This document shows, piece after piece, positions 1 through 30,155 of a DNA stretch of 30,155 bases. The notes beneath the pieces were generated by a model that did not search any database, was not told where the DNA came from, and saw only the letters and a program-made list of their open reading frames with translations. The position numbers and the translations under genes were made by a program. How positions within the stretch are numbered: the first letter of the stretch is position 1; every line of letters starts with the position of its first letter. Source of the stretch: Methanotrichaceae archaeon (GTDB taxonomy: Archaea > Halobacteriota > Methanosarcinia > Methanotrichales > Methanotrichaceae); NCBI GenBank assembly GCA_963803145.1, contig CAWDLW010000022.1, forward strand, positions 1-30,155, written 5' to 3'.

Positions 1-473
1 TCAATCACGGCCACTATATTATAATAATTATTTTCTTTCTTCAATATCACTATATCTGGTACACGTAATTTGGTAGCATCAGTAAATATTTGACTTTTAG
101 CTCCATCAGGAATATTTTTTAGGCTTAAATCATGGTATATTATTATACTTTTATCCTTTTTATCTAATCTAAAACAGCGTGAATATTTATGTCCATCTAT
201 CTCAGTACATTTAAGTTCCTTTCCCTCATTTTGAGCCTCGATAAAGTGTTTGAAAGCCGAAAGAACAATGTATTCTGAAATACCGTGATACCCATTAGAT
301 GTTCCACTTTTTACTTTATAATTTTCCAATAAATTATAATGAATGTTGCTAAGATGCTCAGTTAATCTATTATCACTTACATCAAAAAGATTAGGTATTT
401 CCTTATCTATTGTATTAATAAAGTTATCAAACTGAGTAATAATTCCGTTAGTGCTAAATTCTTCTGCCATCAT
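1..473 (-). CDS. Partial (runs off window start) putative PD-(D/E)xK nuclease / restriction-endonuclease-like protein
   Basis: Not in the ORF track. Hand translation from ATGATG at 473/470, preceded by GGAG, is open to position 1: MAEEFSTNG...GYHGISEYIV...RVPDIVILKKENNYYNIVAVI(E/D). The PD-hydrophobic...IE pattern fits this fold. The DNA is very AT-rich. Confidence 0.55.
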   Translation of the reverse strand, partial: MMAEEFSTNGIITQFDNFINTIDKEIPNLFDVSDNRLTEHLSNIHYNLLENYKVKSGTSNGYHGISEYIVLSAFKHFIEAQNEGKELKCTEIDGHKYSRCFRLDKKDKSIIIYHDLSLKNIPDGAKSQIFTDATKLRVPDIVILKKENNYYNIVAVI

Positions 474-879
474 CTAACCAACTCCAGTAACACATACTAT
501 CTTCTAAATTGAGTTCTTAACATATATCGGTGATAGTGCTTCAGATAATGACAATACCTCTAACCTATATACTTAACTATCATTAAAAACTGGAAATTCC
601 CCATAAAACTATTATCCTATGTCTATGATGTCTGTTGGGTATTAGTAAAAGTAGCGGAAAAGCTTATATGTTGGATAATTATATAATTGAAAAAATGTAA
701 CACTCGTCGGAATCGATAACTATAGAACGAATTTAGGGATAGATATGGCAGTGGCAGAGCTACTGGGCTCATTACCTAAGGGATGATGTTGAATTGCGGC
801 ATTATCAGGATAATCTTAAGTAATTTATGCTAAGATGTATTTGTTTATGTTAAATGACGGGGAAATGCGAAGCGGCAAT

Positions 880-1728
880 ATGCCCCTTGAGCTTCAGGAG
901 AAGGCTGACTTGCTGCTCAAAGAGTTCATGGCGATCGTTGATGCAACTACCGAAGATCGCCATCTACAGAGGGGTATAGTCCGGAGTCAGCTTCCCTGCA
1001 GTATGGTTGCAATATTGGATAAGGAAAGCCTTTTCATTGTAGGGCAGTTTAGCACGCAAACAAGATTCTCCAATTACATCTATACCCCTGAGTCGATATG
1101 GCCTCTCCAGAAGATTAAAAGCAGTGCTCAATGGGAGTTTGGTTTCGAGGATCCGTTCATAATTCGGTTCCCTGCTGGCCTGCCTGATCAAAAAACCGAG
1201 CAGCGCCATGAAGAGCTGGAGAGGATAGCATCTGAACATATCGACTCTGAGTTCAGTAGATTCATTGGGCTTCTCAGCCTCTCACGCACAAGGCCGATCT
1301 TCGGGCCAGCAGCTCTTGCCATTGAGAGCCAATTGGCACTCCTGCTAATGCCGATAGATGAGCGCGGGAGAAGGAATTATGACACGATAGCAAAAGCAGC
1401 TGAGGAGAGTGGAATGATTATAGAGGTGGCAGGAGATATCCGAGAGGGAAGGTCGGTTGTTAGAGATTTATGGATTTCCCTTAACAAAGCACGAATCGTT
1501 ATAGCAGATCTTACGGGACCTGATCCTGGCGTGATGTACGGCCTCGGCATCGCCCATACTGTTGGAAAGGAGACAATACTTATCAGCCCGCAAGGCTCAA
1601 ATTATCTGACGGACATCCCCAAAACCCAAGTGATCGAGTATGAGGACAGCGATGAAGGCAGAGCTGTGCTTGAGCAGGAACTATTCCGGATCCTTAGCTC
1701 GATAATGCAGCCGATTGAGGAATCGTGA
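880..1728 (+). CDS. Hypothetical protein with C-terminal nucleoside 2-deoxyribosyltransferase/TIR-like domain
   Basis: ARIVIADLTGPDPGVMYGLGIAHTVGKETILI matches the ADLTxxNPNVxYELGxAHxxGK signature. Start is probably ATG 880; the ORF track starts at 835. Confidence 0.7.
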   Translation: MPLELQEKADLLLKEFMAIVDATTEDRHLQRGIVRSQLPCSMVAILDKESLFIVGQFSTQTRFSNYIYTPESIWPLQKIKSSAQWEFGFEDPFIIRFPAGLPDQKTEQRHEELERIASEHIDSEFSRFIGLLSLSRTRPIFGPAALAIESQLALLLMPIDERGRRNYDTIAKAAEESGMIIEVAGDIREGRSVVRDLWISLNKARIVIADLTGPDPGVMYGLGIAHTVGKETILISPQGSNYLTDIPKTQVIEYEDSDEGRAVLEQELFRILSSIMQPIEES

Positions 1729-1845
1729 ATGAATATGCTGCTTGTGGATAACTCGGCCTATAGTGTTAAATACGTCCTGCTTTATACGAAGCTGCGACTC
1801 CGGACTTGGCCTGTGAGCTCCACTTGACCAGGAGGGGAAAAGAGG

Positions 1846-2985
1846 TTGAAAAAGATAAAATTGGCAGTTGCAGGTATAGGAAACTGCGCAAGCTCTCTGA
1901 TTCAGGGAATTGAATATTATAAACATGCAGATGAAAGTGATTGCATCGGCTTGATGCATTATGATATCGGTGGGTACAGAGCTGGCGATATAGATATCGT
2001 GGCTGCCTTCGATATAGATGCACGGAAAGTCGGCAGCGACGTAAGTGAGGCAATATTCGCGCTGCCAAATTGCACCAAGGTATTTTATCCGGATGTATCC
2101 ACTAAAGGAGTCGAGGTCAAAATGGGCCCAGTTCTTGACGGCGTCGCCCCTCACATGCTGAACTATCCGGAGGATAAGAGATTCCTATTAGCTGAGGAGA
2201 AGCCTTGCGATGTTAGGCAGGAACTTGAGGATAGCGATGCTGATGTGCTTGTCAATTACATGCCTGTCGGTTCAGAGCAGGCCACACGATTCTATGCTAC
2301 AGCAGCTTTAGATGCTAGGGTTGGCTTCGTTAACTGCATGCCCGTCTTCATTGCATCTGACCCAAAGTGGGCGAAGAAGTTTGAGGATAGAGGAGTTCCA
2401 ATAGTTGGCGATGATATCAAATCCCAGATTGGAGCCACGATTGTCCATAGAGTCCTGACTCAGCTCTTCAAAGACCGAGCATGTACCCTCGACAGGACAT
2501 ATCAGCTCAACACCGGCGGAAACACTGATTTTCTCAATATGCTCAACCGGGACCGCCTGAAGTCCAAGAAGATCTCTAAGACAGAGGCCGTTCAATCAAT
2601 CCTGGATAAGCCTTTGGATGACGACAACATCCACATCGGACCCTCAGATTATGTGCCATGGCAGAAGGACAACAAGGTCTGCTTCCTGCGCATGGAGGGA
2701 AGAATCTTCGGAGATGTGCCAATAAACCTGGAGTTGAGGCTGTCTGTAGAGGATTCTCCGAATAGCGGAGGAAGCTCGATTGATGCCATCAGAGTGTGCA
2801 AGCTGGCAATGGATAGAAAGATCGCCGGACCACTTTTGGCTATATCCGCCTATACGATGAAGCATCCGCCCCTGCAGTACCCTGATGAGGTCGCAAAGGA
2901 GATGGTGGATAGATTCATCTTCGGAGAGATAAGTGAGCCTAAAAGCACTCCTGCAGCGAGACCGCAGACAATAACTGTAAAGTGA
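1846..2985 (+). CDS. ino1: myo-inositol-1-phosphate synthase
   Basis: GIGNCASSLIQG NAD-binding motif, GDDIKSQIGAT, YQLNTGGNTDFLNM, SKKISKT and EDSPNSGG. TTG start preceded by GGAGG/GAGG. Confidence 0.96.
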   Translation: MKKIKLAVAGIGNCASSLIQGIEYYKHADESDCIGLMHYDIGGYRAGDIDIVAAFDIDARKVGSDVSEAIFALPNCTKVFYPDVSTKGVEVKMGPVLDGVAPHMLNYPEDKRFLLAEEKPCDVRQELEDSDADVLVNYMPVGSEQATRFYATAALDARVGFVNCMPVFIASDPKWAKKFEDRGVPIVGDDIKSQIGATIVHRVLTQLFKDRACTLDRTYQLNTGGNTDFLNMLNRDRLKSKKISKTEAVQSILDKPLDDDNIHIGPSDYVPWQKDNKVCFLRMEGRIFGDVPINLELRLSVEDSPNSGGSSIDAIRVCKLAMDRKIAGPLLAISAYTMKHPPLQYPDEVAKEMVDRFIFGEISEPKSTPAARPQTITVK

Positions 2986-2988
2986 TTG

Positions 2989-3015
2989 ATGCCTTTATCC
3001 TTTATCAAAAGGCAT
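2989..3015 (+). terminator. Inverted repeat downstream of ino1
   Basis: ATGCCTTT (2989-2996) pairs with AAAGGCAT (3008-3015), followed by a T-rich tract. Confidence 0.4.
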
Positions 3016-3199
3016 AACTATTTTAGATAATAATCTTTAGCGCCAATATCGCAAACGGAAGAGATTTATCACTATCTGCAATAGTGCTATGAAGAATACC
3101 CTTACTATATGGTTTGTAAGAGATTAGAATTTAATCGCTATAGTCACCGCCAGTTTTAAGTTTTTAAAATTTTATATCATTATATTGGTTGATTCTGGG

Positions 3200-4864
3200 A
3201 TGAAGAAGTCAGGTTTAATTTTTGTCTATTTAATAATAGTTGTAGCTGTATGTCTATCGGGATGCCTGCAGCGAGGGCCTTCTTCAAATAGCAGCTCTGT
3301 GACAGCTTCTCCTGCGACCACAAACCATACGTTCACGAATCCTGCCCCTATGAATATGAGTGCTGCAACAGGGCCCTCCTCAAATGTAGCGATCATCTAT
3401 CTTGCGGCCAAGAATATAGCCTTCAATGAGAGCACTATCACCGTTCCTGCAGGAGCAAACGTTACAGTATACTTCGATAATCAGGATTCAGGGACTCCAC
3501 ATAACTTTGCAGTTTATGATTCGCCTTCTGCATCACAAACGATCTTCCAGGGCAAAATAATCACAGGCCCAGCTAAGGCCACATATACATTCACTGCGCC
3601 ATCCAATCCTGGCACATACTACTTCCAGTGCGATGTTCACCCGACCCAGATGAAAGGCCAATTCATAGTACAGCCTTCGGGAGCCACATCTCAGGCGGGC
3701 ATATCCCAGTCAAACGTATCTGCCTCCCGGACTCAAAATGCAAGCGCTGCAACACAGGCCATACAACAGATGAAGATGTCGGCAAGCGTAAATATCAAGG
3801 ATTATGCCTACGACCCTAGTACAATTACCATTCCGGCTGGAACTTCAGTAACTTGGACAAACCTGGATACTGTTCCGCACACAGTAACAAGCACAAACGG
3901 CAAATTTGATTCGGGGATCTTGGGACAGGGCAGGATATTCAACTATACATTCAGCGATCCTGGGACCTATAATTACTACTGTACAATTCATCCCTATATG
4001 AAGGGCCAGGTTGTTGTGACACCTTATGGCGGACTTTACCCCCAGAGTGAGATTCCAACAGCAGTGCCTATATCGACAACTTCACCTCAGCCGTCCACAA
4101 GAATAACAATAGATCTTTTGGCTAAGAATATAAATTTTGATAAGGACAATATCACAGTTATCGCCGGGGCACAGGTAAATATTAATTTCTTCAACCTCGA
4201 TGTCGGCATGCCTCACAACTTCGCCGTATATGCAAATTCAGGAGCCGATACTGTTATCTATCAGGGACCTGTGATCATAGGACCGAAGCAGATAACATAC
4301 ACATTTAACGCACCCGTAGATCCTGGCATCTATTTCTTCAGATGCGATGTCCATCCTAAAGTAATGACCGGCAATTTCTATGTCGTATCCAAGGATAATC
4401 TTGTGTACCTTACGCCTGGGACAGCTTCCCAGATGCAGCCCGCGAATTCTGTACCTGGCCAGGGAACATCGACTGCAGGCCAGAATGTAACAGCGACGGG
4501 ATCTGGACCTCAAAGCGTTACCGTAGATTTAACTGCGGAAAATATAGCCTTTGATATGAATACAATCACAGCTCCTGCCGGTGCCAGGGTTATTATAAAT
4601 TTCAATAACAAGGACAGCGGCGTCCCTCATAACCTTGCTGTATATACGGATTCTTCTGCAACTACAGCCATCTTCAAAGGCAATATCATCACTGGCCCCG
4701 CCGAGACAACATATACCTTTACAGCACCTTCCCAGGCTGGAACCTACTTCTTCAGGTGCGATATACATCCGACACAAATGACTGGACAGTTCGTAGTAGA
4801 GTCAGCAGGAATCACACAAACGACGAATGTAATGGCCGCGAACATGTCTGGAATGAATATGTGA
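3200..4864 (+). CDS. Lipoprotein with four tandem type-1 copper (cupredoxin) domains
   Basis: Signal peptide with lipobox-like VCLSGC. Four sites: PHN...CDVHPTQM, PHT...CTIHPYM, PHN...CDVHPKVM and PHN...CDIHPTQM. Ser/Thr/Pro linkers with many N-x-S/T sequons and a Met-rich C-terminus. Confidence 0.9.
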   Translation: MKKSGLIFVYLIIVVAVCLSGCLQRGPSSNSSSVTASPATTNHTFTNPAPMNMSAATGPSSNVAIIYLAAKNIAFNESTITVPAGANVTVYFDNQDSGTPHNFAVYDSPSASQTIFQGKIITGPAKATYTFTAPSNPGTYYFQCDVHPTQMKGQFIVQPSGATSQAGISQSNVSASRTQNASAATQAIQQMKMSASVNIKDYAYDPSTITIPAGTSVTWTNLDTVPHTVTSTNGKFDSGILGQGRIFNYTFSDPGTYNYYCTIHPYMKGQVVVTPYGGLYPQSEIPTAVPISTTSPQPSTRITIDLLAKNINFDKDNITVIAGAQVNINFFNLDVGMPHNFAVYANSGADTVIYQGPVIIGPKQITYTFNAPVDPGIYFFRCDVHPKVMTGNFYVVSKDNLVYLTPGTASQMQPANSVPGQGTSTAGQNVTATGSGPQSVTVDLTAENIAFDMNTITAPAGARVIINFNNKDSGVPHNLAVYTDSSATTAIFKGNIITGPAETTYTFTAPSQAGTYFFRCDIHPTQMTGQFVVESAGITQTTNVMAANMSGMNM

Positions 4865-4951
4865 AAGAATATGTGAAAGGCTAACGCTTCAATAGCGAGC
4901 ATATTCAAAGCGAGCTAAAATACTTCCTCTTATTCGAACTGGCGCAAGAAA

Positions 4952-5031
4952 ATAGTAATAGTAAATTAGTAGTGATAGTAAATTAATTAAGGTTGTAAAA
5001 CAATATTGAATTACTTTGAGGAGTTGATGAA
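4952..5031 (+). promoter_or_regulatory. Conserved upstream cassette, copy 1 (TAGTAAATTAATTAAGG...TTACTT..GAGGAGTTGATGA)
   Basis: Aligns with the regions upstream of 7221 and 8194. TATA-like TTAATTAA plus RBS. Confidence 0.6.
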
Positions 5032-6621
5032 TTGATTAAAAATCCTTCGATTAAAGCATTGGCGCCTTTGGTCATGCTGGCCATAATCGTTATGCCTGCA
5101 TATGCTGCAGCTGTTGGCGTCCCTCCAGAGGTTACCAATTATTCCAAAGACTGGCCCCTGCCGAACCATGATTATGGAAACACAAGGGCTTCAACAAATT
5201 CTACTATTAACTCAGGGAACGTTAATTCTCTTGGTGTTGCCTGGTCAATGCCGATTGTTGGCATATCAGCTTATGGCGGCGCTGCGAGCACACCATTAAT
5301 TCTGGGGAGTACAATCTACTTCCAGGACCTGAAGAGCAATGTCTATTCCCTTGACCTTAAGACAGGCAAGGTGGATTGGGTTCAGATGCTCAACGATACC
5401 AACTACGGTCCGAATGGTCCGGCTGTCGGATGGGGCAAGGTGTTCATAAACCGGGGTCACTTTAACCTTTCTGCCCTTGATATCAAGTCCGGCAAAGTGC
5501 TTTGGACAACGAGGCTCTCCTATGTGAATACTACCGGCATTGATATCCAGCCCACGATCTATGACGGCATGGTTTATGCTTCGACTGTGCCTGGAACATC
5601 GGATCTGAACTGGTACACTGCTGGTGGTATAGGCATGATTTATGCGCTGGACCAAGATACAGGCAAGGTAAAATGGAATTTCAGTACAGTGGACTCGCCT
5701 AATCTTTGGGGCCATCCAGAGATCAACAGTGGCGGAGGATGCTGGTACACTCCTGCCATTGACTTAAATACGGGCATAATTTATTGGGGCATTGCCAATC
5801 CGGCTCCATTCCCCGGCACCAAAGAATATCCCAATGGAAGCAGCCGCCCGGGTCCCGACCTGTACACTGACAGCATGATGGCTCTGAATCACAGCACTGG
5901 GAGCATGAAGTGGTTTAACCAGGTCTATCCCCATGATCTCTATGATTTCGATCTGCAGATCGCACCAGTTCTTGCCAGTGGAAATGTAAGCGGAAAGCAG
6001 CAGGATATAGTCATCGGCGCTGGCAAGATGGGCAAAGTCTTTGGCTTCAATCGTGAGTCTGGAGCACTGCTATGGTCAACAGCGGTCGGAGAGCATAATG
6101 AAAACGATTCGCTTGACAGGCTCCCCGAAGGGATAACAAGAACAATGCCTGCCGTTACCGGTGGCGTAGAGACGCCCATGGCATATGCAGATGGAATCAT
6201 ATATGTGCCTGTGATCGATAAGTTTGCCGATTGGACTCCTTCCGGCTTCATATCATCAACTTTCAGCTTCAGCACTGGAAGAGGCGGCCTCTGGGCAGTC
6301 AATACCAGCACAGGAAAGGTCCTGTGGTACAAGAAGTTCAATTCGATTGACGTCGGAGGAGCGACTGTTGTCGGTGATCTCGTGTTCACCGCTACATATG
6401 ACGGAACCATTTACGCATTCAAGCGAGATACCGGCGATAATTTATGGACGTATAAAGCACCGGCAGGAATCAATGGTTGGCCTGCAGTCTCAGGCGATAC
6501 AATAATCTGGCCCTGTGGTGTTGGTGGGATGCCATCCTTGATTGCGTTCAGATTGGGGATGCCTAGGCGTATCTTCTCAGTCCATGATGTCAACTGCAAA
6601 AACCAATGTTTCAATGGATAA
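5032..6621 (+). CDS. Secreted PQQ-binding beta-propeller dehydrogenase-like protein (quinoprotein family); C-terminus probably frameshifted
   Basis: Signal peptide, DWPLPNHDYGNTR start, repeated A(L/F)DxxTGKxxW Trp-docking motifs, GGGCW, YWGIANP, DLYTDS, HDLYDFD and GAGKMG. Confidence 0.85.
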   Translation: MIKNPSIKALAPLVMLAIIVMPAYAAAVGVPPEVTNYSKDWPLPNHDYGNTRASTNSTINSGNVNSLGVAWSMPIVGISAYGGAASTPLILGSTIYFQDLKSNVYSLDLKTGKVDWVQMLNDTNYGPNGPAVGWGKVFINRGHFNLSALDIKSGKVLWTTRLSYVNTTGIDIQPTIYDGMVYASTVPGTSDLNWYTAGGIGMIYALDQDTGKVKWNFSTVDSPNLWGHPEINSGGGCWYTPAIDLNTGIIYWGIANPAPFPGTKEYPNGSSRPGPDLYTDSMMALNHSTGSMKWFNQVYPHDLYDFDLQIAPVLASGNVSGKQQDIVIGAGKMGKVFGFNRESGALLWSTAVGEHNENDSLDRLPEGITRTMPAVTGGVETPMAYADGIIYVPVIDKFADWTPSGFISSTFSFSTGRGGLWAVNTSTGKVLWYKKFNSIDVGGATVVGDLVFTATYDGTIYAFKRDTGDNLWTYKAPAGINGWPAVSGDTIIWPCGVGGMPSLIAFRLGMPRRIFSVHDVNCKNQCFNG

Positions 6622-7009
6622 ATCCGCATCCCAGAATCGAACTGTTGCGACTTCTGTGTCATCATCCAAAGCTTCGACCAATCTATCAAACTTAATGCCG
6701 ACAGGTCAGAGTTCGAAGAATGTGGTTATAAACCTGACTGCAAAGAATATTGCTTTTGATAAGAATAGCATCACAGTGCCTGCAGGAGCGCATATCAAAG
6801 TGAACTTCGATAACCAGGATAACGGAATCCAGCATAACATCGCCTTCTATACAGATGCCTCTGCCTCAAAGCTCATCTATGTTGGAGCGATTATTACAGG
6901 CCCTAAGGAGATCACCTATGCCTTTGATGCACCGACCACACCCGGGACGTACTTCTTCAGATGCGATGTTCATCCAACGGTCATGACAGGCCAGTTTGTT
7001 GTGGAGTAA
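6566..7009 (+). CDS. Ser/Thr linker plus cupredoxin domain; probably the +1-frame C-terminal part of the 5032 quinoprotein
   Basis: No signal peptide. AKNIAF...QHN...CDVHPTVM is intact. It overlaps the 5032 ORF end. Deleting one base near 6565 gives IAFRLGMP-GVSSQSMM... Confidence 0.75.
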   Translation, partial: GVSSQSMMSTAKTNVSMDKSASQNRTVATSVSSSKASTNLSNLMPTGQSSKNVVINLTAKNIAFDKNSITVPAGAHIKVNFDNQDNGIQHNIAFYTDASASKLIYVGAIITGPKEITYAFDAPTTPGTYFFRCDVHPTVMTGQFVVE

Positions 7010-7048
7010 ATCGAAATTTCAGTCCACAGGCAATTGAAATTTCGTTTC

Positions 7049-7080
7049 AGGGGCACTTGGCCCCTTTCCCTCTTATTTTT
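7049..7080 (+). terminator. GC hairpin plus T-rich tract after the cupredoxin segment
   Basis: AGGGGC-ACTTG-GCCCCT then TTCCCTCTTATTTTT. It is preceded by a 10-bp inverted repeat CGAAATTTCA/TGAAATTTCG (7012-7044). Confidence 0.55.
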
Positions 7081-7142
7081 ATAATATCTCTGAACCCTCA
7101 TTCTGAGCGTCAGGACATTAATCAAATCATGGCTTTTATGCG

Positions 7143-7220
7143 TAGTAGTAATAGCAAAATAGTTAAAGGAGTATAGCGAAATAGTTAATACTCTAATGAA
7201 TTACTTCGGAGGTTGTTGAG
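7143..7220 (+). promoter_or_regulatory. Conserved upstream cassette, copy 2, with palindrome GAGTA-N15-TACTC (7169-7193)
   Basis: TAGCAAAATAGTTAAAGGAGTA...TACTC...TTACTTCGGAGGTTGTTGAG-ATG. Confidence 0.6.
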
Positions 7221-7988
7221 ATGATAAACGAGATCAAAAAGCTTGGTTTGATAATACTATCTCTAGTAATGCTGGCGGTCCTAACCTTGCCTGCATGTAC
7301 AGCACAGACGAGTACAAGTGGTATGCCAACGATAATGATAACTTCGCCAAAAGAGGGAGCAACGATTCCTGCAGGCAATGTCACAATAATGGTCAATGTC
7401 ACGAACTTTAAGCTGGTGAATAAGCTTGGCCAGGCAAATGTTGCTGGCGAGGGCCACGTCCATTACTACATTGATGTCGCAGTTCCAAAGACACCTGGCA
7501 AGCCTGCAACTACGGCCGTAGGCACATTTGCTCCCACACTTAATACAACCTGGATCTGGCCAAATGTTATGCCCGGCAAACATAACTTCTCAGTCCAGCT
7601 TGCGAACAATGACCATACTCCTTTGATTCCGCTGGTCTATAATACAGTCAATGTTACAGTCGTGGCCAATACAACCTTGAAGACGATGGCGGTACAGAAT
7701 ATTGCTATAGGTCTCATAGCCAAGAATATAGCTTTTAACACTTCCACGATCACTGTTCCTGCTGGAGCCAACATCACTGTGAACTTCGATAACCAGGATA
7801 CATACGTACCTCACAACTTCGCCGTCTATACTGATTCATCCGCTACAAAGACCATATTCCAAGGGAAGCAAATTACCGGCCCAGCTAAAACATCATATAC
7901 ATTCACAGCGCCTTCCCAGGCTGGGACCTACTTCTTCAGATGCGATGTTCATCCAACGCAAATGACTGGCCAGTTTATAGTGCAGTGA
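7221..7988 (+). CDS. Secreted protein: His-rich Ig-like (DUF4399-like) domain plus C-terminal cupredoxin
   Basis: Signal peptide, ITSPKEGATI, GHVHYYID...PGKHNFSVQLANNDH, then PHN...CDVHPTQM. GGAGG RBS. Confidence 0.85.
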   Translation: MINEIKKLGLIILSLVMLAVLTLPACTAQTSTSGMPTIMITSPKEGATIPAGNVTIMVNVTNFKLVNKLGQANVAGEGHVHYYIDVAVPKTPGKPATTAVGTFAPTLNTTWIWPNVMPGKHNFSVQLANNDHTPLIPLVYNTVNVTVVANTTLKTMAVQNIAIGLIAKNIAFNTSTITVPAGANITVNFDNQDTYVPHNFAVYTDSSATKTIFQGKQITGPAKTSYTFTAPSQAGTYFFRCDVHPTQMTGQFIVQ

Positions 7989-8005
7989 ATTAAGGCATTT
8001 TGTTT

Positions 8006-8029
8006 TGGGGCCCTCTGCCCCACTTTTTT
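8006..8029 (+). terminator. Hairpin plus T6 terminator
   Basis: TGGGGC-CCTCT-GCCCCA-C-TTTTTT, similar to the 7049 hairpin. Confidence 0.65.
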
Positions 8030-8121
8030 AGGAATATTTAGCGAATCTGAATCAGTCACTCCTTCTGGAGTTCCGTATAATGAAAATTTTCTCGTGTCAA
8101 ATCTTTCATGCAGGATTATAC

Positions 8122-8193
8122 TAGTAAATTAATTAAAGGAGTAATGCGATATACTAATTGCTCTACGGAGCTACTTCTAAGGAGTTGTTGAGA
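8122..8193 (+). promoter_or_regulatory. Conserved upstream cassette, copy 3, with palindrome GAGTA-N15-TGCTC (8139-8163)
   Basis: TAGTAAATTAATTAAAGGAGTA...TGCTC...CTACTTCTAAGGAGTTGTTGAGA-TTG. Confidence 0.6.
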
Positions 8194-8748
8194 TTGATAA
8201 AAAGTAAAATAGGCTTGATATTGCTGTCCCTAGTGGTATTAGCAATATTTATAATGCCAACATTTGCGCAGGCAAATAATAGTACCAATATGGGAATGAG
8301 CACTGGCAACATTGGTGCCAATACAGGATCCAACAATGTAGTCGTAAACATTATGGCAAAGAATATTGCCTTTAACATGAGCACGATTACAGCGCCTGCT
8401 GGCGCTCAAGTTACTGTCAACTTCAATAATCAGGATTCCGGAATACAGCATAACATTGCCTTCTATACAGATTCCTCTGCCGCAACGACCATTTACAAAG
8501 GCCCGATAACCGCGGGATCAAACATGACCACGTTTACATTTACTGCGCCATCCACGCCAGGTACCTACTTCTTCAGATGCGACGTCCATCCAACTCAAAT
8601 GATCGGCCAGTTTGTGGTAACGCCCATTACAGGTTCCAATACTGGATCTAACACAGGATTAAATACTGGCAGCTCAGGCTCCTCTGGCTCAAGTTCCTCC
8701 GGTTATAGTTCCTCGAGTTCAGGTGGATCTTACGGCTCTGGTTATTAA
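8194..8748 (+). CDS. Secreted single-domain cupredoxin with Ser/Gly-rich tail
   Basis: TTG start at 8194 chosen by analogy with the 7221 upstream region. Signal peptide, QHN...CDVHPTQM, and a GSNT/SSG low-complexity C-terminus. Confidence 0.88.
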   Translation: MIKSKIGLILLSLVVLAIFIMPTFAQANNSTNMGMSTGNIGANTGSNNVVVNIMAKNIAFNMSTITAPAGAQVTVNFNNQDSGIQHNIAFYTDSSAATTIYKGPITAGSNMTTFTFTAPSTPGTYFFRCDVHPTQMIGQFVVTPITGSNTGSNTGLNTGSSGSSGSSSSGYSSSSSGGSYGSGY

Positions 8749-8776
8749 CGATCAAATAAAGTAGCGAAGCAAGAAT

Positions 8777-8802
8777 ATCGCACCAAATCCAAATGGTGCG
8801 AT
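8777..8802 (+). terminator. 9-bp stem hairpin after the 8194 gene
   Basis: ATCGCACCA-N8-TGGTGCGAT followed by T-rich sequence. Confidence 0.55.
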
Positions 8803-8964
8803 TGTTTAATTTTATATGAATAAGATCACTAAAATTTAAGCATAATTATGCAGAAATTACAATACGATTTCCTTCTAAGAACTACTCATGTATGCGCCCT
8901 GAACAACCATCACCTTCCGAAAAGTTTAAGGATTTAGGGCGTATATAATTTTAAGTGATTTTGA

Positions 8965-9837
8965 ATGTCTAGCAAAATTGGATTATCCATTTTGATCTTA
9001 GCTGTAATACTTTCAGCTACAGTTATCCTGGCGACTAGTCAGTCTACAACGAATAAATCCTTAGCCAACCAAACAGCTTCTAATCAATCAATGACTTCTA
9101 TAGGTGTGTCGACAAAGGCAGGCATAGGCCAGTATCTCGTAGATGGACGAGGCATGTCCCTCTACTATTTTGCAAATGATACTCCTGGATCGAGCACCTG
9201 TTTCACCACACCTTATAATGAAGGCGGCATCCTTCTTCAAACGGTTCCAAATGCGACCACATGTGCTACAGTCTGGCCAGCATTCGATGCCTCTGGAATC
9301 TCAGCGTCCTCTGGGCTAAATAAATCAGACATCACTACTATCAAAAGGGATAGCACTCATATGCAAACTGCACTTAGGGGCTGGCCACTTTATCTCTACC
9401 TGGGAGACAATGCACCAGGAGATACCGACGGCAATGGGGCATTAAAGGGTGAATGGGTGTTAGCCAGGCCTTTCGGCACGGTAAATGTAGCTAATAATCT
9501 CAAAGTTGGAGCTTACCTCACAGATGCCCGGGGAATGACGTTATACTATTACAAGAATGATCAAGGACACATCAAGAACACCTGCACCGACGATTGCGCC
9601 AATAAATGGCCTGCCTTCTATGCTGGGCCTGAGGATATAGCAAGCTCTAAATTGAGCCGCAGCGATTTCAATCACATAATCAAGGATGATAACTACCAGC
9701 AAACAACCTTCAGGGGGTGGCCATTGTACTATTACAGTGGCGATAAGAAGCCTGGAGATATTAATGGCCAGGGGATAGGAGGTGTCTGGTCAGTTGTCAG
9801 TTTGGGTGTCCAGCCAAATATTTTATCCAATCCTTAG
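8965..9837 (+). CDS. Secreted Y-x4-D repeat protein (Lipoprotein_15/COG4315-like), duplicated unit
   Basis: Signal peptide and two units of LxDxRGMxLYY...D...C...C...WP...Q...GWPLYxYxGDxxPGDxxGxG...W. Confidence 0.85.
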   Translation: MSSKIGLSILILAVILSATVILATSQSTTNKSLANQTASNQSMTSIGVSTKAGIGQYLVDGRGMSLYYFANDTPGSSTCFTTPYNEGGILLQTVPNATTCATVWPAFDASGISASSGLNKSDITTIKRDSTHMQTALRGWPLYLYLGDNAPGDTDGNGALKGEWVLARPFGTVNVANNLKVGAYLTDARGMTLYYYKNDQGHIKNTCTDDCANKWPAFYAGPEDIASSKLSRSDFNHIIKDDNYQQTTFRGWPLYYYSGDKKPGDINGQGIGGVWSVVSLGVQPNILSNP

Positions 9838-10371
9838 CTTTTTAAATTTTTCTAAATTTTGTGATTCTTTGAATTATTGCTTGTTCTTAGAGTTTGCAGA
9901 AGGCCATTGAATATCAGTCCCGAAAGGAAATACGAAGGGATATAATAGAGGAGGCTATTGTCACCTATCCCTTCGTTTTGCCATCGATAGCTAAAGGAGG
10001 GTGGGGAGAGCCTTGCAAGCAAATGTATAGCTGTTCTCCCCGGAAAATGGCAATAGAGATATTACATGCTTAAACTATTTAAATTTTTTATATGCATGCT
10101 GGCTATTAACTGGTCAGCAATAGATAGAACAGAGCAAAACTATGATTCAGCTGAGCCTACACATCTTCTACTAGAGATAATCGGCGATATATTAGCGATT
10201 ATAGTGGTTTTCCTAACTTATCGCCCAAATATATAGATCAAAAAATTGTTCTCTGTATGAGAGCTTAGAGCAGTCTCATATATTCATTAAGTGGGCTATT
10301 AAGGTAGCTAGACGCCTAATAATTACAGAGGGCTCTGATAGCTCTATACAATTTTTCCTAAACAGGTGCTT

Positions 10372-10710
10372 TCATTCTAACCCTCGGAATCCCGGCTCAT
10401 TAATCTTATTGAAGTTCTTTATAATAGTCGAGGCATCCTCCTTACTTATTTGCATCTGCATCATCTTGGAGACAACGCAGCGCAGCATTTTCTTCTCATC
10501 CTTGACCGCCTGGCCATCCTCCGATTTATCATCAAGGCCGAAGTTCTTAAAGAGATACTCCGTATTTTTTTCATCCCAGCTGGTATGGGCTACCAAGCCC
10601 CACTTCTGAAACATGGCTGCTGCATGATCAAGCAGATGCTGATCAAAGCGCTCTGGAATCTGGCATCCCTGTAACTGCTTCATGAACTCATCTTTCTTCA
10701 AAATTTTCAC
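10372..10710 (-). CDS. Hypothetical protein (112 aa)
   Basis: Open frame with a GTG start and soluble, charged composition. No family recognised. Confidence 0.6.
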   Translation of the reverse strand: MKILKKDEFMKQLQGCQIPERFDQHLLDHAAAMFQKWGLVAHTSWDEKNTEYLFKNFGLDDKSEDGQAVKDEKKMLRCVVSKMMQMQISKEDASTIIKNFNKINEPGFRGLE

Positions 10711-11169
10711 CTATTCTATTAATTTATTCGATAGGATTTAGCTTTTTCTAAGTGCCTTCAATTCATGCCAGGGTCAAGCGACCGTGCTGGAAGCTGTCGG
10801 TAATAGATCCAAACAAGTATTAGTAGTTCTTCAGAACTCGGCTCTTTTATTTTATCGTAATACCTCGTTGCAGAGCAGCGGGAAAATGTACATATAATCC
10901 AATTTAGGGTTTGATTCTGTTAGCTTGTCAGCGTTTTAACGCGATGGCGCCCTGCATACATACCAGCTCTGCTGAGTTGGTGCGACGCAGCTTGATTCAT
11001 GAGATCGCGCATGCCTTGGGGAGATCAATGTTCTGAATCAGATATACTTTTTTATAGATAGGCAGGCCGCCAAAACGACGGCGGCGCACCCCGAAGCAGA
11101 GCTGTTGGGGATGTCATGTCTTGCACCCTGTTTTCTGGATTTGGATTTATGACGATGGAAATACTTAAT

Positions 11170-12256
11170 TATAGTCATTCTCCCAACTTTTTACCTTATA
11201 AACTGCTTTATCCAAGACTTAGAGTATCCATCTTTATTGGAATAAAATATTTGTAAAGCGCAATCTTGGGCATCCTCAATAGCTTCATCAAAATCAGTAT
11301 ATTTTGATATCTCTCTTTTAAAATCCTTCCAACCGAACTCTATAGGATTTAAATCAGGGGAATATGGCACGTTATATATTAAATGGATATCAAGTTCGTG
11401 GGCTAATGCCCTAAACTTCTTAGCTAGATGTATTCTAGCATTATCTAGGACAATACATATTGGTCTCATAATATTGTTACTTCTCAATTTTTGGGCGAAG
11501 ATCATTAAATCTTCTTTCTTGGATGAGTGAGAGACCATAACTTCATCATTTCCATTCAATGCAATGAACCCAAAAACAGTTCTAGACCTAACTTTTCCAG
11601 GTTGATAATTTAGCATATGGGTGTTTAAAACCCTGCGTGTATTAGGTCGCTGTTGCAAAGAGCTTTCATCAAGGAATCCAATAATAGGTTCTTTGACTGT
11701 TGTTATTACTGAATCTATCCTTTTTTTAGAAAACTTTCTGCATTAACAGGCCTCTTATTATTTCTAATATATGGTTTACCATATTTGACTTTCTTTATTG
11801 ATCTTAAAATCTTCCAACCACCTTTATACGAATATTCTACGCCTCTTGTGTCTTTTGCATATTTTATTACCTCTTTTATAGTCATTCCTTTGTCCTCAAT
11901 CTCTTCGATAATTTTATCCCATTCATCAAAAGATATCATTGGTTCTTTGCCGTTTCTATTCTGTGGTATCAATCCATCATATCCTTGTTTGTTCCAATCG
12001 CTTAGCCAATTCTTTATTGTCTTTTCACTTCGTTTAAGAATATCAGCTACTATATATACATTCTTTCCTTCGTATAAATGTATTATCGCTAGTAGCCGTT
12101 CTTTAATTCTTATGTTTCTCTCATCTTTATACAATTGATCTAATTCTACCTTCGAGATATGTCTTACAATTACAGGTTTCCTGCCCATGAACGGCTATAT
12201 CGTATATTAATTATTTAAGGGTATCTATGAGGTAAAAATTACGTGGATTAACTATA
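11170..12256 (-). mobile_element. IS630-family element, copy 1 (1083 bp plus flanking TA duplication)
   Basis: Imperfect ~31-bp terminal IRs: TATAGTCATTCTCCCAACTTTTTACCTTATA versus the reverse complement TATAGTTAATCCACGTAATTTTTACCTCATA. TA at both ends. HTH orfA plus DDE orfB. Confidence 0.92.
11191..12188 (-). CDS. IS630 transposase in two frames (orfA 12188-11715; orfB reached by a -1 shift at A7G, 11720-11727)
   Basis: orfA is HTH-like (KERLLAIIHLYEG). orfB carries the FLDES, VLDNARIH and YSPDLNPIE DDE motifs. Junction is CTA AAA AAA GGA TAG. Confidence 0.9.
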
Positions 12257-12291
12257 CTTTCGATACTAATTACTTCAAAGGTGAATTTACA

Positions 12292-12780
12292 ATGTCAGCC
12301 TATATTAAATTAATAATAGCCTTGTTATCTTTGCTGACGATGACAGCCTTTGCGCAATATGCATACCCCATGCAAGGAGCTACCCCAACTCCAATGTCGA
12401 CATCGCAGACATACACTATAATGACAGCCAATAACTCATCGGTGGGTACTTATCTAACAGATAGTCGTGGCATGACACTATACCATCTTACGACCGATGA
12501 GGGGAAGAATATGAGCACCTGCACTAGCGCCGGCTGCAAAGGGTCTTGGCCGCTATTCTACAATGCGAGCCTAAAGGTTCCTCCAAACCTGAATTCCAGA
12601 GACTTCGGAAACATAACAACCAATGGGAACAAACAGACTACCTATAAAGGATGGCCTCTGTATTATTTCACAGGGGATAAAAAGAATGGAGATATCAATG
12701 GCCAGGGCAAAGGAGGAGTTTGGTCCGTAGTAGATCCTAATAGCCCCAACACATTCCCAACAAGCTTCTCATACAAATAA
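12292..12780 (+). CDS. Secreted Y-x4-D repeat protein (Lipoprotein_15/COG4315-like), single unit
   Basis: GGTGA RBS, signal peptide, LTDSRGMTLY, CTSAGCKGSWP and GWPLYYFTGDKKNGDINGQG. Paralog of 8965. Confidence 0.87.
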   Translation: MSAYIKLIIALLSLLTMTAFAQYAYPMQGATPTPMSTSQTYTIMTANNSSVGTYLTDSRGMTLYHLTTDEGKNMSTCTSAGCKGSWPLFYNASLKVPPNLNSRDFGNITTNGNKQTTYKGWPLYYFTGDKKNGDINGQGKGGVWSVVDPNSPNTFPTSFSYK

Positions 12781-12792
12781 TAGGCGAAACGA

Positions 12793-13074
12793 ATGACAAA
12801 TGAAAACAGGCATCTTATTCTCTCTTTTTTCGGTAGCGAGATAGCAGCAGATAATGCAGTCGAGTCTTTGAAAAATTGGGATAAAGTGAACAAAGATATT
12901 AGGCTTGGTGCAATCGGTGTGCTCGTCAAAGATAAGGATGGCAAGATCAAGACACATAAGCTGGGAGGCAAGGCCGAGACTCATGAAGTCACCACTGAGG
13001 CACTGCAGAATGCGACGCAAGCTGCAGCTACTGCACAAAGTAGCGCCATTGCTACAGTCGAGAAAACCCAATAA
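12793..13074 (+). pseudogene. Short DUF1269-like protein, apparently missing its central Gly-rich membrane segment
   Basis: N-terminal LILSFF..AADNAVESLKNWDK..LGAIGVLVKDKDGKIKTHKLG joins directly to a C-terminal-like GKAETHEV. Family assignment is from recall. Confidence 0.45.
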
Positions 13075-13167
13075 GATTAAGGATCTTTTATTCAAAAATC
13101 GGTGTGGTTCGGTCACTTGCAGCCATCCTTTTCGGCCAAGAGCATTATTTGTGTAAGCCAAATGAGA

Positions 13168-13422
13168 TCAAGTACTCTTGGGCGACCCCTTCAGATCTTC
13201 CTTCATCTGCATGTACTGCTCTCTGGTTATCTCACCCTTTGCGTATCTCTCAGCTATAATATCCTCTGCACTTTTGCTGATTGGTTTACTGGGTGCAAGA
13301 ATCTTCTCGTTTTTAATAAGCCTGTAGATGAGATATGCTATCACTATTATAACTATTAACCAGAGTAAACCCATCCCGAATCCCATATAGGGATTCCAAC
13401 CCATCATAGGATAATATGGCAT
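13168..13422 (-). CDS. SHOCT-domain small membrane protein (COG3462-like)
   Basis: MMGW..MGFGMG, a TM helix, and AEDIIAERYAKGEITREQYMQMKEDL. GAGG RBS. Confidence 0.88.
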   Translation of the reverse strand: MPYYPMMGWNPYMGFGMGLLWLIVIIVIAYLIYRLIKNEKILAPSKPISKSAEDIIAERYAKGEITREQYMQMKEDLKGSPKST

Positions 13423-13657
13423 TTTGCCTACCTCTCAACCCAGAACGTTTTAAATTAATATTAGAGCTCTGATCGATATAAAGACATGGTACGAGATAGG
13501 ATAATTGGAGTTTATTGTACTGATATTGGTATACAGCACAGGGTGAGAGCTATGGGGTGCAGATTGTGCGTTCATCGGGGATTTCTTTCATAGTGTATTT
13601 CGAGATAGATAGCATATACAATGCAGATGTATTTTTAGGTCATGAGTACATGACAGA

Positions 13658-13810
13658 ATGTCCATGGAGTTTGAAGCGTGCCTGACATGTCATCGGCTGA
13701 TCACAAGGTTTAGCGATGAACGAATTCTTTGTGATCTGCATGGCCTCATTCGTCCACCTTTATTCTGTGAGGATTTCGGCACACGTGAGGAGGTCAAGAT
13801 GCATCTCTAA
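13658..13810 (+). CDS. Putative 50-aa Cys/His metal-binding micro-protein
   Basis: Below the ORF-track cutoff. Hand translation: MSMEFEACLTCHRLITRFSDERILCDLHGLIRPPLFCEDFGTREEVKMHL, giving CxxCH-x12-CxxH-x8-C. Confidence 0.5.
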   Translation: MSMEFEACLTCHRLITRFSDERILCDLHGLIRPPLFCEDFGTREEVKMHL

Positions 13811-14011
13811 CATCTGCCTTTACAAAGCAGAACAGCTTGATTTATTTAGAACATCTATAGAGTGATAGATGGTCAAACCTATTTTAATTTAGAGATCGCT
13901 GCCCAATAAAAAGATGCACAGAGCGGCCATTGTAAGCCGCTCCTGCCATCATTCCTACAACAACTCTTCTTACATCCTTGGCATGCTTGCTGCTGTCAAG
14001 GATATTATGTT

Positions 14012-15631
14012 CTACATCGTAGTTTGCGTCTTATTCCCTGGAAGCCCAAAGGCAACGATGTAGCCACCTGCGTTAGTAGTCTGACCGCCGCCTGTAGGCA
14101 CGAGCAGCATGCCGTTTCCAATCGATGGTCCGCCTATTCCAACCTGTGCACCAACGTTGAACTCCCACAGTTCCTTGCCGGTATCAGCATCCAGTGCCAT
14201 TAGGATTCCTGAGGATATCTGCGGTGTTTCCGTTGGGCCGCCGAAGTCGGCGCTGTAATTATAAGGTACGCCCATGGAGGTGACGTGGCCTGCGAAGACT
14301 AGCCCGTTGGTCACCAGAGGCGAGCACCATGTTGGATACTCGGTCTTGTACTGCCACTTGATATTGCCTGTCTTGACATCGAGGGCGACGATAGATCCGT
14401 TCCCTATGCCGTTGGTCATGGTCTTGAAGTCAGGGATAACCGTCATTCCGGGTATGTTGAAGAAGATCATTCCCTGATTGCTAACAGCTGCGTATACTGT
14501 GCTGTTATCAAAGGCTGTGAAGTCTTCTATGCCATCGCCAGATCCAGGCCAGGTCGCATTGCCGGTTTTTGAGGGTGTGGAATTTTCATTATACAACACA
14601 GCCAAATTTCTCCACCACATTGGCTTTCCCGTAGCCGCATCGAGGGCAGCTATATCTCCTCTCTTGTCATGGCCTATGACCAACTTCTCCTGAGTCCCGT
14701 TCATATTCACTGTGATCAAGTTGGTTCCCCAGGCCACGTCCCAATCGTGTGTATCAGGATATTTTGCATTGAAGATAGAGCCCTTGGCTACAAAGGGTGT
14801 AGCCCAGAGAACCTTTCCATCGGTTATGTTAACAGCTATGACGTTGCTGGAGTAATTGTTATACCCAGGCCTTGTAGATGCATCGAAGTCTGGCGCAGCA
14901 TTTCCTACAGGTATATAGACTATGCCTTTATCTGTATCAATGGCTCCGCCTGTCCAGGCATCCGCTCCGCCATTCGTGCTGTTATTCAGAGCTCCGGTAA
15001 CCCAGGGGCCGACTGCAAGTGGGATCTGCCAAAGCATCTTTCCTGTCTTCTTATCAAGACCCGTCAAAGAGCCCCTCTCAGGGAAACCGAAGGGCGGCAG
15101 ATCTCCGAGAGCTGATCCAGCTACAACATAGTTCTTCCAGATGAGCGGAGGGGCAGAAATCCTGAAGGCTCCGCCTAATGGTCGCAGCGGCTGGGATTCC
15201 CAGATCTTCTTACCAGTATTCGCATCAAGGGCGACGATAGTCCCAGCGCCGCCTGTGGGCGCATATATGATGCCGTTCTCATAAGTAATGCCATGCGAGG
15301 TTGTTGATCTGGGGAGTTTCACTATAGCCGGAACATTTGGAGTAAACTTCCACTTCGTTAATCCAGTATTCAGGTCAAACGCAATAACCTGCATTAAGGC
15401 ATTGGCCTGAGTATAGCCTGTGTTTCCAACGATCAGCGGAGGGTTCTCAATTGTATTATTGGTGTTGAGTATCCACTTAACTTGCAGCTGATTTACATTA
15501 TTTTTGCCTATTATCGTCTGAGGGCTGTGCCTGGACATGGCGCTATCATAGTTCGTCATTGGCCAGTCCTGGGCAGATACTACTGCTATAGCCAGCAGTG
15601 AGATCAAGGCCAGCAATAATAATTTTTTCAT
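14012..15631 (-). CDS. Second secreted PQQ-binding beta-propeller dehydrogenase-like protein
   Basis: GGAG RBS, signal peptide, DWPMTNYD..SRHSP, ALDxxTGKxxW repeats, GSALGD, GGADAW, YIPVGNAAP, RPGYNNYSS and DTHDWD. Confidence 0.87.
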   Translation of the reverse strand: MKKLLLLALISLLAIAVVSAQDWPMTNYDSAMSRHSPQTIIGKNNVNQLQVKWILNTNNTIENPPLIVGNTGYTQANALMQVIAFDLNTGLTKWKFTPNVPAIVKLPRSTTSHGITYENGIIYAPTGGAGTIVALDANTGKKIWESQPLRPLGGAFRISAPPLIWKNYVVAGSALGDLPPFGFPERGSLTGLDKKTGKMLWQIPLAVGPWVTGALNNSTNGGADAWTGGAIDTDKGIVYIPVGNAAPDFDASTRPGYNNYSSNVIAVNITDGKVLWATPFVAKGSIFNAKYPDTHDWDVAWGTNLITVNMNGTQEKLVIGHDKRGDIAALDAATGKPMWWRNLAVLYNENSTPSKTGNATWPGSGDGIEDFTAFDNSTVYAAVSNQGMIFFNIPGMTVIPDFKTMTNGIGNGSIVALDVKTGNIKWQYKTEYPTWCSPLVTNGLVFAGHVTSMGVPYNYSADFGGPTETPQISSGILMALDADTGKELWEFNVGAQVGIGGPSIGNGMLLVPTGGGQTTNAGGYIVAFGLPGNKTQTTM

Positions 15632-16151
15632 TCATTCTCCTTCTACGCTTTTGAAATGCCATATCAGAAATTATAGGCTGGAGCCACGAATAATCAGCCT
15701 TGCAGTAATGTTTAGTAGACGAAACATGGCATCTTAATCTTAATATCCCATTTACATTCTGGATATAGCATTCTGTAATTAGTTATAATGTGTGAATGTA
15801 TAAACTTATGCCAAATATATTCGCCCTTACCTAGTTATCCATATCAAGGGCGATATTTACTTGATTACTGATCTCAGAACTTTGTTTTATAGATAGCTAA
15901 GCTAAGTTTAAATAAAATGTAGCCAAGACCTTTTGACCAAAAGTAGCTTTAGCACTTTAAAATAGATAGTAGAGTCTAGATCGATATAAAGATGTGATAC
16001 TAGCAGGGTCATCGGAGATCGATATGTTCTGACAATGCAATTATAGCTATAGAACGGAGATCAATGATAGGGACTCATGGCAGCGCGATATAATATCCAT
16101 AGGCAATAGGCTTAAGCCATATTTTACAGTCTAAAAGATTCAGAATTTATT

Positions 16152-17238
16152 TATAGTTAATCTCCTAGCTTTTTGCACTAAGAAATCGCTCCACCCAGGA
16201 CTTTGAATATCCATCCTTTTTGGAATAAAATATTTCTAAAGCGCAATCTTGGCTAGCTATAATAGCTTCATCGAAATCAGTGTATTTGGCGATCTCTCTT
16301 TTGAAATCCTTCCAACCGAATTCTATAGGATTCAAATCTGGTGAATAGGGGATATTATAAATTAAGTGAATATCGATTTCCTCAGCTAGTTTTCTAAATT
16401 TCTTGGCCAAATGAATTCTAGCATTATCTAAAAGTATACAAATTGGCCTCATAATATTATTATTTCTTATATTTTGAGCAAATGCCATCAACGCTTCCTT
16501 CTTAGAGGAGTTGGAAACCATAACCTCATCATTGCCATTTAATGCTATAAATCCAAAAATAGTTCTTGATCTAACCTTTCCAGGTTTATAATTTATTAAA
16601 TGAGTGTTTAAGACTCTACGTGTATTAGGGCGCTGTTGTAAAGAGCTTTCATCAAGAAATCCTATAACAGGATCAGTAACAGTGGTCAGCACTGATTTTA
16701 TCCTTTTTTAAAAAACTTTCTGCATCTGCAGGCCTCTTTTCATTTCTGATGTATGGTTTCCCATACTTAACTTTTTTCACTACTCTTAAAATTCGCCAGC
16801 CATATTTATATGAAAAATCTATACCTCTTGTATCCCTTACATATTTTAATACGTCTTTTATCGTCATTCCTTTGTCTTCAATTTCTTTAATAACTCTATC
16901 CCATTCATCAAGAGACATCTTTGGCTTTTTGCCATTTCTATTCTTTGGTGTCAATCCATTATAGCCTTGATTATTCCATCTGCTTAACCAATATTTTATT
17001 GTCCTCTCGCCCCTTTTTAAAATATCAGCTACCTCATATACGTTTTTCCCTTCATATAAATGTATTATTGCCAATAACCGTTCCTTAATCCTTAGATCAG
17101 TCTCTTTTTTATATAATTTATCAAGGTCTATCTTTGATATATGCCTAATTATTATAGGTTTTCTACCCATGCCTATGTATTTTCACGCATTAATTATTAA
17201 ATGTATCTATAGGGCAATAAGCTCAATGATTAACTATA
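16152..17238 (-). mobile_element. IS630-family element, copy 2 (1083 bp plus flanking TA duplication), diverged from copy 1
   Basis: IRs TATAGTTAATCTCCTAGCTTTTTGCACTA versus the reverse complement TATAGTTAATCATTGAGCTTATTGCCCTA. TA at both ends. ORFs are paralogous to copy 1. Confidence 0.92.
16165..17170 (-). CDS. IS630 transposase in two frames (orfA 17170-16673; orfB in the +1 frame, junction T6A6 at 16704-16715)
   Basis: Same HTH and DDE motifs (FLDES, LLDNARIH, YSPDLNPIE). Junction is AGT TTT TTA AAA AAG GAT. Confidence 0.85.
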
Positions 17239-17292
17239 TATGTTCAAATCTAATAATTGACATTGAATAATCTTTCCGATAGAGGATGCAAT

Positions 17293-18390
17293 ATGAAAAC
17301 GTATCATTTACATCAGGCCCTATTGGTTCTAATTTTATTAGCCTGTCTATCAGGAGCCTATGGGCAATATAATACGCCAACAAGCGGCTATTCAACTGTC
17401 ACTCCTGTTTCAGGAACGGCCCAAAATAATGCATCGCAGTATTCACAGTACTATCAAATGCTCAATGGCCCGGTTCCGAGCAACCATATTAGCGCACCTC
17501 AACAATTTGACATAACTGGCAACATGCCTTCCACAGTCTTTTTCGGCAATCAGGCACAACCCGTAAATTACGCTCAGTATGCATCAAGTCCTTCGTACAC
17601 AGGAAGCAGTTCTCTTTGGGTACAAGGTTCAACTAGCTGGGCACAATATGCTGTCGTTCCCCAGGGAGCAACGGTAAATCTATTGGCTATCACTCCCACG
17701 CCAGGCAGCGGCTACTTTTACTTCACAGATTCCAATGGCCAGATGTACACTTATAACTACTACTTCTATCCCTACAGCCGCATGACTCTCTATGCAGATA
17801 ACCCTGGGCGGCATGTATTATCCTTCGCAGTTAATGGCATGATGAGTAACCAAGTGACAATAGATGTGACAGGCGTTTACACGCCGCCAACCAACTACTT
17901 ACCGCCAGCCTACTATCCGACATACTATCCGAATTACTACTCCCCAGGTTACTACTATCCAGCCTACTACTATCCTGGTTACTTCTATCCCGGATACGGT
18001 GGAGGAATTGTCATGCCCGTTGGAAGTGCTACAACACCAACCAGCGGAGCTACTGGTACAACTGGCGGAACAACAACAGGTACGACTGGTGGAACAACCG
18101 GCGAATCAACTCAAGGAGCTACTACAGGTACAACTAGCGGAGCAACTCAAGGGGTAAACCAAGTGGCAAATCAGGCGGCAAATCAAATATCAAAGCAAGG
18201 GGCAACTCAAGGTGAGGCTCAAGAGATAAATCAAGCGGTAAATCAAGTGGCGAGTCAAATATCAAAACAAGGAGCAACAGGCAATGTAGCCGGTATAGGA
18301 ACTAATACAACAATTGGAGCTGATCCAACTGGCGGGATTGCCGGTCAAAATTTAAGCAAGGAAAATGCTAGTGAATCCAAGACGAAGTAA
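17293..18390 (+). CDS. Secreted/surface protein with Tyr-Pro, Thr-Gly and Gln-Ala low-complexity tail
   Basis: GAGG RBS and signal peptide. The core LWVQGSTSWAQYAVVPQGA...YADNPGRHVLSF..NG..SNQVTIDV resembles a family I recall from Methanothrix. Confidence 0.75.
   Translation: MKTYHLHQALLVLILLACLSGAYGQYNTPTSGYSTVTPVSGTAQNNASQYSQYYQMLNGPVPSNHISAPQQFDITGNMPSTVFFGNQAQPVNYAQYASSPSYTGSSSLWVQGSTSWAQYAVVPQGATVNLLAITPTPGSGYFYFTDSNGQMYTYNYYFYPYSRMTLYADNPGRHVLSFAVNGMMSNQVTIDVTGVYTPPTNYLPPAYYPTYYPNYYSPGYYYPAYYYPGYFYPGYGGGIVMPVGSATTPTSGATGTTGGTTTGTTGGTTGESTQGATTGTTSGATQGVNQVANQAANQISKQGATQGEAQEINQAVNQVASQISKQGATGNVAGIGTNTTIGADPTGGIAGQNLSKENASESKTK
17893..18280 (+). repeat. Intragenic repeats: (YYP)n, (GTT/GAT)n and two NQ..NQ....QISKQGAT units
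   Basis: TACTATCC-type repeats at 17911-17991. CAAATATCAAA(G/A)CAAGG(G/A)GCAAC occurs twice. Confidence 0.75.
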
Positions 18391-18497
18391 AGTAAGAAAT
18401 AGATAGAGAGAAACTAGGGAAAAAGGCCAAAGCCTTGCAAGGGTCATAATGCTTGGCCGAAGATGTGAGTCATTGGCATCAAACGCTACGCAAATAC

Positions 18498-18854
18498 CTA
18501 GTTTTTTATATCCATCTTAGTTTCGATGTATTCTTTCAACGCCACAGCATTGTTATGCTCTTCATCTTTGGCTCCATATAGCAGGATAACATCGCCCTCT
18601 CTCGCTTTGGCGATGATCCGATCTACCAGTTCTTTCTTATTATCGAGTTCTTGAAAGTACCTTTTCCTGAACTCATTCCACTTATCAGGATCATGTCCAA
18701 ACCATTTTCTCAATTCGTTGCTCGGGGCGATCTCTTTTTGCCAAAGATCCACTTTTACTTCATCTTTTCTAAGGCCCCTTGGCCAGAGCCTATCCACTAA
18801 TATTCTGAAACCGCCGCCTGTGGAGGCATTATAAATCCTTTCTATCCTTATCAT
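18498..18854 (-). CDS. DUF488/YeaO-family protein
   Basis: [40 protein letters not shown] and [17 protein letters not shown]. Start is probably ATG 18854. Confidence 0.92.
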
Positions 18855-19095
18855 TTCATCTTTTCTCATTCTTAATGGAGTCAAAAAGATTAAACTCTTT
18901 TCGGTAAAAGAAATGCAAATAAAATAGCAACTGAACAGCTATTACTCCGAGAACATCGCTGCAAAGCTTTAACCAATTAACCAAGGCATCATCCTTCCAG
19001 GTTTTTAGCATAGTTCTTTCCAATGCAAGGTTGAAATATCAGGATTAATGAGGGATATATAAAGTAATCCCACATTCAGCATCTTCTAGATGCCA

Positions 19096-19272
19096 TTAAC
19101 GATTGAAAATGTGTATAAATGACCTCAGATCATTTCTTAGGCTGAACCCGCCTATCCATTTCTTGGCCCGAGACAGATATTGCTCGGACCTTGTTCGTAT
19201 TATGGATAACAGGCGAAGTATTAATGCGGATATCACAACAACAATCACAGTTGCCCAAAATTTTAATTTCAT
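19096..19272 (-). CDS. Putative 58-aa single-pass membrane peptide, or 5' remnant of a secreted-protein gene
   Basis: Below the ORF-track cutoff. AGGTG RBS 6 nt before the ATG. MKLKFWATVIVVVISALILRLLSIIRTRSEQ... Confidence 0.4.
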   Translation of the reverse strand: MKLKFWATVIVVVISALILRLLSIIRTRSEQYLSRAKKWIGGFSLRNDLRSFIHIFNR

Positions 19273-19711
19273 TTAAAACACCTAAGCTATACGCTCAAAT
19301 ATATTTGCTGCAGAAGACATTTAAAATTTTTGGAACTTGGTCTCCATTGACCTAATCACATATCTGTTGGATCTTCCTTTATATTTGTAGATATAATATT
19401 ACTAAATCAATTCGATTTGGAATGAATTAAGTTTTCATAATATTATTTGGAGCCTTTTTGATCAAATATAAGAAAAATTTTCACATGGTCCATTATGCAA
19501 ATACCAGTCCTAAATCGCAGAGGATTCTCAATACAGCGAAGCATACTATTGCCATTAGTTTAGCGGTATATTTAACGCTGATTTGCCTACTGGTAACGTA
19601 TTTCAGCGAATATTTAAAATAACATAGAAAAGTAATATTACCAAACATCCAAGTATGAACGATATGCTTGAACCCCTTCAGCATTGAATGACCATTGATT
19701 AAGGTGACTGA

Positions 19712-19993
19712 ATGGAAAAATCTCCTACAATAATACTTACAGCAGATGAGACCATGATGAGCAAATATAGGGGCGGCATATTTCTTGGATTTTCCACATG
19801 CTCGCCAAGAGGCATAATGCCTGACTGGCTTTACTTCGCTGCTTTTGCACCGCCTGTTCCAAGAGAAAACGGCAGAGTAGTTATCGATTATTCTTCTGGT
19901 TGTCGAATTGGCAAGCAGATAGAGGTTGCAGCCATTGGCGCCTTGCCTGAAATTAGCAGTATATTAGGGTCGATGGGATTAAGTCAAACGTAA
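19712..19993 (+). pseudogene. Truncated 5' fragment of an archaeal radical-SAM (COG1032-like) gene
   Basis: AGGTGA RBS. IILTADETMMSKYRGGIFLGFSTC...PPVPRENGR matches the N-terminus of that family as I recall it. Similarity ends after about 55 aa and there is no CxxxCxxC. Confidence 0.6.
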
Positions 19994-20041
19994 AAATTAA
20001 ATATAGAAAGTCGGCATAGCTCCAAATAATTGGGAGGGAAT

Positions 20042-20965
20042 ATGAAACATATAGGAATAGCTATCTTCGTTTTGCTATTGGCAATCTTAATTCCTATTGG
20101 AATTATAAAATGTAAAACATCGGATAATTACCCTCTGCCAAATGTTTCAAATATTGAGGTTAAGACAGTCCATGTGGGGGATATAGACATTGCTTACAAA
20201 ACCTTTGGCCAGGGCGAGCCACTAATAATGATTATAGGCAGCAGCTCAACTATGGATCTCTGGTCCCCGGAACTTCTTAGCAAGCTATCCTCAAACTATA
20301 AGGTCATCATCTTCGATAATAGAGGCATGGGATACACCACCGCACCACCTGGCAACTTCTCCATTGAGCAGTTTGCTGAAGATACCTCTGGGCTAATGGA
20401 CGCGTTAGGAATAAAGAGGGCCCACATCTTGGGCTGGTCCATGGGCTCATTTATAGCCCAGGAGCTTGTTTTAAACCACCCTGATAAGGTGGACAAGCTA
20501 GTATTATATGCAAGCGATTGTGGCGGATCTCATGCTATTCCTCCATCTGCAGAAGTACTACAGGAGCTGACCAACACAACAGGAAGCCCGAGCGAAAGAG
20601 GAATGAGGCTTTTTGGTCTCCTATTCCCTGAGGAATGGCTTAAAAGTCATCCAGATTTCTATAGGCAATTCCCAATTCCAAAGGAGACTACATCTCCAGA
20701 GAACATAGCTAGGCAAAATGCAGCCATTGGATATTGGGCGGGAACATACGATCGGCTTACAAACATAAGCAGGCCTACGCTCGTAATAGTAGGGACTGAA
20801 GATAAGATTGCGCCTCCAGAGAACTCACTGATACTGGCGATGCAAATACCGGGGTCCTGGTTAATCAGGTTTGAAGGAGCCGGACACGGCCTGATTTATC
20901 AGTTCCCTGATGAGTTTTCAAAGATAGTAGAAGATTTTCTCGATATGCCGAACGGGGGGCTATGA
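20042..20965 (+). CDS. Alpha/beta hydrolase with N-terminal signal/anchor
   Basis: FDNRGMG, GWSMG nucleophile elbow, GTEDKI acid and GAGHG His. Hydrophobic N-terminus and GGAGG RBS. Confidence 0.92.
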   Translation: MKHIGIAIFVLLLAILIPIGIIKCKTSDNYPLPNVSNIEVKTVHVGDIDIAYKTFGQGEPLIMIIGSSSTMDLWSPELLSKLSSNYKVIIFDNRGMGYTTAPPGNFSIEQFAEDTSGLMDALGIKRAHILGWSMGSFIAQELVLNHPDKVDKLVLYASDCGGSHAIPPSAEVLQELTNTTGSPSERGMRLFGLLFPEEWLKSHPDFYRQFPIPKETTSPENIARQNAAIGYWAGTYDRLTNISRPTLVIVGTEDKIAPPENSLILAMQIPGSWLIRFEGAGHGLIYQFPDEFSKIVEDFLDMPNGGL

Positions 20966-21003
20966 GACAAATAGCCTCCTTATTTTTATCTTCCTAACTA
21001 CGA

Positions 21004-21495
21004 TTGATAATCAATAGAGAACTATGGATAATTAAATCGGATCATCAGAAATTGCTGGACGGCATTGCCCAGCTCGAGAAGAATGCCGATGGCTCCAGAG
21101 AAGATAAATTCAATGCCGTGATGAAGGATAATCTGGATCATATGAGGGCCGAAGAGGATGTATTTTATCTTGCGATTAATCAGCAGGCTCCGGAGGCTAT
21201 GATGAAATCCATTGAGGCGCACAACATCGCCAGAATCTCAATGGATGATCTCTCATTAACGCCAAAGGATGATCCATGGTGGGTAGCTAAGCTGCAGGTC
21301 TTCAGGGACATATCTTTAAGCCATATCCGGGAGGAAGAAGGCCCTATATTTGATATCGCCAAAAGCATTATAGACAACGCTGAGCTTCAAGAGATGGGCC
21401 TGAGATTCCAGCATGCAAAAGGAGCCAGTACACTGCATCAACCCACGTCAGAAGCATCAATAGGCAGCGGCAGGTGGAGTGGTTTTAGCACCTAA
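21004..21495 (+). CDS. Hemerythrin/HHE cation-binding domain protein
   Basis: IKSDH, HMRAEEDVFY, EAHN and HIREEEGPIF di-iron motifs. Start codon uncertain. Confidence 0.85.
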   Translation: MIINRELWIIKSDHQKLLDGIAQLEKNADGSREDKFNAVMKDNLDHMRAEEDVFYLAINQQAPEAMMKSIEAHNIARISMDDLSLTPKDDPWWVAKLQVFRDISLSHIREEEGPIFDIAKSIIDNAELQEMGLRFQHAKGASTLHQPTSEASIGSGRWSGFST

Positions 21496-21523
21496 AATAC
21501 ATGCCCTAAAATACAGGCAAATA

Positions 21524-21550
21524 AAGTCCCCGGAAATTTGCCGGGGACTT
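21524..21550. terminator. Perfect 10-bp GC-rich inverted repeat
   Basis: AAGTCCCCGG-AAATTTG-CCGGGGACTT between the hemerythrin and cupredoxin genes. Confidence 0.55.
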
Positions 21551-21615
21551 CCCGCTCCGTCCTCTCCACTCCGGCGAGTTAAATTTAATACTATAGAGTA
21601 TAGAAATATTTAGAG

Positions 21616-22356
21616 GTGGTTGGATTGAACGGATTCTTCAAGATCCTCCTTCTTTTGGCATTGATTCTAGGATTATCGACTTGTACGCAGGCAAGCGCAC
21701 CTTCGAGCCAGGGATTGCCTCCAGGCAAGCTGATAGATATAAAGAATGGTACGTTCAACCCAGACAACCTTACAGTCCCCCTTAATACGACTGTTACATG
21801 GGCCAACCACGATATGAACCCCATTGATGTAGTTGCTGACGATAGCTCATTCGACTCTGGAGAGATTTACCCCAATGGTTACGAGTATGATTACATCTTC
21901 CTGCAGCCCGGAGCGTACAGGTATCATTCTAAAGAGAAACCATCCATGCAGGGGCAGGTAATTGTTGCCAATGCAAACGGCACTCTGCCCAAGGTTACTG
22001 AGCTGCCTGCGTCTACTGCGCTGGCCAACAAGACCGCTCAAGCCAATAAAACAACTCAGACACAAAAGATAACCATAGGACTTGTGGCCAAGAACATAGC
22101 CTTCAACACCAGCAAGATCACTGTGCCCGCTGATGCTCAGGTAACTATCAACTTCAATAATCAGGACAGCGGCGTGCCCCATAACTTTGCAGTCTATCAA
22201 TCATCCGCAGCCACAAACGCTATATTCAAGGGGCAGATAGTGACCGGCCCCGCTAAGACCACATATACATTCACCGCTCCAGGCAAGCCGGGCACATACT
22301 ATTTCCAGTGCGATGTCCACCCAACTCAGATGAATGGTCAGTTTATGGTACAATAG
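21616..22356 (+). CDS. Secreted two-domain cupredoxin (domain 1 lacks Cu ligands, domain 2 intact)
   Basis: Signal peptide. Domain 1 is a plastocyanin-like fold ending YRYHSKEKPSMQG. Domain 2 is PHN...CDVHPTQM. Start is GTG 21616 or TTG 21625. Confidence 0.87.
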   Translation: MVGLNGFFKILLLLALILGLSTCTQASAPSSQGLPPGKLIDIKNGTFNPDNLTVPLNTTVTWANHDMNPIDVVADDSSFDSGEIYPNGYEYDYIFLQPGAYRYHSKEKPSMQGQVIVANANGTLPKVTELPASTALANKTAQANKTTQTQKITIGLVAKNIAFNTSKITVPADAQVTINFNNQDSGVPHNFAVYQSSAATNAIFKGQIVTGPAKTTYTFTAPGKPGTYYFQCDVHPTQMNGQFMVQ

Positions 22357-22520
22357 ACTCTAAAATTCTAAACCTGAGAATTCTGAATGAATCGTCCTTA
22401 GAATTTATTGAGTCCATTCATTTTTGGCATATTGGTTTGGTTAGAGGTTACCATAAAATTTATAATGACTTACTGCCCATAATATTGCTAATAGTAAATG
22501 GATTTTCGGGATATGAAACG

Positions 22521-24125
22521 GTGATCAAGCTTACAGTTCTGCTAGCTGCCTTTGCTGTCATGTTCTTGGTGTTAGTGCTCTACATAGTGCCGCAGCAGGG
22601 TGGGCTGATATCTTCTACGGAACTGCAAACATCTAACCTTCAAGGGGTACCCCCGCAGCTCGAAGAGAATGTGCCCATCCAGGAGGTAGATTTGGGCGGA
22701 CAGGGCAGGTCGATCTTCATCGCCGTTGCAATGCTTGGCCACATTCTCCTCGCCAATCTGCAGCTCGGAGGAGCATGGATCATTCCTCTCACCGAATACC
22801 TTTACCTCAGATCAGGAAAGAAGCGATTTAGGAGACTCGCCAGATCCCAGACGCTTTTCAACGTCATATTCTTCAGCGTAGGGGCTACATGGGCTCTCGG
22901 AGGAATGCTCTTCTTCGCAGGCCTCTTTCCGGTCTTTACCCAAAACATATTCCATATCTACTGGTGGCCTCTATTTATCGAGGCCCTTACCTTCGCAGGT
23001 GAAATATTCTTCCTTTACTCTTACTGGTACACATGGGATAGGATCAGTGATGGGTGGCATCAGTTCCTTGGCTGGGCTCTCGCTGTTGATGTTTTCCTGC
23101 AGATGTTGATGATAGATACCCTGGCAGCTGGCATGCTGACCACAGGGGACAGTACCATAGTATGGGGATATTCGGGAATCCTCACAATGGCATGGAACAC
23201 ACTCATAGCCTGGTGGAGCAACTCAACCGTCTGGTTCCTCACATTCCACAGGCTGGCTGGAGCGGTATCTGTCTATGGTTACATAATAGCTGCACTGGCC
23301 ATGTTCCATTATCTGGATAGAAAGGATCAAGCCTCCAGGGCTTATTGGGACTGGGTAGCCACATACGGCATGGCCTTTGGGCTGCTGGGCCTCGCGTTTC
23401 AGCCCGGGTTCGGGCTCATGTACATGACGCAAATAAATCTCAACCAACCAGCGGCGTTCAACTACATGATGCACGGCCCGAGGGCCTGGGAGATGCTATG
23501 GATGGTAGTGCTTCTCTCAACGCTGCTCATAGTCTCGCTTATATACTTCATAGATCGCCATAAAGGGACACTCTCTAAACAAAGGACTTTCAACATCTAC
23601 CCAATGTGGAAGATACTCCTAGCCTTTGCCGCCTTGGCTTGGTTCATCAACGCGAACCCTGCTTGGTTTGGGACACTCTTCGTAAATAGTCCGAGTGCAG
23701 TGGCCAACCCAGCTGGCGCAATGGTCTATAAGTACATAGCCCTATTTACAATAACAATAATAGCATCATTGGTCGTGGGATCTGCGGTTTTCATACTTGG
23801 GAGCCTCGATGAGCCTGATTGGGGACACATCTCCAAATCTTCCAGGGCGGCTGCCATCATTTCGGCCATCCTGGCTATGTGGGTAATCATAGTCATGGGA
23901 TTCGTGAGGGAATCGGCCAGATCCCCCTGGACTATCTTTCAGATTGTACCCGTGCCTGGAGGGACTGATTACCCGACGCCGATATCCGTATGGGCTATAT
24001 TCCTGATCTGGTTTGGCCTGCTAGGTTTCTCGATTACAGTGTTCTGGTTCGTCTCCAAAGTAACCGCAGAGCATCCTGAAGATGTCGATGTGCTTGAACC
24101 AGCCGCTCAAGCATGGAAGGATTGA
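22521..24125 (+). CDS. cydA: Cytochrome bd oxidase subunit I-like protein (CydA superfamily, non-quinol OR-N-like type), copy A
   Basis: GHILLAN (H19-equivalent), IEALTFAGE (E99/E107-equivalents), FHRL (H186), GAMVYK (candidate Met ligand) and GFVRESARSPW (E445/R448). Multiple TM helices. GTG start at 22521 chosen by alignment with copy B. Confidence 0.82.
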   Translation: MIKLTVLLAAFAVMFLVLVLYIVPQQGGLISSTELQTSNLQGVPPQLEENVPIQEVDLGGQGRSIFIAVAMLGHILLANLQLGGAWIIPLTEYLYLRSGKKRFRRLARSQTLFNVIFFSVGATWALGGMLFFAGLFPVFTQNIFHIYWWPLFIEALTFAGEIFFLYSYWYTWDRISDGWHQFLGWALAVDVFLQMLMIDTLAAGMLTTGDSTIVWGYSGILTMAWNTLIAWWSNSTVWFLTFHRLAGAVSVYGYIIAALAMFHYLDRKDQASRAYWDWVATYGMAFGLLGLAFQPGFGLMYMTQINLNQPAAFNYMMHGPRAWEMLWMVVLLSTLLIVSLIYFIDRHKGTLSKQRTFNIYPMWKILLAFAALAWFINANPAWFGTLFVNSPSAVANPAGAMVYKYIALFTITIIASLVVGSAVFILGSLDEPDWGHISKSSRAAAIISAILAMWVIIVMGFVRESARSPWTIFQIVPVPGGTDYPTPISVWAIFLIWFGLLGFSITVFWFVSKVTAEHPEDVDVLEPAAQAWKD

Positions 24126-24297
24126 GGTGTCACTCGATGTGCGATTCGAGATTGACATTTAATGAGGCGGAAGAATATACTGCGGATAGCAGCGCTAGAG
24201 ATGACATCTCTGTTCATAAGGGGTTTCACGCATTGTCAATCACTCCAAAGGATAGTGGTCTCATAATCAATGCTCATGTAGAGAGGGAATGGGCCAT

Positions 24298-25893
24298 ATG
24301 ATAAAGCTGGCAGCCTTAGTACTATTGCTGGTGGCCTTCTTCCTGATGCTGATCCTGTATATCGCTCCACAACAGGGAGCGTTTATATCTTCAACTGCCA
24401 TCAGTGCGGGCGATCTTGACGCGGTAAAACCGCCATTGCAAGAAAATCAGCTGCCCCTTCAAACTGTAGATTTGGGAAGCCAAGGAAGATCCATATTCAT
24501 GGCTATAACCCTAACAGGCCACATCCAACTGGCGAACCTAGCGCTGGGCGGGTCCTGGATAATTGTGATAACTGAGTTCCTTTTCCTGAGATCCAGAAGA
24601 GAGCGCTATAGAAATCTGGCCAAATCCATGGCCTTCTTCAGCGTTATACTATTCTCAGTCGGTGCTACCTTTGGTGCGTCAGCACTACTTTTCATTTACT
24701 CACTTTATCCTGTCTTCATGCTTAATATCTTTCATATCTATTGGTGGCCCATTTTCGCAACGCTTCTACTATGGAGCGCTCAAATTTTCTTCCTTTGGCT
24801 ATATTTCTACACATGGAAGAGCATGAGACCCTCATCGCACTTATTCATAGGCCTCGGTTATGCCATCGCATCCTTCTTCCAGGCTTTAATGATACAGATG
24901 ATGGGATCAGGAATGTTGACGCCTAATAATACTGAGATTACATGGGGCTACATTGGCGTTCTGACAATGGACTATAGAACACTACTCTCATGGTGGTTCA
25001 ACCCAACCCTATGGGCTCTCCAGTTCCACAGTCTGGCAGCGGCCATATCCTACTTCGGCTTCCTTATAGCCGTATTATCCATGTTCCACTATCAGGATAA
25101 GAAGGGCAGTCCAAATGCTCAGAAGTATTGGGACTGGTCGGGATCTTACGGCATGGCCTGGGGCCTGGCAGGACTCGCAGTTCAGCCCATCCTAGGTGTG
25201 TTCTTCATGAGGCAGATAATAGGTGCCAGTCCCACGGCCTTCCTGATGATAATGCATGGTCCTAGGGCCTGGGAGATGCTATGGATGGCGGCGCTGCTTT
25301 CAATCCTCATAATGACCTCAGTAGTTTATTTTATCGACCGCAGGGGGGCAATATTGGATCGGATCGAAACTAAGAACATAAGCCTTACACTTAAGGCCTT
25401 ACTGGCAGTTTCAGCGATCTCAGCCTTTATATTGGTAAACCCGGGTTGGCTTGGTGCCGCGTTCAGGGATGATCCCACAGCCTGGATCAATCCATTAGGC
25501 AAGATGATTTACAAATACATAGCCCTCGCCGTATTATCCGTAGTAAGCATTATCGTGGTCATAATAGATGTCTTTACTCTGGGCGTTGCCAAAGAGCAGG
25601 ATTGGGGCAACCTTCACAGGAGTTCTCGTATCTCCGGCATCTTCGCAGGGGTTCTAGGAATGTGGATTGTGATGACTATGGGGTTTGTCAGGGAATCGGC
25701 CAGAGCCCCTTGGACCATTTGGAAGATTATACCTGTGCCGGGAGGAATGAATGATCCTACACCAATATCTTTGGGAAGCATCTTCATAGTATGGGGGATA
25801 CTTCTTGCCTTCTTACTGGCGGTCTTCTGGTATGTGTCGAAGGTGACTGCAGAGGTAACTGTGAAGCACCACGAGGAACCAGAGGAGGAATAG
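24298..25893 (+). CDS. Second CydA-like paralog (CydA-prime-like), copy B
   Basis: Colinear with copy A: GHIQLAN, FHSL, GKMIYK and GFVRESARAPW. The two Glu positions read T and Q (FATLLLWSAQ). Confidence 0.82.
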   Translation: MIKLAALVLLLVAFFLMLILYIAPQQGAFISSTAISAGDLDAVKPPLQENQLPLQTVDLGSQGRSIFMAITLTGHIQLANLALGGSWIIVITEFLFLRSRRERYRNLAKSMAFFSVILFSVGATFGASALLFIYSLYPVFMLNIFHIYWWPIFATLLLWSAQIFFLWLYFYTWKSMRPSSHLFIGLGYAIASFFQALMIQMMGSGMLTPNNTEITWGYIGVLTMDYRTLLSWWFNPTLWALQFHSLAAAISYFGFLIAVLSMFHYQDKKGSPNAQKYWDWSGSYGMAWGLAGLAVQPILGVFFMRQIIGASPTAFLMIMHGPRAWEMLWMAALLSILIMTSVVYFIDRRGAILDRIETKNISLTLKALLAVSAISAFILVNPGWLGAAFRDDPTAWINPLGKMIYKYIALAVLSVVSIIVVIIDVFTLGVAKEQDWGNLHRSSRISGIFAGVLGMWIVMTMGFVRESARAPWTIWKIIPVPGGMNDPTPISLGSIFIVWGILLAFLLAVFWYVSKVTAEVTVKHHEEPEEE

Positions 25894-25950
25894 CTGTCCA
25901 GTTGCTATCAAACTAATGCTATAATATATTCGAGACGAAAGGAGATAAAG

Positions 25951-27225
25951 TTGTACAAGCAAATTTTTGTGGCTCTTGACGGATCAATACACTCTGATCT
26001 TGCTAAAGACGCAGCTCTTTCACTGGCGGAAAAAGGAAGCAGCGTTCATCTGATAGGCTGCCATGCTTATGCAGCCAGCCTTCATCGTACCCGGTTCGGC
26101 GATATGGAGCCAGGACTCCCTGAAGGCTATAGCGGTGAAGGTCTGGTTAACCTTAGGAGGACCCACGAAGGTCTAATAGGAGAGGGCTTGCAGCTAATAT
26201 CGGACTCCTACCTGGAGCCGCTTGTTAAAGGAGCTATTGATAAAGGAATTGAATATGAATGTGCAACTCCCGAGGGACGAAATTATATACAGATCCTCAG
26301 GGCTGCTGGAGAGCGAAAAGCAAATCTTCTCGTCATGGGTGCTCAAGGGCAGGGACGAGCTGAGGGCCTGGGAAGTACGGCCGAACGCGTTCTCCTTTAT
26401 TCTCAGGGAATGGATGTTTTACTGATGCGTAGTCCCTGGAGCTTTGCCGGCAAATCTATTCTCGTTGGCATAGATGGCAGCGTTGATAGCTATTATGCCA
26501 TGATGCGGGCTATAGAGATAGCTAAAGCCTTCAATGCCCAGATCGAAGCGGTTTCAGTCTACGATCCCTTCTTCCATTCGATGGTTTTTAAAAGAATATC
26601 GAAATCATTACCTGAGAAGGCTAAGGAGCATTTTGATTTATCAGCCCAAGAGAAGATTCACGACGATGTAATCGATGAAGGGTTGAAGAGGCTTTACAGC
26701 GACGGGCTGAAGAAGGGCATACGCCTGGCTGATGCTGAGGGTATAAAGGCCCGTGCAGAGGTGCTGGCAGGCAAGGTATGTGCCCAAATTCAGGATTTTG
26801 TCTCTAAGAAAGATATTTCTCTTATCGTTTTGGGTCGTTGGGGACTTCATAAGGAGCAGGAATCAATGATAGGTTCAAATGCTTTGAGGCTTGCCCGATC
26901 GAACCTCCCAAGCGTGCTGATTGTATCTACGGGGGCTTCTCCAGACAATCCAGACAGAATTTCGGGCCAAATTTCTGCAGCAGAGGACGGTGGTGCTTTG
27001 GACATCAATTATGCAAAAAAAGGAGTTGAGCCGCTTGACGCCGAGGTGGTGGTAATGCATAAGACAAAAAGATTTGCTCCGGATTTTCACAGGCATATGC
27101 TTAGAGGCAAGATTCAAGGAAAGATAATCAATATAGGTGAAAGTATATTGATCTATACGGTCGATGAGACCGTTCCTGCCGGTCCTGTAAGAGTGACTGA
27201 ACGAACCAGGCTGGAGGTGCGCTGA
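25951..27225 (+). CDS. Tandem universal stress protein (2x USP) with extra C-terminal beta domain
   Basis: IFVALDGS, LLVMGAQG..GLGSTAERV, ILVGIDGS and LIVLGRWG..IGSNA. GGAG RBS and TTG start. Confidence 0.9.
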   Translation: MYKQIFVALDGSIHSDLAKDAALSLAEKGSSVHLIGCHAYAASLHRTRFGDMEPGLPEGYSGEGLVNLRRTHEGLIGEGLQLISDSYLEPLVKGAIDKGIEYECATPEGRNYIQILRAAGERKANLLVMGAQGQGRAEGLGSTAERVLLYSQGMDVLLMRSPWSFAGKSILVGIDGSVDSYYAMMRAIEIAKAFNAQIEAVSVYDPFFHSMVFKRISKSLPEKAKEHFDLSAQEKIHDDVIDEGLKRLYSDGLKKGIRLADAEGIKARAEVLAGKVCAQIQDFVSKKDISLIVLGRWGLHKEQESMIGSNALRLARSNLPSVLIVSTGASPDNPDRISGQISAAEDGGALDINYAKKGVEPLDAEVVVMHKTKRFAPDFHRHMLRGKIQGKIINIGESILIYTVDETVPAGPVRVTERTRLEVR

Positions 27226-27227
27226 GA

Positions 27228-28151
27228 TTGCAGATCCTATCCCTGCAGGGCATCTCAAAATCTTATGGTAAAAATAGAGTCCTCGATGGCATAGACCTTG
27301 AAGTCTATAAAGGAGAGATATTTGTCCTCCTGGGATCCAATGGCTGTGGAAAATCAACGCTTCTACGGATAATGGCGACTTTGCTCAAGCCTGATTCAGG
27401 TGAAGCATTGCTCTTCGGCTTGAAAAGCAGTCCAGAAATCCTGAAGCATGTTGGGATCATGTTCGACCATACAGCCCACTGGGATAAGCTCACTGGATAC
27501 GAGAATGCCTGGATGTTTGCCCGATCTTACGGCCTTCCCAATAATGTGGCGGCTTCAAGGCTTGATAGCCTCTTCAAATGGATAGGACTTTCTGAAAGAC
27601 GCGATGAAGCTGTTACAGCCTATTCCTACGGCATGAGGCGCAAGCTGTCGCTTATAGAGGCACTTGTACATGAGCCCGATCTGCTTCTGATGGATGAGCC
27701 CTCAATGGGACTGGATTATACATCCCGTTTGGCTATTTATTCTCGTCTTCGGCAGCTGGCAGAGAAGGGCATAGCAATAATATTGTCTACCAACGATGTA
27801 AGCGAGGCCGAGCTCCTGGCCAGCAGAGTCGCCCTCCTAAAAAATGGGCATATTATTGCCCTAGATCAACCTGAGAATCTGGTGTCATCGCTCAATGCTC
27901 TGACCAGGATCGAACTGAAGCTGGCTGTGCCCATATCCATAGAATCCATAAGAGGAATCAGAGGAATAGTGAAGGTAGAAGCGAATGGTGATGAGTTAAG
28001 GATACTTGCGGCCTCAAATCATGATTCACTATCGTCAGTAGTGAAAGAGGTAACAACGCTTGGGGGAGTGATTCAGAAGATCGAGGTAAAGGAGCCCAAT
28101 CTTGGAGATGCATTCCTGAAGTTTGCCGGGGAGGACATCGATGCTGCCTAA
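27228..28151 (+). CDS. ABC-2-type transporter ATP-binding subunit
   Basis: Walker A GSNGCGKST, signature YSYGM, Walker B LLMDEP and C-terminal PNLGDAFL. Confidence 0.93.
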   Translation: MQILSLQGISKSYGKNRVLDGIDLEVYKGEIFVLLGSNGCGKSTLLRIMATLLKPDSGEALLFGLKSSPEILKHVGIMFDHTAHWDKLTGYENAWMFARSYGLPNNVAASRLDSLFKWIGLSERRDEAVTAYSYGMRRKLSLIEALVHEPDLLLMDEPSMGLDYTSRLAIYSRLRQLAEKGIAIILSTNDVSEAELLASRVALLKNGHIIALDQPENLVSSLNALTRIELKLAVPISIESIRGIRGIVKVEANGDELRILAASNHDSLSSVVKEVTTLGGVIQKIEVKEPNLGDAFLKFAGEDIDAA

Positions 28152-28839
28152 CGCTCTATGGCAGGAGGAGATTATTGAGGAGTGCAAGAGCAGAAGATCT
28201 CTTATGACAAAGCTATTGCTTCCTATGATCCTTGTAGGCCCATTGGCCTTGGCCTGGGTTCCACCTGCTATGAGGTCCGGCGGCATGGCGCTGGCAGTGA
28301 TATTTATCGGCATCTTCGGATCATCCATCGGCATTGTAGGTCTGAGAGATTCAAAGATGCTGGAAAGACTGGCTGTGCTCCCGCTTCGTCCTGCAGTCGT
28401 TGTATCCAACTATATTCTGGGAAGATCCATATTTATGGGCGTTCAGCTGGCCCTGCCTCTTGCCTTAATATTATTCGTAGGCCAGTCCCGATCGGTTTCT
28501 ATGAGTTCTATATCGTGGGTCATTCTTTGCTATGTAGCCGCACTGGTATCCGCCAGTGCCCTTGGAACAGTTGTGGCACTTATTTCTCGCTCATCCGGAG
28601 AAGTACACCTGTATGCATTCTTGGCAGTTATTGCAGTTGCCGGCCTTTCCGGCATCCTCCCAGGAACTGGTTCAATTGTCTTGGCCAGGGCTATCTCACC
28701 TTTCTGGCAGCTATCGAATACACTGCTATTTTCGTGGGGTGCATCGGACCTGTATATGCCTGCTGCCGCGCTAATTTCGGGCGCTGTAATTCTCCTAATA
28801 GCCCTGCTCATATCTCCAAGGCTATTCCAGCTAGGTTGA
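28141..28839 (+). CDS. ABC-2-type transporter permease
   Basis: About 6 TM segments and RDSKMLERLAVLPLRP. ATG 28141 overlaps the ATPase end and has a GGAGG RBS. Confidence 0.85.
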   Translation: MLPNALWQEEIIEECKSRRSLMTKLLLPMILVGPLALAWVPPAMRSGGMALAVIFIGIFGSSIGIVGLRDSKMLERLAVLPLRPAVVVSNYILGRSIFMGVQLALPLALILFVGQSRSVSMSSISWVILCYVAALVSASALGTVVALISRSSGEVHLYAFLAVIAVAGLSGILPGTGSIVLARAISPFWQLSNTLLFSWGASDLYMPAAALISGAVILLIALLISPRLFQLG

Positions 28840-28861
28840 AACTGCTTATTTCAAACTGCCA

Positions 28862-29911
28862 CTATGTATAAAGAACAGCGGCTCCTTCTATTTTTCCTTC
28901 TCTCAGACTCTCAAGCGCCTGATTCGCCTCTTCCAGAGGAAACGGAGTCACCTGGGTTTTCACAGGCACCTTTGGGGCCAGCTTAAGAAACTCCTCTCCA
29001 TCCAGACGAGTCAGATTTGCAACTGATCTTACTACCCTTTCCTCCCAGAGGATCACATAGGGTAATGATGGAATATCGCTCATGTGAATTCCTCCGCAGA
29101 CAACAACGCCACCTTTTGCCATCACTTTAAGGGCTGCCGGGACCAAGGGACCTGCGGGCGCGAAGATGATCGCTGCATCCAATGATTGAGGAGGATTCTC
29201 ATTCGATCCGCCTGACCAAATAGCACCCATATGGCGTGCGAACTCCTGTCCCTTCGTATCTCCGGGCCGAGTGAAGGCATATACCTCTATACCTTTATGC
29301 ATGGCCACCTGGGTGATGATATGTGCTGCTGCCCCAAAGCCGTAGATGCCAAGGCGCTCGACGTTTCCTTCATTTACCGCTACTCGGTAGGATCTGTAGC
29401 CTATCAGGCCTGCGCATAAAAGAGGAGCGGCCTCCAGATCGTTATAGCCTTCGGGAATTGGAAAACAATATCTTTGATCTGCCACAGTGTATCCTGCATA
29501 CCCGCCGTCCAATGTATAGCCTGTGAACTTTGGATTATCGCAGAGGTTCTCGCGGCCTGATCTGCAGTATCGGCATGTGCCATCTGTATATCCAAGCCAT
29601 GGAACGCCGACTCTGTCGCCCGGATGAAAACGGCCAGCTTTTTCGCCGACCTGAACTACTGTTCCAACGATTTCATGGCCCAAAATAAGTGGAAGCTTTG
29701 GACTTTTCAGCTCGCCATCAACTATATGGAGATCTGTGCGGCAAACTCCGCATGCATGTACCTTGATCAGGATCTGCTCAGGGCCCGGGCGAGGGACAGG
29801 AAGCTCCAAAAGCCGTAATGGCTCGGTTGGCCGCTCTAAAACCATGGCACGCATAGTTTTTGGAATATTAATGTCATTGCTGATGTTTGTATGATTAGTA
29901 CCATTATCCAT
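28862..29911 (-). CDS. Zinc-dependent alcohol dehydrogenase (MDR family, AdhP/AdhA-like)
   Basis: CGVCRTDLH, GHEIVG, structural Zn DxxCxxCx7C, APLLCAG and GIYGFGAAA. Alternative start at 29854. Confidence 0.94.
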   Translation of the reverse strand: MDNGTNHTNISNDINIPKTMRAMVLERPTEPLRLLELPVPRPGPEQILIKVHACGVCRTDLHIVDGELKSPKLPLILGHEIVGTVVQVGEKAGRFHPGDRVGVPWLGYTDGTCRYCRSGRENLCDNPKFTGYTLDGGYAGYTVADQRYCFPIPEGYNDLEAAPLLCAGLIGYRSYRVAVNEGNVERLGIYGFGAAAHIITQVAMHKGIEVYAFTRPGDTKGQEFARHMGAIWSGGSNENPPQSLDAAIIFAPAGPLVPAALKVMAKGGVVVCGGIHMSDIPSLPYVILWEERVVRSVANLTRLDGEEFLKLAPKVPVKTQVTPFPLEEANQALESLREGKIEGAAVLYT

Positions 29912-30155
29912 ATTTGCATATTCCTTTTAGCGTGGTAGGTTATTATCTTCACTTCTTAGCATGTATAATTATCGATGAGCGTAAAACACTAGAAAAGTAT
30001 TGGCTATATACTATCGTTAGGTTCCATTGCCAGTGGCGCATGGCTACTGAAGCTGGGGTGGCAAAGTAAAGAAGAGATGTATCGGAATTAGGGCAGTCGC
30101 TCTTTTCTTAGCCATTGCTCGCATAAAATTTGGCCGTAGATGAACTTATTCAATA

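Follow-up and report, generated by a model that had tools for sequence, protein, structure and literature searches.

A conserved gene set linking cupredoxins, PQQ-type propellers and CydA-like proteins in methanogens, with a probable role in oxygen removal at the cell surface

Background

The DNA analysed here (the window) is a 30,155-nucleotide stretch from a Methanotrichaceae archaeon that encodes secreted propellers, cupredoxins and CydA-like proteins within 26 kb. The question is whether these proteins form one electron transfer chain and, if so, what it would serve. A preliminary description had proposed a complete chain running from PQQ dehydrogenases through cupredoxins to a non-quinol bd-type oxidase, and had stated that no account of the combination was known. 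The latter statement was too strong, since Holmes et al. 2018 (PMC6315138) had already listed cupredoxins, proteins with PQQ domains and a bd-type oxidase side by side in M. barkeri, as candidates for carrying electrons at the surface of this methanogen, and bd homologues are reported to be prevalent in methanogens (Johnson et al. 2021). However, M. barkeri is represented by a transcriptome list rather than a gene cluster, what PMC6315138 says of these genes includes neither fusions nor synteny, and the role proposed there is electron uptake instead of O2 reduction. No published description of the conserved cluster itself was found in our literature search. What is new here is the conserved linkage of cupredoxin, propeller and CydA-like genes across methanogen-lineage loci. 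The gene set, in which blue-copper proteins and propellers are joined to a putatively quinol-independent haem oxidase, is common to the Methanothrix relative from which the window comes and many other methanogens.

Gene content of the window

Two Methanotrichaceae MAG contigs (L001 and L022) were syntenic with the window, and a homologue search found a propeller 93% identical to the window's in a record named Methanotrichaceae, in agreement with the methanogen-related host suspected earlier. A Pfam scan of 27 window ORFs identified nine Cupredoxin_1 stretches (4+1+1+1+2) in five ORFs and PF01011, the PQQ propeller family, in two (Table 1). These counts agree with the nine secreted cupredoxin domains and two secreted quinoprotein-type propellers described before, except that 6542-7009 lacks a signal peptide of its own. 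The reported absence of CxxCH was upheld, as none of the 22 genes checked contained the motif. The hemerythrin, tandem USP, SHOCT and ABC-2 genes were all recovered by Pfam. The hemerythrin is a possible O2/iron sensor whose membership of the module is uncertain; a hemerythrin gene also adjoins the CydA-like gene in L023. A desulfoferrodoxin gene follows cydA-b in L022, and MsrA is encoded near the CydA-like gene in L010. The neighbourhood in the window is split by IS630-like elements, a point counted against the model favoured below.

Table 1. Features of the gene set and its surroundings in the window
Coordinates	Strand	Feature	Basis and remarks
3185..4864	+	Lipoprotein-like, 559 aa, four cupredoxin domains, S/T/N-rich linkers	Cupredoxin_1 1e-44, 4 stretches
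5032..6621	+	Secreted eight-bladed PQQ-alcohol-dehydrogenase-type propeller, subfamily B	Pfam, profile; last 20 codons out of register
6542..7009	+	Cupredoxin domain without own signal peptide	Pfam; copper loop
7221..7988	+	Lipoprotein-like: His-rich DUF4399-like domain and one cupredoxin domain	Pfam; copper loop; LPAC
8158..8748	+	Secreted single cupredoxin, S/G-rich tail	Pfam
13168..13422	-	SHOCT protein	Pfam 28.9 bits, cut-off 27
14012..15631	-	Secreted eight-bladed PQQ-alcohol-dehydrogenase-type propeller, subfamily A	Pfam, profile, AF2
21004..21495	+	Hemerythrin-domain protein	PF01814, 35 bits; 120 nt upstream of cupredoxin gene
21616..22356	+	Lipoprotein-like: Cys-less cupredoxin-like domain and complete type-1 Cu domain	Pfam; directly 5' of CydA-like pair
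22521..24125	+	CydA-like subunit a	Cyt_bd_oxida_I 63 bits (ORF 22308-24125), cut-off 26.2
24289..25893	+	CydA-like subunit b	Cyt_bd_oxida_I 71 bits, cut-off 26.2
25951..27225	+	Tandem USP domains and C-terminal domain of ~100 aa without family	Pfam, two Usp stretches
27228..28151	+	ABC transporter ATPase, DrrA/NodI-like	Pfam ABC_tran
28123..28839	+	ABC-2 type permease	Pfam ABC2_membrane; overlaps ATPase gene

The CydA-like pair

A cupredoxin gene lies directly upstream of the two CydA-like genes, as had been described, with a gap of 164 nt; the start of the first CydA-like gene, previously placed at 22308, is most likely GTG 22521. Subunit a, with 12 predicted transmembrane helices, keeps the equivalents of H19, E99, E107, H126, H186 and E445. 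Subunit b keeps H19, H126, H186 and E445, but E99 and E107 are replaced by Thr and Gln. The profile of the CydA-like protein matched CydA from G. thermodenitrificans and E. coli, and with the AF2 model of subunit a (pLDDT 86, pTM 0.89) the best 10 Foldseek matches were all CydA chains. Where the Q-loop would be expected, the AF2 model and the transmembrane prediction show no long loop joining the neighbouring helices, which bears out the lack of quinol-binding Q-loop residues reported earlier. The haem and proton-channel residues are kept. Neither a CydB partner nor a haem c motif was found with the pair.

Across 46 loci and the window, H19, H126, H186 and E445 equivalents were kept in 54/54 full-length CydA-like ORFs, and one further ORF, cut short, had a gap at the E445 position. 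E99 and E107 were kept in first copies and lost in second copies. For Met393, the second haem b558 ligand, two invariant outer-face Met residues were candidates, a point counted against the model favoured below. The tree grouped subunits a and b as sisters, the copies being about 50% identical; on this evidence the duplicates are recent, and the duplication is independent in Methanotrichaceae and Methanoculleus. C-terminal cytochrome c domains were present in 3/27 distant relatives scanned (~24-34% identity), indicating that such relatives would be fed by a periplasmic carrier domain.

Loss of E99/E107 from the b copy has been described for non-quinol bd branches (Murali et al., 10.1101/2021.01.16.426971). 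As characterised there by Murali, Gennis & Hemp, the OR-N/OR-C enzymes share with the window a CydA fold, a di-haem site within helices 1-4, the lack of a Q-loop, tandem a/b duplicates and operon-encoded alternative electron donors, and the fused cytochrome c of OR-C recurs in the distant relatives above. The likeness rests on these shared features, whereas the donor genes are cytochromes c in OR-N/OR-C and cupredoxins here, and the 12 predicted helices compare with 10 or 14 in OR-N subfamilies and 8 in OR-C. The hosts here are methanogens, while for OR-N the same authors speak of 'very few representatives in Archaea'. According to the same source, the only two-CydA bd enzyme shown to reduce O2 is CydAA' (qOR4a/b) of Caldivirga maquilingensis, which resembles the window's pair in having two CydA homologues, no CydB, a plausible haem-b-only make-up and an archaeal host. 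In contrast to the window's proteins, qOR4a keeps the quinol site, and the window-type copies differ from CydAA' in being recent duplicates.

Cupredoxin proteins

The His...Cys-x2-His-x2-3-Met set was complete in 8/9 cupredoxin domains of the window, the exception being the Cys-less domain 1 of 21616-22356. Each of the four loops of 3185..4864 has its upstream His; the N-terminus of this protein ends in LSGC, and a syntenic copy is present in L022. The signal sequence of 7221..7988 has the lipobox-like end LPAC, and its DUF4399 match (25-26 bits) is under the cut-off of 28. L001 and L022 each have an orthologue of 21616..22356 at the corresponding place.

Auracyanins are membrane-tethered type-1 copper carriers that stand in for cytochrome c. 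The Chloroflexus/Roseiflexus auracyanins gave the best solved-structure matches of the copper domain of 21616..22356 (2aan, 6kol and 1ov8, with E 6.4e-7, 4e-6 and 0.023), auracyanin A (2aan) being the nearest. A membrane-tethered type-1 copper carrier in place of a cytochrome c would be common to both. Unlike auracyanins, the window proteins have the copper loop Cys-x2-His-x3-Met (x2 in one domain) and form multi-domain arrays, with up to four domains in the window and six stretches in L003 and L006, as well as fusions to propellers. The proposed partner also differs, being bd-type here and a haem-copper oxidase or reaction centre for auracyanins.

Propellers and propeller-cupredoxin fusions

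Locus L033 encodes an in-frame propeller-DUF4399-cupredoxin fusion (2554-5247). The window propeller 5032..6621 is 56% identical to its residues 97-597, the alignment stopping at ...FRLG, and 6542..7009 is 49% identical to residues 772-897, the reading frame changing between the two window ORFs at a run of G (6555-6558). Because of this colinearity they were read as a fusion broken by a frameshift, 6542..7009 probably being the displaced C-terminal domain of the preceding propeller. That the window's own fusion is out of frame was counted against the chain model. Among the 120 best homologues of the subfamily A propeller 14012..15631, 10 carried a cupredoxin domain. Comparison of these sequences supports the view that propeller and cupredoxin are often one polypeptide, which would connect donor and wire of the proposed chain.

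The preliminary description called the propellers PQQ dehydrogenases. The fold agreed: a full-length profile alignment to the type II alcohol dehydrogenase 1kv9 gave E 4.5e-52, and for the AF2 model of 14012..15631 (pLDDT 72, pTM 0.79) the best 28 Foldseek matches listed (ranks 1-28, one omitted because its entry was already represented by another chain) were all PQQ alcohol, methanol or sorbose dehydrogenases. As PQQ dehydrogenases they are putative: the scores against TIGR03075, the curated model for PQQ alcohol dehydrogenases (169 and 164 bits), are far under its cut-off of 480, and an 'acido-empty-quinoprotein' model scored the propellers about as well. The vicinal Cys-Cys ring is the electron exit of alcohol-oxidising quinoproteins; sequence comparison found no such pair in the propellers, and the position of the metal-binding Glu varies. 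Type II alcohol dehydrogenases have their own electron-exit domain, with azurin as reported acceptor. The eight-bladed propeller and the full-length profile match are shared with the type II quinohaemoproteins (1kv9, 1yiq, 1kb0), PedH and XoxF, although the exit domain is a cytochrome c in the quinohaemoproteins and a cupredoxin here. The stacking Trp, an Asn, an Asp-x-x-Asp-x-Asp motif corresponding to PHDEWDYD of XoxF and a Lys at the Arg/Lys position were invariant in 16 propeller sequences. They include the catalytic Asp and, two residues further on, the extra Asp essential for lanthanide binding (PMC8546591).

These data bear on a rather unlikely alternative, in which the link between cupredoxins and CydA-like proteins is real and the propellers are either cofactor-less scaffolds or binding modules, or else carriers of another cofactor that collect electrons from a different source such as sulfide, Fe(II), humic quinones or, as suggested by Holmes et al., methanophenazine. 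It is favoured by the low scores, the missing Cys-Cys ring and variable Glu, the absence of a propeller within 6 kb in 7/18 informative methanogen-lineage loci, and the result of Holmes et al. 2018 (PMC6315138), who detected no genes for making PQQ in M. barkeri. These points were also counted against the model favoured below. Unlike the hosts of PQQ alcohol dehydrogenases, the window's host is not a known PQQ maker. However, the Trp, Asn, Asp-x-x-Asp-x-Asp and Lys residues of the active-site funnel are invariant in both subfamilies, whose mutual identity is only 25-29%, which argues for retained catalysis. Foldseek also placed PQQ dehydrogenases (E 1e-24 to 1e-29) well above BamB (1e-19), Methanoculleus versions of the cluster also encode GSDH (PF07995), a second PQQ-type fold, and a surface enzyme could in principle scavenge external PQQ.

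Conservation of gene linkage

Enough flanking sequence was available at 18 methanogen-lineage and 14 Asgard, unclassified archaeal or bacterial loci. Within 6 kb of the CydA-like gene, a cupredoxin gene was present in 15/18 and a propeller gene in 11/18 of the former, compared with 0/14 for each among the latter, where a cytoplasmic protein of ~230 aa follows the CydA-like gene. A cupredoxin is therefore not an obligatory partner of the CydA-like protein, and the methanogen-lineage loci that lack a cupredoxin (3/18) or propeller were counted against the model. Over 31 methanogen-lineage loci, cupredoxin ORFs had a density of 0.237/kb close to the CydA-like block (up to 1.5 kb away), ten-fold that at 6-10 kb (0.024/kb); for propeller ORFs the two densities were 0.10/kb and 0/kb. 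In 14/31 of these loci, and in the window as well, the next gene upstream (<=360 nt) is a cupredoxin gene on the same strand. Co-occurrence of the three families, raised earlier as a check, was found at locus level in Methanotrichaceae, Methanomicrobiales and Methanomassiliicoccales/Thermoplasmatales records.

Taking all lineages together, no neighbour of the CydA-like gene was more constant than the tandem-USP gene, with USP within 6 kb in 14/18 methanogen-lineage and 13/14 other loci. CydA-like, USP, ABC and ABC-2 genes form a conserved core in all lineages, cupredoxin-free ones included. The donor-wire-reductase chain proposed earlier is plausible and partly supported, but calling it 'complete' goes too far, given the 0/14 result and constant USP, ABC and ABC-2 partners that have no place in the chain model and count against it. 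AhbA/B-, AhbC- and AhbD-like haem-synthesis genes stand beside the module in 10 Methanomicrobiales loci, a context that speaks for the model; their scores under curated cut-offs and the reported lack of AhbABCD in Methanomicrobiales (0/32) were likewise counted against the model.

The persistence of this core would also suit a reading without any electron chain, in which cupredoxin arrays buffer or handle copper and the CydA-like, USP, ABC and ABC-2 proteins are a separate stress or transport system, e.g. for haem handling. Fusion of both cupredoxins and propellers to His-rich DUF4399-like domains fits it, and ABC-2 systems are similar to transporters used in assembling haem or copper centres, e.g. 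CcmAB and NosFY. Nevertheless, a type-1 site with all of its His, Cys, His and Met ligands serves electron transfer rather than storage, and copper buffering is hard to reconcile with the dehydrogenase-type propeller fusion and the same-strand adjacency to CydA-like genes across several orders, so that we regard this reading as very improbable.

Proposed electron route and the case for oxygen as acceptor

We tentatively favour the window as a methanogen-specific version of the non-quinol cytochrome bd-type oxidase module. Its core would be a haem-only CydA/CydA' pair with proton-channel glutamates in subunit a and not in subunit b, joined in methanogens to type-1 copper proteins that resemble auracyanin and have a lipid anchor and long flexible linkers, and to surface PQQ-alcohol-dehydrogenase-type propellers, frequently fused to the same cupredoxin domain. 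The propeller, with PQQ or another cofactor, would oxidise an extracellular substrate; electrons would pass through fused or tethered cupredoxins to the haem that the CydA-like pair has at its outer face, where O2, perhaps also NO or H2O2, would be reduced with protons from the cytoplasm. This order would be downhill, since PQQ (~+90 mV) lies below cupredoxins (+150 to +680 mV, both as quoted in PMC6315138) and these below O2. The role of the gene set is probably oxygen removal at the cell surface. Such a chain would scavenge O2 there while sparing the cell's low-potential reductants, and some membrane potential could build.

The cupredoxins and CydA-like haems might instead form a conduit between the membrane and minerals or partner cells outside, of the kind used in direct interspecies electron transfer (DIET), an explanation that we consider improbable. 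Long flexible linkers and multi-domain arrays would suit such a conduit, and DIET raised the expression of all three gene types in M. barkeri, those for cupredoxins, PQQ-domain proteins and the bd-type oxidase (PMC6315138). The usual cupredoxin and PQQ potentials are, as that paper itself points out, too positive to feed methanophenazine, and the bd gene named for M. barkeri, whose annotation is that of a 9-TM quinol oxidase, is a candidate member of the window's family. Oxygen stress is indicated by the neighbouring hemerythrin, desulfoferrodoxin and MsrA genes, and the O2-reducing di-haem site and proton-channel residues are kept in every a-type copy.

Conserved linkage of cupredoxin, propeller and CydA-like genes

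A one-genome-per-species scan recovered 52 loci encoding relatives of the window's CydA-like protein. All ORFs of these loci were translated and searched with the window's proteins, and the neighbours were then counted, co-occurrence of the three families being given as locus-level counts. In 18 methanogen-lineage loci, 3 kb or more of sequence was available on each side of the CydA-like gene. Among these, a cupredoxin gene was found within 6 kb in 15 and within 1.5 kb in 11, a propeller gene within 6 kb in 11, and a USP and an ABC neighbour in 14 each. The cupredoxin gene lay directly upstream on the same strand, at a distance of no more than 360 nt, in 14 of 31 methanogen-lineage loci. No cupredoxin or propeller neighbour was present in the 14 Asgard, unclassified archaeal and bacterial loci, 13 of which had a USP neighbour.

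The density of cupredoxin ORFs fell from 0.237 per kb at 0-1.5 kb to 0.024 per kb at 6-10 kb. Fused proteins were also found. The Methanoculleus locus L033 encodes an in-frame propeller-DUF4399-cupredoxin protein of 897 aa (L033:2554-5247), the same arrangement is present in L038 with a frame break inside the cupredoxin, and in L009 and L017 a stretch of N within the repetitive linker separates the propeller and cupredoxin parts. Cupredoxin Pfam domains were detected in 10 of the best 120 homologues of the subfamily A propeller (14012-15631). In the window, the propeller 5032-6621 aligns to the L033 protein as far as ...FRLG and the overlapping ORF 6542-7009 aligns to its last 126 residues; the frame changes at a run of four G (6555-6558), through either a true frameshift or an error in sequencing. 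In view of the density gradient and the fusions, co-location of the three families by chance was rejected.

A cytoplasmic ORF of about 230 aa was observed between the CydA-like and USP genes in 18 loci (L019:11662-12348 and 17 further), the hosts being Asgard, unclassified archaeal, Anaerolineae and Christensenella, with one Methanomassiliicoccales locus. It is not present in the window and belongs to no Pfam family; weak PNPOx-like signals were found, and the protein may be an alternative partner where cupredoxins are missing.

Gene map and host of the window

The ORFs of the window were mapped with Pfam and NCBIfam scans, and the features are listed together with those of related loci in the table. 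The map agreed with the inventory in the preliminary description, apart from three corrections, and the CxxCH motif was absent from all 22 window genes inspected. An ORF at 10372-10710(-) was rejected as the SHOCT gene, as no Pfam match was found there. When the window was scanned for Rfam families and tRNAs, there were no matches.

Features of the window and of related loci (Lxxx:n-n, positions within a locus encoding a relative of the CydA-like protein)
Feature	Location	Strand	Scan
Inositol-3-phosphate synthase	1846-2985	+	Pfam/NCBIfam
559-aa protein, four cupredoxin domains	3185-4864	+	Pfam/NCBIfam
Secreted propeller, PQQ-dehydrogenase type (subfamily B)	5032-6621	+	Pfam/NCBIfam
Cupredoxin ORF, other frame, overlapping 3' end of propeller gene	6542-7009	+	Pfam/NCBIfam
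DUF4399-like domain and cupredoxin	7221-7988	+	Pfam/NCBIfam
Single cupredoxin	8158-8748	+	Pfam/NCBIfam
Two Lipoprotein_15 repeat proteins	8965-9837; 12292-12780	+	Pfam/NCBIfam
Two IS630-like transposase pairs	about 11188-12188; about 16165-17170	-	Pfam/NCBIfam
SHOCT protein	13168-13422	-	Pfam/NCBIfam
Second propeller (subfamily A)	14012-15631	-	Pfam/NCBIfam
Tyr/Pro/Gly-rich secreted protein	17257-18390	+	Pfam/NCBIfam
DUF488	18498-18884	-	Pfam/NCBIfam
Alpha/beta hydrolase	20030-20965	+	Pfam/NCBIfam
Hemerythrin, first gene of same-strand run	21004-21495	+	Pfam/NCBIfam
Two-domain cupredoxin protein, same run	21616-22356	+	Pfam/NCBIfam
Two CydA-like genes, same run	22308/22521-24125; 24289-25893	+	Pfam/NCBIfam
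Tandem USP, same run	25951-27225	+	Pfam/NCBIfam
ABC ATPase, same run	27228-28151	+	Pfam/NCBIfam
ABC-2 permease, last gene of run	28123-28839	+	Pfam/NCBIfam
Zn alcohol dehydrogenase	28862-29911	opposite to run	Pfam/NCBIfam
DUF4399-like domains	window 7221-7730; L023:10176-11396; L026:7228-9576; L033:2554-5247; L038:7716-9746
Radical-SAM/SPASM pairs	L008:1299-4463; L020:6033-9250; L033:5308-8937; L043:14499-17828; L018:2184-5459; L023:14362-17637; L026:2393-5663; L003:107-1480; L031; L051; L017
PF07995-fasciclin proteins	L009:13393-15645; L020:13467-15719; L033:13515-20188; L024; L031; L017; L016

No universal marker gene was found in the window, and the assignment to Methanotrichaceae therefore rests on synteny. 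The best locus, L001 from a Methanotrichaceae MAG, encodes a protein 78% identical to the window's CydA-like protein and has the window's order of DUF488, propeller, cupredoxin, CydA-a, CydA-b, USP, ABC, ABC-2 and Zn-ADH. In L022, another Methanotrichaceae contig, the CydA pair and the four-domain cupredoxin have close counterparts, as do the inositol-phosphate synthase and the 297-aa ORF next to it, and a propeller 93% identical to 14012-15631 is present in an NCBI record named Methanotrichaceae. The synteny of the window with L001 and L022 supports the earlier suggestion that the host is probably a methanogen.

The cupredoxins

PF13473 and PF00127 scored above cut-off in all five cupredoxin ORFs, and the type-1 ligand set (His, Cys, His, Met) was complete in eight of the nine domains. 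Eight domains have the near-identical core PHNFA...YFFRCDVHPxxM, that is, His and Cys-x2-His-x3-Met; the exception in spacing is the second domain of 3185-4864, with Cys-x2-His-x2-Met. All window cupredoxins scored below the cut-offs of the equivalog models for amicyanin, plastocyanin and halocyanin. The solved structure nearest to the copper domain was auracyanin A (E 6.4e-7); a related blue copper protein (4e-6), plastocyanin (6e-4) and amicyanin (about 0.05) came after it in that order.

As read from the sequence, lipobox-like signals ending in LSGC, LPAC and LSTC are present in three of the cupredoxin proteins, followed by long S/T/N/P-rich linkers. The cupredoxins encoded upstream of CydA-like genes in other methanogens have an AGC lipobox, a Thr/Pro linker of 30-100 residues and one copper domain. 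Tethered carriers of this kind might also form an extracellular electron conduit, a further rival to transfer into the oxidase, beside whose genes they are encoded.

A His-rich DUF4399-like domain with recurrent GEGHxHYY and NNDHTP was found fused to cupredoxins and propellers. No solved relative of this domain was found; it might serve in metal binding or metal delivery.

The propellers

The two window propellers represent two subfamilies that are 25-29% identical to each other. Their joint profile could be aligned from end to end with type II quinohaemoprotein ADH (1kv9, E 4.5e-52), PedH and XoxF. The AF2 model obtained for 14012-15631 has a pLDDT of 72 and is least confident in the funnel loops. 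In a Foldseek search with this model, ranks 1-28 were occupied throughout by PQQ dehydrogenases for alcohols, methanol or sorbose (TMq 0.63-0.72; one further chain of an already listed entry left out), and BamB followed ten orders of magnitude behind. By alignment, the eight-bladed fold and the stacking Trp, Asn, catalytic Asp and Lys/Arg of PQQ alcohol dehydrogenases are present. The PQQ-stacking Trp, the Asn metal ligand, an Asp-x-x-Asp-x-Asp motif and a Lys at the Arg331/Lys position were invariant in 16 sequences, these assignments coming from the profile alignment while the active-site loops are of low confidence in the model. The Asp motif, which appears as DTHDWD and HDLYDFD, has the same spacing as PHDEWDYD of XoxF; the residue matching its last Asp is described in a passage of PMC8546591 as essential for lanthanide coordination.

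The main rival explanation accepts the link between cupredoxin and oxidase as real but doubts that the propellers are PQQ enzymes. Their TIGR03075 scores were 168.9 and 164.5 bits, one third of the cut-off (480), and both gave similar scores with an 'empty' quinoprotein model. In none of 18 sequences did the aligned position show a vicinal Cys-Cys pair; the subfamily A propeller has one Cys in total, and where the Glu ligand would be there is Asp or a variable residue. No PQQ genes were found in M. barkeri, according to a passage of Holmes et al. (2018, PMC6315138). The propellers are candidate binders of PQQ with Ca or a lanthanide.

The CydA-like pair

The two CydA-like ORFs, 22521-24125 (subunit a) and 24289-25893 (subunit b), scored 63 and 71 bits with PF01654 (cut-off 26.2). 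A profile of 16 homologues matched solved CydA (5doq_A, 7.6e-16; 6rko_A, 1.1e-10) along the first four to six helices and then along the last ones. With the AF2 model of subunit a (pLDDT 86, pTM 0.89), the best 10 Foldseek matches were all CydA chains (TMq 0.47-0.53, 12-18% identity). The model has 12 long helices, with both termini inward as judged by K/R distribution.

Subunit a keeps the equivalents of E. coli H19, E99, E107, H126, H186 and E445, and the E445-x-x-R-x-P-W motif of E. coli has a counterpart in the CydA-like proteins, E445 being a position with a functional role in CydA. In the sections of the Murali preprint (bioRxiv 10.1101/2021.01.16.426971) that deal with residue roles, His19 is a ligand, E99/E107 and H126 belong to the proton channel, and H186 and M393 are ligands of haem b558. 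The equivalents of H19, H126, H186 and E445 were all kept in 54 of 55 CydA-like sequences, that is, in every full-length ORF; the remaining ORF is cut short and has a gap at E445. In the Met393 column the HMM alignment gives a non-conserved Leu, with the invariant Met317 and Met401 nearby on the outer face. Subunit a appears from its sequence to keep everything known to be needed for a di-haem site and a proton channel.

The Q-loop, which bears the quinol site and lies between helices VI and VII in quinol-oxidising enzymes, is absent, and this stretch is passed over when solved CydA chains are matched by HMM; in the AF2 model its position is taken by a 13-residue outer loop that contains an invariant Met, and two extra helices come next. 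Among the 27 window ORFs scanned, none matched Cyt_bd_oxida_II (CydB), the neighbour being the second CydA-like gene. Neither CydA-like protein contains Cys, and hence neither has a haem c motif (CxxCH).

In the tandem pairs, E99 and E107 are kept in the first copy and lost in the second. They are replaced by Thr (window 24289-25893) or Asn and by Gln in Methanotrichaceae, and by Tyr and by Ile or Val in Methanoculleus. In a midpoint-rooted FastTree of the 55 CydA-like sequences, the a and b copies of each lineage were sisters, and duplication with glutamate loss therefore happened at least twice. Both proton-channel glutamates have thus been lost independently in Methanotrichaceae (window 22521-25893) and Methanoculleus (L009, L017, L020, L024 and L033).

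The family is compact: a search of 1.84 billion cluster representatives gave three full-length representatives at 39% identity or more, and after a gap the next relatives were at about 24-34%. No second Pfam domain was detected among the best 120 near-length homologues, and longer, fused forms of the protein did not appear in the search, which is weak evidence. Of the 27 scanned distant relatives, three had cytochrome c domains at the C-terminus, which are characteristic of the OR-C branch, and none had a fused cupredoxin.

Placement in the bd superfamily

Unlike the quinol-oxidising branch (qOR/CydAB), the window's CydA-like proteins have neither a Q-loop nor an adjacent CydB, and they differ from OR-C, whose CydA subunit carries haem c motifs. 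They resemble the other non-quinol branch, OR-N, as the Murali preprint describes it in part: no quinol site, a/b pairs with E99/E107 lost in b, and an operon with an alternative donor. However, the OR-N subfamilies are quoted there with 10 or 14 helices, whereas 12 are predicted for subunit a. The pair is provisionally set beside OR-N by description, as distinct from a joint tree with OR-N1 to N5. Non-quinol branches in which CydA is duplicated into a and b copies, with 'alternative electron donors', have been described but are uncharacterised, cytochrome c being their presumed donor.

Oxygen-stress, Ahb-like and GSDH-fold neighbours

A hemerythrin gene adjoins the module in the window and in L023, and a desulfoferrodoxin gene follows straight after cydA-b in L022 (11740-12225). 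Genes for methionine sulfoxide reductase, near the CydA-like gene in L010, and pyridine nucleotide-disulfide oxidoreductase were also observed beside CydA-like genes (L010:5115-5714, L010:6773-8311, L025:8315-9793).

Radical-SAM/SPASM genes were found nearby in ten Methanomicrobiales loci and one Methanotrichaceae locus. Their best NCBIfam matches were AhbC/NirJ1 and AhbD/NirJ2, with scores of about 230-350 bits where the cut-offs are 500-650, and AhbA/B-like siroheme decarboxylase domains alongside them in L008 and L043 likewise scored below the curated cut-offs; the Ahb identification is therefore tentative. AhbABCD was reported in none of 32 Methanomicrobiales by Johnson et al. (2021). The Ahb-like neighbours would tentatively fit a haem protein needing its own cofactor supply in hosts reported without AhbABCD. 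As a further rival to the oxidase reading, the cluster might serve to handle copper or haem.

In Methanoculleus loci, one to three proteins in which a fasciclin domain is joined to a GSDH (glucose/sorbosone dehydrogenase) fold, PF07995, are encoded between cydA-b and USP. The GSDH fold is a second one known from PQQ enzymes.

A possible copper relay to oxygen

Methanogens have been found active in soils that contain oxygen and where oxic and anoxic zones meet, which raises the question of how they cope with O2. The best-supported reading of the sequences is a tethered copper relay, in which electrons would pass from the surface dehydrogenase-like propellers to the tethered cupredoxins and from these to the quinol-independent bd-type oxidase, which would reduce O2. 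Every step of such a mechanism beyond gene linkage and residue conservation is one that we infer. With the potentials quoted in a passage of Holmes et al. (PMC6315138), about +90-100 mV for PQQ and +150 to +680 mV for cupredoxins, the order from PQQ to cupredoxin is downhill. The conserved lineage-wide module of copper carriers, dehydrogenase-like surface enzymes and quinol-independent bd-type oxidase is a testable candidate for surface O2 removal, and the cupredoxin would be the first donor other than cytochrome c assigned to the uncharacterised non-quinol bd branch. The module also raises the questions of how organisms thought to lack haem, copper and possibly PQQ or lanthanides make use of them, and whether 'cytochrome-free' methanogens are really without haem proteins.

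A much bolder version, which we consider improbable, is that many methanogens, including the 'cytochrome-free' Methanomicrobiales, have an outer-face respiratory chain free of cytochrome c. In it, quinoprotein propellers of Ln/Ca type, carrying fused blue-copper domains, would oxidise alcohols or sugars outside the cell and feed a haem-only bd-type oxidase; this oxidase would reduce O2 electrogenically, and the adjacent haem-synthesis genes would supply the cofactor. If this were true, strict anaerobes could respire traces of O2 and gain energy.

Homologues of bd oxidases have been noted in methanogens (Johnson et al. 2021, in part), and a passage of the M. barkeri transcriptome paper (Holmes et al., PMC6315138) names a bd oxidase alongside cupredoxins and PQQ-domain proteins. 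A full-text search, judged by titles, abstracts and passages, gave no published account of the conserved cluster or of propeller-cupredoxin fusions.

Other features of the window

The 377-aa secreted product of 17257-18390, a Tyr/Pro/Gly-rich block followed by Thr/Gly/Gln-rich repeats, had no family match in Pfam or NCBIfam. In NCBIfam, the ABC ATPase 27228-28151 had as its second-best hit TIGR03864, a model of ATPases from PQQ-alcohol-dehydrogenase clusters (159 bits vs a cut-off of 302), which probably reflects general likeness among ABC-2-type ATPases only.

The two IS630-like elements, each with its transposase in two ORFs, point in the same direction with about 5 kb between them, and the subfamily A propeller, the SHOCT gene and a Lipoprotein_15 gene are flanked by them. 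Since the two copies are just about 80% identical, a recent composite transposon with this propeller as its cargo was rejected. The gene order at the flanked segment is unlike that of the syntenic L001. Secreted Lipoprotein_15 (PF03640) repeat proteins adjoin the cupredoxin array both in the window and in a related MAG (L022:13504-13992).

Follow-up and report, generated by a model that had tools for sequence, protein, structure and literature searches.

We analysed a window of 30,155 nucleotides from an archaeal genome that is 99% complete. A preliminary description had called the host a probable methanogen, which is borne out: McrA is present and the nearest named relatives are Methanotrichaceae. 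The parts listed in that description do lie within 26 kb, but as two clusters (3185-9837 and 21004-28839) rather than as one operon; between the clusters are a secreted propeller, two IS630 copies, and unrelated genes (Table 1). The second cluster is also found on another contig of the same assembly (C4), which is 99% identical to window positions 18853-30155 and is probably a strain haplotype; because of this overlap, we rejected the idea of two oxidase copies per organism. (A bacterial promoter scan gave 19 against 16.7, which is chance level; bacterial promoter and terminator models are unsuited to archaea.)

Table 1. Features of the window (strand in the second column)
Position	Strand	Feature	Evidence or remark
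3185..4864	+	Secreted four-domain type-1 cupredoxin, likely lipoprotein	PF13473 x4
5032..7009	+	Propeller A fused to type-1 cupredoxin	PF01011 + PF13473; split by one-base frameshift near 6564
7221..7988	+	Secreted His-rich DUF4399-like domain with type-1 cupredoxin	DUF4399 below cut-off; copper ligands
8158..8748	+	Secreted single type-1 cupredoxin	Copper ligands
8965..9837	+	Secreted Lipoprotein_15 (Yx(FWY)xxD) repeat protein	PF03640
11165..12256	-	IS630-type insertion sequence, TA target, outside the system	DDE_3 + HTH; many copies
12292..12780	+	Second secreted Lipoprotein_15 protein	
13168..13422	-	SHOCT membrane protein	Family not among recurring neighbour families of CydA loci
14012..15631	-	Propeller B, secreted, 8-bladed quinoprotein-type	No fused domain
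16147..17238	-	Second IS630-type insertion sequence, outside the system	
21004..21495	+	Hemerythrin-like protein, cytoplasmic	PF01814; His/Glu pattern
21616..22356	+	Secreted two-domain cupredoxin, proposed electron donor	
22521..24125	+	CydA-like subunit a	~12 membrane helices, no Q-loop
24289..25893	+	CydA-like subunit b	Heme ligands kept; proton-channel glutamates replaced by T, Q
25951..27225	+	Tandem USP protein	Conserved His-rich motifs
27228..28151	+	ABC transporter ATPase	usp-abc module
28123..28839	+	ABC-2 permease	usp-abc module; in 21/63 loci

Searches of the host genome found no CydB, no cytochrome c maturation gene (PF01578), and no COX1, with controls that were positive in 9-11 of 14 genomes (for CydB, PF02322 matched 9 of 14). 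Also, the CxxCH motif occurs in none of the 12 window proteins tested, in agreement with what had been claimed for the secreted proteins. Domain searches bore out the presence of the hemerythrin, tandem USP, SHOCT, and ABC-2 genes. The hemerythrin-like protein, which has a paralogue on contig C51 (85% DNA identity), is a singleton among the neighbours of 63 CydA loci and is probably incidental; on such neighbour counts we rejected both it and the SHOCT protein as core parts. The Lipoprotein_15 protein of the first cluster is probably accessory. Three of 120 propeller-A homologues have its domain attached to the propeller, and we found no relative of the protein among solved structures.

The two secreted quinoprotein-type propellers of the preliminary description were confirmed by PF01011 (154 and 172 bits) and by signal scores. 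Both are 8-bladed with hydrophobic N-termini, and the propeller part of A spans 5032-6621. The segment at 6542-7009 lacks a separate signal peptide and is the C-terminal domain of propeller A. A same-genus orthologue (L089:7253-9226) is an intact propeller-cupredoxin fusion of 658 amino acids. The base at 6564 is missing in the Logan contigs of two of four runs (X1 and X3; the other two have no depth there), so we rejected the view that 5032-7009 is a pseudogene. (The IS630-type element next to the first cluster is also missing from the X1 and X3 contigs.) A paralogue of propeller B, on contig C7, carries a fused cupredoxin as well.

The structural model of propeller A is closest to the quinohemoprotein alcohol dehydrogenase 1kv9 (Z 41.8, rmsd 2.1, 452 residues aligned), and its top 24 structural matches are all quinoprotein dehydrogenases. 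A BamB-like scaffold was rejected as the nearest fold, with about 335 residues aligned versus about 450 for the dehydrogenases. Aligned to 1kv9 and 1kb0, the residues W238, N256, D305, and K332 are kept in 116-117 of 117 propeller-A homologues; we take these to be the stacking tryptophan, the metal-binding asparagine, the catalytic aspartate, and the lysine of the PQQ dehydrogenase pocket. The W, N, D-x-D, K pocket is invariant in both propeller subfamilies, which are 27% identical to each other, and the D-x-D presumably resembles that of lanthanide enzymes. Other pocket features differ. By alignment, propeller A appears to lack equivalents of E70 and R122, with an aspartate near the position of the metal-binding glutamate and S, N, or D at the positions of the Glu, Arg, and Thr that bind the PQQ carboxylates; propeller B retains the first glutamate of this set. 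Neither the alignment nor the homologues show the vicinal Cys-Cys disulfide, and both propellers score far below the 480-bit cut-off of the NCBIfam model TIGR03075 (169 and 165 bits).

These propellers thus share the fold and the pocket residues of type I PQQ dehydrogenases (which use azurin or cytochrome c as acceptor) and of type II quinohemoprotein alcohol dehydrogenases (1kv9, 1kb0), and like the latter they can have a C-terminal one-electron module. In contrast to those enzymes, the module is a type-1 cupredoxin or a DOMON domain instead of cytochrome c. Among the 120 propeller-A homologues, it is a cupredoxin in 46 (with the ligands kept in 43) and DOMON in 37 (with Met and His kept), while none of the 120 has CxxCH or a fused cytochrome c domain. 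That one position can hold either a cupredoxin or a heme-type DOMON is as would be expected for a dehydrogenase. The fusions seem to represent a so far undescribed copper or heme-b version of the quinohemoprotein dehydrogenases.

A further difference from those enzymes is that the host here lacks a PQQ pathway. We found no PqqC-family gene in its genome using PF03070, which matched 6 of 14 control genomes (TIGR02111 was silent even in the control), and its single PqqD-family match lies outside any pqq context. With neither a PqqC-family gene nor the vicinal Cys-Cys, PQQ as the cofactor, which the preliminary description had assumed, is unsupported; the cofactor may be scavenged PQQ or something else.

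That description had also counted nine secreted cupredoxin domains in five coding segments. The count holds, as four cupredoxin genes and one propeller-cupredoxin fusion (the segment at 6542-7009 being part of the propeller gene), and the type-1 ligands His...Cys-x2-His-x2/4-Met are present in eight of the nine. The four ligands are invariant over 19 aligned cupredoxin domains. In the four-domain protein (ligand positions 3500/3629, 3878/3980, 4214/4343, and 4628/4757), three copper loops are of the C-x2-H-x3-M type (CDVHPxxM) and one is of the amicyanin type (CTIHPYM). The DUF4399-like domain and the cupredoxin domain of the next cupredoxin gene both recur near cydA in other methanogens. In the two-domain protein of the second cluster, the N-terminal domain is without copper ligands and the C-terminal domain has a full type-1 site. 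The nearest solved structure to these cupredoxins is auracyanin A from Chloroflexus (E = 6e-12). Auracyanin, tethered to the membrane, serves a respiratory/photosynthetic chain as a blue-copper carrier; here, in contrast, there are 1-5 domains per chain, some of them are fused to propellers, and the host is a methanogen.

As had been noted, the two-domain cupredoxin gene lies directly upstream of two CydA-like genes (165-171 bp), both of which match PF01654 (63 and 71 bits) and which are 51% identical (270/532). Subunit a keeps H72, E152-x6-E159, H241, E462, and R465 (numbered from 22527), the equivalents of H19, E99, E107, H186, E445, and R448, and its model resembles the bd-II CydA 7ose_A (Z 29.9, rmsd 3.5, 357 aligned). 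H72, which corresponds to the active-site ligand His19, is invariant in the clade. The quinol site is indeed missing, as previously claimed: where quinol-oxidising (qOR) enzymes have K252 and E257 of the Q-loop (E. coli numbering), this pair has A310 and M315 in a region of about 14 residues. Two features speak against the mechanism proposed below: no residue aligns clearly with M393, and W441 is missing. In our tree, these proteins form a separate clade (100%, stem 1.5) among unnamed non-qOR rows. The majority of its members are single-copy, and a/b pairs go back to two separate duplications, so we rejected an ancient split. Only b copies have lost the proton-channel glutamates and the active-site residues, which single-copy and a-type proteins retain. 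(On plasmids, we found no relative of the clade covering 80% of the query.)

By sequence, the pair belongs to a tight, OR-N-like clade that is without the quinol site. It differs from qOR1-3 (CydAB) in having no CydB, and from OR-C, which has CxxCH in the C-terminal part of CydA and 8 helices, in having no CxxCH in either copy and about 12 long hydrophobic helices (from the model and hydropathy). The CydAA' of Caldivirga maquilingensis (qOR4a/b) is also archaeal, with two CydA paralogues, b-hemes only, and no CydB, and O2 detoxification is proposed for both systems; however, qOR4a has retained its quinol site and is a quinol oxidase, and the two Caldivirga paralogues are 26% identical versus 51% here. 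This CydA and the OR-N1/N2-like rows of our alignment, which are presumably Nitrospira-like, have in common a short Met-containing loop and a GxMxxK segment. Compared with the OR-N group as its preprint describes it (bioRxiv 10.1101/2021.01.16.426971), both lack the quinol site, CxxCH, and CydB; both form a/b pairs with the proton-channel glutamates, six residues apart, in a only; and the pair is about 50% alike, as stated there for OR-N3a/b. The same text gives OR-N "typical" helix counts of 10 (N3-N5) or 14 (N1, N2); the model and hydropathy suggest about 12 for this CydA. OR-N is also said there to have very few archaeal members, whereas this clade is mostly archaeal and single-copy, and has a cupredoxin rather than cytochrome c as its proposed donor. 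According to the available portion of another paper, O2 reduction is unproven for any OR-N enzyme (PMC10839748).

The tightest partner of the CydA clade is the USP protein, which is found at 40 of 63 loci and, within the family, in 7 of 8 genomes with CydA versus 0 of 97 others. Its role is probably heme delivery or assembly. At Methanomicrobiales loci, a run of ahb-like heme-b genes lies downstream of usp-abc. Heme synthesis is not unique to the CydA module, as 110 of the 234 Methanomicrobiales genomes that lack this module have AhbB. (In the Atlas, the USP protein matched nothing but generic USP clusters; F5, a partner in non-methanogens, matched PNPOx-like split barrels.)

Cupredoxins, propellers, and CydA are found together in several methanogen lineages, far above background. 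Among the 38 loci of the CydA clade in methanogens, 24 have a ligand-complete cupredoxin, 21 have a propeller, and 18 have all three. Because ligand-complete cupredoxins are found in just 113 of 3239 windows of 21.5 kb from the host genome (3.5%), their presence near CydA far exceeds chance. At 15 of the 63 loci, spanning Methanotrichaceae, Methanomicrobiales, and Thermoplasmatales, a ligand-complete cupredoxin is directly upstream on the same strand. In our Methanomicrobiales sample, cupredoxins occur in 17 of 17 genomes with CydA versus 65 of 234 others, and strong PF01011 matches in 10 of 17 versus 15 of 234. Within Methanotrichaceae, at least 8 cupredoxin domains are found in 6 of 8 CydA genomes versus 2 of 97, and propeller B in 5 of 8 versus 5 of 97. 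These counts include kin genomes, which are not independent, and so they are overstated.

The preliminary description had joined the parts into a complete donor-wire-oxidase chain. The gene fusions back the transfer from propeller to cupredoxin, but an obligate three-part unit does not stand: 23 of the 27 family genomes with propeller A (of 105) and 65 of the 82 Methanomicrobiales genomes with cupredoxin have no CydA clade member, cupredoxins or propellers occur at 0 of 24 Asgard, other archaeal, and bacterial loci of the clade, and PF13473 is absent from all three of the non-methanogen genomes examined. Judging from these distributions, the parts are a modular set.

The mechanism that we propose builds on the observed gene content, residue conservation, folds, fusions, and co-occurrence. 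We see an even chance that the CydA pair is a cupredoxin-fed scavenger of O2 or NO, with the propellers and cupredoxins upstream of it and heme provided via USP and ABC-2. The secreted propellers would oxidise external organics and pass the electrons to the fused or neighbouring cupredoxin; the multi-cupredoxin proteins would relay and store electrons; and the CydA pair, a putative heme-b, bd-type reductase of O2 (and possibly NO), would accept them on the outside of the membrane, with type-1 copper proteins and not quinol or cytochrome c as donors. Heme would be supplied or inserted by the USP and ABC-2 proteins encoded behind CydA. We infer every electron-transfer step, the acceptor, this role in heme supply, and the cofactor. 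The main use of the chain would be to clear O2 from the cell surface in oxic periods. Methanogens are strict anaerobes, and the conserved gene set that some of them carry probably burns off oxygen outside the cell.

CydA could instead scavenge O2 with electrons from methanophenazine or quinol at a non-canonical site, beside cupredoxins and propellers that are members of the same oxidative-stress island and do not feed it. We think this unlikely, if worth serious thought. The 24 non-methanogen loci have the clade without cupredoxins; CydA contains two additional membrane helices as well as additional conserved histidines (H178, H261); and in five related archaeal loci cydA is bordered by UbiA, UbiH-like, and methyltransferase genes, which hints at a quinol donor. 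Against it are the 15 loci in three lineages with a cupredoxin directly upstream and the cupredoxins in all 17 Methanomicrobiales carriers; to our knowledge, Methanomicrobiales lack both methanophenazine and quinones. It is highly improbable, in our view, that the CydA-like, USP, and ABC-2 proteins form a membrane module with which anaerobes handle heme or sense redox state, and no oxidase at all. The tightest partners of CydA (USP, ABC-2, Ahb enzymes, and a split-barrel protein) and the anaerobic groups of all its named carriers fit such a module, but the loss of the glutamates only in b copies is the pattern of a two-subunit bd oxidase (bioRxiv 10.1101/2021.01.16.426971).

Two other explanations start from the secreted proteins. 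The cupredoxins and the His-rich DUF4399-like protein might be copper sinks or chaperones, with ABC-2 exporting metal and the propellers as non-catalytic surface scaffolds. Near-identical cupredoxins are strongly expanded, one domain lacks the ligands, a relative has a weak CopI match, and the host does not make PQQ; but the invariant propeller pocket, a fold nearer to the dehydrogenases than to BamB, and the exchange of cupredoxin for DOMON leave this explanation quite improbable. The propeller fusions might also be surface proteins for extracellular electron exchange (direct interspecies electron transfer (DIET), minerals, or humics), with CydA as an optional sink for surplus high-potential electrons; this seems improbable to us. 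Only 4 of the 27 family genomes with propeller A have CydA, and the Methanothrix harundinacea member is a propeller-DOMON fusion. As far as the available parts of the two papers go, cupredoxin and PQQ-domain genes are up in M. barkeri grown by DIET (PMC6315138) and show high expression in M. thermoacetophila (PMC10470525). There, too, secreted PQQ-domain and copper proteins are described in hosts without pqq genes (we liken SqpA of M. thermoacetophila by its description), and electron uptake is proposed, with no link to a non-quinol CydA; blue-copper chemistry in a methanogen, which had been called unexpected, is therefore already in print. However, cupredoxins at 150-680 mV are too positive to reduce methanophenazine at -165 mV (PMC6315138, in the part available), and the operon order cupredoxin-cydA-usp-abc would be left unexplained. 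Our literature searches found no link of methanogen blue-copper or PQQ-domain surface proteins to a non-quinol CydA.

A bolder version of the cupredoxin-fed mechanism, which we regard as rather unlikely, is that at least three methanogen lineages run a complete surface respiration free of cytochrome c and quinones. Propellers with scavenged PQQ or a new cofactor would oxidise outside substrates, blue-copper relays would carry the electrons to a bd-type oxidase that uses cytoplasmic protons, and this small energy-conserving aerobic chain would keep the methanogen active in oxic soil or sediment.

The cupredoxin-fed mechanism is a concrete and testable way for some methanogens to cope with oxygen, and it gives the uncharacterised OR-N oxidases a small test system that is free of cytochrome c. 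Among the named carriers in culture are Methanoculleus chikugoensis for the CydA clade, M. taiwanensis and M. frigidifontis for propeller-cupredoxin, and M. harundinacea for propeller-DOMON. Such propeller fusions in hosts unable to make PQQ matter for how direct interspecies electron transfer is modelled; one of the current models may be built on a protein of the propeller family that has been misnamed.

Every gene reported in the preliminary description is present in the window: two propellers, nine cupredoxin domains, the CydA pair, USP, an ABC-2 permease, and hemerythrin-like and SHOCT genes. The type-1 copper ligand set is complete in eight of the nine cupredoxin domains, but not in the ninth. 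The five cupredoxin coding segments are also present, but one of them (6542-7009) belongs to the gene of the propeller at 5032-6621: the contigs from two sequencing runs (X1 and X3) are one base shorter at position 6564, and the orthologue from the same genus is a single unbroken fusion of 658 amino acids. (Runs X2 and X4 had no depth at this site, and all four runs are from one sediment sample.) The genome encodes two further intact propeller-cupredoxin fusions, on contigs C17 and C7. The fusion on C17 lies beside three tandem, divergently oriented six-bladed propellers of the glucose/sorbosone type, a family whose members in Methanoculleus loci carry a fused fasciclin or cupredoxin domain. 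Elsewhere in the genome are a further cupredoxin, with two domains and CxxHxxM loops, and a secreted DOMON protein that stands alone.

The 26-kb span is two clusters and not one operon, with two IS630 copies in the middle. The two IS630 variants are 78% identical, and the genome contains roughly 15-25 nearly identical copies of each. With the sites in the window empty in the X1 and X3 contigs, this points to recent, active transposition.

Features of the window (contig C22) and of other loci
Feature	Location	Strand	Remark
Propeller A	5032-7009	+	fused cupredoxin
IS630 copy	11165-12256		absent at site in X1/X3 contigs
Propeller B	14012-15631	-	without fused domain
IS630 copy	16147-17238		absent at site in X1/X3 contigs
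93-aa ORF	19712-19993		resembles beginning of longer gene, no family match; possibly a fragment
Cupredoxin	21616-22356		just upstream of CydA pair
CydA subunit a	22521-24125	+	residues numbered from 22527
CydA subunit b	24289-25893	+	
USP	25951-27225		
ABC ATPase	27228-28151		
ABC-2 permease	28123-28839		
Tandem six-bladed propellers	L006:908-7769 (C17)		
Two-domain cupredoxin	C20:135131-136249		
Secreted DOMON protein	C13:76918-77595		
Secreted Cys-rich protein	C8:194113-194820		many CxxC repeats, single CxxCH
PqqD-family protein and neighbour	L097:1453-2503 (C15)		amid transposase remnants
PNPOx-like protein	L083:11576-12268		non-methanogen locus

The host genome (G000; 4.13 Mb, 99.3% complete, 6.8% contaminated), of which the window is the entire contig C22, is that of a methanogen, as had been supposed: its McrA gene is on contig C15, and the nearest named relatives of its CydA and propeller proteins are from Methanotrichaceae. 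Positions 18853-30155 are duplicated at the end of contig C4 and positions 1-1482 at the end of C24, both at 99%. C22 therefore probably represents a strain haplotype, and the organism probably has a single copy of the oxidase genes. These end overlaps may account for part of the contamination. Genome searches found no COX1 or CydB (controls positive in 9 of 14 genomes) and no PF01578 cytochrome c assembly gene (control positive in 11 of 14). CxxCH occurs in 26 ORFs of at least 150 amino acids, of which one, a Cys-rich repeat protein, has a clear signal peptide. The genome has Ahb-like heme-b genes outside the window.

The structure model of subunit a (pLDDT 89.9) has CydA as its best fold match (Z 29.9, rmsd 3.5, 357 aligned). 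By alignment, H19, E99, E107, H186, R391 (as K), E445, and R448 of E. coli CydA all have counterparts. The quinol-site residues are missing, as originally proposed: K252 and E257 are replaced by A310 and M315, and the Q-loop has given way to a short loop plus an added pair of helices. An additional N-terminal helix runs into an outer loop, for a total of about 12 helices. W441 has no counterpart and M393 has no clean partner; the invariant M315 and M399 are candidates. Subunit b keeps the heme ligands and has lost both proton-channel glutamates. The pair fits the text description of OR-N (bioRxiv 2021.01.16.426971), a branch of the bd superfamily without the quinol site or a heme c motif; two other papers call OR-N uncharacterised, with cytochrome c thought to be the donor (PMC12342949, PMC10839748).

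In a profile search with the CydA clade, scores fell sharply after the full-length members. A quick-method tree with long branches flagged (98 rows: 60 locus proteins above 430 amino acids, 35 selected search hits, the two copies in the window, and E. coli) gave the clade 100% support on a long stem, with 98% support for a 43-row, mostly methanogen subclade. Members are mostly single-copy; the Methanotrichaceae and the Methanoculleus-type lineages each gained their a/b pair by a duplication of their own.

We compared 63 named loci of this clade (38 methanogen, 1 Thermoplasmatales, 7 Asgard, 7 unnamed archaeal, and 10 bacterial; many contigs are short), using profiles made from the host's own proteins. 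A ligand-complete cupredoxin was near CydA in 24 of the 38 methanogen loci (background: 113 of 3239 windows of the host genome), an 8- or 6-bladed propeller in 21, and both in 18. Among the 25 methanogen loci of at least 12 kb, 18 had the cupredoxin and 14 the propeller. The cupredoxin was immediately upstream of the CydA gene in 15 of all 63 loci. The profile search found neither in the 24 Asgard, unnamed archaeal, and bacterial loci, and PF13473 was found nowhere in three cupredoxin-free, non-methanogen carrier genomes. Twenty of these 24 loci have a gene for a PNPOx-like split-barrel protein, versus only 2 of the 38 methanogen loci. In non-methanogens, the gene for this unnamed protein of 230 amino acids (L083 and 21 other loci) stands next to cydA and usp or separates the two, and the host genome lacks it; the protein may be a partner that binds heme or flavin.

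USP was found in 40 and the ABC-2 permease in 21 of the 63 loci. In Methanomicrobiales loci, an ahbD-A-B-C-like run follows the usp-abc module; AhbB was above its cut-off in all five loci tested, and the AhbA, C, and D matches were below theirs. We infer a heme-handling role for USP and ABC-2. AhbB alone was counted in the Methanomicrobiales genomes and was above its cut-off in 124 of 251 (G121-G374), so heme-b synthesis may be commoner in this order than thought; one survey gives bd in 24 of 132 Methanosarcinales and the full AhbABCD set in none of 32 Methanomicrobiales genomes (PMC8351635).

Co-occurrence of the three families was also counted across whole genomes. Because these genomes are related to each other and partly repeat the named loci, Fisher values for the counts overstate. 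In Methanotrichaceae, the CydA clade is in 8 of 105 genomes, and USP is in 7, each a CydA carrier. At least 8 cupredoxin domains were found in 6 of the 8 carriers versus 2 of the 97 others. Propeller B (10 genomes) is in 5 of 8 versus 5 of 97; the association of propeller A (27 genomes; 4 of 8 versus 23 of 97) is not significant. In the Methanomicrobiales sample, 17 of 251 genomes carry the clade. All 17 have the window-type cupredoxin, but so do 65 of the 234 others; PF01011 at E 1e-25 is in 10 of 17 versus 15 of 234, and AhbB in 16 of 17 versus 110 of 234. Thus, the oxidase of methanogens nearly always comes with a cupredoxin, but the reverse does not hold.

The closest fold to the propeller A model (pLDDT 90.0) is quinohemoprotein ADH (Z 41.8, rmsd 2.1, 452 aligned); about 335 residues align with BamB. 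W238, N256, H301-D302, D305, D307, K332, and E380 are conserved in 116-117 of 117 homologues, and most show no variation in either subfamily, A or B. In alignments to quinoproteins, the propellers lack the vicinal Cys-Cys, and propeller A lacks partners for E70 and R122. Among its best 120 homologues, none has CxxCH; a cupredoxin is present in 46, DOMON with its Met and His retained in 37, and a Lipoprotein_15 repeat in 3 (one with a cupredoxin too), and 35 have none of these. DOMON domains can ligate heme. Such exchange of copper- and heme-type modules at one position suggests a dehydrogenase with a built-in acceptor. AET65240.1 from Methanothrix harundinacea 6Ac (P0440), a propeller-A protein with DOMON, is labelled "Cytochrome c class I" in NCBI and UniRef and has no CxxCH. 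It may be Mhar_1883, the highly expressed class I cytochrome c on which a DIET (direct interspecies electron transfer) model rests in PMC12072023; in that case, the cytochrome of the model would be a propeller-DOMON protein.

We found no PqqC-family gene in the host genome, and its single PqqD-family match is outside any pqq operon. At L097, a small PqqD-family protein is followed by a prenyltransferase/cyclase-like gene, which looks like a piece of a peptide-modification cluster. Bacteria are known to take up PQQ produced by other organisms. In Methanosarcina barkeri grown by DIET, cupredoxin, PQQ-domain, and bd genes were up and there were no pqq genes (PMC6315138); another paper concerns SqpA and surface copper-binding proteins (PMC10470525). 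Among titles and abstract openings, we found no link between a non-quinol CydA and methanogen cupredoxins, and no description of propeller-cupredoxin or propeller-DOMON fusions. The clade and its context may already appear in Figure 1 and the supplements of the bd-superfamily paper.

A complete chain from donor to oxidase had been proposed. The module is real and conserved in methanogens, and its parts are variants of an OR-N-like bd enzyme, a quinoprotein dehydrogenase, and a blue copper carrier, but the chain itself is putative. In what we consider the most likely mechanism, with about even confidence, the propeller would oxidise a substrate and hand electrons to a cupredoxin, which would pass them via the low-spin heme to the di-heme site of the CydA pair; O2 or NO would be the acceptor, and protons would come from the cytoplasm via E152/E159 of subunit a. 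The main rival is that a membrane carrier, not a cupredoxin, donates electrons to the pair. We think this unlikely, but members of the clade without a cupredoxin exist, and in five related archaeal loci of Promethearchaeota type (L038, L039, L040, L056, and L071), cydA is flanked by genes for a UbiA prenyltransferase, a UbiH-like FAD hydroxylase, a methyltransferase, and a rubredoxin-membrane protein. From these flanking genes, Asgard archaea may have a quinone pathway that depends on O2. One anaerobic Asgard isolate has a bd-like protein (bioRxiv 2025.02.26.640444).

If electrons do flow from propeller to cupredoxin to the CydA pair, then the chain would be electrogenic; the cautious reading is scavenging. 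On the boldest reading, which we regard as improbable, methanogens would run a complete, energy-conserving aerobic respiration on their outer surface, free of both cytochrome c and quinones.

Follow-up and report, generated by a model that had tools for sequence, protein, structure and literature searches.

In type II quinohemoprotein alcohol dehydrogenases (ADH IIB, PDB 1kv9; also 1yiq and 1kb0), a secreted β-propeller bears, tethered to its C-terminus, a heme c domain as a one-electron carrier. The lanthanide-dependent PQQ dehydrogenases, XoxF (6dam, 6oc5, and 4mae) and PedH (6zcv and 6zcw), are further relatives with an Asp-x-Asp motif, and the extra Asp of the XoxF-type motif is described as essential for lanthanide binding (PMC8546591). 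Among archaea, PQQ dehydrogenases of heterotrophic marine Thaumarchaeota lack the Cys-Cys motif, while some of them keep DYD or DXD; these enzymes have been proposed to feed electrons to separate blue copper proteins, cytochrome c being absent, in aerobic hosts that encode a PQQ synthase (PMC7300363). Closer to the lineage examined here, the surface quinoprotein SqpA of Methanothrix thermoacetophila and the PQQ-domain and cupredoxin proteins of Methanosarcina barkeri have both been given a speculative role in the uptake of electrons at the surface of the cell (PMC10470525, PMC6315138). The accessible parts of these two reports treat the two kinds of protein as separate and make no mention of a fusion; M. 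barkeri is also reported there to have no PQQ biosynthesis genes, and a different cofactor is suggested (PMC6315138).

In this study, we have analyzed a locus of Methanotrichaceae at positions 5032–7009 of a stretch of 30,155 bases (hereafter, the window), where the same two kinds of protein meet. Like the type II enzymes, the predicted product has a secreted propeller ahead of a tethered one-electron carrier, but the carrier is a blue-copper cupredoxin instead of heme c; indeed, no CxxCH motif for heme c was found in the 658-residue translation. Like the thaumarchaeal enzymes, it is archaeal and has no Cys-Cys motif, but it differs from them in that the carrier is built in. Our search of the literature, which was thin on subscription journals, found no description of a propeller–cupredoxin fusion.

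Results

Organization of the Locus

The locus contains two overlapping open reading frames on the forward strand. ORF1 (5032–6621) encodes 529 amino acids from a TTG codon, which also opens the ortholog in a syntenic Methanotrichaceae locus (L001; JBHGAU010000020.1), and a Shine-Dalgarno-like GAGGAG (5018–5023) can be read 8 nt ahead of this start. The first ~25 residues (5032–5106) form a predicted signal peptide with a hydrophobic core (mean Kyte-Doolittle hydropathy of 2.88 over 12 residues) and a PAYA end, the cleavage site being placed by eye. An eight-bladed β-propeller of the PQQ-dehydrogenase type follows in frame 1 (5107–6561), as supported by the matches to PF01011, 1kv9, known folds, and L001 that are described below. 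ORF2 (6542–7009) encodes 155 amino acids in the +1 frame and overlaps ORF1 by 80 nt; it contains a Ser/Thr-rich linker of ~50 residues (6566–6715), delimited by alignment to a fused relative, and a 97-residue cupredoxin domain of the type-1 copper kind (6716–7006) with the stop codon at 7007–7009. Just past this stop, two hairpins (7012–7065, forward strand) probably mark the end of the transcript; the fold of 7005–7075 has a free energy of −22.5 kcal/mol (z = −3.6), and none of 200 shuffled sequences was equally stable.

When one four-base step is read within the overlap of ORF1 and ORF2, the two frames merge into a single open frame of 658 codons, in agreement with the initial annotation, which had expected one ORF of about 658 residues upon removal of one base. 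We thus consider it very likely that 5032–7009 is a single Methanotrichaceae gene for a propeller, a linker, and a cupredoxin, split by one extra base near 6565. If read through, its product would, with similarly high confidence, be a secreted protein of ~658 residues composed of the signal peptide, the eight-bladed propeller, the ~50-residue linker, and the cupredoxin domain. The DNA as written most probably yields only a 529-residue propeller with a junk tail, together with a cupredoxin frame that can be neither translated nor exported.

Position of the Extra Base

The change of frame was mapped by aligning the L001 protein with the window: residues 1–515 match in frame 1 as far as nucleotide 6561, and tblastn places the switch between 6561 and 6563. 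The Met codon at 6559–6561 is accordingly the last frame-1 residue that aligns with the orthologs, and the CCTA at 6562–6565 (forward strand) takes the place of one codon in the orthologs in both the protein and DNA alignments. From 6566 onward, the +1 frame matches residues 511–657 of the relative P0002 without gaps (118 identical residues out of 147), and this gapless alignment to the inside of an intact fused relative argues that the match of ORF2 is not due to chance. The shift could be put anywhere in 6562–6571, and CCTA was chosen because it requires the fewest residue changes; the earlier placement of the shift near 6565 is therefore upheld by the protein and DNA alignments, tblastn, and the gapless match alike.

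In frame 1, the sequence from 6562 runs out of frame to a TAA at 6619–6621, and the tail at 6566–6621 (forward strand) has no match in the relatives. The frame-1 residues after the LIAFRLG motif number 20, the first of which aligns with the orthologs, rather than 19. Similarly, the paralog at 14012–15631 on the reverse strand, which was thought to end at IVAFGL, continues for nine further residues. The initial annotation had also regarded the CCTAGG palindrome at the junction as a possible footprint; CCTAGG occurs three times with 2.75 copies expected and is absent from the junction of L001, and a role for it as a footprint, or as a site related to restriction, has no support.

No stop codon interrupts the 147 codons past the shift. 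The ratio dN/dS is 0.22 over 100 codons of the cupredoxin domain and 0.45 over 47 codons of the linker, and the neighboring cupredoxin genes have ratios of 0.17–0.19; as judged from these codon comparisons, the downstream cupredoxin domain is still under purifying selection.

Intact Relatives and Spread of the Fusion

Full-length fused homologs, the search for which had been proposed together with the fusion, were readily found. The three closest relatives are each encoded by a single ORF: P0002 (657 amino acids, 88% identity, and 100% coverage of the read-through protein), P0003 (653 amino acids, 86%), and P0005 (641 amino acids, 83%), with coverage by the three ranging from 98 to 100%. The L001 ortholog likewise occupies a single ORF, 658 codons in length, in which PF01011, PF13473, and PF00127 are matched. 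These Methanotrichaceae orthologs (83–88% identity) have the same domain order and are annotated as “PQQ-binding-like beta-propeller repeat protein.” The window and the orthologous loci furthermore have in common the genes for inositol-1-phosphate synthase, a four-domain cupredoxin protein, and a small cupredoxin. The window differs from L001 in the extra base at 6562–6565 and in an extra gene with DUF4399 and cupredoxin domains (7221–7988), both of which are missing from L001.

When the 120 best matches were sorted by their Pfam domains, 66 had a cupredoxin, 25 had DOMON, four had a dockerin, and 25 had none of these; this tally was made by hand, and fused matches were favored because the query included the cupredoxin. 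The fusion is therefore a real and ordinary member of a widespread, uncharacterized family. It can hardly be called hidden, as it had been in the initial annotation, since the architecture is common in the relatives and already present in databases; the Rosetta-stone link between the propeller and the cupredoxin is, for its part, true but not new.

Propeller Domain and Its Active Site

ORF1 matches PF01011 (PQQ) with an E value of 9.6e-45 (153.8 bits; cut-off, 26.7). Among solved structures, 1kv9 is the best match by sequence (6e-26, or 2e-31 with a profile) and also by fold: a search of the PDB with the AlphaFold model of P0002 (pLDDT, 83.2) gave 1kv9 as the top match with an E value of 1.1e-33 and a TM score of 0.62. 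All of the 27 entries listed within ranks 1–30 of this search are PQQ alcohol/methanol dehydrogenases with TM scores to the target of 0.56–0.73, and BamB does not enter the list before rank 31. The proposed analogy to type II quinohemoprotein alcohol dehydrogenase fits well with these matches.

Seven residues, W238, N256, D305, D307, K332, E380, and W432, are invariant in all of the 121 aligned sequences, and D191 is present in 113 of them. Four of these (W238, N256, D305, and K332) have their counterparts in the alignments with 1kv9, 4tqo, and 6dam; on the basis of the methanol dehydrogenase literature, we take them to be the stacking Trp, the metal-binding Asn, the catalytic Asp, and the Lys/Arg beside the cofactor, respectively. 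The D305-x-D307 motif aligns with Asp-Tyr-Asp of XoxF (6dam), whereas the equivalent segment is Asp-Tyr-Ala in MxaF (4tqo) and Asp-Phe-Thr in ADH IIB. Compared with ADH IIB, therefore, the propeller has Asp instead of Thr at the second position after the catalytic Asp, is only ~20% identical, and has no Cys-Cys ring; the vicinal Cys pair of 1kv9 falls in an insertion that is missing from the query in the alignment, and no conserved Cys column was found in the propeller among the 121 aligned sequences.

The protein shares Asp-x-Asp with XoxF and PedH but differs from them in lacking Cys-Cys, in its anaerobic methanogen host, and in a TIGR03075 score (168.9 bits) below the curated cut-off (480.05). 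The next match in NCBIfam is TIGR04528, “acido-empty-quinoprotein group A,” a name that we take to denote quinoprotein homologs thought to lack PQQ; with 155.9 bits (1.5e-45) against a cut-off of 650, the query is not a member of this second-best family. The TIGR03075 shortfall, TIGR04528 as the next match, the missing Cys-Cys ring, and the reported lack of PQQ biosynthesis genes in M. barkeri (PMC6315138) all count against a true quinoprotein. In sum, the propeller belongs to the PQQ-dehydrogenase type, and we infer that it would hold a quinone cofactor and oxidize a substrate.

Cupredoxin Domain and Linker

ORF2 matches PF13473 (Cupredoxin_1) with 42.1 bits (9.1e-11; cut-off, 27) and PF00127 with 30.2 bits (6e-07; cut-off, 21.2). 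The copper ligands, His and Cys-x2-His-x3-Met, correspond to H601, C644, H647, and M651 in the 658-residue translation. Across 50 fused relatives, the Cys, His, and Met columns do not vary, while the first His is conserved in at least 90%; in the wider alignment (A3), the cupredoxin ligands are present in 71–77 of the 121 sequences. The linker (residues 516–558 of the P0002 model) has pLDDT below 50, and the Ser/Thr-rich segment of ~50 residues is in all likelihood disordered.

No hydrophobic segment was found ahead of the cupredoxin domain from any in-frame start of ORF2 (the Kyte-Doolittle maximum was 0.57), and no purine-rich motif was found upstream of these starts. The ORF scan, Pfam, and hydropathy thus bear out the earlier view of the +1 frame as a Ser/Thr linker and a cupredoxin devoid of a signal peptide and a ribosome-binding site. 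The other secreted proteins that we checked in the window all have a hydrophobic N-terminal segment, and this cupredoxin obtains an export signal only when ORF1 and ORF2 are read through as a single protein.

Other Features of the Window

CydA-like membrane proteins and multi-cupredoxin proteins are encoded on the same contig. A cupredoxin remnant was sought behind the paralog at 14012–15631, but tblastn gave no cupredoxin match in 13162–14011, where only short unrelated ORFs are present. A second frameshift was also considered at the overlap of 21616–22356 and 22308–24125; the cupredoxin there reaches its natural C-terminus, however, and for the membrane protein a later start, as in its paralog, is probable. 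Scans of the window for tRNA and Rfam families found nothing.

Discussion

How the two frames came about can be considered in several ways. Free propellers and free cupredoxins both occur in the lineage, and 5032–7009 might accordingly represent two independent genes, the second of which is translated separately from near ATG 6584. Such an arrangement was not seen, however, among proteins of 85–272 amino acids, which cover ORF2 by at most 78% with an identity of at most 74%; free homologs furthermore bring their own signal peptides, as the best short match does, whereas ORF2 has neither a signal peptide nor an SD-like motif, and its linker and domain align gaplessly within fused proteins. We have thus ruled out the two-gene model as extremely improbable. 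Programmed +1 ribosomal frameshifting might alternatively make the fusion from the DNA as written. The frameshift site of Ty1 is CUU-AGG-C, to which CCU-AGG-C bears a resemblance, and slipping by +1 precisely at CCU_A_GGC would yield a protein that is colinear with P0002. The shift is, however, not conserved, being missing from L001 and from all of the three closest relatives, and AGG is in common use (10.2 per 1000 codons, or 70 of the 221 Arg codons). A further CCT AGG in frame, in the gene at 24289–25893, is read normally, and no stable structure lies downstream of the shift (z = +0.39; 123 of 200 shuffled sequences were as stable); programmed frameshifting was hence rejected as very unlikely. 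The extra base is, with little doubt on our part, private to this contig, not programmed, and very young. Being private to the contig and not programmed, and with the downstream domain under purifying selection, the shift is either an assembly/sequencing error or a very young mutation.

As for an artefact, in which case the organism makes the intact fusion of 658 amino acids, the three closest relatives are all intact, and the frame beyond the shift remains open throughout, keeps all copper ligands, and has the low dN/dS of 0.22; the window also appears to be a whole metagenome-type contig. On the other hand, the site is not a homopolymer, and the four other syntenic genes each match L001 in one frame, which indicates that the contig is not generally error-ridden. 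We give this account a little less than an even chance. If the base is instead real and young, the organism would produce a 529-residue stand-alone propeller with the cupredoxin silent, nearby free cupredoxins would substitute for the lost carrier, and the locus would represent an early stage of domain fission; we regard this also as plausible, though somewhat short of evenly probable. Natural stand-alone propellers of 506–539 amino acids, including the paralog at 14012–15631, indeed stop 1–23 residues past the LIAFRLG-type motif, and at least five other cupredoxin-bearing genes are present in the window, as are two IS630-like elements, a sign of a genome in flux. What speaks against a real mutation is the complete lack of decay 3′ of the shift. 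The 90% cluster of ORF1 has three member sequences, which could be independent assemblies sharing the truncation. If the shift is real, furthermore, the gene might not be dead, as the 529-residue product resembles natural stand-alone propellers.

For the intact protein, whether made by this organism or by its relatives, we propose that the propeller would hold a quinone-type cofactor and a metal and oxidize an extracellular substrate. Single electrons might then pass to the tethered blue-copper domain, by analogy with the heme c domain of type II quinohemoprotein alcohol dehydrogenase, and the copper domain could hand them on to the cupredoxins encoded alongside, both free and multi-domain. 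More speculatively, the propellers of this family could be working lanthanide-type, disulfide-less quinone enzymes that are hard-wired to one-electron carriers on the surface of cytochrome-poor methanogens; together with the multi-cupredoxin and CydA-like membrane proteins, they would connect the membrane with the cell exterior by a cytochrome-c-free route of electron exchange, as might be used in direct interspecies electron transfer. We consider such a route rather unlikely; if it does exist, the frameshift in the window would have knocked out the built-in carrier naturally.

In conclusion, the two ORFs are to be annotated as one frameshifted gene and not as a propeller gene with an orphan cupredoxin. 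That these propellers have repeatedly been fused to one-electron carriers, either cupredoxin or DOMON, speaks well, on comparative grounds, for redox enzymes rather than BamB-like scaffolds, and the invariant Asp-x-Asp suggests that they may require a metal. While the accessible parts of the published work on electron uptake in Methanothrix and Methanosarcina name surface quinoproteins and copper proteins separately, the fusion provides a physical link between the two.

A fused gene split by a frameshift

According to the ORF listing and the raw sequence, the propeller and the cupredoxin are encoded by two ORFs overlapping by 80 nt: ORF1 (5032–6621, +; 529 aa with a TTG start), which matches the PQQ dehydrogenase propeller PF01011 (9.6e-45), and ORF2 (6542–7009, +; 155 aa), which lies in the +1 frame and matches the cupredoxin families PF13473 (9.1e-11) and PF00127 (6e-07), all above the Pfam gathering scores. 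ORF1 has GAGGAG 8 nt upstream of its TTG and starts with a hydrophobic segment resembling a signal peptide; a hydrophobic segment is also present in all other checked secreted proteins of the window. As the initial annotation had claimed for ORF2, no hydrophobic signal-like segment was seen from any in-frame start, and no purine-rich motif was found ahead of these starts. A single four-base step within the overlap gives one open frame of 658 codons (the read-through protein P0001), in agreement with the length estimated there.

The frame break also maps to the place proposed earlier, near 6565. In the protein alignment across the shift (A1), orthologs track frame 1 through Met at 6559–6561 and then the +1 frame from Gly at 6566–6568, and the four bases CCTA at 6562–6565 occupy the place of one codon of the relative P0002; from 6566, the +1 frame aligns with residues 511–657 of P0002 without gaps (118/147 identities). 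By tblastn, the protein from the locus L001 (JBHGAU010000020.1) matches frame 1 up to nt 6561 with its residues 1–515, and its residues 513–662 match the +1 frame, beginning at nt 6563. At the break, the window is longer than L001 by 4 nt, i.e., one codon plus one base.

Of 8000 candidates scored in a protein search with P0001, 3031 reached E ≤ 0.001, and in the best 120 of these, the three nearest relatives were single proteins with both domains: namely, P0002 (657 aa; 88% identity, 100% coverage), P0003 (653 aa; 86% identity), and P0005 (641 aa; 83% identity). A genome scan returned two loci; L001, a Methanotrichaceae MAG syntenic with 820–8667 of the window, has an ortholog with both domains in one ORF of 658 codons, and the 763-aa version in L002 matches DUF4399 weakly between its propeller and its cupredoxin. 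These relatives assign the window to a Methanotrichaceae archaeon. With full-length fused homologs at hand, the core reading of the initial annotation, one fused gene split by a frameshift, is right, and homologs are not always two separate genes. A search limited to proteins of 85–272 aa gave 279 matches among 303 candidates, and in the best 120, the short proteins align with the copper domain only, leaving the linker unmatched, with coverage of ORF2 at most 78% and identity at most 74%. Because of this restriction to the copper domain, and because the best short protein (P0122), aligning to the last 106 residues at 71%, has its own signal peptide, the two-gene reading was rejected.

A programmed shift is likewise unsupported: no close relative has the shift, the AGG that follows CCT is among the two commonest Arg codons in the window (70/221), and the fold of the 105 nt 3' of the shift is no more stable than shuffles (z = +0.39). 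Also, a second in-frame CCT AGG in the gene at 24289–25893 is decoded normally, and CCTAGG occurs three times in the window versus 2.75 expected. In Nei–Gojobori estimates against L001, made with our own script, dN/dS was 0.093 for the propeller (510 codons), 0.45 for the linker (47 codons), and 0.22 for the cupredoxin domain downstream of the shift (100 codons), as compared with 0.19 for the four-domain cupredoxin neighbour (547 codons), 0.17 for the 196-aa cupredoxin neighbour (187 codons), and 0.062 for inositol-1-phosphate synthase (379 codons). No stop codon occurs in the 147 codons downstream of the shift, the copper ligands there are all intact, and the other four syntenic genes are unbroken. 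Judging from the open frame, the intact ligands, and the dN/dS of the cupredoxin, the extra base is an artefact or arose very recently. A real shift would yield a product similar to the stand-alone propellers found in nature, which end 1–23 residues past the same motif (LIAFRLG in ORF1); the window's own paralog (14012–15631, −) ends nine residues past it.

The propeller and its relatives

Type II quinohemoprotein alcohol dehydrogenases are the best solved relatives of the propeller by sequence (1kv9, 6e-26, or 2e-31 with a seven-sequence profile), followed by methanol dehydrogenases and the lanthanide-dependent XoxF and PedH. P0002 was modelled with AlphaFold, using 50 fused relatives hand-picked from the 66 with a cupredoxin Pfam domain; the mean pLDDT was 83.2, with the linker (residues 516–558) below 50. 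Fold comparison with the PDB listed 27 rows at ranks 1–30, all of them PQQ-dependent dehydrogenases led by 1kv9 (E 1.1e-33), and BamB propellers came from rank 31 on.

In an alignment of 121 sequences (A3: P0001, 119 matches, and the paralog, at 31% identity), W238, N256, D305, D307, K332, E380, and W432 never vary, and 113 of the sequences retain D191. In HMMER alignments, W238, N256, D305, and K332 line up with the stacking Trp, the metal-binding Asn, the catalytic Asp, and the Lys/Arg of solved enzymes, whose roles are described for methanol dehydrogenases. D305-x-D307 falls opposite Asp-Tyr-Asp of XoxF, whereas MxaF has Asp-Tyr-Ala and ADH IIB has Asp-Phe-Thr. This XoxF-like Asp-x-Asp, present in the paralog as well, together with the absence of the Cys-Cys ring across A3, may point to a metal site of lanthanide type in anaerobes; according to PMC8546591, lanthanide coordination requires the second Asp.

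Since no Cys-Cys ring was found in the propeller family alignments, TIGR03075 was widely missed (168.9 bits versus a cut-off of 480), the next NCBIfam match was an "empty quinoprotein" family, and pqq genes are reported absent from M. barkeri (PMC6315138), the propeller is filed as quinoprotein-like rather than as a proven PQQ enzyme. The earlier analogy with type II quinohemoprotein alcohol dehydrogenase fits 1kv9 as the best solved match, and the copper site is complete, but the quinone cofactor is putative, with the lack of the Cys-Cys ring and the TIGR03075 score standing against it.

By hand count in the best 120 of the 3031 relatives, a ranking tilted to fused forms because the query included the cupredoxin, 66 have a cupredoxin Pfam domain, 25 a DOMON domain, and four a dockerin, and 25, including the window's own ORF1, have none of the three. 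Their source names are Methanotrichaceae, Methanothrix, Methanoculleus, Methanomicrobiaceae, and one Chloroflexi MAG, and their automatic names are "PQQ-binding-like beta-propeller repeat protein" or "BamB/plastocyanin". The fusion architecture is plentiful among database sequences, and automatic annotation recognises it. No published account of a PQQ-propeller/cupredoxin fusion was found in a literature search covering few subscription journals, and among the titles and abstract openings listed, none concerned lanthanide/PQQ enzymes in methanogens.

Genomic surroundings

The window encodes a cluster of secreted copper/repeat proteins: a four-cupredoxin protein (3185–4864) with a further, weak match to the "MSMEG_3727 PQQ-associated" model, a DUF4399+cupredoxin protein (7221–7988) missing from L001, a small cupredoxin ending in a Ser/Gly tail (8158–8748), and two Lipoprotein_15-repeat proteins (8965–9837 and 12292–12780). 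At 21616–25893 (+), a two-domain cupredoxin lipoprotein-like gene precedes two paralogous membrane proteins, whose matches to PF01654 (cytochrome bd subunit I) are weak, at 2.5e-17 and 7.6e-20; no partner resembling CydB was seen.

The paralog is flanked by two IS630-like elements (11188–12188, − and 16165–17170, −) in a composite-transposon-like layout; these are ~80% identical, in direct orientation, and each has its transposase split into two ORFs, an HTH part and then a DDE_3 part. A 48-nt AT-rich repeat (13448–13495 and 15956–16003; 75% identical) lies on either side of the paralog. Between the paralog and the IS element is an 84-aa ORF (13168–13422, −) that has a single hydrophobic segment and a charged tail at its C-terminus. 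Two stretches of over 1 kb (9838–11190 and 18885–20029) hold no ORF of at least 100 aa or only one family-less ORF, and no tRNA or Rfam match was found anywhere in the window. CTAG is scarce throughout (44 copies versus ~115 expected from base composition), and several CG-rich 6-nt palindromes are absent.

Conclusions

The gene adds a new, though broken, member to a known but uncharacterised kind. It encodes a secretion signal and a propeller whose catalytic-type columns are conserved, followed by a flexible linker and a complete type-1 copper site, and among the relatives listed, the propeller is repeatedly fused to one-electron carrier domains. In Methanothrix and Methanosarcina, surface quinoproteins and copper proteins figure as separate, speculative electron-uptake candidates in PMC10470525, PMC6315138, and PMC12072023. 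By analogy with quinohemoprotein alcohol dehydrogenase, but with copper doing the job of heme c, the propeller would oxidise an extracellular substrate, and electrons would leave singly via the tethered copper domain to the adjoining cupredoxin-rich proteins (3185–4864, 7221–7988, and 8158–8748); the genes at 21616–25893 could be the membrane end of such a copper-protein electron route. Transfer from the propeller to copper would also agree with the proposal in PMC7300363 that, where cytochrome c is lacking, archaeal PQQ dehydrogenases rely on blue copper proteins.

Follow-up and report, generated by a model that had tools for sequence, protein, structure and literature searches.

The superfamily of bd-type oxidases is defined by a di-haem oxygen-reduction site, and the passages cited here describe within it OR-N enzymes built from a and b paralogues, with no cydB, a missing quinol site and repeated, independent gene duplications (bioRxiv 10.1101/2021.01.16.426971). 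In that account the "a" subfamilies keep E99 and E107 and the "b" subfamilies do not, co-association of the two is proposed, electron donors are named only as "alternative", and few archaeal members are known (bioRxiv 10.1101/2021.01.16.426971). According to the literature passages cited, OR-N-type bd-like oxidases have no biochemical characterization, and their subunit composition, function and O2 affinity are stated to be unconfirmed. OR-N1 and OR-N2 of Nitrospira and Nitrospina (NIDE0901 type) are likewise presented as putative non-quinol bd-like terminal oxidases derived from CydA paralogues; they are described as having 14 helices and are thought to be fed by cytochrome c in aerobic nitrite oxidizers. 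The archaeal CydAA′ (qOR4a/qOR4b), characterized from Caldivirga maquilingensis, is described as two paralogues without CydB, of which the second lacks the proton-channel glutamates and keeps His19. Our full-text literature search found OR-N3 and OR-N4 only in the preprint of Murali, Gennis and Hemp; titles and abstract openings indicated nothing specific on a bd-like family in methanogens or Asgard archaea, and PMC7382037, in the parts concerned, deals with ordinary bd oxidases.

The stretch of Methanotrichaceae archaeon DNA analyzed here (30,155 nucleotides; hereafter the window) contains two adjacent CydA-like genes, A and B. Like the OR-N pairs (N3a/3b, N4a/4b, N5a/5b) as described, they are adjoining paralogues with no quinol site, no haem c and no cydB; His19 is kept in all, and the pairs are born by gene duplication. 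Tandem CydA paralogues of which one lacks the glutamates are already in print, so that A/B is a new example; the novelty implied by an earlier sequence-only reading of this DNA did not survive the comparison, a/b paralogues without CydB and loss of the quinol site both being found in the passages cited (bioRxiv 10.1101/2021.01.16.426971). Membership of the OR-N type is assigned here from such described features rather than from placement among reference sequences, and at the level of subfamilies N3 would be no more than a guess, with N5 unlikely, since OR-N5 is described as adjoining Alternative Complex III. The candidate donor of A/B is a cupredoxin and its hosts are anaerobes, in contrast to what is described for OR-N1 and OR-N2.

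Gene pair, fold and active-site residues

A (22521..24125) and B (24289..25893) lie on the forward strand, separated by 163 nt, and each encodes 534 residues. Both ORFs match Pfam PF01654 (CydA; 63 and 71 bits, cut-off 26.2 bits), and the proteins are 52% identical across 513 residues, against the "share 50%" stated for OR-N3a/3b, with an overall nucleotide identity of 58%. The start of A, taken from sequence as GTG 22521, agrees with the N-termini of 26 of 26 aligned relatives, and B starts at ATG 24289 or, alternatively, at ATG 24298. The longest ORF of A would begin at GTG 22308, running into the upstream gene. No CydB (PF02322) was found among the 31 scanned ORFs of the window or among 111 further neighbor ORFs of 54 loci of the family, and Rfam and tRNA scans of the window gave no matches. 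The sequence-only reading, which had described two colinear, related genes without cydB in the window, was accurate in these respects, as it was in locating an exact 25-nt tract common to A (23481..23505) and B (25264..25288). The encoded peptide, RAWEMLWM, opens a membrane helix, and four of its eight residues have a single codon; runs of at least 25 nt arose in 31 of 2000 synonymous-codon redraws that kept both proteins (P = 0.0155), making the tract mildly unusual, beyond chance to a small degree. As a sign of gene conversion it was rejected: the P value is marginal, and synonymous codon sharing is low throughout, the same codon being used at 96 of 241 identical residues other than Met and Trp, and at only 40% in every stretch examined.

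A Foldseek search of the PDB with the AF2 model of A (pLDDT 91.9, pTM 0.92) returned CydA chains as all of the best 10 matches (top match 6rx4_A, E = 7.6e-11), with target-normalized TM-scores of 0.53–0.67 at a sequence identity of 13–18%. B is predicted, from its 52% identity to A, to have the same fold. Canonical CydAB (E. coli bd-I and bd-II, Geobacillus, mycobacteria) is similar with respect to the fold, H19, E99, E107 and H126 on TM1-4, and the presence of H186 and the E445/R448 region in A/B. In contrast to canonical CydAB, A/B have neither the Q-loop residues K252/E257 nor a nearby CydB, and A has two extra helices at the place of the Q-loop, together with an extra N-terminal helix (residues 2–25) and an outside linker (26–61), both of which had been anticipated from the letters. 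No Q-loop is present, E. coli residues 240–382 being without a counterpart in the profile alignment. As had been claimed, the quinol site is replaced by QPAAFNYMM in A and SPTAFLMIM in B, neither of which contains a lysine; in the AF2 model QPAAFNYMM (residues 309–317) corresponds to a short helix (310–318) that lies between two membrane helices, where a loop would otherwise be. A Kyte-Doolittle scan gives 10 hydrophobic segments and the AF2 model of A 12 membrane-length helices, compared with the "typically 10" described for OR-N N3–N5 (14 in N1/N2).

Profile alignment to solved CydA chains places E154 and E161 of A, within WWPLFIEALTFAGEIFF (residues 148–164), on the Geobacillus sequence PLFMETFAFFFEAIF and the E. 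coli sequence PLAIEGLMAFFLESTF (E99/E107) with high posterior, and H74, H180 and H243 on H19, H126 and H186, respectively. In B the corresponding stretch, WWPIFATLLLWSAQIFF (residues 152–168), has T158 and Q165 where A has its two glutamates. The codons concerned are 22980–22982 (E154) and 23001–23003 (E161) in A, spanning 22980..23003, and 24760–24762 (T158) and 24781–24783 (Q165) in B, spanning 24760..24783. Both the E-to-T and E-to-Q changes proposed earlier and the assignment of these positions to E99/E107 are borne out. The other key residues are H74, H180, H243, M401 and R463-E464-S-A-R467 in A and H78, H184, H247, M406 and R468-E469-S-A-R472 in B, consistent with the claim that both copies keep the histidines, the methionine and RESAR. 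In an alignment of 84 sequences, B and 10 distant relatives included, all 84 have H74, H243, M401, R463 and E464 (A numbering). H243 and H247 are the counterparts of the haem b558 ligand His186, and M401 and M406 are the candidates for Met393; M401 is a candidate ligand in that a weak second HMM stretch sets the E. coli and Geobacillus methionine about 10 positions past it. This retention distinguishes B from qOR4b, which, according to the legend to Suppl. Fig. 6, does not conserve H186/M393 (bioRxiv 10.1101/2021.01.16.426971). The two systems also differ in that qOR4a is described as keeping the quinol site and using quinol, whereas A/B have no Q-loop.

With respect to the di-haem O2 site of the first four helices (His19 with Glu99/Glu107), A has all the residues and B alone keeps only the histidine (H78). 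A retains the di-haem site and the proton-channel residues, as do 107 of the 120 homologues listed. The second glutamate is replaced (E...Q) in some single-copy genes (L006, L027, P0044, P0049, P0056 and P0058), which suggests that it is dispensable in the family. The haem c motif CxxCH occurs in neither A nor B.

Operon neighbors and a candidate electron donor

Upstream of A on the forward strand is a gene for a two-domain cupredoxin (21616..22356; Pfam Cupredoxin_1 81.9 bits, Copper-bind 40.8 bits), predicted to be secreted or anchored and the likely electron donor. In its product a hydrophobic N-terminal segment precedes Cys23, the first domain is without the copper cysteine, and the C-terminal domain has the full type-1 copper motif H...C-x2-H-x3-M; NCBIfam amicyanin/plastocyanin matches fall under the cut-off. 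All 17 aligned orthologues have the copper ligand motif (x2 before the Met in one); most of them lie directly upstream of cydA, in loci of Methanomicrobia and Thermoplasmatales, and a cupredoxin homologue is present at 25 of the 54 loci. The window also contains another four cupredoxin genes and two genes for PQQ-like propellers.

Downstream of B, on the same strand, follow genes for a cytoplasmic tandem-Usp protein of 424 residues (25951..27225; Pfam Usp 102.5 bits over two stretches), a DrrA/NodI-like ABC transporter ATPase (27228..28151; Pfam ABC_tran, and NCBIfam drrA with 231 bits, under its cut-off) and an ABC-2 type permease (28123..28839; Pfam ABC2_membrane 26.9 bits, exactly the cut-off). 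The tandem-Usp protein is the family's most conserved neighbor, with a homologue at 35 of the 54 loci; the ATPase recurs at 23 and the permease at 17. The conserved operon order is blue-copper protein, cydA(-cydA′), tandem Usp and ABC transporter. In the loci of Asgard archaea, Anaerolineae and Methanomassiliicoccales a cytoplasmic protein of about 240 residues takes the place of the cupredoxin, which does not fit an electron donor on the outside; for this neighbor in the Asgard and Anaerolineae loci only sub-threshold PNPOx-like matches were obtained. Methanoculleus-type loci have haem-synthesis genes beside the operon, one of them AhbB-like (169 bits, cut-off 125) and others of the NirJ/AhbC/AhbD-like radical-SAM type, in line with a need for haem.

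Distribution and phylogeny of the family

The family to which A and B belong is well delimited by score, which drops from 571 to 248 bits at the next full-length relatives, and its hosts are anaerobes (methanogens, Asgard archaea and Anaerolineae), a range that differs from that of OR-N. The gene is single at 43 of the 54 genome loci, and a tandem a-then-b arrangement is found in the window and at the other 11; the family thus differs from OR-N in being mostly single-copy, with the a/b split inside one tight family. The nearest outgroup (P0131, for which a homology search gave 23 matches) carries a cytochrome c domain, and the nearest relatives found have the common pattern H / WP..E..E / H / G.M..K / RE..R.

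The A and B clades are sisters in the careful tree (UFBoot 97 / SH-aLRT 92), in a larger quick tree (94) and after removal of the trait region, A residues 100–185 (96), as the sequence-only reading had proposed. Both fall within a set of single-copy Methanotrichaceae/Methanosarcinales genes, and the pair therefore arose inside this family, independently of the Thermoproteota-type CydAA′ (qOR4a/4b), a possibility that had been raised before; two distinct duplications are involved, since A and B are each other's sisters and not members of two old clades. Ten b-type rows form one clade with 100% support in the larger quick tree. Relatives in Methanoculleus have a second tandem pair, in which the downstream copy lacks the same glutamates, and there b groups with its own a in the quick tree (93), the careful tree (89/95) and the tree without the trait region (96). 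Probably, though not firmly, the same specialization seems to have occurred twice, the second time in Methanoculleus. Sites that are conserved in 42 single-copy or other family rows and changed in both b groups are R105 (to N), E154 (to T/Y), F158 (to W/Y), E161 (to Q/I), Y166 (to W/F), Q181 (to L) and S250 (to A); from these sequence patterns, channel loss in the b copies looks directed.

The duplication had been called relatively recent, which the data contradict: A and B have reached saturation at synonymous sites (pS 0.756) and share 58% of their nucleotides overall, and the two have diverged in parallel across Methanotrichaceae lineages, where A orthologues are only 72% identical. The duplication is therefore old, although specific to the lineage. 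The dN/dS ratio is 0.10 for B against its L001 orthologue and 0.06 for A, indicating that B is under purifying selection and functional; the idea that B is a decaying copy was rejected on this ratio and on the conservation of its ligand positions. Two b-type sequences are irregular: P0030 resembles an a gene up to residue 85 (84 of these 85 residues match P0006) and a b gene from there on, and the only single b-like gene, L048, is frameshifted and hybrid-looking.

A proposed A:B oxidase and alternative readings

On balance, we think it probable that A and B together supply the two large subunits of an OR-N-type, quinol-independent "CydAA" oxidase that would be cupredoxin-fed, haem-b-based and O2-scavenging, with A catalytic and B non-catalytic. 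This division, put forward in the sequence-only reading, fits the residues, and B, unlike qOR4b, keeps the haem b558 His and the candidate Met. In the proposed mechanism the membrane-anchored blue-copper protein encoded upstream would hand over electrons on the outer side to a haem of the b558 type (A H243/M401, B H247/M406), from which they would reach A's di-haem site (H74, E154, E464); there O2 would be reduced to water, with cytoplasmic protons supplied through the E161/E154 pathway. Replacement of the carboxylates by T158/Q165 would leave B with no proton feed to an active site, and B may fill the structural role of a CydB-like partner and perhaps admit electrons as well. The pair would have arisen when a gene that most relatives carry only once was duplicated in tandem, and its physiological role would be to scavenge trace O2 in an oxygen-sensitive anaerobe. 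The data bear directly on homology, residues, fold, phylogeny and synteny, from which the haem content, O2 as the substrate, the cupredoxin as donor and the A:B contact are inferred.

Modeling of the A:B heterodimer, as the sequence-only reading had suggested, passed the ipSAE mark, although weakly (0.45, 0.33 and 0.45; best of three controls 0.00), with runs agreeing in at least 90% of contacts and a partner pLDDT of at least 76. Of 157 solved complexes 116 pass this mark, as do 2 of 215 mismatched pairs; scores up to 0.60 account for only 18 of the 157 and for both passing mismatches. These counts apply only roughly because our own alignments were used. The models lend weak support to an A:B contact, and the pass may reflect mere likeness to CydAB, for which solved structures exist. 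Single genes at 43 of 54 loci imply that a partner paralogue is not required, and A could equally be a homodimer.

It is worth weighing whether A and B form one enzyme at all, or instead separate homodimers, an A2 oxidase and a B2 protein with another role (e.g. a haem-based sensor or an electron sink). The single-copy state that is the rule in the family, the retention of every haem-ligand position in B, the weak pass of the A:B model and the 163-nt gap between the genes are all compatible with separate homodimers. However, every b gene with enough context, in the window and at 11 loci, lies directly downstream of an a gene, the one single b-like gene (L048) being frameshifted and hybrid; the a and b trees mirror each other; and canonical CydAB and archaeal CydAA′ are described as heterodimers of two proteins with the same fold (bioRxiv 10.1101/2021.01.16.426971), so that we consider two independent homodimers quite unlikely. 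Even less probable, in our judgment, is a complex that is not an O2 reductase and instead uses another oxidant (NO, H2O2) or exchanges electrons with the outside through haem b and copper. Methanothrix is known for extracellular electron uptake, the hosts are strict anaerobes by organism name, and in the window the clustering of the four additional cupredoxin genes with the two for PQQ-like propellers is unusual. Against this, A and 107 of the 120 homologues listed retain in full the di-haem site and the proton-channel residues found in bd oxidases that reduce O2, and in the solved bd oxidases (E. coli, Geobacillus) all haems, to our knowledge, lie near the outer face and would provide no transmembrane wire. 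In the passages cited, the function of OR-N enzymes is called unconfirmed and their donors only "alternative", which leaves room for another substrate, but the superfamily itself is defined by the di-haem O2-reduction site (bioRxiv 10.1101/2021.01.16.426971).

With respect to origin, a single ancient a/b split would make all b genes (Methanotrichaceae T/N..Q, Methanoculleus Y..I/V) one line of descent, with b lost in the single-copy lineages and exchange between tandem copies mimicking sisterhood. AU tests did not clearly reject a tree with all b genes in one clade, giving p = 0.065 (86 rows) and p = 0.10 (49 rows, careful tree); without the trait region p was 0.038, which is not well under 0.05 and applies to a group named after the tree had been seen. 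R105N and S250A are common to both b groups, and copy exchange is plausible in view of P0030 and the hybrid-looking L048 gene. Nevertheless, all three ML analyses join each b clade to the a clade from the same lineage, the constrained tree is worse by 34 to 41 log-likelihood units, the replacement residues differ (T/Q versus Y/I), many lineages that branch between the two b groups would need to have lost b, and the window has no sign of recent conversion, only 40% of identical A/B residues sharing a codon. A single split consequently seems unlikely to us. The broader scenario built on two duplications is tentative, and we doubt that all of its parts hold together: an ancestral single-gene bd-like oxidase (presumably a homodimer) of strict anaerobes, acting as a cupredoxin:O2 oxidoreductase, may have been duplicated independently in Methanotrichaceae and in Methanoculleus relatives, the downstream copy each time being stripped of the same proton-channel carboxylates and neighboring residues in a replay of how CydB may have arisen from CydA, and in the cytochrome-free Methanomicrobiales the enzyme would be accompanied by siroheme-dependent haem-synthesis genes of its own.

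For the preferred reading of A and B as one cupredoxin-fed oxidase, the family would place a bd-like OR-N-type enzyme with a candidate copper-protein donor in methanogens and Asgard archaea, which are regarded as strict anaerobes. If active, it would be a dedicated O2-scavenging system and could help to explain the survival of methanogens in oxygenated soils and sediments. The transition from a single copy to an a/b pair would also make it possible to study, in a compact setting, how a symmetric homodimer becomes an asymmetric pair of catalytic and structural subunits.

Tandem CydA homologues and their conserved residues

Two open reading frames on the forward strand, 22308–24125 and 24289–25893, match Pfam PF01654 (cytochrome bd subunit I) with scores of 63 and 71 bits, respectively (cut-off 26.2), and their products are 52% identical across 513 residues. 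The longest upstream ORF starts at GTG 22308 and runs into the preceding cupredoxin gene by 49 nt; since the N-termini of 26 of 26 aligned relatives coincide with GTG 22521 (‘MIKL...’), gene A was set at 22521–24125 (534 aa), with gene B at 24289–25893 (534 aa). The database copy of A (P0001, 605 aa) follows the longest ORF from GTG 22308 and includes the region 22308–22520.

A profile built from 26 family members and searched against the PDB matched CydA chains only (four distinct sequences, best 5doq_A, E = 6.6e-14). Because the family motif WWPL..E......E aligns with high posterior to PLFMETFAFFFEAIF of Geobacillus and PLAIEGLMAFFLESTF of E. coli, E154 and E161 of A are the counterparts of E99 and E107 (reference CydA numbering); B has T158 and Q165 at these positions, in agreement with the E-to-T and E-to-Q losses described in an earlier, sequence-only reading. 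In the same alignment H74 corresponds to H19, H180 to H126, and H243 to H186, and RESAR falls on the E445/R448 region. Across the 84 sequences aligned, a set that includes B and ten distant relatives, H74, H243, M401, R463, and E464 do not vary (84 of 84); both histidines, the methionine, and RESAR are retained in A and B, as previously noted. M401 is only a candidate b558 ligand, because a weak second HMM stretch places the canonical methionine about ten positions later. Neither A nor B contains a CxxCH motif.

An AlphaFold2 model of A (pLDDT 91.9, pTM 0.92) has an extra N-terminal helix (residues 2–25) and a non-helical linker (26–61), followed by eleven long helices; the additional transmembrane segment and linker had been recognized from the sequence. 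In the model QPAAFNYMM (309–317) forms a short helix at the place of the Q-loop of quinol oxidases, and helices 322–346 and 359–378 precede the methionine-bearing helix. The ten best PDB matches of the model in Foldseek are all CydA chains, followed by CydB chains. A single prediction of the A:B complex proposed in the sequence-only reading (A residues 50–520 and B residues 54–524, with an 84-row alignment each) gave ipSAE values of 0.45, 0.33, and 0.45, compared with 0.00 for the best of three controls, with contact agreement of at least 90% and partner pLDDT of at least 76 across the runs. Of 157 solved complexes 116 reach the mark applied, as do 2 of 215 mismatched pairs, a calibration that holds only roughly here as custom alignments were used; at ipSAE values of 0.60 or below only 18 of the 157 solved complexes reach it, along with both passing mismatches. 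The prediction lends weak support to contact between A and B, and since solved CydAB structures exist, the pass may stem from resemblance to these.

The two genes share an exact 25-nt tract (23481–23505 and 25264–25288), as had been reported, which codes for RAWEMLWM. With both proteins held fixed and synonymous codons redrawn, a run of at least 25 nt occurred in 31 of 2000 draws. Overall nucleotide identity between A and B is 58%. Of 241 identical residues other than Met and Trp, only 96 share their codon, and this sharing does not peak in any one stretch. A gene conversion scar was rejected as the origin of the tract, given a conserved peptide rich in single-codon residues and low codon sharing throughout. 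All factual items of the sequence-only reading on A and B were borne out.

Phylogeny and age of the duplication

Phylogeny, named beforehand as decisive for the relationship between the two genes, placed A and B as sister paralogues in three trees (94; 97/92; 96). In a quick tree (IQ-TREE, LG+C20 PMSF, 86 rows, ten distant outgroups) the Methanotrichaceae a clade (9 rows, 100) and b clade (10 rows, 100), which hold A and B, are joined (SH-aLRT 94), and the pair is nested inside single-copy Methanotrichaceae/Methanosarcinales sequences; the a and b clades of Methanoculleus relatives, which include one long branch, group together with support of 93. A more careful tree of 49 rows, from which three long-branch representatives, six outgroups, and near-duplicates were left out, recovered both pairings (97/92 for Methanotrichaceae and 89/95 for Methanoculleus relatives), with support of 97/99 and 97/95 for the nodes nesting the Methanotrichaceae pair among single-copy genes. 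Removal of the columns of A residues 100–185, i.e. the trait itself, left the topology the same (96 and 96).

The pairings argue for a second, independent duplication in Methanoculleus relatives, the alternative being a single clade of all b genes. In AU tests the single b clade gave p values of 0.065 (log-likelihood difference 36.5) and, in a second run, 0.10 (34.0), falling to 0.038 (40.7) with the trait region removed, the group in each case having been defined after the tree was seen. The second duplication is therefore favored but not proven. Both b groups have altered residues at positions that the other 42 family rows (single-copy and unassigned) conserve, namely R105 (to N), N114, E154, F158, E161, Y166, Q181 (to L), S250 (to A), and R267, which amounts to a coherent remodelling of the TM2–TM4 proton-path region.

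The proposal that the duplication was relatively recent did not hold. The pS value for A versus B is saturated (0.756), and the two copies have diverged in parallel across lineages in which A orthologues share about 72% identity; the A/B duplication is thus old. B is under purifying selection, with a dN/dS of 0.10 against the b gene of the syntenic locus L001, compared with 0.059 for A against the L001 a gene.

Distribution and genomic neighborhood

The closest homologues are from Methanotrichaceae MAGs (identities of 86%, 86%, and 71–74%), and L001 is syntenic with the window from the cupredoxin gene through the alcohol dehydrogenase gene. Among the 120 matches listed, 107 have the E...E pattern, 8 the B-type T/N...Q, and 4 E...Q, with 1 unmatched. 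Three full-length representatives (689, 621, and 571 bits) stand for the family in a library of 1.84 billion representatives from clustering at 50% identity, and no other full-length relative there scores above 248 bits; the family is tight and separate. The outlying relatives show the same ligand pattern and have ‘b-like’ forms of their own.

A survey with one genome per species yielded 54 loci, all 54 from MAGs and none from a named cultured strain. Archaeal loci are from Methanotrichaceae, Methanosarcinales, Methanomicrobiales (Methanoculleus, Methanoregulaceae, Methanolinea), Methanomassiliicoccales, Thermoplasmatales, and Asgard archaea (Thor-/Promethearchaeota, Borrarchaeum); bacterial loci are from Anaerolineae, one Atribacterota MAG, and one MAG labelled Christensenella. 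A family HMM run on all six-frame ORFs found a tandem pair at 11 of the 54 loci (three downstream copies being cut at a contig end and one upstream copy frameshifted) and a single gene at 43 (the contig stopping within 300 nt downstream in 5, and frameshifts splitting several). The pairs are in Methanotrichaceae (L001, L008) and Methanoculleus/Methanomicrobiaceae (L026, L028, L030, L032, L034, L035, L036, L037, L040). Each upstream gene of a pair carries E...E, whereas its downstream partner has T/N...Q (Methanotrichaceae) or Y...I/V (Methanoculleus relatives).

Methanoculleus sp. UBA303 has one b-like gene only (L048:7830–9574), which is frameshifted and 77–80% identical to b genes and 60–62% to a genes (usual a versus b, 49%), with no a gene within 8 kb, and is either a hybrid or the product of a collapsed assembly. 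In the b-type protein P0030 the first 85 residues are identical to a-type P0006 at 84 of 85 positions and the next 85 to the L008 b gene (L008:9630–11303) at 81 of 85, reflecting either recombination between a and b or a collapse in assembly. Single-copy Methanoregulaceae genes with the second glutamate alone replaced (E...Q; L006, L027, P0044, P0049, P0056, P0058) suggest that this residue is dispensable in some family members.

Comparison of the window proteins with all ORFs of the 54 loci by blastp, plus clustering, revealed a conserved core of cydA(-cydA′), a tandem-Usp protein (35/54 loci), an ABC ATPase (23/54), and an ABC-2 permease (17/54). The last 85 or so residues of the window Usp protein form an extension that no Pfam family matches; in Anaerolineales loci (L016:10137–11507) the Usp protein has a PCP_red domain at its C-terminus (PF08369, 56 bits). 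Five Asgard loci (L019, L021, L022, L025, L054) have a NosD-like parallel β-helix protein beside the ATPase and permease, and their transporter looks NosDFY-like. Scanning 31 window ORFs revealed no CydB domain, consistent with the reported absence of cydB from the window, and the same was true of 111 further ORFs (at least 260 aa, within 4 kb of cydA) at the 54 loci.

Two variants surround the core. In Methanomicrobia and one Thermoplasmatales locus a cupredoxin gene lies directly upstream (21616–22356 in the window), with homologues in 25 loci. Its product has a hydrophobic N-terminus, a first domain without the copper cysteine, and a C-terminal domain with H...C-x2-H-x3-M, kept in 17 of 17 orthologues (one has x2 before the methionine). 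The second variant (18 loci, in Asgard archaea, Anaerolineae, Methanomassiliicoccales, and a few others, e.g. L003, L007, L010, L016, L017, L024, L029, L031, L039, L042, L043, L047, and L051) is without the cupredoxin and has a cytoplasmic protein of about 240 aa, encoded between cydA and the Usp gene, with motifs such as LGGLEIFEG and ARELFAFD.FH and sub-threshold PNPOx-like Pfam similarity only. Just upstream of the window cupredoxin gene are genes for a hemerythrin-HHE-domain protein (21004–21495) and a secreted α/β hydrolase (20030–20965), neither with a counterpart in the 54 loci at E = 1e-6.

By Pfam matches, genes for extracytoplasmic copper and propeller proteins are densely clustered elsewhere in the window (3185–8748 and 14012–15631): a 559-aa protein with four cupredoxin domains (3185–4864), a PQQ-like β-propeller (5032–6621), three further cupredoxins (6542–7009, 7221–7988, 8158–8748), and a second PQQ-like propeller (14012–15631, minus strand). 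These proteins could supply the oxidase or be supplied by it. Two IS630-family transposase copies on the minus strand (11188–12188 and 16165–17170; about 80% identical DNA), each split into an HTH and a DDE ORF, are in direct orientation and flank about 4 kb including the second propeller gene. ORFs 17257–18390 (377 aa) and 835–1728 (297 aa) have no Pfam match, and the former also has no NCBIfam match.

In Methanoculleus and Methanoregulaceae MAGs siroheme-dependent haem-synthesis genes adjoin the oxidase operon, upstream of cydA in L026, L030, L032, L037, and L048 and downstream in L049 and L052; none is present in the window. They include an AhbA/B-like decarboxylase (L032:5230–6084; AhbB 169 bits, cut-off 125) and radical-SAM/SPASM neighbors that are NirJ1/NirJ2/AhbC/AhbD-like, with scores under the equivalog cut-offs. 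The methanogens hosting these genes are described as cytochrome-free.

Relationship to the OR-N family

The preprint by Murali, Gennis, and Hemp describes a non-quinol family of the cytochrome bd superfamily, OR-N, with no quinol site and no haem c, in which His19 is kept throughout, ‘a’ and ‘b’ subfamilies are proposed to co-associate, most ‘a’ subfamilies have E99/E107 and ‘b’ subfamilies do not, and several independent duplications are deduced; OR-N3a and 3b share about 50%, and very few archaeal members were known (bioRxiv 10.1101/2021.01.16.426971). Compared by these descriptions of subfamilies, the A/B pattern is exactly that published. OR-N5 adjoins Alternative Complex III in Nitrospirales, which is not so for A/B; A/B are without a quinol site, unlike the characterized archaeal CydAA′, the Caldivirga form of which has reportedly been produced in an E. 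coli strain devoid of native oxidases; and the b558 ligand positions are not conserved in qOR4b, whereas B retains them. A full-text literature search found the OR-N3 and OR-N4 names in no paper beyond the preprint of Murali et al., and a search mainly of titles and abstracts, together with passages of PMC7382037, found no publication on the cupredoxin-linked family in methanogens or Asgard archaea.

The interpretation offered in the sequence-only reading stands in so far as A and B are sister paralogues, with a plausibly catalytic role for A and a non-catalytic one for B, but the duplication is old and the theme of tandem a/b CydA genes is already described in print. At least two of the MAGs (UBA303 and UBA9297) bear names from a series reportedly included in the GTDB release analyzed by Murali et al., and the supplements of that study may well list these genomes. 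Less ordinary are the mostly single-copy state of the family and its presence in strict anaerobes, together with a probable second, convergent a/b split, a candidate blue-copper donor, and co-located haem-synthesis genes.
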